Part shown: piece by piece, positions 1 to 64,000 of the stretch
Position numbering within the stretch: position 1 is the first letter of the stretch
Layout of the letters: every line of letters starts with the position of its first letter
NCBI RefSeq assembly: GCF_030028105.1
Contig: NC_092371.1
Location: forward strand, 13,723,884-13,787,883
Direction: 5' to 3'
DNA length: 64,000 bases
Source: Mobula birostris
Lineage: Eukaryota
The notes under the pieces: generated by a model
Told to the model about the DNA's origin: nothing
Databases searched by the model: none
What the model saw: only the letters and a program-made list of their open reading frames with translations
Position numbers and translations under genes: made by a program

Positions 1-105
1 TACCCTCCACAGATGTTACCTGAGCTGCTGAGTGTTTTGTGTGTGTTGAAAGGATTACTCAAGGGGGAGTGAATGTACTAATCCTTCTTCATGTCTCTCC
101 ACCAG

Positions 106-195
106 GTGTATCAGTTTGAAATCCCTTGCAGCCAGGATGAAGACCCAAAGAAGAAGAGGAAGAAATTCAGTGAGCCCAAGGAACGGTTTCGTTAG
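106..195 (+). CDS. HORMAD1: HORMA domain-containing protein 1, last coding exon (VYQFEIPCSQDEDPKKKRKKFSEPKERFR*)
   Basis: Polypyrimidine tract + CCAG acceptor at 105, TAG at 193-195. Peptide matches the recalled mammalian HORMAD1 C-terminus (SQESVPKRRKFSEPKEHI). Confidence 0.8.
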   Translation: MYQFEIPCSQDEDPKKKRKKFSEPKERFR

Positions 196-1489
196 CTGAC
201 ACATTCACGTCCACCAGCTCTCTGGTTTTACATGTCTCCTCGGCATCCACGTTCCTTTTCAGTCGCAGAAACCAGTTGTCAGGAGTTTACTTCCTTAATG
301 CTGGTGTGTTGTTTGGGGAGGAGAGAAGGCAGAGTAACGGCCTTACAGAAATTTCCCCCTTATTCTTGTTATGCATCGTTCTCTCGTTCTGCCAATCCCT
401 TGTCAAGGCAGATGGCTTAGGGACACGCTGAAACTATTTTGCCCTTGCATCCTTTTCATAGGTGGCAAATTAGTTCCATCTCCCCCCTCAAATATACAAA
501 CTGTCCCTTCATGAGTAGAGGATCCCAAAGATTTGCAAAAAATACTTTCCTCATCTTAGCCCCAAACAGGCAACGTACATCACTGCCACCCAATTCTAAA
601 AGAGCCTGTTAGCACCTACCCTGTCACATTCTCCCTGGGGCTGCCTTCAAAATTCCAATGGCCCCTTCAAAGACAGCTCTCCCACCTGAAGAACTCTTTG
701 TATGAACCTTTGCTGTCTGTCCCATCCTCCAATCGTTTTGCTAATGTCCACAGGAACCACCCAGTTTCTATGAACATTTACAAGAGTGTCATTAGAAGCA
801 GTGAAATATTCATACCCCATGGTTGAGGGAATCACTGCTGCATTGGAAATCAAAACTGCGGCAGGCAAATGAAATCTAAAATATACAGAAAAATACTTAG
901 TATGTCAGCCCACATATGCAGGAAGAGAAGCCCTTCATCTTCAACCCTGAAATATTCACTCTGCTTCCCTTGCCAGGTCCTGCCTGACCCGCTGAGCATC
1001 CCCTCCATATTTTACTATCAAGACAGTACAATGTCCTCAGAGTCACTGGTGAGACAGAGATCTCTCATGTTGATCTTAGCAGTGGCACAGATCTGTTGCA
1101 ATGTACTGACGTTTTTAAAAACAATTAGGCTCTAAGTGAATCACAACAAGACGATGGAACAAGAAAGTGCACAGGATGAACTTGATATTTACTGGGGTGA
1201 CATGTGAACTGTTTCTGTTTCTTAAAGAGGAAAAACTAGTTCTTCACATTCTCAGTTGAGGGGAGGGGGTGGAATCCAGCTGTCCAGCTAAATGGCTGCA
1301 GCATTCAAAGTAAATTGTACAAGTGCCTGAGGAGTAGTGATGCACAAAATATTGGCCTACATTGTCTGGTGATAAAACTGTTCTATTCACAATGTATTAT
1401 CTGGATTACATGTTTACTAAAAGTCACTGATCCTGTTAATGTTGGCCTTTATCCTCTGATAAAAGGGAAAAGATTCCAGTTATTTTTAT

Positions 1490-1760
1490 TTATTTTTTAG
1501 AGATACAACACAGAATATTTCTTCTGGCCCAGCAACCCACCTATTTAACCCCAGGCTAATCATAGGACAATCTACAATGACCAATTAACTTACTAACTAG
1601 TACGTCATTGGACTGTGGGAGGAAATTGGAGCACCTGGATGAAACTCATGCCGTCATGGATGGACGTACAAACTTCTTACAGATGGTGTCAGAATTGAAC
1701 TCCAAACTCGGATGCCCCAAGCTGTAGTAGTGTTGCACTAACCACAAAGTTACCGTTACT
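1490..1760 (-). mobile_element. tRNA-derived chondrichthyan SINE (HE1/V-SINE-like)
   Basis: Reverse complement of the family core GGTTTCCTCC..TGCTCC..TTTCCTCCCACAGTCCAA seen many times in the window. Confidence 0.65.
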
Positions 1761-2480
1761 TAGAACATAGAACAGAATGGGCCCTTCAGCCCATGATGTT
1801 TGCCAACCCTTTAACCCACTCCAAATTAAATCTAATGCTTCCTACCCACATAACCCTCCATTTTCCTTTCATCCATGTGCCTATCTAAAAGTCTCTTGAA
1901 TGTCCCTAATGTATCTGCTTCTACCACCAACCTTGGCATCATGTTCCATATGTCCACCACTGTGTAAAAAAAAAACACCTACCTGACATCCCCCTATTCC
2001 TCCATTCACCTTAAAATTATGTCTCTTCCTATTAGTCATTTGCTGCCCTGAGAAAAAGATGCTGGTTCTCTACTCTATGCCTTCTACACCTTTATCAAGT
2101 CTCTCATCCTTTGTACCAGAGAGAAAAGCCCAAGCTTGCTCAATCTTTTCTCATAAGACATGCTCTCTAATCCAAGCAGCATTCTGGTAAATCTCCTCTG
2201 CACCCTCTATAAAGCTTCCACATCCCTCCTATAATGACACCAGAACTAAACACAATACTCCGTGTGGTCTAACCAGTGTTTTATAGATCTCCAACATTGC
2301 CTCATGACTCTTAAACTCAGTCCCTCAACTAACAAAAGGCCAACACACATACACCTTCTTAACCATCTCATCAACTTGCACTGCAACATTGAGGAATCTA
2401 TGGATGTGCACCCCAAGATCGCTCTGTTTCTCCACACTCTTAAGAATCTTGATATTAATCTTGTACTCTGCCTTCAAGTT
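1760..2480 (-). mobile_element. CR1 LINE 3' fragment
   Basis: Similar to other CR1 3' ends in the window (e.g. 16255-16955). Confidence 0.7.
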
Positions 2481-2879
2481 GAAAGTTACTTGGTAAAATT
2501 ACAGGCCAGATACCTCCACTGATGACTGTGACCCTCTTCATGCTCCTCATATGTGTCTCCTTTCATTTCCTTCCCCTTCACCTAATTATCCAACTTCTTA
2601 AATCCTTACCTAATGTTCTTCCTGTAGAGGGACTCGGAGCAAAGTTCTGCAGATGCTAGAAATCTGGAATTTTAAAAAGCTTGCTGGAAACACTCAACTG
2701 GTTAGGCAGCTTTTTGGAGAGAAACAGTCATAGTTCTGGACAAAGATCATCGAACTTAAACACTAGTTGTTCTCCACCCTCTGTAGAACAGTGTTCCACA
2801 TCCTCCGCACACATTCAGTGTAAAGAAGTTTCTACTACTTCGTTGTCATAAGTTCAAGTTGCTTGTCATGGGCATGGAG

Positions 2880-3520
2880 TATAAATGCATGATGCTGGAA
2901 ATCTAGAGCAACACATACAAAATACTGAAGGAAATCAGATCTAGCAACATCTATGGGAATGAATGAACAGTGGATATTACAGGCTGATGACCTTCATTAG
3001 GACTGGAAAGGAAGGGGGAAGTTGAAGCTAGGGGGGTGAAGTAAGAAGCTGGGAGCAGATAGGTAGAACAGGCAAAAGGCTGGAGAAGGAGGAATCTGAT
3101 AAAGGAGAGTGGACCATGTGAAGAAAGAGGAACCAGGGGAGGTGATAGGCAGGTGTGCAGAAGAGGCTAGAGTAGGGAATTGAAAAGGGAGGGGGAATTA
3201 TTTACTGGAGGTTGGAAAAGTAAATGTTCATGCCTTCAGATTGGAGGCTACCTGAAGGAATATGAGGTTTTGCCCCTCCAACCTGAGAGTGGCCTCTTCA
3301 TTGCAGAACAGGAGGCCATGACATGTCCAAATGGGAAAGGGGACAGGAATTAAGATGGTTGACCACTGGAAAATTCTGCCTCTGGTGGAGGTGCTCAACA
3401 AAGTGATCCTCCAATTTACATTGGTTCCACTTGTTTACTTGCCAGCACAGCAGATGACAAAAGCCAGCATAGAAGGGTGGGGGAATCAGATGGAGTCCAA
3501 ACTGAACACATGGCTGTGGT
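2880..3520 (-). mobile_element. Degenerate Penelope 3' fragment
   Basis: Similar to the GIY-YIG 3' end and terminus of the 7.1-8.7 kb element. Confidence 0.65.
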
Positions 3521-3769
3521 ATCGAGTCTCAGTGAGCACAGTATAGCTTCAGAGATCATGGAGGGGGAGCAGTGAGAGAGGGTCTCACTGAACTCCCATT
3601 GAAGAAATTTAAAATTCTTCAGGGTATGCATACTTGAAGAGACTGCAATGAAACATCAAATCATAAATTAGATTCTGCAGATGCTGGAAATCTGGAGCAA
3701 CATGCAAAATGCTGGAGGAATTCAGTCTTGACCAAAAATTGATTAGAGAACTTAAGGTAAAAGTATGGT

Positions 3770-5060
3770 GGAAATTCCAGGTGTCAGGGGTCATGAAGTG
3801 TGTGAAGTTACCGTAACTAGAGAGAAGGTTCTTGGGAAACTGAAAGCTCTAAAGGTAGATAAGTCACCTGGACCAGATGGTGTACACACCGGAGTTCTGA
3901 AAGAGATGGCATAAGAGATTGTGGAGACATTAGTAGTGATCTTTCAAGAATTACTAGATTCTGGAATGGTTCCAGAAGACAGGAAAATTACAAATGTCAC
4001 TCCACTTTTCAAGAAGAGAGAGAGAGGCAGAAGAAAGGAAACTATAGGCCAGATAGTCTGACCTCAGTGGTTGGGAAGACATTGGAGTCGATTACTGAGG
4101 ATGAGATCTCAGGGTACTTGGAGGCACATAATAAAATAGGTGGTAGTCACCATTGTTTCCTCAAGGGAAAATCTTGCCTGACGAATCTATTGGAATTCTT
4201 TGAAGAAAAATACAAGCAGGTGGACAGGCAGGTAGTTTTGAGGAAGTAAGAGAGGCTACAGGAAGACTTAGATTAGGAGAAAGGGTGAAGAAATGGCAGA
4301 TGGAACACAGGGTTGGGAAGTATATGGTCATGCACTTTGGTAGAAGAAATGAAAGGGTTGACACTTATCTAAATGGGAGAAAATACAAAAAACTGAGGCG
4401 CAAAGGAACTTGAAAGACTTTGTGCAGGATTTCCTAAAGGTTAATTTGCACGTTGAGTCTGGTGATGAAGGCAAAGGCAAGGTTGGCACTTATTTTAAGA
4501 GGACTAGAATGTAAAAGCAAGGATGTAATGTTGAGACTTTATAAATCATTAGCAAGGTCTCACTTGGGTATTGTGAGCAGGTTTGGGCCCCTTAGAATTC
4601 ATGTGCTGAAACTAGAGAGGGTTCAAATGAGGTTCACGAAAATGATTCCATTATTGAACGCCTTGTCATATGAAGAGCGTTTGATGGCTCTGGGCCTGTA
4701 TTCACTATTCAGAAGAATGAGGGGTGACCTGATTGGAAGGCCTTGATCTCCTGGATGTAGAAAGAAGGTTTCCTGTAGTGAGAGAGTCTTAATACCAGAG
4801 GACAGCCTCAGAATAGAGGGGCGAAAGGAGATAAGGAGGAATTTCTTTAACCAGAGTGGCGAATCTGTGGAATTCTTTGTCACAGGCAGCTGTGGAAGCC
4901 AATACTTTATGTATATTTAAGACAGAGGTTGATGGGGATAGAGAGGGCATTAAGGGATATGGCAGGAGTTTGGGGCTGAGTGGAATTTTGGATCAGCCAT
5001 GATTAAATGGTGGAGCAGATGGAATGGGCCAAAAGGTCTAATTTTGCTTCTACATTTGAT
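3770..5060 (+). mobile_element. CR1 LINE ORF2 (RT) fragments
   Basis: HCFLKGKSCLTNLLEFFEE, KSKDVMLRLYKSL, LERVQ motifs. Confidence 0.85.
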
Positions 5061-5384
5061 GACATGAAAAACGGCGACTGCTGTTCCCCTCCATAGATAC
5101 TGCTTCACCTGCTGAGTTCTCCAGTAGTTTGTGGATGTTGTTCCTGAGATGAGAAATTGTTCTTAAAGGGGCCATTCAGGAGGAGAGTTTCTGGGGATAT
5201 GCTCCGCAATGAAGTCACAATTTGGTAGGGAAATCCCACTTCAGAAGCTCGAGAACAGTATACCCAAACTTGACACTCTGTCCAGTGCAGAGGGACTTTG
5301 GCAGCGGTACTCACGGAGTGCCGGGCTATTGAAAACGACTGTACTGAGAGAATGCTGCACTGTAAATGTATTGGTGTTAAATGT

Positions 5385-6295
5385 ACCTGCATTTAACACC
5401 AATACCATCGTCAGATTTGCAGACGACACAACAGTGATCGGGTTGATTTCCAGCAGAGGTCAGCGTACAGAGAACAACCTGTCTCTTAATACAGCAAAGA
5501 CTATGGAGCTAATAATCAATTTTGGAAAGTCATGGGATGACGAGTACGCTCCAGTCTATATTAACGGAGACATAGTGGAGAGAGTGTCCAGTTTCAGGTT
5601 TCTGAGAATACATATCTCAGAAGACCTTACATGGTCCACTAACACCACTATAATAGTTAAGTAAGCACAGAAACACTTGTTTTTCCCCAGGGCACTGAAG
5701 AAACCTGAACAGATGCTGGTGACCTTTTACCGCTGCACCATAGAGAGCATCTTAACATACTGCATCTCTGTGTGGTATCTCAGTTGTACAGCAGCTGATA
5801 GGAAAGCAGTTCAGCGGGTTGTCTCTAGCGCACAGAAGATCATCGGGACACAGCTCCCAGCCCTGGACACAGCTCCCAGCCCTACAGCTCTCGCTGCCTA
5901 AGGAAAGCTACAAGCATCTGTAAGGACAATACACACCCATGCAATCATCTGTTTGAACTTCTTCCATCTGGCATACGTTATAAGGTTTTCTATGCCCGCA
6001 CCTCCAGACTGAAAAATAGCTTTTTCCCCAGAGCTATAATTGCTCTGAACCAATCGATAAAGCATCATCCGTAAATTTGTTATATTGCTACTTTAACACT
6101 GGTTTTCTGGCTGTCATGCATCTGAGTCGCGCTTTTGTACTGCTGGACATTGCTTGTACTGGCTGGTTACTTGATTTTATTTATTGTTTATTTATTTTAT
6201 TTGTTGTTTTATAGCATTGAGTATGAGAGTTGCAAACTCATTTTCGCTGTATTGGTGCATGACAAATTGTACTGTGCAAAGACAATAAAGATATT
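5385..6295 (+). mobile_element. Rex1/Babar-type LINE 3' half
   Basis: RFADDTTVIGLI, LSLNTAKTMELIINF, FYRCTIESIL motifs. Confidence 0.8.
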
Positions 6296-7099
6296 TCAAT
6301 GTCGGAGAGACGGAGCTGGAGGAGTAGAGCAGCGTCAGGGAAGGCAGTGTTGAGCGAGCTCTATGCAGATGGAGATGCCGAGGAAACGCTTGTGGAGGGC
6401 AGATACTGGAAGTGTACGGCATCGCAAGAGGAGGCACCGAGAGAGCGCTACACCGTTGGAAGGTCAACACTGGGGGAGCGCTACACTGCAGGACGGGATG
6501 CTGAGTAAGCGCTACAGAGTTGGCGGCAGTGAGGAGGGGCAGTATGAGGAAGCGCTACACCGTTGGTGAATCCTGGGGCCCAGGGTACAAAAACAGGGAA
6601 GTTCTGTTGAACCTGTATATAACATCAGTTGAACCAGTTAGACTGTCTGATCCCGGGAGCGTGTGATGGGACCGAATGGAGAGAGCTTCAGTCCGTGTCT
6701 GAACCCGGGAAAGTGACGGTGTGGAGGGGGCTGACCCTTTTTTTTCCCGTAATCCGTCAGCAGCTCTACCAACTGTTTTCCGACTCCCCGCCACTTCGCC
6801 AACAGTGGCAGGGTGATCTATGGTCCAAATCGTCAGGCATTTGAATCAGTGTACTGAAGCTGCAGAACTGTCATTGCGTCTATGTCCCGGTCGTCATACC
6901 ACAGGATCGAGTCCCCAGCGGCCAGACCGGAAAGTCCGACCTTAGGAGTCCCACACCTTGGTTGACCCACTGACATAGAAAACGGATGTCCCTAGGTAGG
7001 TCGGCGCCCGAGCTGTTAAATATGGACAGTAAAAGACGGAGAAGCAAGCTGTTGCGCATGCAACCGTTCTCCATGCAAAGTAACGGCAAAGACCTAAAT

Positions 7100-8720
7100 T
7101 CCCTGGCCCCCATCGTTTTATTTTCACCATGGATGTTCAGTCCTTATATACCTCCATCCCCCACCAAGAAGGTCTCAAAGCTCTCGACTCCTTTTTCAGT
7201 TTCAGATCCTCTATCACCACTCTCTTCCGTCGAGCGGAATTAGTCCTTACTCTTAACAGTTTCTCCTTTGGCTCCTCCCACTTCCTCCAAACTAAAGGTG
7301 TAGCCATGGGCACCCGTATGGGTCCCAGCTATGCCTGCCTTTTTGTTGGCTTTGTGGAACAATCCATGTTTCAAGCCTATACTGGTAGCTGTCCCCCACT
7401 TTTTCTTCATTACATCGACGGCTGCATTGGCGCTGCTTCCTGCACGCATGCTGAGCTCGTTGACTTCAAAAACCTTGCCTCCAACTTTCACCTTGCCCTC
7501 AAGTTTACCTGGTCCATTTCCGACACCTCCCTCCCCTTTTTTGATCTTTCTGTCTCTGTCTCTGGAGACAGCTTATCTACAGATGTCTACTATAAGCCTA
7601 CAGACTCTCACAGCTACCTGGACTATTCCACTTCCCACCCTGTCTCTTGCAAAAATGCCATCCCCTTCTCGCAATTCCTCCGTCTCCGCCGCATCTCCTC
7701 TCAGGATGAGGCTTTTCATTCCAGGACGAAGGAGATGTCTTCCTTTTTTAAGGAAAGGGGCTTCCCTTCCTCCACCATCAACTCTGTTCTCAAACGCATC
7801 TCTTCCATTTCACGCGCATCTGCTCTCACCCCATCCTCCCACCACCCCACTACGAATAGGGTTCCCCTTGTCCTAACCTACCACCCCACCAGCCTCCGGG
7901 TCCAACATATAACTCTCCGTAACTTCCGCCACCTCCAACGGGATCCCATCACCAAGGACATCTTTCCCTCCCCCCCCCCAGCTTTCCGCAGGGATCGCTC
8001 CCTACGCGACTCCCTCGTCCATTCGTCCCCCCCCATCCCTTCCCACCAATCTCCCTCCTGGCACTTTTCCTTGTAAGCGGAACAAGTGCTACACATGCCC
8101 TTACACTTCTTCCCTCACCACCATTCAGGGCCCCAGACAGTCCTTCCAGGTGAGGCGACACTTCACCTGTGAGTCGGCTGGGGTGATATACTGCGTCCGG
8201 TGCTCCCGATGTGGCCTTCTATATATTGGCGAGAACCGACGCAGGCTGGGAGACTATTTCGCTGAACACCTATGCTCTGTCCGCCAGAGAAAGCAGGATC
8301 TCCCAGTGGCCACACATTGTAATTCCACGTCCCATTCCCATTCTGAAATGTCCATCCACGGCCTCCTCTACTGTAAAGAGGAAGCCACACTCAGGTTGGA
8401 GGAACAACACCTTATATTCCGTCTGGGTAGCCTCCAACCTGATGGCACGAATATTGACTTCTCAAACTTCAGTTAATGCCCCACCTCCCCCTCGTACCCC
8501 ATCCGTTATTTATTTATTTTTTATTCCCCCCCCCCCACCTTTTCTCTCTCTTTTTTCTCCCTCTGTCCCCCTCACGATAACTCCTTGCCTGCTCTCCACC
8601 CTCCGGGCTCCCCTCCCCCCTTCTCTTTCTCCCCAGGCTTCCCGTCCCATGAGATCCACCCCTCCTCTCCTGTCTTCTCCTACCATTTCGGATCTCGCAT
8701 CTGCAGGTTTCCTCGTGTCA
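7100..8720 (+). mobile_element. Penelope-like element, 5'-truncated (RT 7129-8076; GIY-YIG 8150-8476), inactive
   Basis: MDVQSLYTSIP, QTKGVAMGTRMGPSYA, YIDG (for YIDD), VIYCVRCSRCGLLYIGE; frameshift in the poly-C tract. Confidence 0.9.
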
Positions 8721-8729
8721 CAGTTTGAC

Positions 8730-9090
8730 ACCAGCGGTGTTGCAGGCGTTGCCAGTCAGTGTTGAACTCAACGCTGACTGCCTTAGGGACAGCAGCTCCG
8801 GAATTTTCCTCGGGGTTTACTCCCGAAGCTTTCCCAATGAGTGGGTATAGCCGCAAGTTTAGATGACCTGACAACCAAGGCTGTCGAGCCCTATCTGCCC
8901 GAAGCGACTGGTTTTAAGCCTTTGTCATCCCCACCCTGTTAGAAAAAAGGCCCCGCCGGGCTTAGTAGCCAAGCCACACGTGAACACCAGAAGCCAGACT
9001 CTGACTGTCAGTGGCTGTTTGAGACGCACACCATTGGAGCATTAAAGAGGTAGCTTATCCCCACTACCACCCCGACATGGCGAACTGCAG
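8730..9090. repeat. Unclassified interspersed repeat (second copy ~26830-27260)
   Basis: Shared blocks TGCCAGTCAGTGTTGAACT, TGCCTTAGGGAC, GAGTGGGTATAG, GGGCTT.GTAGC.AAG.CACA.GTGAA. Confidence 0.65.
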
Positions 9091-10581
9091 GAACCTGACG
9101 GATGCCGATATGCGATCTCCGTTGGTCGGGGTCTACCATGGATGTTGCCTCCTCTGCCTATGTAGCAAGAAAGAAGATGTGGTCAGCAGATGAAGGAGCA
9201 TGTTTGTGGGGAAATGGACAGTCCATTCTACCTACGCCGGGTCCGAAATATGGGACCAAGATGTAGGTGAAGTGGATCTGAGACCAACAGGGCGGCGTGT
9301 CGGTGGACTGGGCAGAGCGGCCGCGGCCGCGAACCCAGAGCCCTCAGGGCGAAGCGGGGACGGGCAGGTGTTTGAAGGCGAGGTCGAGCAATGTGATGCG
9401 GTAGCGGCTCCGCGGTCGTGGGCCACGGGAACGCGCAGGGGAGGAGGACAGTGGGTAGATAAAGTGTAGCGTACCTGGAAGGGGCCCGGCGTACTGCGGG
9501 ATAGGATGAATCGGGTCCGGCCGGATAATACTGAGCAGCAGCGGCCATTGGGTGTGGAATGAGCAAGGTGGATTGCGTAATTGGAAGTGGACGGGTCAAC
9601 GGACGGACCCGGTAGATTGAAACGACGAGGAGACGTGAATTGCGGTACCGGGTCTGAATGGGAGGGAACCGGAGCATCTGGGGGAAACTCACTCGGTCAG
9701 AATAAGTTTCTGCCCAATAGCTCTATCCAACTTCCAGCCCAGGTACAAGGGAAGTGTGTGTGTGGGAGGGGGGAGACAGAGCGAAAAACGGGAAAAGGGG
9801 ATGGGGGGACCGAGGGAATCGGCGGGAATCCAGTCGAACGGTAACGGGCCGAATTGGGCGTGGACTGGGAAGAGCGAGGCGAGACACATTCGACTGGAGC
9901 ACAGGGACGAGCCTGGGGCAACAGGGTGATCAGGAGCGGCGCTGGGCAACCTGGTGCGGACCCGGCAGGGAGACGACGGTAGGGACAGCGTAGGACAGGG
10001 CGGAAGGGAAATGCCTTCAAGCAACATTAAGCGGTCCTAGCGGATGATAAAGTGCAGCAGTAAACTTGGAAACTAACCCTTCCCTCTCCCATAACCCTCT
10101 ATTTTTCTGTCATCCATGTGTCTATCTAAAGGTCTCTCTCAAATCTCTCTAATGTATCTAAAATGCCTTTGGGTGAAGCAGCAGTCGGGCAGGTGATTGC
10201 GCGACCCAATATGGAGATGGCAGGGTGATGCGAAAACGAGGTGGCAACGTGGAACACCAGAGAAACAAGGCGAGTAGAAGCAGAAACAGCGAGAGTAAAG
10301 CGGGAGCAACCCGACCAGCGGACAGAATGAAGGGGCTGCGGACGCTGAGGCGGATCTTAAGGGAACACGGCAGGGCTGTCTGCGCGGTGCTAACCATTGC
10401 AAGGTGAAGCAGCGGGGACAGGTGACCGAAGCCGGATGGCGCAAGTGAAAGAATGCAGCAGAGAACTCAAGAGTGGAGCGGGAACGATCCGAGACGAGCT
10501 AAACGATGGAGGGCAATGAGAATCCGCAGAGAAGGAGAGCAATGGTCAGAAATGAGTCGGACCTGAAAGGAACACGGCTAC

Positions 10582-10690
10582 GCGGACCGTGTAGGGTGAA
10601 TAATGGCAGTGCGGACCGTGTAGAGTGAATGATGGATGTGCGGACCGTGTAGGGTGAATGATGTCAGTGCGGACCGTGTAGGGTGAATGA
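10582..10690. repeat. 29-bp tandem repeat, ~3.8 copies (GCGGACCGTGTAGGGTGAATGATGNCAGT)
   Basis: Units start at 10582, 10611, 10640, 10669. Confidence 0.9.
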
Positions 10691-11159
10691 GCGGCGGTGG
10701 AAAGGTGTGGAGGCGGATGATCCAGACATGGTGAAGTGGATAGATTTTAATATTGTTTAACAGCCAGTGTTATTGTCTACTTTTTAACGCGTCGTAAATG
10801 CACCTTCTTATTTATCAATTTACGAGGGTCTGCAGACCTCCCAGTTGCTGAAAGTTAATTTACTTTGTATTGTGTGTGAGTAATGCACCGTGTTGTGCAC
10901 CTTGTATCGAAAGAACGTTGTTTCGTTTGGTGGTATGGATGTATACAGGTGGGTAGCACTTGTGTTATGAGATCCCCGTTCCATTTCCACTGATACTGTG
11001 CGACCCGCTCAACGTTTGCTGCCACTGTCTCTTTTTAATCTCAAATTTCCAACACCTGAGGGGTGTTTTTATGGTACAGGGAGGACGGGTTGTGTTCCCT
11101 CCACCGAGGTGGGTGTAGATGGACGTGGAGGGGATATTGGAGTGATCCAGACGTGGGGT

Positions 11160-11412
11160 GTCACGGTAGCATAGCAGTTAACACGATGCTATTGCAGTTC
11201 GGGGTGGAGTTCGGAGTTCAATTCCAAAGCTGTCTGTAAAGAGCTTGCAGGTTCTTCCTGTCCATGCCTGGGTGGTCCACCTTCCTCCCATAGTCCAAAG
11301 GCGTACTGGTTAGTAGGTTAATTTGGTCATTGTAAATTAGGCTAGGGTTAAATCAGTGGTTTGCTGGAATGGCGCGCTTGAAGGGCCTGTTCCGCACTGA
11401 ATCTCAATAAAT
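11160..11412 (+). mobile_element. tRNA-derived SINE (HE1/V-SINE-like)
   Basis: A-box-like GGTAGCATAGCAG, B-box GAGTTCAATTCC, family core, AATAAA tail. Further copies ~18480, 19895, 37050, 45430, 46455, 49525, 49815, 57450. Confidence 0.7.
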
Positions 11413-11469
11413 AGATGGTGAAATGGTCCTGGATGTGTGTCCAGCAGCGACTCTCCTTTCAGGGAAATG

Positions 11470-12380
11470 TGCTTGCTTATAAAGCCTCAGCATTACATTC
11501 TTGCTTTTATATTCTAGTCCTGTGAAAATGAGTACTAACATTACATTTGCCTCCCTTACTAACTAACGTAACCTACAGGTTAACTTTAGGAATCCTAAAT
11601 GAGGACTTTGTACCTTGGATTTCAGAAGTTTTTCCCCATTTAGAAAATGGTGCATGACCATACACTTCCCTATGCTACTGTTACTTTCCCCATTCTCCCA
11701 ATTTATTCAAGTCTTCCTGCAGACTTCCTAGCTGCTGAAAACAGATAGCCCCTCTCCCATTTTTGTATTTTCTGCAAACTTAGCCACAAAGCCAACAACT
11801 TCATCATCCAGATCATTAACATACAATGCGAACACCCTACACCAGGGGTGGCCACCTTTTACATTCCATGCGTCAATTTTTTCCATGCATGAGTTCAGAT
11901 GCACCATGCAAGTCTTGTACCCCTACAATTCTTGTAATAAAAATATGTTAATATAGAACTTGTGCATGAAAAAATTGGCACATGGAATGTAAAAGGTTGG
12001 GCATACCTGCCCTACACCAACCCCTGCAGCACACCACTAGCCACCAGCAGCCACCCAGAACAGATCCTCTTTATTCCCAGTCTTCGTCTCCTGCCAATCC
12101 AGCCAGTCTTCTAACCATGCTAGTACCTTTCCTCTAATGCCATGGGCTCTTATTGTGTTAAGCAGCCTCATGTGTGGCAGCTTATTAAAGGCCTTCTGAA
12201 AATCCACGTAAACGACATCCACTGACTCTCCTTTGTCTATCCAGCCTGTTATTTCCCCAAATGATTCCAATAAATTTGTCAGGCAAAATTTCCCTTTAAG
12301 GAAACCATACTGACTTTGGCCTATTTTATCATGTGCCTCCAAGTACCATGAAACCTCATCCTTAATAATGGACTCTAGCT
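11470..12380 (-). mobile_element. CR1 LINE RT fragment
   Basis: ORF 12037-12342: QYGFLKGKFCLTNLLE, VDVVYVDFQKAF. Confidence 0.85.
11843..12009. mobile_element. hAT (Charlie/Buster-type) MITE, 167 bp
   Basis: 8-bp TSD CCCTACAC (11835-42, 12010-17), ~45-bp imperfect TIRs starting CAGG. Confidence 0.85.
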
Positions 12381-12643
12381 CTGATTTTGTATGTCTCTAT
12401 CTAATCTTCAATGTTCTAAGGTCTATAATTACAGTTCCTGACCCACACAGATGTAATGCTACTACTGCTCACACCTATTTGTAAGTGGTCCCTTGCAATG
12501 TTGTAATAAAGTCAAAGATATGACTGCAGAACACTGTCATACCCTCCATCTGGGCACATTGATGCCTTCATTATTGCTTAAGAAAATCTGCCATGTAGAG
12601 CTCAATAACAGAGGCAATATACACATTTACCATCTCCCTATAG

Positions 12644-12975
12644 ATAATAGATATAGCCTTTCCAAATACACATAACATACAGAAATCAATACATGCAAAA
12701 CACCAGAAATATGCAGAACTAAAAGAGAAAATTGAAAGACTATGGAACATAAACATGGTATACATTGTCCCAGTAGTAATATCTACCACTAGTATCATCC
12801 CAAAGTCATTACACAATAGCATTACACAATTAGGTCTATACAGCAATATTTATGTAACTGTCCCAATACTAAACACCATTGGAATAGTCCTAAACTGAGA
12901 AATGAGTGAGCTTAGCTATGCCTGTACCTCAGGTTTTACCAGCTTAAACTGAAGACAAAAATATAATAATTATTA
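12644..12975 (+). mobile_element. Dong/R4 (Rex6-like) non-LTR retrotransposon 3' end, restriction-like endonuclease region
   Basis: Translates IDIAFPNTHNIQKSIHAKHQKYAELKEKIERLWNINMVYIVPVVIS; TAA-rich tail. Confidence 0.7.
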
Positions 12976-12979
12976 AATA

Positions 12980-13620
12980 TATAAACAGTACTGAGAACAT
13001 GAGTCGTAGAGTCATTGAAAGTGAATCCATAGCTGTGTTCAAATATCAGATGTCCATGCTTGTTCAAGAGCCTGATAGTTGAAGGGTAACTGTTTCTGAA
13101 CCTGGTGGTTTGGGACCCAAGGCTCCTGTACCTTCTTCCTGGTGGTAGCAGCGAGAAGACAACATGGCCTGGATGGTGGAAGATCCTGGTCATTGGATGC
13201 TGCTTTCTTGTGGCAGCAGTCCCGGTAAGCGTGCTCAATGGTGGGGAGAACTTTATCTGCACTGTATCCACTACTTTTTTTGCAGACTTTCCCATTCTTG
13301 AGCATTGGTGTTTCCGTATAGATTGTGATACAACCAGTTGGGATACTCTCCACTGAGCATCTATAGAGTTTTAGACGACATTCTGAATCTGTTCAAGCTT
13401 CTCAAGGAAGTGGAGACACTGCCATGCTTTCTTTGAAATGACACTTGCGCATTGATCCTCCTACATGATAACACTCAGGAATTTAAAGCTACTGACCCTC
13501 TCCACTTCCAATCCCCTAATGAGAACCAGCTTGTGATTTTCTGATGTTGAATGAAATGTTGTTGTTGCACTATTCAGCCAGACTTTAATCTGCCTTCTAT
13601 ATGATTCAAACCAGAATAAC
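12980..13620 (-). mobile_element. Rex1/Babar-type LINE fragment
   Basis: ERVSSFKFL, HPGHVVFSLLPPGRRYRS motifs. Confidence 0.75.
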
Positions 13621-13719
13621 TTCCTGACTGAAACCTGGAAATGGTGGAACACTCAGTAGGGACCTGTGGGATGAGAGTTTCCTGTTCCCTTCCCCACAAA
13701 TTCTGCCCAACCTCACATT

Positions 13720-16250
13720 ACATTTCTTCTTCTTTCTTTTGACTTTTAATGGTGGTTGGCAGCCCAACTTGAGGGTACAGTACTGCCGTGGAGTCTGGTG
13801 TAGAGAATTGGGAAATAAACCCTTTCTATTTCACTTTCAAATGAAAGCTGAGTTACCCCAAGAAGCCCTATAAATTGTAAGTAATGAAAGATGATACTGA
13901 GATAAATTAAAATCACTCCTATAACTTAATAACTTTTAAAAATGAAAACTATCAACTCCCAAAGATCGTAATGAAGCCTGCATTTGATTTCTTTCAATGT
14001 TATATGCTTCAGACTGTAATAATATGTTCAACTATTTCATAATGACAACAAAATCTACACAACCCAGGTAATGTTTTCCAAGATACAGTACAAGGGGTAA
14101 TTAATCATAGTATGCCAAATTCTAAATAGTGTCAAAATAATTCCTTCACTTCTTGTTCCCTCCTCCCATAAACATAACAAAAAGGAAAGGTATGTCACAT
14201 CTGGAGTTCCTTCGGTTAGCGGACAATTTCCCTCCACGCCTCTCTGACGTAGTGGGGAACCGCGTACGAGGCAAGTGACAGCAGTGGTTTGCCATTGCCT
14301 TCTGCCGGGTGAGTTTCCAAAGAGATCAGCAGCTCGTAACCCAGCACAGATGGAAACCGTGCGGGGGAGCCGGCTGGATTCGAACAGCTGGGTCCATAAA
14401 CCCAACAGTTTTGTGTATCCATAAATGTGTCTCCCCTTCTGCCCATTATCCCACAAGACTTTCCATAACCTCTTAATTTTTAACCCTACCAACCCCTTAG
14501 CTTCTGATTTGCTAACTTGAAGGTCTATATCCACTGTTAAACTTTTAACCTTCCCCTCAACACCCCTATGTTTAAGGACCCATAATAAGCAAACATATAC
14601 TTTGTATATAACATAACTTTTGATGAGCTTCCAACAGTAAATCTGACTTGTTGCTAGAATGACCCATTTTCAGACTCATCAAAACTGAAAAGGAATCTGA
14701 ACAAATCACAACATTACATGGACAAACTTCCTCTAGCCGCTGTGAGCCTAAAATGATGGCAACCAATTTTGCTGTATATACTGATAAATGGTTAGTATGT
14801 AGTTTCTTTAATGTTACTTGTAATTCAGGCACAAAAACAGCCACGCCAACATTCCAAGTTAAGTAATCTTATGATCCTTCTGTAAAAAATGGTTAACATA
14901 TCTTGATAATTTACCTTAACATATCGATGAACCAACAGACTCTCGGGCATAACAGAATCCATCGTTAAATCATGGAACCTAAAATCAATTAAAGTCATTG
15001 GAAAAAACAATGTGGGGTTACTGAGGAAGTACAGTAGGTACGATATATTGTATAGTCCAACAAACCCATATTTGATGATATGGGTTTGTTGGATTATGTA
15101 ATATAGCTAATATAACACAGAATGATGAACCGAAACGAAAAACACTCTTCTTGTGATGTTCTCAACAGTTCTCCAACACACCTTTTAGCAGGATGATAAT
15201 TTCATTGACCCCTCAGATTAATCCAGTATGTTAACATCAAACACAACCTCTGCAAATTGTAAGGGTAAAGCCAAAACACGGGGATGACCTTATTGCACCA
15301 TAACGCAATCTTAAAACCTGCGCTTGTATCTCAACCAAACATTTTAAAGTTGAAGATGAGGTTGATCTATAAGCCACACAGCTATAATCAAGAACAGATC
15401 AAATTAAACAAATATAAATGGTCAACAAAGATTTTTATGTAGTACCCCAAGAACACCCGCATAGACACCTGGGAACATTTAATGCTCTTTTACATATATC
15501 AACTGTTTAACTGATATAGTGCTTCCATGTCAGCTAATTATCCATCCAGATATCTGGAAACCTTACCAGAGTTTGGCCATATAATTTCAAATCAAGTGCG
15601 GGTTTATTAATCCTTTTCGTAAAACTCAGAACTTGAGTTTCAGCCACTGAAAGCTTATATCCCATCTATTTGCCCACTGATCAACCTTATTAATCACTAA
15701 CTGCATCCTATATACAGTAATATTGATATTTTTCCCTCTAATCCCTAAAACTCCATCATCTGCAGATAGTGTTTTACCCATCCTTAGTACCTATCTCAGA
15801 GAAAATATAATTAATCGTAATTTTAAATAATAAAGGGCTACAAACCCTCAGATTCATACACATAAAATCTACATCAATAATACTATCATTGCTAACTTCC
15901 AACACAGCAGGATATTCTTTTAGAAACTTATCCCTACATTATTTAACCTCTTCATTTAAATGATCTTGATTATGAATTGCAGCAAATGACCTAGCCAGTA
16001 ACTCAGCCTTCTCTATTTCAGTAAAACAACAGCTGTACTTTTTTTCCCTAGATGCTGCCTGACCTGCAGAGTTCCTCCAGCATTTTGTGTGTGTGTTGCT
16101 CAGATTTCCAGCATCTGCAGATTTTCTCTCATTTGATATTTCAATAACCATCATTTTACCTTCAGCAATCGATACTGGAATAATATTATCCCCACAAATC
16201 TCCACCCCACATTCCCCAAATATCTTCAAATTTAATATCCCTTCCAGTAT
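13720..16250 (-). mobile_element. Degenerate RNase H-containing LINE (I/Nimb clade-like)
   Basis: RNase H motif SVYTAKLVAIILG...VVICSDSFS (14572-14844), RT remnants, EKAELLARSF. Confidence 0.7.
14180..14390 (-). mobile_element. SINE with tRNA B-box and RTE-like segment, nested in the LINE
   Basis: GGATTCGAAC (reverse B-box) at 14376; GCAGTGGTTTGCCATTGCCTTC at 14281; ACCTTTCCTTTT tail on minus strand. Confidence 0.55.
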
Positions 16251-16254
16251 TATT

Positions 16255-16955
16255 ACAGAGGGATCTTAGGGTCTGAGTCCATAGGACACTCAAAGCTGCT
16301 ACGCAGGTTGACTCTGTGGTTAAGAAGGCATACGGTGCATTGGCCTTCATCAATCGTGGGATTGAGTTTAGGAGCTGAAAGGTAATGTTACAGCTATATA
16401 GGACCCTGGTCAGACCCCACTCGGAGCACTGTGCTCAGTTCTGGTTGCCTCACTACAGGAAGGATGTGGAAACCATACAAAGGTTGCAGAGGGGATTTAC
16501 GTGGATGCTGACTGGATTGGCGAGCAAGACTTATGAGAATAGATTGAGTGAACTCAGCCTTTTCTCCTTGGAGCGACAGAGGATGAGAGGTGACCTGATA
16601 GAGGCGAATAAGATAATGAGAGGCATTGATCATGTGGATAGTCAGAGGCTTTTTCCCCAAGGCTGAGATGGCTAGCACGAGAGGGCACAGTATTAAGGTG
16701 CTTGGACGTAGGTACAGAGGAGATGTCAGGGGTAAGTTTTTTTACACAGAGAGTGGTGAGTGCATGGAATGAGCTGCTGGTGACGTTGGTGGAGGCGGAA
16801 ACGATAGAGTCTTTTAAAAGACTCATGGATATGTACATGGAGCTTAGAAAAATAGAGGGCTATGGGTAACCCGAGGTAATTTCTAAGGTAAGGACATGTT
16901 CAGCACAGCTTTGTGGGCCAAAGGGCCCGTGTTCTGCAGTAGATTTTCTATGTTT
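16255..16955 (+). mobile_element. CR1 LINE 3' end
   Basis: LYRTLVRPHSEHCAQFWLPHYRKDVE, RGDLIE motifs. Confidence 0.85.
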
Positions 16956-17189
16956 CCACAGTATTGCCTTTTATTTGCAATCTTCACCACAGCCTGTGCC
17001 CTTTGATACTTAATAAGGTCACTCAGAGAGCAATACTTTCCTAAATGTCTTATTTCTCTCCCTGATTGCCTGTCCAGTCCACCATGGTACATCCTTTTTC
17101 CAACTGATGCTATTTCTTGCATTACATTACTGCCACTTTCTCTTTTTATCTCAGATTTCTGGCATCTGCAACTAATTTTTCTTTGTTGC

Positions 17190-17498
17190 CTGTGCGGGGC
17201 GGAGTCTGAGCTCCTTCACCCCCCACAATGCCCTGCGGTTGGAGCGCGCACTCGCTCACGACCAACGGGCTGCACGAGGCCGCCGCGCAAACCGGCGCGA
17301 GCCGGAGGCGGATCCTTTTCCCGTTTGGCCAATGGCACAACGCCGGCCCGAGGAGATCGGAAAAGCTGATTGGCGGGTTGGGAGCACCGGCAGCACGCTA
17401 TTGGTCGAGGTGGCGTGTCTATCAGGCGAGGCGGCGGGGGGGAGCAGGGTAGCGTGCACGGCGGCCGGCGCAGAAGGTTCCAGCAAGAGGCGGCGGAG
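17190..17498 (+). promoter_or_regulatory. CCT3 CpG-island promoter with three CCAAT boxes (17329, 17369, 17400), GC boxes and a heat-shock element-like site (17472-17486)
   Basis: CpG-dense; CCAAT/ATTGG motifs spaced 31-40 bp; aGAAggTTCcaGCAa. Confidence 0.75.
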
Positions 17499-17526
17499 AT
17501 GTTGGGGAGGCAGGTGCTGGTGTTGA
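17499..17526 (+). CDS. CCT3: CCT3 (TCP1-gamma) exon 1, MLGRQVLVL(S)
   Basis: ATG in CpG island; GTAAGT donor at 17527; matches CCT3 N-terminus MMGHRPVLVLS. Confidence 0.92.
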
Positions 17527-17702
17527 GTAAGTGTCGGGGCTGTGGGAACGGCGATGGGTTTCGGAGGGAGCGTGGTCCGGAGTGTAGGGTCTCGGTCCGG
17601 CCGGCGGTATCAGAGGCTCTGGGATGTGGCGTTGGCGAGGCCCGAGGCCTGTGACCTGGCGTGTGTGTCTCACCAGTTCTCCAATCTCTTTCCCCCCCGC
17701 AG

Positions 17703-17764
17703 GTCAGAACGTGAAGCGGGAATCGGGCCGCAAGGTGCAGCAGGGGAACATCAGTGCGGCCAAG
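17703..17764 (+). CDS. CCT3: CCT3 exon 2, QNVKRESGRKVQQGNISAAK
   Basis: CAG acceptor, GTGAGG donor, 62 nt, phase consistent. Confidence 0.95.
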
Positions 17765-17896
17765 GTGAGGGGTGGGAGTAGGTATGGGGAACAGGGAGGT
17801 GGGAAGGGAGTGGAGTATCAGGGTGGGTAAAGTTAGGGTCTGGGTGGGGGTAGGTACTAATGAAGTGGGTGCTAACGGGTGGGATTGGGTACTTGT

Positions 17897-18160
17897 GCAG
17901 TGCGTCCTATCACCCAAAGGTGGGGTTGGATACTGATGCAGTGGGTCCTGTCACCCAAAGGTGGGGCTGGATACTGATGCAGTGGGTCCCATCACCCAAA
18001 GGTGGGGCAGGATACTGATGCAGTGGGTTTGTCACCCAAAGGTGGGGCTGGATACTGGCCCAGTGGGTCCCGTCACCCAAAGGCGGGGCTGGATACTGAC
18101 CTAGTGGGTCCTGACTCCTGTGGGTAGGGCTAACTATTGATGCAGTGGGTCCAGTCACCT
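17897..18160. repeat. ~41-bp minisatellite in CCT3 intron 2, ~5-6 copies
   Basis: TCACCCAAAGGTGGGGCTGGATACTGATGCAGTGGGTCC units at 17910, 17951, 17992, 18032, 18073. Confidence 0.9.
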
Positions 18161-18929
18161 ATGGATGGGACTATATATTGAGTCAGTGGTCCTGTGTGGT
18201 TGGGATTATGCCTGTTGGTGAGTTGAGAAATTAACGTCTTTCAGTGGGAGAGGGTTGGGGGTGTTTTGTGAGTGATTGTGGAAATGTCACTTCCTCAGAC
18301 CCCACTGACCAACAACCCACTGGTTGCATTATGCTGATGCTAATTTATTTTCCCTAAATTCTCATCAATCCCCTGATTCTTTCTTCTCTCTTCTCCTTCC
18401 ACCACCCCCCCCTCGGCTTACCCCAGATTCTGCCCCTTACTTACATGCCTGGACAATTTGCCTCTAGTTGATTCTTATTTTGCTCAGAGCTTCAGCGTGG
18501 AACAGGCTGTTTCAGGCTGAAGAGCTGTGCTGCCCACCAACCTGCCAATCTAACACTAGCCTAATCACAGTTAATAATGAACAATTAACCTACTAACCAG
18601 TACGTCTTTGGGCTGTGGGAGGAAACCGGAGCACCCATGTGTATGCAGAAAGAATGTACAAACTTTCTTAGAGGATGCTGAGTTTGGGGTGTGAGCTCTG
18701 AACTCTGAAGCTGTAATTGCATTGCACTAATTGCCACACAACCATGGTGTGTGCCATTGCAAAGAAGGAAATCTACCAGATGCCTGCATGTGATGCCTGT
18801 GTGTTACAGGAATATTATGCAAGGAATAGCTAGGGTGTGTTGGTGGGTGTGAAGTTGTACACCAGTGTAGTGGTTACTGGATCTGTGGTTATATGTATTG
18901 TACATCACCTGATTCCTTTGATTTTTCAG

Positions 18930-18980
18930 ACTATTGCAGATGTTATTCGAACATGCTTGGGACCAAGAGCTATGATGAAG
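18930..18980 (+). CDS. CCT3: CCT3 exon 3, TIADVIRTCLGPRAMMK
   Basis: TTTCAG/GTATGT; chaperonin LGP motif. Confidence 0.96.
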
Positions 18981-19346
18981 GTATGTTGTGTTCAGACTTT
19001 GTCTAAGCTGTATGTTTTGTTTATGGATGTAGTCTTATAAAGCACAGGCAGGAATAAGAATACTTGCTTAGTAGAAAGACGGATTAATGGAATAAGCTGA
19101 CAGAGTTGTCATCCACACTTTCATTGCCATGTTATTCTTGACAAATTGTTAGTCCTGTGTGCTGTCAGCTAACTGATTCGAGATCTGGGCCTTGACATTC
19201 TGACCTCAGGCCAGTGATCCTTTGGCTTCCTTGGACAGAATAGTGCTGAAAGGCCCACCAGCAACTCTTCAGCCATGTCCTCACTTATGAGGGAACTGAG
19301 AATGTGGTTTCATGTTGAAGTTAATACTGTGACTCTGTTTCCCCAG

Positions 19347-19409
19347 ATGTTGCTGGATCCTATGGGTGGCATCGTTATGACAAATGATGGCAATGCCATT
19401 CTGCGAGAG
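19347..19409 (+). CDS. CCT3: CCT3 exon 4, MLLDPMGGIVMTNDGNAILRE
   Basis: CCCCAG/GTAGGT; TNDG motif. Confidence 0.97.
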
Positions 19410-20529
19410 GTAGGTCCGATCTGCCTGTCAACGGAGAAACTCGTTTGTTTCACTTTTCCTGATGTGTGTTGCACACCAACCACAATGACCTGTTCTGTGA
19501 TGTGGAACATCACCAAAGAGAATCGTACAACATGGAAACAGGCCCTTTGACCCACTGGCCACCCATTTACACTAATCCATTAAAAACAATTCTCCCCACA
19601 TTCCCATTGTCTGGCCCCACCCCGACCCAGAATCTCCCCTTTACCCACATATGGTCAATTTAAGGCAGTTAATTAACCTAACAGCACGTTGAGGGAGGAA
19701 TATGGAGCTCCTGGGGGTGGGGGAGGAACCCATATTGCTGTGAGGTTGGGGATTATTGGTACATGGACGGCACTAGGAATCTGGATCAGGCACTGAGTCA
19801 CTGAAGCCGTGAGACAGCGGTAATACCCACTGCACCACTGAACTACTGGTAAGTTCCCAGTTAGTTTACTTCAATATGCCATAGTGGGACAGCAAGACAG
19901 TAGAGTAGCATAGCGGTTAGTGTAACACTATCACAGTATCAGTGACCCTGGTTCATGTCCAGCTACGCTGTAAAGGCTTGTGGGTATGTTCTACCCTGAA
20001 CCATGTGGGTTTCCTCCGGATGTACCAGTTTCCTCCCACGTTCCAAAGATGTGCGGGTTCGAGGGTTAATTAGTTGAGTAGGTGTAATTGGGCAGGAAGG
20101 GCCTGTTACTGTGTTGTATCTCTAAATAAATAGTCTCTGGAACAGTTGGCACATAATACTGCAGCTTCACCAGAAATGAGTGGGAATTGTGGATCAACAC
20201 TGAGATCCCTCTGGTCAGTGGAGTACACACAGTTCCGCTTTATCCACTCTGCCCTGACACCCCACTGTGCTGCTCCCATTGTACAGCATCCACCCTGCTG
20301 CTGCTGGGTGATAGTTTAGAGTTGAATGAACATTTCCCTGAAGCTCCTCCCAGCTCCACTATGCCAGCCTAGCGCGCAGTAGGTACCTCGGAGGTGAGAA
20401 TATCGGTTTGATTGCATGGCCTTCCTTCCCAATTGATTACGGGTTCTGTGTGAGCAGCATCATTAAAGGTCTCCTACTCCCCTCTGCTCTGTTTGATGGC
20501 TTAGCCGACCCGACCCACTTTTTGATCTC

Positions 20530-22125
20530 TCAAAGGTGGAGGTGTAGCTAGTGTTGAGGAAGCAGTGAATCTACAGAAGGACTTGGATGGAGGGGGGTAA
20601 TCTATTTGAAACCCATGGAATATTGAAAGGTTGAGAGAGAGTGGATGTGGAGAGGATGGGTTCTATATTGGGGGAGTCTAGGACCAGTGGGCACAGCCTC
20701 AGAACAGAGGGATGTCCCTTTAGAACAGAGGTGGTGGAATTTCTTTAGCCAGAGGTTGAGGAATCTGTAGAATTTATTGTTACAGACGGCTGTGGAGGCC
20801 AAGTGATTGGGTATATTTAAAGTGAAAGTTGATAGGTTCTTGATTAGTAAGGGTGTTGAAGGTTCCTGGGAGAAGACAAGAATGAACTTGAGGGATAAAT
20901 TAATTGCTAATTAACCAAACTAATTTGGCAGGGGAATGGAAAATTGTGATAGGGCTCACAATGGAACAGAAGATGTACAAACAGAAGCAGTGTGTAGTGT
21001 GACTGTCTCGAAGGACAGGCAGATAATAGGGCAGTGGGATGAGTTATACCTGTAATGGGAACAAAATAAAAAAGGTTAATAAATATGCAACTGAAGATGT
21101 TATATTTGAATGTGCGGAGTAATTAGAATAAGTTAGATGATCTTGTAGTGCAGTTAGAGATTGCTAGGTTGGACACTTTGGGCATCATTGAGTCGTGGCT
21201 GAAAGAAGATTATAGTTGGAAGTTTAACATCCAAGGACACACATTGTGAAAGAACAGGCAGAAGGGATCACATGGCTCTCTGTTAGTTTTAAAAAAAAAA
21301 GAAAACAAATCTTTAGAGGTGACATAATGATCAGAATATGTAGAACTGTTGTGGGTAGAGTTAAGGAACTACAATGGTGCAAAAACACTGATGGAAGTTA
21401 TATACAGACCTCTGAACAGTAGCTAGGATGTGGGCTACAAATTACAATGGAAGACAGAAAAGGCATGTCAAAAGGGCAATGTTACTATAGTAATGAGGCT
21501 TTCAATATGCAGCTAGATTGGGAAAATCATGTTTGTTCTGATTTTTGAATCCCAAGGGAGAATTTGTAGAATGCCTATGAAATGGCTTTTTAGAGCAGCT
21601 TGTGGTTGAGCGCACTAGGGGATCAGCTATTTTGGGTTGGGTGTTGTATAAGGCACTGAAGAGGCCTCACTTGGAGTATTGTGAGCAATTTTGGGCCCCT
21701 TGTCTAGGAAAGGATATGCTAGCGTTGGATAGGGTTCAGGAGAGTGATTCCAGGAATGAAAGGGTTATCATATGAAGGAGTTCTTGGTGTCTTTGGGATG
21801 TCCAGTTAGTCAGAGATGAGGAATTTCTATAGCCAGAGGGTAATGAATCTGTGGAATTCATTACCACAGATAGCTGTGGAGGCCAAGTTATTGGGTATAT
21901 TCAAAATGGAAGTTGATGGGTTCTTTCAGTCACCATGAAAAGTTGCGGGGCAGAGGCAGGCAAATTGGATTGAGAGGGAAATGGATCAGCTGTGATCCAA
22001 TAGCACAGCAGGCTCAATGGACTGAATGGCCTAACTCTGCTATTTCTAATGGTCTCTGGTCTAAATAAGCCTTGGTGGAATGGAGGAATAGACTCGGTGG
22101 GCTGAATGGTCTAATTTCACTTTTG
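20530..22125 (+). mobile_element. Cluster of CR1 fragments (endonuclease and 3' ends)
   Basis: GIIESWLKE-type APE remnants and CR1 3' UTR similarity. Confidence 0.7.
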
Positions 22126-22141
22126 TTTTATGGTATCTCAG

Positions 22142-22238
22142 ATCCAGGTGCAGCACCCAGCAGCCAAGTCCATGATTGAAATCAGTCGCACCCAAGATGA
22201 AGAAGTTGGCGATGGGACCACCTCTGTCATCATCCTCA
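22142..22238 (+). CDS. CCT3: CCT3 exon 5, IQVQHPAAKSMIEISRTQDEEVGDGTTSVIIL
   Basis: CTCAG/GTATGT; GDGTT ATP-binding motif; 97 nt. Confidence 0.97.
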
Positions 22239-22699
22239 GTATGTAGAATGCTCTGGGGACTTGGGACTTCTGACTTTAATTGCACTAAAATGGGCTTCTG
22301 CTTGGCTATTGGATTTGTGGTGCATGTGCAGGGTCCAATAAAGATTGTGCTGGATCGAATCGAGATTCTGCCTTTGCAGAGTTGCATTATTTGTCAGTGA
22401 CGACCAGAGAGGGAGGTCCCATTGGTCATGCTCCATCAACCTCAATTCATTTGCTGGTATTAGACTTTCCATGGTTGGAAAAAGACTTGGGTGAAACATT
22501 GTGAGCTTAGACTGTTGGCCACACAATGTGATAATGGAGGAGTTTGAATTGTACCCCTAGAGCAGGGGTTCCCAGCCTAGGGATCATGGACCCCTCAGTT
22601 AATGCTAAGGTTCCAGGGGAACCCTTTGTTAGAATGGCCTGCTGGTCTTATTACAGAGATCTGAAACATGTTGTAGAGTCATAGAAAAATACAGGAGAG

Positions 22700-25580
22700 A
22701 AACGGGACCTGTAGTACCAGATCCCTTAGTTCTACCGCACTCAGTGCCCTATCGCTCATTGTATAATGCCTATCCTGGTTGGTCGTCCTGAAGTGCAACA
22801 CCTCACACTTTCATCTGCCATTTTCCAGCCCATTTTTCCAGCTGCAAACCATGATAGCCTTTTTTGCTGTCCAGTACTCCTCCAATCTTGGTATCATTTG
22901 CAAATTTGCTGATCCAGTTAACATTATTTTCAGATTGATGTAAATGACAAACAGTGGACCCAGCACTGGTCCTTGCAGCGCACCACTGGTCACAGGCCTC
23001 CAGTCAGAGAGGCAACCATCTACCATTTTCTGGCTTCTCCCACAAAGTTAATATCTAATTCAATTTACTATTTATTGAATGTTGAGCAACTGAACCTTTC
23101 TGACCAATGCCCCATGCGGGACCTTGTCAACTGACTTGTTAAAGTCCATATAGACAACATCCACTGCCTTCCCTTCATCCACTTTCCTACTTCCTCAAAT
23201 CTCTAGACATGACTTACCACACCCAAAGCCATGTCTATCCAAGTACTTAGATATAGCCTGTCCCTTAGAATACCTTCCAATAACTTTCCCACAACTGATG
23301 TCAGACTCACCGGCCTATAATTTCCTGGTTTATGTTTAGAGCCATTTTTTTAAACAGCAGAACAACACTGGCTATCTTCCTATCCTCTGGTACCTCTATC
23401 ACTAAGGAAGATGTAATTATCTCTGCTAGGGCCCCAGCAATTTCTGCACTTGTCTCTCGTAAAGTTAGAGGGAACATCTTGTCAGGCACTGGGGTTTATC
23501 CACCCAGATATACCTCAGAACAGCAAACACCTGCTATCTATAATCTGTATAGTGTCCATGAAATTGATGCTGCTTTGTCTCACTTCAATAGTCTCTGTGT
23601 CCATCTCCTGAATAAAGCACAGTTGCAAAAAATTTAAAATTTCCCCCCATCTGTTTTGTCTCCACACATGGATTAACATTCTGGTCTTCCAGAGGACTAA
23701 TTTTGTCCCTTACAATCGTTTTGCACTCTACATATTTGTAGAATCAGTTAGGATTCTCCATCACCTTGTCTGCTGGATCAACTTCATGCCTTCTTTTAGC
23801 TCTCTTGATTTCTTTTAGAATCAGGCTTATTATCACTAGCATGTGTTGTGAAAAGTGTGCCTTGAATTTCTTGTATTCCATAAGCACATCATTTGTTCCT
23901 ACCTGTCTGTACCTGCTGTACCTTTCTTTACTTAACCAGGACCTCAATATCTCTAGGTTCCCTACCCTTGTTATCTGTACCTTTTATTTTGACAGGCACA
24001 TGCAAGCTTTGTACTCTCAATTTCACTTTTGAAATCTTCTCACTTAGCAAGTACACTTTTCCAGAAAACAACTTTACCCAATCGACACTTGCTAAATAAT
24101 TTTTGATACCATCAAAATTGGTCTTTCTCCAATTTAGAATCTCAACCCACAGATCAGACCTATCTTTTTGTATATTTACTTTGCATCTAGTGATCACAAA
24201 TTTGTTACAAGTATTCCCCTGCACGAACTTCTGTCACCATGCTGTCTCATTCCCTAAGAGTAGATAAAGTATCGAACACTCTCATTTGGACTTCTATGTA
24301 CTGATTAAGGAAACTTTCCTAACACTTTGACAAGCTTTATCCTGTCTAGTTCCTTTTACAGTATGTGTCCCAGTCAATAGGTGGAAAGTTTAAATCACCT
24401 AGTCTCTATAACAACCTTGTTTCTTGCAACAGTTTGTGATCTCTTCAAATTTGCCCCTCTAAATCCCTTGAACTGTCAGGTGGTCTGTGATCATACTTTT
24501 CTTATTTCTCAGTTCCGCCCATAATAACACTTCCCCTGACTATTAATGCCACCCCACCTCTTTTAATCCCTCCCACCCTGTCATATCTAAAACAACAGAA
24601 TCCTGGAATAATTGATCTGCCAGTCCTGCCCCTCCTACAACCACTAATGGCTTCAATATCATCATTCCAATTGTTGATCAATGCCCTAAGCTCATCTGCC
24701 TTTCCTATGATACTTGCATTGAAATATGTGCAGTTCAAGGCACAAGTAGTGCCATGCTCAACCTTTTGATTCCTGACTTTGTCTGAGGTCTTCCCATGTC
24801 TTCACAACCTCCCCACCAACTGTTCTGGCACGCTTGTTCCCATCCCCCTACAACTCCAGTTTAAATCCCACTGTGCAGTATTAGCAAACATTCCAGCTAT
24901 GATATTGGTCCCCTTCCCTGGAAGAGAGCCCAATGATCCAAAAAGCTTATGCCCTCCTTCCTACGCCAACTCCTTAGCATTGTGTTAAACTGTTTAATTT
25001 TCCTATTTCTGGCATTACTAACAGTGGCATGGGTAGCATTTCTGAGATCACAATCCTGGAGGTGCTACCCTTTAACTTGGCACCTAACTCCCTGAACCTA
25101 CTTTGCAGAACTTCTTTCTTTGTACCCTCTGGCTGTTCACCCTTCCACTAAGAATGCTGAGAACTCTATCTGAGATGTCCTGTACCCGAGCACCTGGGAA
25201 GTGACATACCAATGGGAATCTCATTTTCGCCCACAGAACCTCCTTTCGATTCCCCTGACTAATCCCATATCACCGCAGCTCACCTCTTCTATATCCTTCT
25301 CTTCTCCCTTCCTTTGAGTCACTGAATTAGACTCAATGCCAGAGACCTGAATGCTGTGACTTTTCCTCTGCTAGGTCATTGCCTTGTGCCCGTGTGCTCC
25401 CAACCCCACCCCCAACAGTATCCAAAGTAATATACTTATTGAGGGGGATGGCCACGGGGGTACTCTGCACTGGCTCTTTAACCCCTATCCCCTTCCTGAC
25501 TGTCACCCAGTTTCCTGTGTCCTGCAGCTCGGGTGTGGCTACCTCTCTGTCCTATCTATCACCCCCACAGTCTCAGAATG
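22700..25580 (-). mobile_element. Long degenerate CR1 LINE in CCT3 intron 5
   Basis: WRPVTSG..QGPVLGPL, NASIIGKADELRA, GGVALIV motifs. Confidence 0.8.
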
Positions 25581-25849
25581 TGTTTGAGCCTTGTGCCTTG
25601 CTCCACACCAGCACATCTCTTGCCAACAACTGCATCCAGCTATGCAGTATCTTGGGGAACTTCCTCTTTAATTCACTGTAGAACCCACTGCTGAATTTGT
25701 ATGTGTGCACAGTAAACATTAGTCTCTATTTGTGATGTGGCCTCTAATTCTAATTCTAAGTGTTCTGATGCAGTTTGTTGGGGGGGTGGTGGGAGTGGTT
25801 TGAAGGTAGTGTTTATGTTTGAGTAACTGCGCACACTACTTTCTTTTAG

Positions 25850-25967
25850 CTGGAGAGATGCTTTTGGTAGCAGAGCAGTACCTCGAGCAGCAGATGCACC
25901 CCTCTGTAATCATAGGTGCTTATCACCAGGCGCTGGATGACATGATTACCACGCTGGAAGAAATCAG
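25850..25967 (+). CDS. CCT3: CCT3 exon 6, GEMLLVAEQYLEQQMHPSVIIGAYHQALDDMITTLEEI
   Basis: TTTTAG/GTACAT; 118 nt; homology. Confidence 0.95.
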
Positions 25968-27458
25968 GTACATGAGTGCCCGTTACACGACTGATAGGGG
26001 GGGCTGCGACTGATTTGCCTGGAGTGTAGGAGGCTGAGGGCTGACCTTGTGGTGGGTTGTCCATTGTTTTTTTGCGATGACAGTTTTCAAAGTGGAAAAG
26101 CTGTTGCACTAGGGCAGTTCCACCTTCAACCTCTGAGGACTTGGGTTCAGTGGTATGAATACACATCACAGCTGGGGTTTTGGTTGTAGTGGCTGACCAT
26201 GACTACTTCTGTGCATTGTTGTGCCCTTCGCTCTCCGCAGAGCGTTGCGGAATCATCTTCCTGGTCGTTGAATCTCACTGTATGTCTCAACCACCCAAGC
26301 TGCCAGAGCTGACTTCACATGCTAGAACAGGCATGTCATCAGGGTAAAAAGATATTCAGGCATGTACATAAGGGAAGGTTAAGGTGGTAACAGCCCATAT
26401 GTGACCAGCTCAGGTAGGCACGTTGGCATGGATGAGTTGAGTCAAATGGCCTTTTCCTGTGATGTATAACTGGCTTTCTGCTAGAATAAAACATGCATTA
26501 GATGGATACTTTCACAAGGTATGCTAATAAATTGCTGCTTCAAGTCTAGTTAAGATTAAATGAGAAAATATAGTTTATTTTCTGAAATTCATCTGCACAA
26601 CTGTACAGCAAATGACCAGATAATCTGCTTTCATGATGTTGTTTGAGTCACGAATATGAGCCAAAATACTGACCTCCTTTCTTTTGCTTTAATTTTGAGG
26701 CCCATCATTGGTTGGGGTTGATCATAAATATTGCTGCAATCAATACGTAAGCCAGACAGTGTAATGTGGAGAGCAAGCTGTTGCCCATGCAGCAGGCTGC
26801 CATGTCCACAAAGCTGATGAGTCCAAAGGAAGTCAGAAACTGATACAGTTTGGCACCAGCAGCACTACAGGACTTGCCAGTCAGTGTTGAACTGAATGTA
26901 GGATTGCCTTAGGGACTCCAGCTCTGGATTTTTTCTCTGGGTTTTCTCCTGAAATCTTCCCTGTGAGTGGGTATAGTCACAAGGCAGCAGAGGATTGAGA
27001 TCAATTTTCCTTCTAGAGCTGCCAACCGCAGCTGAGGAGTCCTGTCTGGTTTTAAAGTGCCAGTAATCTGCCTTTGCCCCTTCTCGTATCAGTAGAAACA
27101 ATTCCACTGGGCTTGGTAGCTAAGACACATGTGAAGGTCAAGAGCTAGACCTTGTTGTCAGAGCTTATTTGAGACACACACCATTACAAACATTTTAATA
27201 AGTAGTGAAACTTAACCCTGCTAACCCCCACCCCTCAGCTGTCACAACCTTGAGGAACTTTGCTTTAATCAGTGTTACAGGATTGATTGCATAAAACCTT
27301 CAGGTAAACTTGGTCCTCTGTAAGCAGTTTTCATTGTATTGAGAACTTGAATTTTTAATAATTATGGTGACTCTATTCTTTGTGTTCAACTGCACTTTCT
27401 TCAGGATTAGATGCTGCTCATTTCCAAGGGCACTTAAAAGCTTTTCTTCTCTTGGCAG

Positions 27459-27645
27459 CACTACTGTTGACATCAATAACCGTGACCTGATGCTGAAGAT
27501 TATCAACAGTGCAATCAACACCAAGGTGAACAACCTACAGGTTGACCTGGCCTGCAGCATTGCACTTGATGCTGTGAAGACCGTGCAGTTGGAAGAAAAT
27601 GGCCGCAAGGAGATTGACATTAAGAAGTATGCCAAAATTGAGAAG
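27459..27645 (+). CDS. CCT3: CCT3 exon 7, TTVDINNRDLMLKIINSAINTK...EIDIKKYAKIEK
   Basis: GGCAG/GTAAGA; 187 nt; homology. Confidence 0.95.
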
Positions 27646-28533
27646 GTAAGAGGCAGATCTCCTCTATCCATGGACATTTGGTGTCTGGGGCACTGTCCTT
27701 TTGTGGTCCAAGATGCTATTGAAAGGTTGATAGGCCTGGAATCAGATTTGCCATGTAAGTAAGTTGATTGGGTGGTTAAGAAGGAATGTGATGTATTGGC
27801 TTTCATTAATCAGGGGCTGGGTTAAGTTCAAGAGCTTGAGATAATATTGTAGCTATATAAAACCCTGGTTAGAAAACACTCAGTTGTGGTCACCTTATTA
27901 TGTAGAAGAATGTGGAAGCTTTAGAGAGGATGCAGGAGGAGGATGCTGTCTGCATTAGAGAGCATGTCTTTTGAGGATAGGTTGAGCAAACCAAGGCTTG
28001 TCTCTTTGGAGTGGGAAGTGAGAGGTGACTTGATGTGTTTAAGAGGCACAGATCAAGTGGACAGCCATACACTTTTTTCCCCCCAGGGTAGAAATGGCTA
28101 ATATGACCAAGCGTAATTTTAAAGTGATTGGGGGGTGAGTATGAGGGGTGTTGAAGGTAGATTTTTGTTACATAAAGTGATGGGTACAAAGGTCACACTG
28201 CCAGACGTAGTGGTAGAGGGACGTTTAAGAAACTCGGGTATAATGGAGGGCTTTGCAGGAGGGAACGCTTAGATTTATTTTGACATCGTGGGTCAAAGCG
28301 CCTGTACTGTTCTATGTCAGTGGGTTCTGGGAAGTCCTGGGTTCCAGTTCCACTGACAGCAAAAACAAAACATAAACTGCTCAAGTAACTTGGCAGGTCA
28401 AGTATGGGAGAGAACATCAAAAATGTTGTTAGTATCAGACTATTCAGTTGACTTTGTTTCCATGGTTGTTCTAGGAGTCATGCAGGAGTGTTACTTTGTT
28501 CTTGTTGGCAATTCCATTGTTTTATGTTAACAG

Positions 28534-28683
28534 GTTCCTGGTGGTTTCATTCATGATTCATGTGTGCTCCGAGGCGTGATGTTGAACAAGGATGTCACAC
28601 ACTCCCGCATGCGCAGGCATATCAAGAACCCCCGCATTGTGCTCTTGGACTGCTCACTGGAGTACAAGAAAGGGGAGAGCCAG
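28534..28683 (+). CDS. CCT3: CCT3 exon 8, VPGGFIHDSCVLRGVMLNKDVTHSRMRRHIKNPRIVLLDCSLEYKKGESQ
   Basis: AACAG/GTACGA; 150 nt; homology. Confidence 0.96.
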
Positions 28684-29689
28684 GTACGACACTAGTGTTA
28701 TAGTCCCTTGACTTGTGGTACTACATCTGTGCTGATACCACGGTTCACAGTGCATTGATAATAAATACAACCTTGGGACTCATCTTGCAGATGGCCACAA
28801 AACAAAGAAACACAATTTATGAAAACCCCTACATCACAAAGACTGCCGTACATCCAATGTGTGTAAAAGAAAGAACACAGCATGCAAAAATATTTTTCAA
28901 AAAAGCAAACAAACAATGCGTAGAACCTGAAACGAAGAGTCGCTGAAAGTAAGTCCACAGCCATGGAGCCAGTTCAGCACTGCATTTGTGCCAGGAGCCC
29001 GATGGCTGCAGGCCCAGTCACAGAGCCAGGTTCAGTGCTGAGGCGAGTAAACCTCACAGGGTAGTGAGCGCTTTCACTGCCCTGGATCTCAAAACCTTAA
29101 TCTGTCTTGTGCTTAAATTGGCCATCCTTTAAACTGGAGCTATGACTGGAACATGAAACTAGTGTAAAATTCTCCTTTACTGCAGAGCGGGTAATTACAA
29201 ACCAGTCCCGTAGTTTGACAGGAGATTAGACTAGTCTGACCGTAATGTTATTTTGCAGCCACTGTAACACTGTTGGACAGGTGTTGTTGAGGTGAGCGAG
29301 CATCCCTGAATGCTCTGCTGAAGTATTTGCCTAAATGCTACTTTTTCATGACATACACTGCTCATTTATTTGTCCCCAAATTTAACATGAGTAAAGATCT
29401 CCCAAAAGTTGTTCTCAGTCCTATCGACCCTGTTCGTATCTGCAATCATTTGCATCTAGTATATGGAACTGTATTTACTCACTGAACTACCTTCATTATG
29501 TTGTTCCCACATTCAGAACTGACTTTGTTTCCCAATAATCCAGAACTGACCTGTTTTCTCCTTAATGTGAGTTTGCTGTTTCCCCCACTCCCTCACCTAT
29601 CCTTCAGAAACATGGTAAACCTGAGTTTAGAACAAGGTTTCCTTATTCGTCATACAAAAATATTTACAGGGAGTGATTAATTAGTGATG

Positions 29690-30600
29690 CTAAACACCCA
29701 TATCAAGATGCTGTTCATTGACTGTATAGCTCAGCATTGAACATCATTCCCACAGTCCTGCTGAAGAAGCTAACTGTACCACCCTCTGCAATTCGATCCT
29801 TGACTTCCTCACTGGAAGACCACAATCTCTGCGTTTCGGTGGTAACATCTCCTCACTGACAATCAACACTGGCGTACCTCAGGGATGTGTGCTTGGCCCA
29901 CTGCTCTACTCTTTCTATACCCATGACTGTGTGGCTAGGCATAGCTCAAATACCATCTATAAATTTACTGATCATACAACTATTGTTGGTAGATGGAGAC
30001 GAGACGGCGTACTGGAGTGAGCTATACCAGCTTGTTTACTATGTCACAGCAGTAACCTTGCACTCAACGTCAGTAAGACCAAAGAGTTGATTGTAGACTT
30101 CAGGAAGGGTAAGAGGAGGGAACACGAACCAATCCTCATAGATGGATCACAAGTGGACAGAATGAGCAATTTTAAGTTCCCGAGGGTCGAGATCACTTGA
30201 GGATCTAACCTGGTCATAATGTATCAATGCAGCTATAAAGAAGGCAAGCCATGGTTATATTTCATTAGGAGTTTGAGGAGATTTGGTTTGTCACCTCAAA
30301 CACTCAAACTTCTATAGAGCGTTCTTTCAAAAAAAGCTACAGGAAGTTGTAAAGTTTTTCATCTCCATCTTGGGTACTAGCCTCTACAGTATCCAGGACA
30401 TTGTCAGCAAGACGGTGTCCATTATTGAGGACCTTCTCCCCAGGATATGCCCTCTTCTCATTGTTACTGTCAGGAAGGAGATGCAGATGCCTGAAGGCGC
30501 ACACTCAGCGATTCAGGAACAGCTTCTTCCCCTCTGCTATTTGATTTCCTATATAGACATTGACTATGTTTTTGTACTACTTTTAATTTAACTATTTATA
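29690..30600 (+). mobile_element. Rex1/Babar-type LINE fragment
   Basis: Similar to 56187-57367; TG.PQG motif. Confidence 0.7.
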
Positions 30601-32354
30601 TGGTGGTGCTGGAAAGTTTGACCCCTGTAGAATTTTCTCGCTTTCTGCAAAAAATTACCTAAGATGTGATCAGATCTTCACCCAAGTCCAAAAACTAGAT
30701 AGAAAACTCAATTAAGTAAATAACACAAAAACATTATATTATTTATTGAGAAAAATGATCCAATATTACATGTATTTGTTGGGAAAAGTATGTGAACTTA
30801 TGCTTTCAGTAACTGATCCCTTTGTACAGCAATAACTTCAGCCAAATGTTTCCAATAACTGTTTGTCCTTGACATTGGCTTGGAGGAATTTTAGGCCATT
30901 CCTCCTTAAAAAGCTGCTTCAGCTCTGGGATGTTGGGCTTCCTTGCGTGAACTGCTTGCTTCAGGTCCTTCTGCAGCATTTCTATAGGATTGAGGTCTGG
31001 ACTTTAACTTGGCCATTCCAAAACATGAAATTTCTTCTGCTTTAATGTTTCTTTGGTAGACTGACTTGTGTGTTTAGGGTCATTGTCTTGCTTCATGACC
31101 CACTCTCTCTTGAGCTTTTCAGTTCACGGACAGATACCCTGACATTTTCCTGTAGAATTTGCTGGTACAATTCAGAATTCATAGATCCATTAATGATGAC
31201 AAGCCAACCAGGTTCTGATGCAGCAAAGCAGCCCAAGCATGACACTGCCACCACCATGTTTCACAGCTGGAGTGAGGTTCTTGTGCTGGAGTACAGTGTT
31301 TGTTTTTACCAAACATAACATTTCTCATTTAAGCCTAAAAGTTTTATTTTGGGCTCATCCACCCACAGAGCGTTCTTCCAGTAGCCCTCTGGTTTATCCA
31401 CATGGTCTTTAGCAAACTTTAGACAGGTAGCAATGTTCTTGGAGCGTAGCGACTTTCTCCTTGCAATCCTGCCATGCACACCATTGTTGCTCTACTGATG
31501 ATAGACTCATGAATACTGATATTAGTCGATGCAAGAGAGGCCTGTGACTCCTTAGATGTTACATAAAAGTTGCTGGTGAATGCAGCAGGCCAGGCAGCAT
31601 CTCTAGGAAGAGGTGCAGTTGACGTTTCAGGCCGAGACCCTTTGTCAGGACTAACTGAAGGAAGAGTGAGTAAGGGATTTGAAAGTTGGAGGGGGAGGGG
31701 GAGATCCAAAATGATAGGAGAAGACAGGAGTGTGTTGCTTGAATTTCCAGCATCTGCAGAATTCCTGTTGTTTTCCTTAGATGTTACCTTGGGTTTTTTT
31801 GTGACCTCCTTCAATATTACATGTCTTGCTCTTGGAGTTATTTTTGTTGGTTGAGCACTCCTGGGTACAGTAGAATAACAAAATTGTTGAATTTCTTCCA
31901 TTTGTACGTCATATACTTGACTGTGGAATGCTAGAGCCCAAACTCTTTCGAAATGGTTTTAACCTTTTCCAGCCTGGTGAGCATCAATGACTTTTTTTCC
32001 TGAGGTCCTCAGAAATCTTTTGTGGCACACTATTCAAAAAACTGGTGAAGATCAGACTTTGATAGTGAGGACCCAGGGCCTCCCATACTCACACCTGATT
32101 GTCATCCCATTGATTGAAACACCTGACTAATTTCCCCCTTTAAATGAACTGATAATCCTGGAGATTCTCATACTTTTTCCAACAGATACATGTAATATTG
32201 GACCATTTTTCTCTAATTAAATTTACAAGTTTAATTTTATTTAAATTGAGCTCTCTTTAGCTAGTTTTAGGATTTGTATTAAGTTAACAAATTTTAGGTC
32301 ATTTATACAGAAATAGAGAATTCTAAAGGGTTCATAAACTTTCTAGTACCACTG
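30601..32354 (-). mobile_element. Tc1-like DNA transposon (long IR type), defective transposase
   Basis: TA-flanked TIRs (GTGGTGCTGGAAAGTTT / AAACTTTCTAGTACCACTG), ~200-bp inverted ends, transposase remnant KITPRARHVILKEVTKKPKVTSKE. Confidence 0.85.
31563..31773. mobile_element. Short Penelope 3'-terminal insertion with 5' inversion, nested in Tc1
   Basis: 14-bp TSD TCCTTAGATGTTAC (31549-62, 31774-87); similarity to 37321-37520. Confidence 0.85.
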
Positions 32355-32845
32355 TATAATTACTGTAATTGATATGCTTATTTTTTCTATGTCATGTATT
32401 GAACTGATCTGATGCTAAGTTAACAAACTTTACGACATGTGCCAGTGATATTAAATCTGATTCTGCTTCACCTGATTGAAAGGTGAGTCTCCAGTGGGAT
32501 TAGCCACATAGGACTAATGAAAAATTTCATCAGTGTGATTATTTTTGGAATTTTCTGACCGAAAATGTGCCTGCAAAACCGAGGAGGATAGACTTGGGGT
32601 ATTAGAGGAGTGGGGGTTATGGCAGGGGATGATGATGAAATAGACCACTTATGATCGTATTGAATGGTAATGCAGAACATTGAGGGTCGTATGGCTGTCA
32701 GATGCTGTTTATGTGGACTTGGTATTCTCCAGAGTTGGTACATCTGAAAACCCCCCCCCCCCCCATTTTAATCTCCCCAGACATTTGGTGTGTGGGCTGT
32801 TTGGGATGTCTTTTACCCTGCTCTCTTGGCAATCTTCTGTTTCAG

Positions 32846-32978
32846 ACTGACATTGAGATCACTCGTGAGGAGGACTTCACTCGCATCCTGCAGATGGAAG
32901 AAGAATACATTCAGCAAATCTGCGAGGATATTATCCGTCTGAAACCTGACCTCCTCTTCACAGAGAAAGGCATCTCAG
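32846..32978 (+). CDS. CCT3: CCT3 exon 9, TDIEITREEDFTRILQMEEEYIQQICEDIIRLKPDLLFTEKGIS
   Basis: TTTCAG/GTAATG; 133 nt; homology. Confidence 0.96.
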
Positions 32979-33169
32979 GTAATGTGTGTGTAACATGTGG
33001 TATTTGTTGAGGTCAAGTAGACCACACAGTGGATATCCTCACCAGATTGTCCCAGCATCTTCCTTGGGACATGGTGTTCATTGGACAGCGAATGTAACAG
33101 CTCTTGGTATTGCATGGACATGTGACAGGGCTCTCTGGGACAAACCCTGCAAATATTCTCATTCTGAAT

Positions 33170-33750
33170 AACACAAATGCTGGAGGAACTCAGCAGGTCA
33201 GGCAGCATCTGTGGAAAGGAATAAACAATTGACAATTTGGGCTGACACCATCAAGAAATGAAGGGGAAAATGCCAGAATGAAAGGGTGAGACGAGGGGAA
33301 GGAGGACAAGCTTGGAAGGTGATAGATGAGCCAGATGGGGGAGGGGGGAATGAAGTAAGAAGCTGGGAGGTGAAAGATGAAAAAGGTAAAAGGTGGGAGA
33401 AGGAGGAATCTGAGAGGAGAGTGGACCATGGAGAAAGAGAAGGAGGAGCGTAGCATGGGGAGATGATAAACAGATAAGGTGGAGGTAAGAGGCCAAAATG
33501 GGAAATAAAAGAAGAGGGGAGGGGGAGAAAAGAAAAATATATTATCAGAAGGAGAGATCGCTGTTGATGCTACGAAGTTGGAGGTGACCTAGATGGAATA
33601 TGAGGTGTTGCTCCTCCACAGTGGGAATGGCATTGTCGTGGCAGAAGAGGAGGCTATGGACTGCCATGTTGGAACAGGAGTGGGGATAAGAATTAAAATG
33701 GTTGGCCACTGAGAAATTCTGCTTTTTACAGACGGAGTGGAAGTACTCAA
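33170..33750 (-). mobile_element. Penelope 3' fragment
   Basis: Similar to 37321-37933. Confidence 0.7.
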
Positions 33751-34119
33751 CATCTTGTGATTGTGTTAGCCACCATTTTCACATTGGCAGTGTTGCTCAC
33801 TGTTCTTGTTGCAGAGCACCAGAGTTGTCAAGTAGACAATGCGTAAGGGGAAATCCTAAACAATGTACAGACTAGCTCCATTTTTATTCATGGCCTACAA
33901 TTCCTTTGATAGAATTCTCTCAATATTCCAGCCGCAGAGGGCTTAGAAAAGTGATATTGATCATTGGTGGGCATGCTATATTGGCACTGGAATGTATGGC
34001 TACACTTGCAGGCTGCTCCCAGTGCATCTCTAGGTTATTGGTTGTTAACACAAACAGTGCATTTCAGTGTAATTGCGATAAATCTGAGTTTGCACGAGAG
34101 TCGATGAGTGAAACTGTTT

Positions 34120-34895
34120 TGAGTTTCAAAGGTATATTTAATGTCAGAGAAACATATGCAGTATACATCCTGAAATGCTTTTTCTTCACAACCATCCACA
34201 AAAAGTGTCCCCAAAGAGTGAATGACAGTTAAATGTTAGAAACTCGAAGTACCTCCCCAGCTCCCCTTCCTCCTGCATGTAAGCAGCAGCAAGCACCAAT
34301 CCTCCCCCCACCGGCAAAAGAAAGCATCGGCACCTGCCACCGAGAACTCGAGCATGAGCAAAGACACCAACTTGCAGTACCCCAAAGACTGCTGTTCACC
34401 CGATATTCGAAATACCACAGGCTCTCTCCTGCCCTAATAAGGGAGAAAGATGTGTCTCTGTTTCACAGCGAGAGGGGAGGGATAACAAACAACTCTCTGG
34501 TTTACAATGTTAAAAGTCCGTTGTGTCGCTTTTTTCCTATCTCTGTGCCCAAAGGTCTCAGGTCTCTGGGCACACAGCCAGAGATCTTCCGTCTCCAATG
34601 ACTCATCGATCTCCTGTAGAGGCATTGAATCTGATTTCCCTGTCTCCAGAGCCACGAAATCGCAATCCTCCGAAGGTGAGCGAAGCTCATAGGCCAAGCC
34701 CTTGGCGTGAGGAACAACGGCCGTTCGTGAAACCCTGAGAGCTGGTCCCATTCCCGCAAAGAACTGTAGTCAGCATGTAACTCCGGGTCAGGATCCTCAA
34801 AAGAACCCTGAAAGGGAAAAAATAGAGGTATTAAAGATGGAAATAGAGCTGCTTCTGAAGGTGCAAGCAAAGGAGTTGCCGTTAGGTGCCAGTGA
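34120..34895 (-). mobile_element. Non-autonomous LINE-tail-dependent retroelement
   Basis: No long ORF; CpG-containing 5' end; repeat-like 3' tail. Confidence 0.5.
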
Positions 34896-35504
34896 CAGAT
34901 ATAACCTGGATTCTGTCTGCCTGTGCTAGCCTGGAGACTGGGATGCAGTGAAATCATTCAGTTCAGTCTTTCACAGAGAATTGGCGGATACAGCCAGTCC
35001 ATTACAAGCAAAGTCCCCCCCTCCACTGAGCACAAAGAAGGCAGTATCCATTATCAAATACAGCCCCCCCCCCCAACCACCATGTTCCCTTCTTGCTCCT
35101 ACCATCAGGCAGGAGGTACAGAAGAATTGGACCCAGCGGTTCCAGAACAGTTATTACCCCTCAACTATCAGGGTCTTGAACTGGTGTGGATAACCTCACC
35201 ACTACTCTGAACTGATTCGATGACCTGCAGATCAGTTTCAAGGACTCTTTACAACTTGTGTTGTCAGTATTTTACTTGCACAGTTTGTCTTTTACACGTG
35301 GGTTGTTTGCCAGTCTTTATATTTTTCTGTGAAATTCTATTGCATTCCTGCAAAAGCCCTTCAAGAAAATTAATCTTGAATATGGTAACATATTTTACTT
35401 TGAAAGTGAGTTTACTTTCAGGGCTCTCATTTTGCTGCATTTTGGGGGAGTTAAAAAAAAGTTGTAGGGCACACCTTCATTTTTGGTCTCCATTTGCCTT
35501 TCAG

Positions 35505-35586
35505 ACTTAGCACTTCATTACCTCATGAAGGCAAATATCTCTGCAATCCGTCGTATCAGAAAGAGTGACAGCAACAGGATTGCCAG
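35505..35586 (+). CDS. CCT3: CCT3 exon 10, (D)LALHYLMKANISAIRRIRKSDSNRIA(R)
   Basis: TTTCAG/GTATAC; 82 nt; homology. Confidence 0.94.
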
Positions 35587-35640
35587 GTATACTAGGCTTG
35601 CTTGGAATGAATAAGCTGCTTTTGCCACATACAATTTTTT

Positions 35641-36295
35641 TTAGATTATGAGAACACTCAGTCCTCTTTTATTGTCATTTAGAAATGCATACATGTGTTA
35701 AGAAATGATACAATGTTTCTTCGGAGTGATATCACAGAAAACAGGACAAACCAAAGACTAACACTGACAGAACCACATAATTATAACATATAGTTACAGC
35801 AGTGCAAAAAATACCATAATTTGATGAAGAACAAACCATGGGCACAGTAAAAATAGTCTCAAAGTCCCCGAGTCGATGGACTCCTGAGTCCTCGATAGCA
35901 GGCGGAAAAGGGAAAAACTCCCTGCTATAAACCTCCAGGCACCGTCAACTTACCGATGCCTTGGAAGCAGCTGACACTGAGTCCGTCTGTCCGAAAACTT
36001 CGAGCCTCCGACCAGCTGCTCCAATACACCCTCCTGAGTGCCTTCGACCTTGCCCCAGCCGCTGAAACATGCAAAGCCAAGGATTTCAGGGCCTTCTGCT
36101 CCGGAGATTCCGGCCACCACACAGTAGCAGCGGCAGTGAAGCGGGCATTTCAGAAGTTTTCCAGATGTTCCTCTGTACTCTCACGTCCATCTCCATCAAA
36201 TCAGAATTGTGCATGGTTCCCTACTTGACAGATAACAGATATCATTCATTCACCGGAGAGGCCATGTGCGCTGCCGCCACGCCATCTTCTCCTCC
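35641..36295 (-). mobile_element. Non-autonomous element with Rex1-type 3' tail (related to 51690-51998)
   Basis: ATGCATTTCTAAATGACAATAAA..GAGGACTGAGTG..(TAATC) tail shared with 51.9 kb; 5' GAAGATGGCG. Confidence 0.65.
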
Positions 36296-36788
36296 CTCTT
36301 GTAATTTAAATTGTGTGGGAGGAAATAATTCTAAGACCCACTGGGCCTATTGCTTCTGTACTTGAAGTATGAACAATACTGCTTTGTGCATCACTTGCCT
36401 TTGTGATTTGTACTGACTTGATTTGTCAGTAGTTGTGTCCTCAGCAGCATGAAATGCGGGGAGCGATCCACAGTGGTACATGTCTTGGGTTAAACGTGAG
36501 ATTAGAATTTTTTTTTTTTTTTGCACATTCATTGTTGAAATTATGATTTGGCTCACTGCCCTATGCCATTTTGGTGCTCCTTAACCACCACCACCACCTG
36601 TCACCCTTGTTTTCATAAATCCATCTCTTGACTCAACCACCTATCAGAATAAGTGGCACCTCTTTTGCTTTCAGCCAGCATTAATGCCAGTTACTAGGTC
36701 TTTTCTGAAACTTTGAATTTAAATGGTAAATTTGAACTTGCCTGCATGTAGACAATTTGTACCTCAATGTGTGCTGCTTGTTTTTCAG

Positions 36789-36969
36789 GGCATGTGGTGC
36801 TCGTATTGTTAGCCGCACAGATGAGTTGCATGAGGATGATATTGGCACTGGTGCGGGTCTGTTTGAGGTCAAGAAGATAGGTGATGAGTACTTTGCGTTC
36901 ATCACTGAATGCAAAGACCCCAAAGCTTGCACCATCCTCCTGCGTGGAGCAAGCAAGGACATTCTGGCG
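36789..36969 (+). CDS. CCT3: CCT3 exon 11, ACGARIVSRTDEL...KDPKACTILLRGASKDILA
   Basis: TTTCAG/GTAAGC; 181 nt; homology. Confidence 0.96.
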
Positions 36970-37320
36970 GTAAGCAAGTGTTCTGCACGCATATGTTCTC
37001 TGACAGGTGTTGATGTGAAGTTGCAGATAGGGTTTGTGTTTGAAGTGGAAACCGCATGTTTAGTGTAGTGGTTAGTGTAATGATATTACAACCTGAGTTC
37101 AATTCCCATTGCTGATTGTAAGGAATTTGTACGCTCTCCCTGTGACCACTTGGGTTTCCTCCAGGTGCTCAGGTTTCCTCTCACAGTCCAAAGATGTGTA
37201 GATTAGTAGGTTAATTGTTCACACTGGTGTAATGTGGAGCACAGGCTTGTTGTGCTGGAAGGGCCTGTGACCACTCTGTGTATCTAAATCTTATCACAAA
37301 TAAATAGAAATAATAACTGA

Positions 37321-37933
37321 ACACGAGGAACTCAGCAGATGCTGCAAATTCAAGCAACACACATCAAATTTGCTGGTGAACGCAGTAGGCCAGGCAGCAT
37401 CTCTAGAAAGAGGTACAGTCGATGTTTCGGGCTGAGACCCTTTGTCAGGACTAACTGAAGGAAGAGCTAGTAGATTTGAGAGAGGGAGGGGGAGATCCAA
37501 AATGATAGGAGAAGACAGGAGGGGGAGGGATGGAGCCAAGAGCTGGACAGGTGATTGGCAAAAGGGATATGAGAGGATCATGGGACAGGAGGCCCAGGGA
37601 GAAGGAAAAGGGGGAGGGGGGAAAATCCCAGAGGATGGGCAAGGGGTATGGTGAGAGGGACAGAGGGAGAAAAAGGAGAGAGAGAAAGAATGTGTGTATA
37701 TAAAAAAAATAATGGAAGGGATACGAGGGGGAGGTGGGGCATTAGCGGAAGTTAGAGAAGTCAGTGTTCATGTCATCGGGTTGGAGGCTACCCAGACAGA
37801 ATATAAGGTGTTGTTCCTCCAGCCTGAGTGTGGCTTCATCTTGACAGTAGAGGAGGCCGTGGATAGACATGTCAGAATGGGAATGGGATGTGGAATTAAA
37901 ATATGTGGCCACTGGGAGATCCTGCTTTCTCTG
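37321..37933 (-). mobile_element. Penelope 3' end (GIY-YIG C-terminus + terminal repeat with decayed hammerhead)
   Basis: QRKQDLPVATYFN...EEQHLIFCLGSLQPD matches 8150-8476. Confidence 0.85.
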
Positions 37934-39102
37934 CCGGTACCGGGCCGCAAAGCATGTGCTACCGGGCCGCAAGGAAACGATATGATTTAGCGATAGGAGT
38001 CAGTTGCACCTTTCCTCATTCCCTGTCACGCACTGTTGAGCCATTACGCATGCGAGGTCATTAGCCGCGTGTCGTCCATGTCAGTGCGGGAAGAAGATCA
38101 ACTCCTCGAGCTTGCAAATGACGGCGGGATGAAAAGTATGTTTGACATAACATCTCTGCCGGCATCCTGGATCAAAGTCAAGGCGAAATATCCTGAGATA
38201 GCCACGAAAGCACTGAAAACGTTGCTTCCATTTCCAACATACCTCTGCAATGAATGCAACGAAAACTAAATTGCGGACTAGACTGGACATAAGGAACCCC
38301 CTTCGAGTATCGCTGTCTCCCTTCACCCCTCGATAGTTCAGTCTTGTTGCAGGGAAACAAGCCTAGGGTTCCCACTGATTCAGCGATACTGGTGTGTTGC
38401 AATGATTTTATATATTCATACGGGGAAAATATGCGCTGTGTTTAATATCCAAACATTACTTAAAATGTTATGATGCTATTGACTTATATAACCGTATAAC
38501 AATTACAGCACGGAAACAGGCCATATCAGCCCTTCTAGTCTGTGCCGAACGCTACTCTCGCCTAGTCCCGCCGACCTGCACTCAACCCATCCGTTCCCTT
38601 CCTGTCCATATACCTATTCAATTTTTCTTTAAATGATAATATTGAACCTGCCTCTACCACTTCTACTGGAAGTTTGTTCAACACTTACTTCAAGCTCCCC
38701 TGTCCTCCCCTGATAATTATCACTATATTAATGCAAGGAAGATATGCGCTGTGTTTAATATTAAATTTGAAAGATAAACCCTTTTAGAAATGAAATTGAG
38801 TGTATTAGCCACTTACCACCAACATTCCGGTCGCGATTAACACCCCCCACCCCCGAACAGAATCGCCAGAAAGGATTTGCAGAGAGAAAAAACCGGCAGG
38901 TTACGATGCGCATGCGCACTGGTGCCCGCGCAAGGCTTCATGGTCACTGTAGTCTTTCTCTAGGTAAACACAACATATTTGACTGCTAATCTTGTCCATT
39001 GGCAACCCTACCCCCCCCCCCCCCCCCCCCGGGTTGGCTGGTCCACAAGAATATTGTCAATATTAAACCGGTCCGCAGTGCAAAAAGGGTTGGGGACCCC
39101 TG
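37934..39102 (+). mobile_element. Non-autonomous hAT-Charlie element with transposase dimerisation-domain remnant, left end missing
   Basis: WIKVKAKYPEIATKALKTLLPFPTYLC; right TIR GGTTGGGGACCCCTG followed by GACTAGAT. Confidence 0.8.
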
Positions 39103-39643
39103 GACTAGATAAGCTTAAGGACCTGTTTCTGTGGTGTAGTGCTCTGACTTTGGGGTGTACAAATCTGGAACAGGAGGATGGGATGATGAGAGGTACAGGG
39201 ATCTGCATGTGGTTAGGGGTCTGGGCGGATCTAAAGTTTAAGTATCGTGGTGTGGGGCAGCCAGTGAGGATCGTGATTTACGGTTCTGTTGTCATAGTTA
39301 TACAGTACTACAGCACAGAAACATGCCCTTTCGCCCATCTAATCCTTGCCAAACTCTTATTCTGCCTAGTCGCATTGACTATACCCCACTCATCCATGTA
39401 TTTATCTAAACTTCTCGTAAATGTTTCAATCTAACCCACATCCACAACTTCCACTGGCAGTTCGTTCCACATACTGGCTACCACCTGAGTGAAGAAGTTC
39501 CTCCTCAGGTTCCCCTTAAATATTTCACCTTTCACCCTTAACCTAAGCCTCTAATTCTAGTTTTACCCAACATCAGTGGAAAAAGCTTGCTTGCATTTAT
39601 CCTATCTGTGTATGTGTTGGCTGAATGTCGGCTTCTGTTTCAG

Positions 39644-39889
39644 GAGGTGGAGCGTAACCTGCAGGACGCCATGCAGGTCACTCGCAATGTGCTGTTGGAC
39701 CCGCGACTAGTGCCCGGTGGTGGGGCGGTGGAAATGGCCGTGGCGCACAAACTGATAGAGAAGTCTAAAACCATGACGGGAGTGCAGCAATGGCCCTATC
39801 GTGCAGTGGCAAACGCTCTAGAGGTCATCCCCAGGACACTCATCCAGAACTGTGGGGCAAGCACCATCCGCTTGCTCACCTCGCTTCGG
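39644..39889 (+). CDS. CCT3: CCT3 exon 12, EVERNLQDAMQV...VPGGGAVEMAVA...IRLLTSLR
   Basis: TTTCAG/GTAAGG; 246 nt; PGGG motif. Confidence 0.97.
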
Positions 39890-40397
39890 GTAAGGAGCAC
39901 CAGTGTGATGATCCCTACCATTGACTTACTGCCAATACACTTGTGCACAGGGATACCTGCCTGCCTAGTTCCACACTTGTCTCTGCTGCTCCTGTAATGT
40001 CATTTGAAGTGTAATGGGGAGTCACTGCCTGTGCTGCTTAGTAGCTCTAATTCTGCATATGTCTCCACTGGTTTCCCCTCTCATTTTGGCCTCTTCCATG
40101 CACCTGACTCTTCGCCATGGGCTGTCTGATTCTTGCAACCTGCTGTTGTATCACTGCACAGAGATTGAGGAAAATAAAGGTTCTTCCTGTCTCTGCCTTT
40201 CAGTTTTTACCCTGGAGAAATGTGTCTGCATTCTGAAAAATAGTTTTTATTTCTGTTCACTTTCCTGAAGCACGAGATTATGTGCAACCTGGCACAAAAT
40301 AACCTGCTCATCTTTCTTCCCCATCCTTCCTTGTGATTGCCCTATGTTTGGCTGCATCTGGCACCATATTGACTGTTGAATCTCCATATCTCTGCAG

Positions 40398-40529
40398 GCA
40401 AAGCACACGCAGGAAGGCTGCCAGACCTGGGGAGTCAATGGAGAGACCGGAACTTTGGCTGACATGAAGGAGCTCGGCATCTGGGAACCACTGACGGTCA
40501 AATCACAGACTTTCAAAACTGCAGTGGAG
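40398..40529 (+). CDS. CCT3: CCT3 exon 13, AKHTQEGCQTWGVNGETGTLADMKELGIWEPLTVKSQTFKTAVE
   Basis: CTGCAG/GTGAGT; 132 nt; homology. Confidence 0.96.
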
Positions 40530-41346
40530 GTGAGTGCCCAGAAGGCAGGGAGGGCTTCCCTGTGAGGGAGAGAGTAACGTTACTTTTTTTTTTTGGCTCT
40601 TCGTACCAGTTTAGAACTGTTTTTCCCTTATGTTCCAATTTTGTCAGCAGTCACAAAACAAAGAAACAACGGAACCCATTTTTAGAAGAAACAACAGAGG
40701 CCGTCAAACACCTAATGTGTTTGTGGGGGGAGGAAAATAAATCATGCAAATAAAAAAAGTAGACAAATAACATGCAGAAAGTGAACTGCACAGAGCCAGT
40801 TCAGCACTGAGGTGAGCTGAATACTGACTTGTCCTTTGCCCCCTGTTTTTAATCTGACGGTGCTTAAATTGGCCAAAAAATAGGTTTGTTCATTCCAACA
40901 CTGTGGCTCCGACCTACCGTAGTTGACTGACTGTCCCTGTTTATTTCTTGCATCTTTGATCTCCTTTTCCTGGGCAGTGTGATGATGGATTCCCCTCTGT
41001 TTTTGACAAATCATTTACAGTTGTCTAACAAGACACATTCTGCCTGGGGATGATCCTCAGTGTCATATTGTGGCCACTTTAGTTCTCCAGCCCTCCTGCG
41101 CTGTTACAATGAGCTTGAGGATCAGGGACTCATTGTCTCGCTCTTTAGGGCCATATCAAATTCTGAAATTCATGGTGAATTGGATAATGCTGGGAAGGAC
41201 TCCCTCCTAAAGGGAGTTCTACTGTTTGCCAGTTGGATAAACGGGTATTGTTACTGGGGTTGGTAATGTTGGGGGTGGAGGGGTTGGCATGGTATCACTG
41301 CCTGTTTGTGCTCAGCCCCCTCACCTGCGCTCATCTCCACCCGCAG

Positions 41347-41439
41347 ACTGCCATCCTGCTTCTGCGCATTGACGACATCGTGTCCGGCCACAAGAGCAAG
41401 AAGGAAAGCAATCAGGGAGGTGAAGGAGATGCTGCGTAG
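41347..41439 (+). CDS. CCT3: CCT3 exon 14 (terminal), TAILLLRIDDIVSGHKSKKESNQGGEGDAA*
   Basis: CCGCAG acceptor; LLRIDDIV motif; TAG stop; the 14 exons sum to 1623 nt in frame. Confidence 0.96.
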   Translation, partial: TAILLLRIDDIVSGHKSKKESNQGGEGDAA

Positions 41440-41638
41440 GTTCAGCCTGCAGGGACCGGTGCCGAGCAGCCCACCCTCTACATACTGTAACCACACAGGG
41501 AAGAGCCCCTCCCTGGTATTTATTGTTCATCTGTGGGGATGCATTGTGCAGGAGAGCTGGTATTACAGCACTGGCATCTTTCTGTGGTTCAGTGGACACC
41601 AGCTGTAGCTCTTTCGTTTGTTCTGTGCGTTGGAATGG

Positions 41639-41644
41639 AATAAA
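41639..41644 (+). terminator. Probable CCT3 polyadenylation signal AATAAA
   Basis: About 200 nt after the stop, followed by a T/GT-rich tract. Confidence 0.7.
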
Positions 41645-42879
41645 GATTACTGAGTAACATTTGCTTTAAGTGTCTTCCTCTCCTTGGGGTTGGGGGGTCT
41701 TGCGGGAGGAGTGGGGGCTGAGATTGTATACAGCCAAACTTCATGGGAACTGGTGTCCTCTCCTATAGTGCATGTGGATGTAGCACACGGTTGAATACAA
41801 TGGTGTCTGTTTATTTAAAATGTTCCAAGAGGGACATGGAGTGTGGCAACATGGCCTGATCTACACCAGACTCCACTGAAGACAGACAAATCTCGCATCT
41901 CGATAAAGACTAAAATCTGATTCTGAACCTACTCGTGTGTTTTGTGAAATTTGTTTTGCAGCTGCAGTACATCAAAGTAAATATTTATCAAGGGCTGCTC
42001 CCTTGACTCTCTGATGCTGAACACTCTCAAACAGTTCCTTGGTCTTACTGATGTGTAGCTGTTGCAACATCGCTCAACCAACTGATTAATCTCACTCCAT
42101 TTGTTTCATTGTGAGTTCTCTGTTGTTGAGCTCCAGATGAACCAGAATGGATTACAGTTTAATCCTGTCTCATTACAACAGAGCTTGTTAGTTCCATAGC
42201 ACCAGAGTACAGTCTCCCAGCTTATCCTCTGCACCTACTATTGTCACAGATTTATCTGCATAAAAATACCAAACTTTACAAACCCGGTGGGAAAACGTTG
42301 ATCCTCCAGTCCCTTTAAAATCTTACCCCTTTCACCTTAAGCCTTTGCCCTCAACTTTTGCACACTCCTCCATGGGGGGAGGGAAAGAACTGTCAACATA
42401 CATAGTGATCTTACAAATGTCTACGTGGTCAGCCTCCTATGCTTGCAATGGGAGGAAGCATAGCATATCCTTGTAACTCAAGTCCTCTGGTTCTCAAGCA
42501 TGCTTGTGAATCTTCTCTGCACTCTTAATTGTTGTACAACCTTACCATAATTGGGCAACTAGAACTGCACACTGTATTTCAATACTGGTCTCACCAATGT
42601 CTTGCACCCAGAATCAGGTTTATTGCTACTTTTCTATGATGTGACATTTGTAATTTTTCCAGCAGCAATACAGTGCAAAGATATAAACTTGTACATTTCA
42701 AAATAAATACTATAGTGCAAAAAAGGAATGAGACAGTTTGTGAGTTCATAGATACTACATGCACCTAGTCCATAGCTCTCCATGCCTCTGTCATCCACGT
42801 ACATATCTATCCAAACTTCTCAAGTGTTACCATTTCCAAGATTGGTCTTGCTAATCTCTTGTAGCCAAGTGAACTGAGA

Positions 42880-43465
42880 ATGAGTTGCCCCTGGTATTGC
42901 TTCCTCTACATTGGATGTGGGGGGGAGTTTCATCAAGCACCTTTTCTCCTAACGCAAAGGTGGAATCTTCCTGTGACCATCCATTTTAATTCTACTTCAT
43001 CCTCACTCTGATATCTACTGTCATAATGGGATTGCACCTCAGGTTAAAGTAGAATATCACATTACATCTGGGTAGCTTCAAGTAATTTCTCCCTCATTTT
43101 TTTTTCCCATTTCCCCATCCTGGTTCCCCTCACTACTTCTCAACTATCCATCACCTTCCTATGGTTCCCTGCCTCCTCCCCTTTCTCCTATGGTCCACTG
43201 TCCTATTGGGTTTCTTCAACCTTTATCTCTACGTCCCGTCACCTCCCAACGTTTTACTTCATTCCTCTCGGACCACCCACCTCTTATTTACCTGACCTCA
43301 CCTATCACCTGTCATCTTGTACTCCTCTCATGTTTCTGTATTGTTATAGTATATAGTTAAATGACAATAAACTTGACTTACTCTGGCTTCTTCTCCCTTC
43401 CTTTCCTGTGGTGATGAACAGCCTATGCCCGAAACGGTGACTGCTCATTCCATAGCTGCTTCCTG
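42880..43465 (+). mobile_element. Old Penelope 3' fragment upstream of GLMP
   Basis: GIY-YIG-like remnant and hammerhead-like GTGATGA...GAAAC. Confidence 0.6.
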
Positions 43466-43749
43466 TTATGAGTAGTCTCTTTCTCAGGGTAGAAATACCA
43501 AATACTAGAGGGCAGAGCTTTAAGATGTGAGGTGGGGGAATTTTTATTTAACACTGTGGTAGGTGCCTACAACACGCTGCTAGTGGTGGTGCTGGAAGCA
43601 GCTAAGATAGTGGATTGGATCATATGCAGACAGATGGGATGTTTTATTTGGTATCTCAGTCGCTACAGAGGTTGTGGCCCAAGGGCCTCTTCCTGTACTG
43701 TATTGGTCTAACAAGCACCGACTGCAGTGGGTTAAATTGAAAGTTCCCT

Positions 43750-43832
43750 GGCCGGTCCCTTTAAGAGCGGGAGAGGCGGTGTTGCTACGCCTAGAAGGGG
43801 GCGGAAGTCAGCTGATGGGGCATGTTACAGAC
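43750..43832 (+). promoter_or_regulatory. GLMP promoter: GC box/ETS (GGGGCGGAAGT) and E-box GTCAGCTGAT
   Basis: Motifs directly upstream of the ATG in a small CpG-rich island. Confidence 0.55.
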
Positions 43833-43919
43833 ATGGCGGCAGTATCGTTACTGCTCTCTTCCTGGCTGCTCGCCTTGGGTTCGGGCTCGCTACTGCGCGA
43901 TGATTCCTTCCGCAGACAG
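43833..43919 (+). CDS. GLMP: GLMP exon 1, signal peptide MAAVSLLLSSWLLALGSGSLLRDDSFRRQ (in-frame upstream ATG at 43815)
   Basis: Kozak-like ACATGG, hydrophobic signal peptide, CAG/GTAAAG donor, CpG-rich context. Confidence 0.8.
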
Positions 43920-44607
43920 GTAAAGGGGTCCGGCTGTTTCCACGGTCCACACTGTGCCCACGATGTAAAGAGAAAGTTTGTGCCGTGTGACCTGCAGTTC
44001 GCAATAATTTAGTACGTCTGCCTGTCCACTCGGGCACCGGTCTCTTTACCAGGGTTGGCGTGAGTCTGTGTCTCCACTTCTACTTTACTACGGAATTCCC
44101 CGTTCCTGTGCACCAGGTGCTGGCTTGTTGCTGGATGTGATTCTGTGTGTCCCTGTCGAGGGGAGGTGGGCAGGGAAATGTGAGATACCCAGCGCTGCCA
44201 CCTGGTAGGGAGATTGGAAGGGCTGTCATTCACTGAGCCAGCATTTATCGCCTGGTCGCTCCCCGAGAGGGGGTGATGGTCGTGAGTTGCGGTCCTTGAG
44301 GTGTAAATGTTATGGAGGGAGTACCAGGTTTTTGACCCAGTGGCCGTGAGGAACGGTGACGTATTCCCATGTCAGCACTTGGATGTAATTACTGAGGCTT
44401 TATAAGGTGTTGGTCAGACCGCGCCTGGGGAGTATAGTGAGCAGTTTGGGGCCCCATTTTCAAAGATCTGCTAGCATTGGAGAGGGCCCCAAGGAGGTTC
44501 ACAAAAATTAATCTCGGGAATGAAAGGGTTAACGTAGGCTGATAACGTCAATATTTTCAATATTTTGAGTTTGACAATCTACATTGCTACATATCTACAG
44601 TGGGAGA

Positions 44608-45123
44608 TACATTTAGTGGCCACTTTACACCTTGTTAATAATATTTAATCAGTCAATCATGTGGCAGCATCTCAATGCATAAAAGCATGTAGGCATGGTC
44701 AAGAGGTTCAGTTGTTGTTCAGACCAAACATCAGAACTGGGAAGTTATTTTCACTGTGGAATGGTTGTTGGTGCCAGATTGGGTGGTTTGAGTATCTCGG
44801 CAACTGCTGACCTGGGATTTTCACACACAACAGTCTCTAGAGTTTACAGAGAATTGTGTAAAAAAAAAATCCAGTGAGTAGGAACTCTGTGGGTGAAAGC
44901 ACCTTGTTAATGAGAGAGGTCAGAGGAGAATGGCCAGACTGGTTCAAGCTGGCAGGAAGGCAACTGTAACTCAAACAACCGTGTGTTACAGAAAGCATCT
45001 CTGAACACACAACACATCAAACCTTAAAGTGGGTGGGCTACAGCAGCAGAAAACCATGGGCATACACTCAGTGGCCACTTTATTAGGTACAGGAGATACT
45101 GAATGTAGTAGCCACTGAATGTA
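44608..45123. mobile_element. Non-autonomous Tc1/mariner-type element (opposite-orientation copy ~58564-59020)
   Basis: CAGTGGCCACTTTATTAGGTA-type termini; ORFs 44695-44877 and 58762-58986 are homologous. Confidence 0.7.
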
Positions 45124-48100
45124 TATATCTACAGTGGGAAACATCTGACACATGACACACATTACTAAGTAAACCACACAGATGGTCTATAAGCTGGGGA
45201 TAGAGATCCTAGGCACCGACTTAATGTGTCAGGCTGACCTGCTGAATTTACAACTATCCCAACTATTGATTAGCTATATCTGTGACCATGTTTGATGTGT
45301 TAAGTGACAACATCAGAGTGGTTTGCAAACGTCCTTGAAGTCGGTCACAATGGTGCAAAACAACTCAGTTCAATGTGGGCTAACCGCATTGTCTAACATT
45401 TGGCTGATGCATATGAGGACTTCACTTTGGTAGCACAGTTAGCATAACGCTTTACAGTGCTTAAAAAAGTGCCCCTGGTAAGGTAGTGGTTATTCAAATG
45501 CTCTCCAGTGCCACTGAGTCAGTTCAATTCCCATCATTGTCTGTAAGGAGTTTGTACATTCTCCCTGTGACTCTGTGAATTTCCTCTAGGTGCTCTGGTT
45601 TTGACCCACGTTCCCAAGGCTTACAGGTTAGGGTTAATTAAACGTTGGACACTTGTGGGCTGCCGCCAGCACACCCTTGGCATCTGTTTGTCGTTGACGA
45701 AAAAGATGCATTTCATTGCGTGTTTCAAGGTACACATGACAAAGCTGGCCTAGTATCTCTAAAACAATAGACCAGTAGCCTGTGCTCTGTAAAAAAAAAA
45801 AGTTGTGTGCAAAGCCGTCCTCCTAACTTTGAACTGATTACTGTGTGAAATTTACATTAGCAACTGAAGACTGGTTCTCGTTTGAAAGAATAGCTGCTAT
45901 ATTCCCAGAATGTCAAAACTCCCGAGTGATTTCGATGAGGTGGGGGTTGAGCTGGTGCCACTGGAGATGTTCCATCCTGCCAGTGTGGGGGCGGCAAAGT
46001 CTCAGCAGGAACGAGCAGTGTTCCCCCTCACCTACTGTAAACCCGAGGCCATCCCAGAGCCTAGGCTTGTGTTGGACACGCATTGCCCCATTCTCCTGTG
46101 GCTCCCTGGCACCACTGGCTCAGGCAGGAGGAAGGGCTTCCATTGTCTTATTTCTGTGGTCGGCATTGGAACGGATCTGAAATGAGGAAGTTTTTTTTTA
46201 AATCCACAAAAGTAGGACTGCTGACTAACAGATCAGTGAGATAATGTTAACGCATCAATATCTGAGACCTAACCCCAGCAAAGTCACGGGGTATGGGATC
46301 TGGGTAAACCTGGCTGCATGGATTCAGAATTGGCTTGCCCGTGGAAGGCAGAGGGTGGTTGTAGATGGAGTGTGGACACTGGTGACCAGTGATCGTTAAG
46401 CTGTGGTGGAGAAAGAATCTAGAGAACGTAAGAGCTGGGATGGTATGTTGTACCTGGCATGGTAGTGCAGCAGCTGGCGTAACGCTTTTAGGGCGATCTA
46501 GGTTCGATTCCCGCTGTTGACTGTAGGGAATTTGTATGTTTTCCTGTGTGTGTGTGTTCCCCCCACATTCCATTGGGTTAGGGTTAGTAAGTTGTGGGCA
46601 TGCTATGTTGGCACTGAAACTTGTAGGCTGCCCCCTGCACAGCCTCAGACTGTAATGGTGCATTTCACTGTATGTTTTGATGTTTATGTGACATATGAAG
46701 CTCATCTCTTGAAAGGCTCCACGGCGCTAAGGGAGGTAAGTACTGACCTTTGGCATGGTGGTAAACAAGACTGAACAAGTGGGCCTTAGCACAGTGATAG
46801 GATAATAAGAGAGCAGTTTAGCAGAAGTTGGAAGATTCAGTCTTCATTGCAGCAGGGTCCAAAGTGCCGAGACAAGATAAGATATCTCTTTTCCAGATTA
46901 CATTGAGCAGTGGGAGGAAACAATGAACTGAAAATTCAGGAGTGACCCTCAGAAATATTTGTACACACAGGCTAAAGGGTTTGGGTCTCCACCCAAGTGA
47001 AATTCAGGTTTCAAGTGTATTTGCTGGTAATTTTTGGGATGTTGGGGTTGTCTGGAATCACCCTTTGGTTCTCTCCTGTGAGAGGGTGGGAGGTGGTTGG
47101 GGTTGAACCACTACCTTGAAAGAGTGTGGTCTTTCTGGTGAAGGTGGTACTGTTGGGGAGGGTGCTCCAGGGTTTAGACCCCGTGTCCGTAAGACATAGT
47201 AATGGAATTAGGCCACTCAGTCCATCGAGTCTGCTGCACCATTCCACCATGGCTGATTTATTATCCCTCTCAACCCTATTCTCCTGCCTTCTCCCCGTAA
47301 CCTTTAACACCCTGACTAACCAAGAACCTACCAAACTCTGCTCTAAATTACCGGATAACTTTGCCTCTACAGCCACCTGTGGCAACAAGTTCCACAGATT
47401 CACCACCCTCTAGCTAACTAAATTCCTCCATGCGCCGGCACTAAATGGACGTCCTTCTATTCTGAGGCTGCGCCCTCTGGTCCTAGACTCAACCACTACG
47501 GGAAAGATACTTTATACTTTATTGTCGCCAAACAATTGATACTAGAATGTACAATCACCATAGCGATATTTGATTCTGTGCTTCCCGCTCCCTGGATTAC
47601 AAATCGACAGTAAATATTAAAAGTTTAAAAATCCACTGATCCTCTCCATACCACCATATCTAGGTTTTTCAATATTCAGTGGGTTTCAATGAAATCTTGC
47701 CTCATTTTCCAAACTCGGGCGAGTGTATGCCCAGAGCTGTCAAACGATGTGATGGTGAAAGAACGATAAGGTGTTTCTGAGTGGATGTGCAGTGCAGTCA
47801 TGATTGCGATCTGGTTAGAGCACAGAGCATTCTGCACAGGGACTGCCACTATGGCTCACCACGTATGTGCCTAATTAAACTGACCACGTTTGCCTGTGTA
47901 AGGTCCATACCCCTCCACTCCCTACCTGTTCACGTTCCCTTACACACCACTATTCTGTTTGCGTCCACCACCCCTGGCCGCACATTCCAGGTGCCGTGGG
48001 GCGGCATGGAATGGCAGCATAGCAGATGGCACAGTAGCTTTACGGTGCCAGTGATCACCGAAACGTCAGTGCCCAGGAACTGAAAAGCCTACGCAAAGTG

Positions 48101-48408
48101 GTGGATACAGCCCAGTCCATTACAGGCAAAGCCCCCACCGCCCCCCCCCCCACAATGAGCACAAAAATGAAGTATCCATTGATAAAGTATGTAAAAGGGT
48201 TAACGCATTAGTTAAACAATAGCGGCCTGTTCTTTCTGAGAGGAACTGCTGATGATCAACAGATGTGCTAAGCCATGTTTCTTCTCAGAGTCAGACAGTG
48301 TTTCAAGGTCTGTGTTTCTTTGTGCAGTCGTGCGCAGAGATAAGACTACTCCAGCCTGTTTGTGTATGAGGCCATTATACCTATTCTGTAATTTGTCTCT
48401 CGGTACTG

Positions 48409-48929
48409 CGGATATCCCACCTCTCCCGGAAGTTCCGGGGGTCTCCTGCATATTGATAGTGGCTCCCTGATGCCCGCAAATTATATAAAATATCCCAGAA
48501 ATCAATTTTTTTTGAAAGTGAGAGAGACAGCAAGTGAGAGAGCGAGAGAGAGAGAGAGAGAGCACGCGCGCATGCCATGGCAGAGTGTTCCAAAAAAAGA
48601 AAATATAAAACGTACGTCACCCCAGACTACACTAAAGTGTACCCCTGCCTAATAGGGGTCAAAAATAATGACAGTGTTGCTCGCTGCACTGTTTGCAACA
48701 GTGACTTTTCTATTGCCCATGGTGGGTTAAGACTGTAAAAGACATGTTGAGGTGAGTTTAATAGGTGTCATTCGTTCATTAACATAGCTAACGTTATTTA
48801 AACTAGCTGGCTAGCTGCTAAGGAGCTACTCTATTGCAGACATCCCACCTCTCCCGGAAGTTCCGGGAGTCCCCCGCAAATTGATGGTGCTACCTCCCTG
48901 AAATGAGTTTTTGCAGGGTGGGATGTCTG
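48409..48929. mobile_element. Non-autonomous DNA transposon (hAT-like)
   Basis: TIRs C.GA.ATCCCACC / GGTGGGATGTCTG; flanking GTACTG duplication. Confidence 0.65.
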
Positions 48930-51244
48930 GTACTGTCAGGCAATAGGTAAGTCTGACTCCAGCTTGGTATGTGTGGGGGTACCTGAACAACTATGTCCAT
49001 TTTGTAAGGGAAATTGTGAATTAGTTGGTGGACTGTTTTAGTGACTAACTGAGTAAGCCCCGGGTGCTTTGAATAAAGAGTTTGTACTGATATGGTCTCT
49101 GAGTGACTTTACCCGGATTTGACTTCCACCCCATCATCAAGCACCCCCACCACCCAGGCCATGCTCTCTTCTCACTGCTACCATTGGGCAGGAGGTGCTG
49201 ATCCCTTGGGTCCCATGCCACCAGGTTCAGGAGCAGTTATTACTCCTCAACCATCAGACTCCTGAACCAGTGTCGACAATCACTCACCTCAACTCTGAAC
49301 TGATCCCACAACCTTGACTCACTTTCAAGGATTCTATAACTCGTATTCTCAGCATTATTTATATCTTTTATTTGCAAAATTTGTCTTTTGCACATTGGTT
49401 GTTTGTCAGTCTTTGCTAATGAATAGTTTTTCATATTTCTTTATTTTCCTGTAAATGCCTGTCAGAAGATGAATCTCGAGGCTGTGTGTAGTACTTTGAT
49501 AATAAATTTACTTTGACTTTTGACCGTTGATTCTGGCCGTTATCTGTAAGGAGTGTGTATGTTCTCCCTGTGACCGTGTGAGTTTCCTCCAGATGCTCCG
49601 GTTTCCTCCCACAGTCCAAAGACACACGGGTCAGGGTTGTGACTTGTGGCCAAGTTATGTTGGTGCTGGAAGCCTGGTGACACTTGCGGGCTGCCCCCAG
49701 CACAATCCTCGCTGATCTGATTTGATGCAAGTGACACATTTCACTGTCTGCTTCAATGCAAATATGATAGATTAAGCTGATCCATCCCTCTTTAAAAACC
49801 ACTCTGTGTGTAGTGAAACACGGTAGCATGGCGGTGTACTACAGGAGACCCGGCTTCATTTCCTGCCACTGCCTGTAAAGAGTTTGCACGTTCTCCCCGT
49901 GACTACGTGGGTTTCCTCCGGGTGCTCCGGTTTCCTCCCACACTCCAAAGATGTACCAGGTGTACAGTTGGTCACTGTAAATTGTCCCGTGATTAGGCTG
50001 GGGTTACAGTGTGGCTCAAAGGGCTGGGAGGGTCTGTTCCATATTGTATCTGATAATAAATAATATTATGTAAACTACTGCACTACTTTAAGCTCACCAC
50101 TCCACTCCCCATAAATCCGTACCCTCTCATTTCTGTCCTGTGAAAGCGGTTTTGACTGTCAATGCCTTTCATGATTTTCTAAACTATCAGGTCTCCCTTC
50201 AGCCAAAGGCAACATCCAAAGTGCCCAATCTCTCCTTACAGCTCATACCCGCTAATCCAGGCACCATACTGGTCACCACCCTGTTACATTGTCAAGCTGG
50301 GGAGGGTGCAGAGGAGATCTACGAGGATGCTGCCCTGACTGGAGGGTCTGAGTTATAGGGAGCAGTTCTTTATTCTCCAAATGTCCACGTGCCGCTCATC
50401 ACTCTGATAACAGTGGGAGAGAAGTTGTCCTGGAATCTGCTGGTCATGCCACACCGGATCTTCCTTCCCTTGTGCACAGGAGAATGAGGGGTGATGTCAC
50501 AGAGTTTTATACGTTCATGAGGAGTTATGGATAAGGAGGATGGTCGGAGTCTTTTCTCCAGGGTCGGGGAGTTCAAAACAATATATAAGATGAGAAAGAT
50601 TTCAAAGAGCCCTGAGAGGTAAATTCTTTACACCAGAGCTGTCAGGAGAAGTGGTCAAGGTGGGTATAATTACAACATTTAAGAGGCATTCAGACAGGTA
50701 CATGGAGGGGGAGGGGCTTGCAGGTTTATGGGCCAAACACAGGCAACAGGGATGAGCAGGGAGAACTATTTCTGTGCTGTATTGGCCTCTGACACAAGAA
50801 TCTCTTCTGCGCTCTTTCCACATCCTTCCTGTGATGGGGAGATCAGAACTGCGCACAATACTCCCAAGTGCAGCAATATTCTATGGCATCAGGGCCTCCT
50901 GACTCTTGTACCCACAGTCCCACCTTCCATGTCCAATCTAGTCACGTTGCCACTTTCAGGGGCCGCGGCCCTGGACCCCAAGGTTTGTCCGTACCTGTCC
51001 GCTCCCGCGTGTCTGCTGCCTTTGCGAGATTGGGCTGCGCTCTCAGAGTGGGGTGGGGTGAGCAACTCCCGCACAACCTGGGGTAACCGTAGGCGGAAGG
51101 TGAGCTGATCAGCTGCCAGTTCTCTGTCTGACGTGGAGCAATGGAGTTGGCGATAGATTTGTATCCCATTGACTGGCCTGACGTTCTCCTCCCAGTGTTT
51201 GAACTGCAGGTTCTGCAGTGGGCTTGGCTGGATTTGGAGGGGCT

Positions 51245-52440
51245 TCCTCTCTACACCCATGACTGTGTGGCTAGGCACCGCTCAAGCACCGATTATAAAT
51301 TTGCCAGTGACACGACGATTGTCGGCAGAAATTCAGATGGTGATGAAGATGTGTATAGGAGCAAGATAGCTCGGCTGCTTGAGCAGTGTTACAGCAACTC
51401 ATTGTCAGTGAGACCAAGGAATTGCTTGTGGACTTCACAAAGGGGGAAGTCGAGGGAACAGACACCAGTCCTTGTTGAAGGATCAGCAGTGGAAAGGGGG
51501 AGCAGCTTCAAGCTTCTGGGTGTCAACGTCTTTGAAGATCTATTGTGGGCCCAACATACTGATGCAATTACGAAGAAAGCTCACCGGTGGTTATTTATCA
51601 TTTGGAGTTTGAGGAGGTATGTCACTAAAGACTCTAGGAAATGTCTGTAGATGTACCATGGAGAGCATTCTAACTGGTCGCGTCACTGGTTTGCAGCGCT
51701 TGGAGCTCATGGCAGGGATGGTTTCTCCCTTCTACCGTCTGCGTGAGATGATGGGGCTATCGGAACTTGAGACTGTTTTTTTAACTGTGCCCATGGTCTG
51801 CTCTTTATCGAATTATGGTATTGCTTTGCACTGTTGTAACTATATGTTATAATTACGTGGTTTTGTCAGTTTTAGTCTTGGTTTGTCCTGTGTTTCTGTG
51901 ATATCTTTCTGAAGGAACATTGTATCATTTCTTAATGCATGCATTTCTAAATGACAATAAACGAGGACTGAGTGTCCTCATGATCTAATCTAATCTAATC
52001 TGGTATGGAGGGGCCATTGCACAGGATTGGAAGAATCTGCAGAAAGTTGTAAACTCGGCCAACTCCAACACAAGCTTGCCCAGCATCGAAGACATCTTCA
52101 AAGGGCAATGCCTCAAAAGGGTGGCATTGAAGACCCTCATCACCCAGGACGTGGCCTCTTCTCGTAGCTACCATCAAGGAGGAGGTACGGGAGTGTGAAG
52201 ATACACACGCAATGATTCAGGAACAGCTTCTTCCCCCTGCCATCAGATTTCTGAATGGACAACAAACCCATGAACACAGTCTCCCTATTTTGCACTATAA
52301 TTATTTATTTTTAATTTTATTGCACTATTATTTATTTTTAAAATGTATTCTTTTTGTAACTTTTTAAAATATCTTGCACTGTACTGGTACCACAAATTAA
52401 CAAGTTTCGTGACGTACGTCAGTGCTGATAAACTTGATTC
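51245..52440 (+). mobile_element. Rex1/Babar-type LINE fragment with nested insertion (51690-51998)
   Basis: YTHDCVA..YKFASDTTIVG, SFKLLGV motifs. Confidence 0.75.
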
Positions 52441-52456
52441 TGACTGTTTCTCACAG

Positions 52457-52723
52457 ATCACCTTCGAGTACAATCCCGGACGGAACGGTTCCATGCCGGC
52501 AGCCCCCAACGTGCTCCACATCCGGGCCCTGGGTCCCACCGACACCATCCACTACCTTTGGAGCTCACTCGGAGCCCCCACCTTCCTGCAGGTCTACAGC
52601 AGAAGCCCCAACAGCACCCTGCACATCGACTGGAGCCGGCTGCAGCTCCCAGACCCCGCCAACGCCATCCGCATCGAGCCCGCTGAGGCCGTGGTCTACT
52701 CCACTGCTGTCATCTTCTCCCGG
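52457..52723 (+). CDS. GLMP: GLMP (NCU-G1/C1orf85) exon 2, ITFEYNPG...LHIRALGPTDTIHYLWSSLGAP...STAVIFSR
   Basis: Matches LLHIRAVG..STLHYVWSSLG; CACAG/GTGAGT; 267 nt. Confidence 0.93.
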
Positions 52724-53678
52724 GTGAGTGGCAGGAGGCGGCTGGAGACCCTTGACCCTGCTCGGGATTTCGATCAAATGAGGGAGCTCTCTGTTAATGT
52801 GACCCTTTCACCAACGGGACGTCCCAGCGTCTGTAGACCGTAGAAGATAGAACATTACACCACAGTTCAGGCCATGTGGCCCATGAAGTTGTACCTGTTC
52901 TAGGATCACTCTAACCCTTCCCTCCCACAGAGCCCTCCAGTTTTCTATCATCCATGTTCCTATCTTAAGAGTTTCTTAAATGCTCCTAATGTATCTGCCT
53001 TTACCACCACCCTGGCAAGGTGTTTTATCAATTGCCTCTGACATTCCTCCCTATTGTTCCCTCCAGACATTTCTAAAACAGTGCTCCTTTGTATTAGGCA
53101 TTTCTGCTCTGCGGGGAAGATTCACAGATGAGCAGGCGTGAGAGGGGAACCAGACTGTGGAATGGAAATTGAGAGAAGCGGGAGGTGGGGGAGAAATGAT
53201 CGGAAGCTGGGCAAATCGATGTTGCCACCATCGGGTTGGGCGCTACCTTGACAGAGTACGAGAGGTGGTGCTCCTACAGTCTAAGTTTGGCCTCATCGTG
53301 GCCGTAGAGAATTCCATGTGAGAATGGGAATGGGAAGTAGGATTGAAATGGGTGGCCACTGGGAAATCTTGCCTTTGGCAGCAGCCAGAGTGTAGGTTCT
53401 CGAGGAAACAGTCAGAGTCCCCCTCCCCCAGTCTGCGTAGGGTCTCACTGATGTGGAAGCGGTGAGGGGGGGTTCTGCCTTCTGACCCCCTGCTCCCTGG
53501 ATCTGGCTGAGGGCTCAGGAGCCCAGACTGTCCTGCATCGGCCAGAGAGGTGGGGTTTGGTGTGGGGGGGTGGGAGAGGACCCTCCTGGGGAGCGGGCCT
53601 GCGCTGCGCACGAGATTTCGGGAAGGGGTTGCGCGACGGATGGAATCGGCCGCGGTGAAACCTTCCTCTGTCCACCAG

Positions 53679-53876
53679 CTCCTGGAGTACGAGGACGTGA
53701 ACGACACTGCCGATCTGTCCCAGGCACCGGCCGACAAAATCTACCCCCCCTACCAGCTGGAGGACTTCACCTGGGAGGACGCCAACGCCACGCTGAACCA
53801 GACTGCGCTGACTGCGCAGCTCCAGGGCCGCAACGCATCTGGGACTCCCTTCGCCAACGGCAGCATCATCTTCCGG
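53679..53876 (+). CDS. GLMP: GLMP exon 3, LLEYEDVNDTA...YPPYQLEDFTW...FANGSIIFR
   Basis: Matches YPPYSLADFSW...FANGSLAFR; CCAG/GTAGGT; 198 nt. Confidence 0.93.
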
Positions 53877-54029
53877 GTAGGTGGGCTGGCGTCCCGCAGG
53901 GGTGTGGAGGGTGGGGTCAATCCCTGTGACATCGGAGGGGTGGGGGGAGTCTGGTACCCTTCCCCTTCTCTCTCTCCATAACCCCTCCCCTTCTCTTGCA
54001 CTACCTCCCCACCACTTCCCTTTGAACCC

Positions 54030-54920
54030 AGGAGTGTGACTGGACTACCTGACAGGCAGTTTGTGCGGCTTCAGAGCTGCGTGTCAGACATGCCTGCAAG
54101 CGGCAGCGGGATCTCACGGGGGACTGCAATGGCTCCCTTCCTGTTGAACCTGAATACCTCAGACTTTAGACACAACACTGAGTCATGTCATCTGCAGAAA
54201 CTCGCTGGTGACTTAACAATAGTTGCACTTGGTGGTGCAGTAATATCAGCGCCGGACTCCGGAGCGAAGGTTCCCGAGTTCGAATCTGAGCCGGGTTGAG
54301 CATTGAGCTAGCAGCTCGGCCTCGTAAAGACAAGAATAGCTTGCTACAGAAACACTGTCAACAAAGACATTGCCCCGATAACTCCACTGCCGAGTTAAGG
54401 GCTATTCTTCTTCTTCTTCTTCTTCTTCTTAACAATAGTTGGGTGTATAAAGAGAGGATGGGAGGGTGAAGGACTTTGTTAAATGGTGCAAGCTGAATCA
54501 TCTGCAGTAAGACAAAGGAGACGGTGATGGACTTTAGGAAGACTAAGCCTCCACTGCTCCCTGTTACTATTGATGGTGAGGGCGTGGATGTGGTGAGGAC
54601 CTACAAGTACCCGGGGTGCACCTGGATGACAGACTTGAGTGGAGCACCAACACAGAGGTTGTGTACAAGAAGGGTCAGAGTTGCCTCTACTCCCTGAGGA
54701 GACTGAGGTCCTTTGGAATATGCAGACCTCTCCTTCATGTGTTCTACCAGTCTGTTGCTAGTACAATTGTCTATGTGGTGGTGTGCTGGGGCAATGGGTG
54801 ATGCCAAGAGGCTCATTAAACTGATTAGAAAGGCTGGCTCTGTTATAGGTGTCAAACTGAAGTCAAACAAAGGGCCATCTGGAAAATCCTGGCAATTCTG
54901 GACAATGTTTCTCACCCCCT
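54030..54920 (+). mobile_element. Rex1/L2-type LINE fragment, host of the SINE
   Basis: HLDDRLEWSTNTEVVYKKGQS, FYQSVAS motifs. Confidence 0.75.
54226..54427 (+). mobile_element. tRNA-derived SINE with (CTT)n tail and 14-bp TSD
   Basis: A-box-like GGTGGTGCAGT, B-box GAGTTCGAATC, TSD CTTAACAATAGTTG (54212-25, 54428-41). Confidence 0.85.
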
Positions 54921-54944
54921 AAAGTATCTCTAAAATATCGATCT

Positions 54945-55240
54945 AGAGGGAACTTCACTTTACGCCTGACTCAAGAGTGTGTGATGAGTTGGTGCAGAGG
55001 GAATTTCACACTGTGTCCAACCCCAAGTGTGTGTGATGGGATGCTGTGAAGGTAACTTCACTCTGTCTGACTCTGGGAGTGTGTGGTAGAATGGTGTTGA
55101 GAGAGTTTCACTCCGTGCCTGATGGGACGATGTAGTGGGAGCTTCACTCTGTGTCTGATCCGGGGAGTGTGTGATGGGACGGTGTAGAGGGAGCTTCACT
55201 CTGCGTCTGACCCCGGGAATGTGTGATGGGATTGTGTGAG
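54945..55240. repeat. ~52-bp minisatellite (GAGGGAGCTTCACTCTGTGTCTGACCCCGGGAGTGTGTGATGGGACGGTGTA), ~6 copies
   Basis: Tandem degenerate units; a related unit at ~6645-6725. Confidence 0.85.
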
Positions 55241-55291
55241 GATGCTAATTGCTCCATGTTCTGCTTCCAGCTGACCATTGTTTCTCATCAG

Positions 55292-55510
55292 ATTACAGCA
55301 TTTGAGGGTTCTGGCCGTGATGCTGACCTCCCTCGTCTCTTCCACACGGCCAACACCTCGAAGCTGGAGTTCGTCATCGAGGGGCTGCGGCCACGAGGCA
55401 ACAAGTCACGGTTTGGCCTGGAGCTGATGGTGCTGGAGGAGGAAGGGACCCAGTGGTCAATGAAGGTCAGCAGAACCATCGATGATGAATACACGCCCAG
55501 CATTTTCAAG
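55292..55510 (+). CDS. GLMP: GLMP exon 4, ITAFEGSGRDADLPRLFHTAN...PRGNKSRFGLE...IDDEYTPSIFK
   Basis: Matches PRLLHTAD, PRGNRSLFGLE, SIDDEYAPAVF; CATCAG/GTACGC. Confidence 0.93.
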
Positions 55511-56186
55511 GTACGCACGGGGCAGCTCCATCCCCAGGGACGTGTCCAGGGTCGGGTAGTGGACAGTACCTTATTCCTCCTTTCTCCCTCAGTGTTGTTG
55601 AACTTCTATCAGCCCAGTGTATAAACTTCATTTTCAGACCTTGAATCCTACATAAAGGTACAATAACGAGGGATTGTTACCATGGGTGACGTCAACTTCC
55701 CTACAGTAGACTGGGGTCTTTTTAGAAACATAGAAAACCTTACAGCACAATACAGGCCCTTCGTCCACAATGCTGTGCCGAACATGTCCCTACCTGAGAC
55801 ACGTAGCCTTTTATTTTTTTAAGCTCCATGTACCTATCCAGGAGTCTCTTAAAAGACCCTATCATATCTGCCTCCACCACCATCGCCAACAGCCCATTCC
55901 ACACACTCACCTCTCTCTGTGTAAAAAACTTGCCCCTGACATCTCCTCTGTACCTACTCCCGAGCACCTTAAAACTGTGCCTCTCATGTCAGCGATTTCA
56001 GCCCTGGGGAAAGCAAGGATGTTATGCTGAGGCTGTATAAAGAACTGGTGAGGCCTCACTTGGCGTGTTGTGAGCAGTTTTGAGCCCATTATCTTAGAAA
56101 GGCCGTTGGAGAGGGTTTGAGGAGCTTCACGGAAATGATTCTGGGATTGAAAGGCTCGTCATACGAGGAGCGTTTGATGGCTCTGG

Positions 56187-57367
56187 GAGTTGCACCTCCC
56201 TCCGCAACCGGATCCTAGACTTCCTGACTGGGAGACCTCAGTCAGTCCGGATCGGGAGCAGCATCTCCAACACCATCACACTGAGCACGGGGGCCCCCCA
56301 GGGCTGTGCTCAGTCCACTGCTGTTCACTCTGCTGACCCACGACTGTGCTGCAACACACAGCTCAAACCACATCATCAAGTTCGCCGATGACACGACCGT
56401 GGTGGGTCTCATCATACAGAGAGGAGGTGCAGCAGCTAACAGACTGGTGCAGAGCCAACAACCTGTCTCTGAATGTGAACAAAACAAAAGAGACGGTTGT
56501 TGACTTCAGGAGGACACGGAGCAACCACTCTCCACTGAACATTGATGGCTCTTCCATTGAGATCGTAAAGAGCACCAAATTTCTTAGTGTTCACCTGGTG
56601 GAGAATCTCACCTGGTCCCTCAACACCAACTCCATAGCCAAGAAAGCCCAGCAGCATCTCTACTTTCTGCGAAGGCTGAGAAAAGTCCATCTCCCACTCC
56701 CCCCATCCTCACCACATTCTACAGAGGTTGTATTGAGAGCATCCTGAGCAGCTGCATCACGGCCTGGTTCGGAAATTGCACCATCTTGGATCGCAAGACC
56801 CTGCAGCGGATAGTGAGGTCAGCTGAGAAGATCATCGGAGTCTCTCTTCCCGCCATCACAGACATTTACACCACATGCTACACCCCTAGAGCAAACAGCA
56901 TTGTGAAGGATCCCACGCACCCCTCATACAAACTCTTCTCCCTCCTGCCATCTGGCAAAAGGCACCAAAGCATTCGGGCTCTCACAATCAGACTATCTAA
57001 CCGTTTCTTCCCCCAAGCCATTAGACTCCTCAATACCCAGAGACTAGGCTGACATGTACATCATTTATTATTATATTGTAACCTGTCCTTTACTGTTCCT
57101 ATTGTCTTGTTTATAATTTATTGTACTGCCCTGCACTGTTTTGTGCACTTTATGTAGTCCTGTGCAGGTCTGTAGTCTAGTGTAGTTTTTGTGTTGTTTT
57201 ACGTAGTCTACTGTAGCCTTGTGTTGTCTCACATAGTCTAGTGTAGTTTTGTGTTGTTTCATGTAGCACCATGGTCCTGGAGGAACACTGTTTCGTTTTT
57301 ACTGTGTACAGGACCAGCAGCTTATGGTCAAAATGACAATAAAAAGCCAAATGACTTGACTTGACTT
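56187..57367 (+). mobile_element. Rex1/Babar-type LINE 3' part with ~30-bp tandem repeats and (TGACT)n tail
   Basis: [39 protein letters not shown]. Confidence 0.85.
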
Positions 57368-57775
57368 GAAAGGCTTGTCATATGAGTAGCGTTGATTCTG
57401 GGATTGAAAGGCTTGTCACACGAGGAGTGTTTGATGCAGGAGTGTTTTTATTCATTTAAAGATACAGCGTGGGATAGGCCCTTCTGCCCCTTTGAGCTGC
57501 ACTGCCCAGATTTAACTCCAGCCCAATCACAGGACAATTTATAATGACCAATGAATCTACTAGCCGATGTGTCTTTGGACTGTGGGAGGAAACCGGAGCA
57601 TCTGGAGGAAACCCACACGGGGAGGAGCATGCAGTCTTGCTTACAGACGAACCTGTAATTGAACTCTGAGCTGTGATGGCGGTCGTGCTAACCACTACCT
57701 GCACTACCACGGCCATTTCAACGGGGCAACATTTGTTAGGTGCTTCAAGGAGTGTTTCCAAATCAATGTATAGAT

Positions 57776-58551
57776 CAACGGTCCCCAACCACCAAGCCGC
57801 GGACCGGTACTGGGCCGCAAAGCATGTGCTACCAGGCTGTGAGGAAATGATATGAGTCAGCTGCATCTTTCCTCATTCCCTGTCACGCACTGTTGAACTT
57901 GAACATAAGGTTGCCAACTGTCCCGTATTTGCCGGGACATCCCGTATATTGGGCTAAAATGGTTTGTCCCATACGGGATGGCCCTTGTCCCGTATTTCCC
58001 CCGCTAAGGTAGAGCGTTCCTATGAAACCTTTCGTGCCGAGATGGCGTAAAGCGAAGAAGCAATTACCATTAATTTATATGGGAAAAATTTTTGAGCGTT
58101 CCCAGACCCAAAAAATAACCTACCAAATCATACCAAATAACACATAAAACCAAAAATAACACTAACATATAGTAAAAGCAGGAATGATATGATAAATACA
58201 CAGCCTATATAAAGTAGAAATAATGTATGTACAGTGTAGTTGGGAAGATGAAGGCAAAACTGATTTGTGGGGAAAAAATCGGCACGTACGCGCATGCGCA
58301 CACAGGTGCCCGCGCAAGGCTTCATGGTCATGGTAGTCTTTCCTGGGGTAAAGTGTCCCGGGATTTGACTGCTACTTTTGTCCCTTATTTGGGAGTGAGA
58401 AAGTTGGCAACCCTAACTGTAAAAGACATGTTGAGGTGAGTTTAACCCTACTTGAACACCCCCCCCCCCCCCGCCGCCCCCGTCGGCCGGTCCGCAGGAA
58501 TATTGTCAATATTAAACCAGTCCGCGGTGCAAAAGAGGTTGGGGACCCCTG
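57776..58551 (+). mobile_element. hAT-Charlie non-autonomous element with internal second hAT-like element (57906-58415)
   Basis: 8-bp TSD GTATAGAT (57768-75, 58552-59); inner TIRs TA.GGTTGCCAAC / GTTGGCAACCCTA. Confidence 0.85.
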
Positions 58552-59049
58552 GTATAGATTATTCACTCAGTGGCTTCTTTATCAGGTACAGGAATGAAAC
58601 CTGATGTGGTCTTCTGCTGCTGTAGCCTGTCTACTTCAAGGTTTGACGTGTTGTGCATTCAGACACGCTCCTCTGCACACCACCGTTGTAACACGTGGCT
58701 ATTTGAGTTACTGTCGCCTTCCTGTCAGCTTGAACCAGTCTGGCCATTCTCCTTTGTCCTCTCACAAGGTGTTTTCATCCACAGAACTGCCCCTCACTGG
58801 ATGATTTTTTCTGTTTTCACTGCATCCTCTGTAAACGCTACAGACTGTTGTGTGTGAAAATCCCAGGAGATCAGCAGTTTCTGAGATACTCAAACCACCC
58901 CGTCTGGCACCAACTACCATTCCATGGTCAAAGTCACTTGCCATTTCTGATGTTTGGTCAGGACAACAACTGAATCTCTTGACCATGTCTGCATGCTTGT
59001 ATACATTTCATCACAGCTGATGTGTTTTCCCTCTGATCTGCTCATAACC

Positions 59050-62000
59050 TGACCAATCAAGAATCTATCAATCTCTGTCTTAAATATACATAAATGACTG
59101 GGCCTCTACAGTTGCCTGTGGCAAAGAATTCTACAGATTCACCACCCCCTGGCTAAAGAAATTCCTCCTCATCTCCATTCTAAAAGGACACCCCTCAATT
59201 TTGAGGCTGTGTCCTCTGGTCTTAGACTCTCTCACCACAGGAAACATCCTCTCTACATCCAACCCATCAAGGCCTTTTACCATTCACTGAGGTCACTCCC
59301 ACTCCTTCTGAATTCCAGTTAGTAGAGCCCCAGAGCCATCAAACACTGCTTGTACGACGAGCCTTTCAATCCCGGAATCATTTTCCTGAAACTCCTCAAA
59401 CCCTCTCCAATGTCAGCACCGCCTTTCTAAGATAATGGCCCCAAAACTGCTCACAATACTCCAAGTGAGGCCTCACCATTTCTTCATACAGCCTCAACAT
59501 AACATCCTTGCTTTTATATTCTACGCCTCTAGAAATGAATGCTAACATTGCATTCGCCTTCCTCACCACAGACTCACCCTGCAAACTAACCTCTAGGGAA
59601 TCCTGCACAAGGACTCCCAAGTCTCTTTACACCTCAGATTTTTTAATTTTCTCCCCATTTATAAAATCCATTACCCATACGCTTCCTGGTACTGAATTCC
59701 ATCCACCACTTTGTCCATTCTCCCAGTCCTGCAGACTCCCTGCTTCCTCAACACTACCTGTCCCTCCACCTACCTTTGTGTTGTTCACAAATTTGGCCAC
59801 AAACTCATCAAAACCATGATGTACAATGTAAAAAGAATCAGTCCCAACAACAACCTCTGCGGTGCACCACTAGACTTGGGCAGCTAATGAGAAAAGGCTC
59901 CCTTTATTCCCACTCTTTGCCTCCTGCCAATCAGCCAATGCTCTATCCATGCTAGTACGTCTCCTGTAAAATCATGGACTCTTAACTTGTTAGGGTAGCC
60001 TCAAGTGTGGCAGCTTGTGCAAGCCCTTCTGAAAATCCAACTACATAACATCCACTAATTTTTCTGTCTTTTGTCTGCCCTGCTGTTACTTCCTCAAAGA
60101 ATTCTATCAGATTTATTAGGTAAGATTCTCCCTGACGGAAACCATGCTGACTATGGCCTATTTCATCATGTGCCTTGCAAGTACCCCAAAACCACATCCT
60201 CAACAATCAACTCCAACATCTTCTCGATCGCTGATGTCAGGCTAACTAGCCTATAAATTCCTTTCTTCTTCTCTCTCCCTTCTTGAAGAGTGGAGTGACA
60301 TTTGCAGTTTTCCAGTCTTCCTGAACCATTCCAGAAACTGGCAATAACTTGAAAGATCATTACTAATGCCTCCACACTCTTCAGCCAACTCTGGGGTGTA
60401 CACAATCTGGCCCAGGTAACTTACCTACCTTCAGACCTTTCACCCAAACACCTCCTCCCTATTAATGGCAGCTTCACTCTCAAGCTTTCTGCACACTGCT
60501 AGTGTCTTCCACAGTGAAGACTTACTCAGTTCATCCACCATTTCCTTGTCCCCCAATACTACCTCTCCAGCATCGTTTCCCGGTGCTGCTATATCTGCTT
60601 TTGCCTCGCTTTCACTCTATATCTGAAAAAAACATTTGGTATCCTCTTTGATATCGTTGGCTAACTCAGCTTCTTATTTCATCTTGTTGCTTCTTTTGCT
60701 GCATTCTTTTGGTTTTTAAGAGCCTCCCAATCCTCTAACTTCCCACTAATTTTTGCTCCATTATACACCCGCTCTTTTGTTTTTCTGTTGGCTTTGACTT
60801 CCCTTGGCAGCCACAGTTGTATCCTCCTGCCTTTAGAATACTTCTTCCTCTTTGGGATGTTTCTATATCCCAAATTGCTCCCAGGAATTCTGCTGTTATC
60901 TTTGCTACTTCCCCCTTCCAATCAACTTTGCCCTGTTTCTTTCTCATACCTCTATAATTCCCTTTACCCCACAGTAATACAGATACATCTGACTTTGGTT
61001 TCTCCCTCTCAAGTTGCAGGGGTGAATTCTGCAACACCCAGTCCAGAATAGCTGATCCCCTCATGGGCTCAACCACAGGCTACCGTAAAAAAAAACAAAT
61101 TCTGACTTGGTCCAACCAAGCAGAGTTCACTGCCAAGAAGACCCACCAGTGCCTTTACTTCCTGAGAAAACTAAAGAAATTTGGCCTGTCCCCTAAAACC
61201 CTCACTAATTTTTATAGATGCACCGTAGAAAGCATTCTTCTAGGGTGTATCACAACCTGGTATGGAAGTTGTCCTGTCCAAGACTGGAAGAAGCTGCAGA
61301 AGATCGTGAACACGGAGCAGCACATCACACAAACCAATCTTCCGTCCGTGGACTCACTTTACACCGCACGCTGTCAGAGCAGTGCTGCCAGGATAATCAA
61401 GGACACGACCCACCCAGCCAACAGTCTTTTTGTTCCTCTTCCCTCTGGGAGAAGGCTCAGGAGCTTGAAGACTTGTACGGCCAGATGTGGGAACAGCTTC
61501 TTTCCAACTGTGATAAGACTGCTGAACGGATCCTGACCCGGATCTGGGCCGTACCCTCCAAATATCCAGACCTGCCTCTCAGTTTTTTTGCACTACCTTA
61601 CTTTTCCTTTTCTATTTTCTATTTATGATTTATAATTTAAATTTTTAATATTTACTATTGATTTGTACTCCAAGGAGCGGGAAGCACAGAATCAAATATC
61701 GCTGTGATGATTGTACGCTCTACTATCAATTGTTTGGCAACAATAAAGTATAAAGTTTATATCCCTTCTCTCTTTCTTGGGATCCAAAGTCAGCACCAAC
61801 CTGATTTTCCCAATCTACCTGCATATTGAAATCCCCCATGACAATCGTAACATTGCCCTTTTGGCGTGTGCTTTCTATCTCAGTTCATAATTTGTAGCCC
61901 ACATCCTTGTTACTGTTCAGAGGCCTGTATCTAATTCCCGTCATGATCTTTTTACCTTTGCAGTTTGTTAAGTCTAACCAGCGATTCTCTATTTTCTGAT

Positions 62001-62260
62001 CCTGCGTTACCTCTTTCTAAGGATTTCATTGCATTTTTTACCAACAGAGCCACACCACTTCCTCTGCCTACCCGCCTGTCCTTTCGAGCGATGTGTGTCC
62101 TTGGATGCACCCAACCATAATCTTCTCTCAGCCATGATTCAGTGATGCCCACTACATCACACCTGCCAATCTCTAACTGAGCTACCTTATTCCGTGTGCC
62201 ATGTGCATTCAAGTTGAATGCTGTCTGTCCTGTGTTCACCCTTCTTGATTTTGTCCGCAT
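59050..62260 (-). mobile_element. Long degenerate CR1 LINE in GLMP intron 4, interrupted by Rex1-type insertion 61100-61757
   Basis: [39 protein letters not shown] motifs. Confidence 0.85.
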
Positions 62261-63239
62261 TTTACGTTGCAACTCATCCTGTTGACCGCAATCTTGCCCG
62301 TTCATCTGATGGAATCTACTCGCTTCGTACTGCGCCCACTTCCTCCGGTTCCAGGCATAAATTCTGTACTTTGCCCTCGAGTGGACTTACCCTTGTGTTT
62401 GGAACTGGAATTGCAATACGTGGGCCTGCGGGTCTGGGGGTGTTGAGGAGGCTATGGAGAGGAGACCCACCACAACATGGCCTGGATCAGGGAGCATGAG
62501 CAGTGAGCGGCCTGGGGATCCTCTTTAATCCTTCCTACCCAGAGGCATTTCTGACCCTCTTGGGGGTGGGGGAGAACAGATCTTTGTGTGGGAGGGTAGA
62601 AACCACAGACTGGGGAAGTGTCTGTGGAGTTGGATTTTGCTGAGGGAGTCGGGAGGAGAGGTCTCTTCACCCTGGACCGGGTTTCGGGTGGTGGGGGGAG
62701 CCCCCCACCTATCTCACACCAGGTTTCAGGTAAGAGAGGCTCCCTCAACCTGGGACAGGTTCACTGGGAGGGGGAGGGTGGTTCCTGGTGTAGGACAGGT
62801 GGGGGTCTCTGCCGTTCCTTTCGATTCGTCGGCTTGCTCTCCATATTGCAGTGCCCTGGCCTGCGTATCAACTGATCGGAGACAACAGGACACAGCATTT
62901 GTGGTCGATCCTGGCCAGCGGAAACTTACAAACAGAAGTTATTTCAGAGAGGTTCTCTCAGCCCAGGTTGCCAGGTGGGGGGAGGTGTTGGGATTTTGGA
63001 GGGAGGGGTGCTAGGTGAACCCTCACTCCCTCTGTGCCTGGGGCCAGCTTCGGTGGAGGGGTGTGATCTTGATGGGTCAGTGGGGTGGGAGGTAACAGGT
63101 GGACTGTGCCTGGGCCAGGTTTGGTGGTGGTGGTGGGGGCTGTCTGATTTCAGGGTGTTTTTTTTTGGTGGGGTGATTTTGGAGCGGGGTGAGAGGTGAC
63201 TAAGAGGCTGACGGACCCCTCCTCTCTCTCTTTCCCCAG

Positions 63240-63520
63240 GTGAGCAAGCTGGTGGGGGCTCCGGAGAACGGCAGTAGCCAGCGTGGTTTTCTGCAGTGGA
63301 AGCCTGTGGCCTATGGCGCTGTCCGGCCCCTGCGTGCTAACTCCATGCAGTCCCGCGACTATGGGCTGCGGACGGGGCATAATCGCAGCCTCCCCACTGC
63401 CAGCCTGGCTTTCGCCTTCAACCGGACGGCGCCCACGCGACACACACGCCTCTTTGCCCTCAACGTCTCCTTCGGCAGCGCCGGCCAGCGGCTCTACCCC
63501 ACCCACCACTATATCAGCTG
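63240..63520 (+). CDS. GLMP: GLMP exon 5, VSKLVGAPENGSSQRGFLQWKPVAY...ALNVSFG...HHYISW (gene continues beyond the window)
   Basis: Matches GFAQWRPVAY and HYLSW; CCCCAG/GTGAGT. Confidence 0.92.
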
Positions 63521-63534
63521 GTGAGTTGGCCTTC

Positions 63535-63760
63535 TGCGGGGGAGGGGGGTTAGCGAGGGGAGGGGGGGGTTAGTGGGGGGAGGGGTGTTAGCGAGGGGAG
63601 GGGGATTAGCGAGGGGGAGGTGGGATTAGCGGTGTGGGATTGGAGATGGGAGGCGGGGTCAGTGGGGGGAGGGGGTCAGCGGGGGGGTGTGGTCAACGAG
63701 GGGGAGGCGGGGTCTGCGAGGGGAGGCGGGGTCAGTGAGGGGGAGGCGGGATTAGCACAG
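63535..63760. repeat. G-rich low-complexity tandem repeat in GLMP intron 5
   Basis: Repeated GGGGAGG(C/G)GGG(T/A)..AGC units. Confidence 0.75.
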
Positions 63761-64000
63761 GGAAGGGTGCTCAGAGCAGTAGGCAGACTAACAGGCAAGG
63801 CAATCAGAATCAGGCATATGCCATGAAATTTGTTGTTCCACGGCAGCAGTACATTACAATGCATAAGAATAAAAGCTGTAAATTACAATCAGAAAGATAT
63901 ATAGAAAAGTAAATCTATTAATTAGCGCGAAAAGGGAGAAGAGCAAAGGTAGCGTTCATGGGTTCATTGTCCATTCAGAAATCTGATGGCGGAGGGGAAG

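What the first reader, a model, noticed from the sequence alone, without database searches (positions are those of the whole stretch)
17499..41439. Intact but atypically diverged CCT3: possible specialised TRiC gamma paralog or accelerated lineage
The reading frame, 14 exons and splice sites are intact and GDGTT is retained. Yet several residues I recall as conserved from yeast or human differ: VIILAGE->VIILTGE (codon split by intron 5); TKA(I/L)SRWS->TKVNNLQV (conserved Trp lost); IEDS->IHDS; THPRM->THSRM; DLAQHYL->DLALHYL; DNNRIAR->DSNRIAR. The changes cluster in the intermediate and apical (substrate-binding) domains. An essential single-copy CCT subunit rarely tolerates this. It suggests either a duplicated, tissue-specialised subunit (by analogy with testis-enriched CCT6B, and here next to meiotic HORMAD1) or lineage-specific adaptation. 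Substitutions are seen in the sequence; conservation is recalled; the interpretation is inference.
Basis: partly seen in the sequence, partly recalled or inferred. Interest (0 to 1): 0.7.

Follow-up and report, generated by a model that had tools for sequence, protein, structure and literature searches.

The report
Cartilaginous-fish signature in single-copy CCT3
This is the ordinary, spliced CCT3 protein-folding gene of a devil/manta ray, the only copy our genome searches found, and most of its odd amino acids are an old signature shared by the sharks, rays and chimaera examined, which likely retuned a client- and cofactor-docking groove while leaving the ATP machinery unchanged.

Summary
The 14-exon, 540-aa gene is intact, identical to annotated Mobula CCT3, and all 13 junctions appear in RNA-like contigs. 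Four genome searches found one CCT3 locus, beside GLMP as in bony vertebrates. The striking changes are class-wide. Trp168→Gln is in 19/19 chondrichthyans including the chimaera, against Trp in 27/27 bony vertebrates. Gln301→Leu/Ile is in 19/19, and Glu210 is lost in 19/19. They were fixed over ~420 My ago. A101T and P226S are minor batoid changes. The branch separating cartilaginous from bony fishes is 2-3 times longer in CCT3 than in CCT1 or CCT6. Catalytic residues and 12 of 14 mapped actin/tubulin contacts are identical, but Gln301 belongs to the mapped client-binding core. Domain clustering is not significant (p=0.41). Best reading: an early remodelling of two surfaces of the normal subunit, then renewed constraint. 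The cause is untested. Urea adaptation is weakened because the urea-storing coelacanth keeps the old residues. A divergent CCT paralogue does exist in this genome, but it is an intronless CCT6 copy.

The parts
17499..17526 (+). CCT3 exon 1 (start codon)
   Evidence: junction
17703..17764 (+). CCT3 exon 2
18930..18980 (+). CCT3 exon 3
19347..19409 (+). CCT3 exon 4 (stem-loop, catalytic Asp61)
   Evidence: Asp60 of yeast CCT3 in PMC6765261
22142..22238 (+). CCT3 exon 5: GDGTT at 22208-22222; last base is the first base of the Thr101 codon
   Evidence: junction 22238-25850 in 4 of 4 runs
25850..25967 (+). CCT3 exon 6: Tyr111 and His126 (chondrichthyan signature), Ser119 (elasmobranch)
27459..27645 (+). 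CCT3 exon 7: nucleotide-sensing Lys162 kept; remodelled segment Asn164-Val168 at 27529-27543, Gln167 (mammalian Trp168) at 27538-27540
   Evidence: NSL lysine
28534..28683 (+). CCT3 exon 8: His209 (28552-28554; mammalian Glu210), Ser226 (28603-28605; proximal loop, batoid subset)
32846..32978 (+). CCT3 exon 9 (lid helix)
35505..35586 (+). CCT3 exon 10: client-binding helix with Leu300 (35513-35515; human Gln301), Ser317, Ser319
36789..36969 (+). CCT3 exon 11
39644..39889 (+). CCT3 exon 12: catalytic Asp392 kept; Thr397, Asn441
40398..40529 (+). CCT3 exon 13
41347..41439 (+). CCT3 exon 14, coding part to the stop codon
41639..41644 (+). AATAAA polyadenylation signal; RNA-like contigs of X10 and X13 run to 41651
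52301..55621 (+). Two GLMP (NCU-G1, PF15065) exon stretches: downstream neighbour used as synteny marker
   Evidence: fused PF15065+PF00118 gene models in moray eel, turkey and pigeon

Best explanation
This gene is the ray's standard CCT3 (TRiC gamma), the only copy our genome searches found, and most of its unusual residues were fixed before chimaeras split from sharks and rays, in an episode that likely remodelled two surfaces of the subunit and was likely followed by renewed purifying selection. Shown: intact spliced gene; one locus found; ancestral neighbour; class-wide distribution; catalytic residues kept; a branch 2-3 times longer than in CCT1 and CCT6. From the literature: the protein should work like any CCT3, sitting between CCT1 and CCT6, binding and hydrolysing ATP through GDGTT, Lys162, Asp61 and Asp392, and holding actin and tubulin through contacts that are almost all unchanged. 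Inferred: (a) Gln301→Leu makes the helix-11/proximal-loop groove more hydrophobic, like the same position in CCT1 and CCT6, and would shift affinity for clients, for prefoldin/PhLP2A and for the neighbour's release loop. (b) The segment just after the nucleotide-sensing lysine swapped its hydrophobic register (Ile and Trp lost, Leu and Ile/Val gained), which looks compensatory. The driver I favour is co-adjustment with a docking partner; it is untested.
For: Single locus: exon 12, exon 7 and exon 11 queries each gave one CCT3 match, and a coelacanth CCT3 query put all 9 matches at 67% identity or more in this locus, with the other 11 of 20 at 48% or less. Class-wide distribution (19 chondrichthyans, 27 bony, 10 outgroups). 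Position 167: Q 19/19, W 27/27 bony, aromatic 8/8 outgroups with a letter. Position 300: L/I 19/19, Q 27/27, Q 8/9. Position 209: H 17, D 1, Q 1; E 27/27. Also H126 19/19, S317 19/19, L166 19/19. In the wider set, Q167 is 17/17 against W 76/76. Rate: 0.098 (bootstrap 0.056-0.117) against CCT1 0.033 (0.020-0.051); elasmobranch-only 0.137 against 0.044 and 0.061, with similar bony depths of 0.159, 0.176 and 0.146. With outgroups the excess falls on the chondrichthyan side in 40 of 40 replicates. Function kept: K162, D392 and R312/R313/R315/R321 present; 12 of 14 CCT3 actin/tubulin contact residues from the Kelly preprint are identical, and the other two are R→K and T→S; the model matches human CCT3 with TM 0.93. 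Of the 20 exonic differences listed against relatives, 18 are synonymous. Site meaning: Q301 is one of five core residues for HIV p6 binding, and the other four are kept. PhLP2A helix 3 and prefoldin dock on the CCT3 apical helices. Leu occupies this position in Mobula CCT1 and CCT6 and in 24 of 113 other group II chaperonins.
Against: No codon-based dN/dS, so selection is not shown. CCT3 also evolves faster than CCT1 and CCT6 inside elasmobranchs (0.080 against 0.044 and 0.056), which fits some relaxation. The excess of diagnostic sites is modest: 13/397 against 4/448 (p=0.024) and 9/421 (p=0.39); radical changes 7/397 against 4/869 (p=0.043). No class-wide change passed my threshold in the release-loop region of CCT1 or CCT6. 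Only 2 of the 7 other subunits served as controls, taxon sets differed between genes, and no lamprey, hagfish or amphioxus sequence was in hand, so the root rests on distant outgroups. There is one chimaera sequence. No atomic coordinates were available, so 3D neighbourhoods were not measured. The tissue of the RNA-like runs is not on record. The long genome query used a stricter first look.
Confidence: 0.7

Rival explanations
1. Nearly neutral, compensatory drift: constraint on CCT3 (a low-ATPase-side subunit) slackened in cartilaginous fishes, tolerated residues were fixed, and function did not change measurably.
For: The faster rate continues inside elasmobranchs. The replacement residues occur at these positions in other group II chaperonins: L300 in 24/113, T101 in 18/110, S226 in 18/112. 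There is no domain clustering, and the known actin/tubulin contacts are untouched.
Against: The new residues have stayed fixed across a chimaera, sharks and rays (Q167, L166, H126 and S317 all 19/19) rather than continuing to vary. The old Trp and Gln are kept in most diverse eukaryote CCT3 representatives (W 14/18, Q 19/25).
Confidence: 0.3
2. Adaptation to the urea/TMAO cytosol of cartilaginous fishes: a more hydrophobic groove would hold clients or ring contacts in high urea.
For: The distribution matches the class that keeps urea and TMAO at about 2:1 (PMC10077225 passages). Intrinsic urea resistance has been reported for shark myosin light chain (PMC10039937 abstract).
Against: Coelacanths also store urea and TMAO (PMC2315648 passage), yet Latimeria keeps Trp, Glu, Gln and Asn. 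CCT1 shows no comparable burst.
Confidence: 0.15
3. A duplicated, tissue-specialised CCT3 paralogue (CCT6B-like) beside a conventional copy elsewhere.
For: Divergent CCT paralogues do arise in this genome (intronless CCT6-like L007). The tissues of the runs are unknown.
Against: One locus in four searches. None of the 120 listed hits (of 217) is a named chondrichthyan CCT3 with Trp. The GLMP neighbour is ancestral. Spliced CCT3 contigs appear in all 8 runs laid, only the last junction in X9.
Confidence: 0.02
4. Hidden paralogy: cartilaginous and bony fishes kept different CCT3 duplicates from the vertebrate genome duplications, which lengthens the branch.
For: A long internal branch is what reciprocal loss would give.
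Against: CCT3 sits beside GLMP on both sides of the split. The outgroups place nearly all the length on the chondrichthyan side (0.101 against 0.000), whereas reciprocal loss would lengthen both sides.
Confidence: 0.03
5. Assembly or sequencing errors at these codons.
For: None.
Against: Identical annotated protein, RNA-like contigs with 0 other letters over exons 6-8, and the same residues in 16 species.
Confidence: 0.005

Closest known systems
Vertebrate CCT3 / TCP-1-gamma of TRiC (human chains in PDB 7NVL, 7NVM, 8I1U)
   Same: Pfam Cpn60_TCP1 over residues 32-523; 82-85% identity to bony-vertebrate CCT3; TM 0.93; GDGTT, Lys162, Asp61 and Asp392 kept; the CCT3-type His/Tyr/basic substrate positions of PMC2846930 Table 6 kept (H301, Y302, K305); 12 of 14 actin/tubulin contacts identical.
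   Different: Class-wide Trp168→Gln, Arg167→Leu, Ile165→Asn, Glu210→His, Gln301→Leu, Thr318→Ser and Arg127→His (mammalian numbering = window +1); Asn320→Ser in most elasmobranchs; A101T and P226S in some batoids.
CCT6B and CCT8L (testis-enriched CCT paralogues; PMC2846930, passages seen)
   Same: Divergence that touches the substrate-binding helix.
   Different: Those are extra copies beside a conserved parent (CCT8L evolves about 14-15 times faster than CCT8). This is the only CCT3 found, in the parental locus, at about 1.4 times the bony root-to-tip length.
Positively selected CCT-alpha in deep-sea brittle stars (bioRxiv 10.1101/775585, abstract seen)
   Same: Lineage-specific change in a single-copy CCT subunit, in or near the substrate-binding region, proposed as an environmental adaptation.
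   Different: A different subunit and phylum; selection was tested there with codon models, and here it could not be. The change here is one ancient class-wide event, not repeated habitat shifts.

Membership tests
CCT3 (TRiC gamma) orthologues | Group II chaperonin domain and fold | tested here: met
   PF00118 E=1.5e-165; pLDDT 86.5, best Foldseek hits are human CCT3 chains, TM 0.93
CCT3 (TRiC gamma) orthologues | Closest to CCT3 rather than to another subunit | tested here: met
   82-100% identity to vertebrate CCT3; 33% and 30% to Mobula CCT1 and CCT6
CCT3 (TRiC gamma) orthologues | ATP-binding and catalytic residues (GDGTT, nucleotide-sensing Lys, two catalytic Asp) | tested here: met
   yeast CCT3 Lys162/Asp60/Asp398 from PMC6765261
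CCT3 (TRiC gamma) orthologues | Ancestral genomic position (next to GLMP) | tested here: met
   NCU-G1 exons downstream; fused GLMP+CCT3 models in three bony vertebrates. The human adjacency is recalled.
CCT3 (TRiC gamma) orthologues | Deeply conserved Trp168 and Gln301 | tested here: not met
   Gln167 and Leu300. These positions are typical but not universal: non-Trp in 4 of 18 and non-Gln in 6 of 25 diverse CCT3 representatives, so I do not treat them as defining.
CCT3 (TRiC gamma) orthologues | Assembles into TRiC and folds actin and tubulin | not testable with these tools
   Inferred from single copy and conserved contact residues
Tissue-specialised CCT paralogues (CCT6B/CCT8L type) | A second, conserved parental copy in the same genome | tested here: not met
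   One locus (exon-wise searches; one search used a stricter first look)
Tissue-specialised CCT paralogues (CCT6B/CCT8L type) | Testis-restricted expression | tested here: inconclusive
   Spliced contigs in 8 of 8 runs laid, from 6 coded organisms and 6 studies, but tissues are not on record and the runs were found with this gene
Adaptively evolving CCT subunit | dN/dS above 1 on the branch or at the sites | not testable with these tools
   No coding sequences of relatives in hand; only amino-acid branch lengths

The most novel reading that the evidence does not exclude
Cartilaginous fishes carry a functionally re-specified TRiC. The CCT3 client and cofactor groove (Gln301→Leu) and the helix cap after its nucleotide-sensing lysine (Trp168→Gln) changed together on the stem lineage, alongside changes in the same helix of CCT6 (Phe300→Leu, Leu305→Phe). 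This co-adapted the CCT3/CCT6 side of the ring to an altered prefoldin/PhLP2A handover or to folding in urea, and gives a natural, ~420-My-tested variant of an essential substrate-binding site.
Probability: 0.25. Interest if true: 0.6.

Novelty: new variant of a known kind. Interest (0 to 1): 0.32.

Why it matters
TRiC is essential, and the client-binding helix of each subunit is described as strikingly conserved across vertebrates (PMC2846930 passage). A whole vertebrate class living with a different residue in the mapped CCT3 binding core, and without an otherwise widely kept Trp, shows which 'invariant' residues are dispensable. It also offers a ready swap experiment for how CCT3 recognises clients and cofactors. 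If the change proves neutral, it is only a clean molecular marker of Chondrichthyes.

Tried and rejected
Second CCT3 copy: none; the other hits translate as CCT1, CCT4, CCT5, CCT7, CCT8 and divergent family members (subunit labels other than CCT1 and CCT6 rest on recalled motifs). Assembly error: rejected. Domain clustering: p=0.41. HORMAD1 co-regulation: its HORMA exons lie 19-30 kb before the window and its last recognisable coding stretch is at about 106-190, on the same strand, so the genes are not head-to-head (the motif used was recalled). Compensating class-wide changes in the release-loop region of CCT1 or CCT6: none passed the threshold. Covariation of positions 167 and 300 among diverse CCT3 representatives: 9/1/1/3 among the 14 of 35 with letters at both, p=0.04. 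It is post hoc, non-independent and partly tracks divergence (59% against 53% identity), so it is a lead only. PhLP2A (PDCL3) in this genome: the Phosducin profile gave four matches at two loci that I did not characterise, so partner co-evolution was not tested. The primary papers of Joachimiak 2014, Pereira 2012 and Nadler-Holly 2012 are not held; a review and a yeast structure paper were used instead. Literature searches for a report of this signature listed none; subscription journals and supplements were not covered. The 'bony residue' column was off by one and is not used. Earlier-findings look-ups returned nothing relevant. No complex prediction was run, because known subunit pairs tend to pass by likeness.
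Full report
Gene model. The finding's interval holds a 14-exon CCT3 gene, 17499-41439, + strand. All introns are GT-AG and the frame is open for 540 aa. The protein is 540/540 identical to P0001, annotated as T-complex protein 1 subunit gamma of Mobula, and 98.5% identical to Hemitrygon. RNA-like contigs bridge junctions 1-10 in runs X1, X5, X4 and X6 and junctions 7-13 in X11 and X13. That includes the junction that splits the Thr101 codon (4 of 4 runs), and the listed exon 6-8 pieces have no other letters. The runs' RNA status is a tool guess and tissues are not recorded. A poly(A) signal lies at 41639.

Copy number and position. Exon 12 gave one 100% match and four at 30-45%. Exon 7 as protein and exon 11 as DNA gave one match each. 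A conventional query, coelacanth CCT3, gave 20 matches: the 9 at 67-86% identity all lie in this locus, and the other 11 are 24-48% and translate as other family members (stricter first look). GLMP exons lie downstream on the same strand. Fused GLMP+CCT3 gene models in moray eel, turkey and pigeon show the same adjacency in bony vertebrates. HORMA-domain exons lie 19-30 kb before the window on the same strand, and a last coding stretch sits at about 106-190. So HORMAD1 is a tail-to-head neighbour, not a promoter partner.

Who shares the residues. Of 120 listed homologues (217 found), 17 are named chondrichthyans (16 species), 76 are named bony vertebrates and 27 are unnamed. Position 167 is Gln in 17/17 and Trp in 76/76. 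Position 300 is Leu/Ile in 17/17 and Gln in 71/74. Position 209 is His in 16/17 and Glu in 65/67. Position 319 is Ser in 15/17 and Asn in 72/73. A curated set of 7 batoids, 11 sharks, 1 chimaera, 27 bony vertebrates and 10 outgroups gives the same picture. The chimaera shares Q167, L166, N164, H209, L300, S317, H126, Y111 and N441, so these predate the holocephalan-elasmobranch split (about 420 Mya; PMC6238376, abstract start in a search listing). T101 and S226 are each in 4 of 7 batoids only. Among 35 diverse CCT3-like representatives (of 149 scored), Trp is in 14/18 and Gln in 19/25 with a letter, so the bony state is the old one. The ureosmotic coelacanth keeps it.

Rate. I used two ring neighbours as controls. 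Sites at least 90% conserved in bony vertebrates but replaced in at least 90% of elasmobranchs number 13/397 in CCT3 (7 radical), 4/448 in CCT1 (1 radical) and 9/421 in CCT6 (3 radical, all Leu/Phe swaps). Fisher p is 0.024 against CCT1, 0.39 against CCT6, and 0.043 for radical changes pooled. The elasmobranch-to-bony branch is 0.137, 0.044 and 0.061, while bony depths are alike (0.159, 0.176, 0.146). The 40-replicate bootstrap ranges are 0.088-0.169, 0.026-0.067 and 0.032-0.085. With the chimaera included, CCT3 is 0.098 and CCT1 0.033, with non-overlapping ranges in 30 replicates. Rooted on distant outgroups, the length falls on the chondrichthyan side (0.101 against 0.000; 40 of 40), and root-to-tip is 0.22 against 0.155. 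Limits: taxon sets differ, the rows are picked cluster representatives and members, topologies were constrained, and no jawless fish was available. Of the 20 exonic differences that the truncated read tables list against relatives, 18 are synonymous, which fits present purifying selection. The 13 sites are not clustered by domain (p=0.41; domain limits transferred from CCT5 in PMC5473854).

What the sites are. Mammalian numbering is window +1. The model is confident and matches human CCT3 (pLDDT 86.5, TM 0.93). It puts 167 in the first turn of the helix after the loop at 160-164, and 300 in helix 297-305. Yeast CCT3 Lys162 is the nucleotide sensor and Asp60/Asp398 are catalytic (PMC6765261 passages); their equivalents K162, D61 and D392, and GDGTT, are kept. 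The remodelled segment therefore follows the sensor lysine without removing it. A review (PMC6363620 passage) reports that HIV p6 binds CCT3 through L299, Q301, H302, M305 and Y247; four are kept and Q301 is Leu. Of 14 CCT3 residues that contact tubulin or actin in closed TRiC (bioRxiv 2021.03.26.436673 passages), 12 are identical. R200 is Lys, as in 24/27 bony vertebrates, and T318 is Ser. PhLP2A helix 3 and prefoldin share a site on CCT3 apical helices H9/H10, and the PhLP2A C-terminal helix binds a CCT3/CCT6 crevasse (PMC10837153, passages and section 8). That H10 is the Gln301 helix is my inference from the CCT5 numbering. The same groove meets the neighbour's release loop on closure (PMC5473854 section 7). 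Leu is the residue at this position in Mobula CCT1 and CCT6.

Mechanism. Shown: one intact, spliced, syntenic CCT3 with a class-wide signature and a 2-3-fold longer stem branch. Established: CCT3's role in TRiC. Inferred: an early remodelling of the apical groove and of the helix cap after the sensor lysine, then renewed constraint, most likely as co-adjustment with a docking partner (overall 0.7). Rivals are compensatory drift (0.3), urea adaptation (0.15; weakened by the coelacanth), hidden paralogy (0.03), a specialised paralogue (0.02) and error (0.005). The first two overlap partly with the best reading because they concern the cause.

Novelty. The gene is known and annotated. Four paper searches listed no report of this signature; subscription journals and supplements were not seen. 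The scan's earlier notes hold nothing on it. It is a new variant of a known kind and of moderate interest: a useful natural experiment on an essential binding site, not a new system.

Noticed in passing
L007:1501-3018 (- strand; G000:C1:87147690-87149207): Intronless CCT6-like gene in a 608-codon open frame, only 50% identical to Mobula CCT6 (multi-exon locus at G000:C29:53.89-53.93 Mb), with an altered GDGTT motif. It is likely an old retrocopy and is the real candidate for a specialised CCT paralogue in this genome. Expression and conservation were not tested.
   Followed up: partly
L014/L015 (G000:C6:99369764-99371349, - strand): Intronless, GC-rich (68-70%), highly diverged chaperonin that looks CCT8-like by eye, in two reading frames (one frameshift: pseudogene or assembly error). 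PMC2846930 describes intronless CCT8L as mammal-specific, so this is either an independent retrocopy or an older origin.
   Followed up: partly
L022:1501-1707 (G000:C3:16579626-16579832, - strand): Diverged N-terminal chaperonin fragment, CCT7-like by recalled motifs, 2.8 Mb from the window; probably a pseudogene.
   Followed up: no
CCT6 proteins P0525 and P0399 (locus G000:C29:53.89-53.93 Mb): All 14 elasmobranch CCT6 sequences carry L259F, K261Q, F300L and L305F; the last two lie in the helix equivalent to the CCT3 Gln301 helix. No chimaera CCT6 was in hand.
   Followed up: partly
window:9200-10700: GC-rich, CpG-island-like stretch between HORMAD1 and CCT3 with no gene assigned; it could be the promoter of an unrecognised gene or a repeat.
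   Followed up: no
window:17900-18120: Short array of about 40-base imperfect tandem repeats in CCT3 intron 2 (seen).
   Followed up: no
P0333, P0350, P0538, P0541, P0547, P0550-P0554: Callorhinchus has many partial CCT1-like annotated proteins on several contigs, which suggests amplified CCT1 fragments in the chimaera genome.
   Followed up: no
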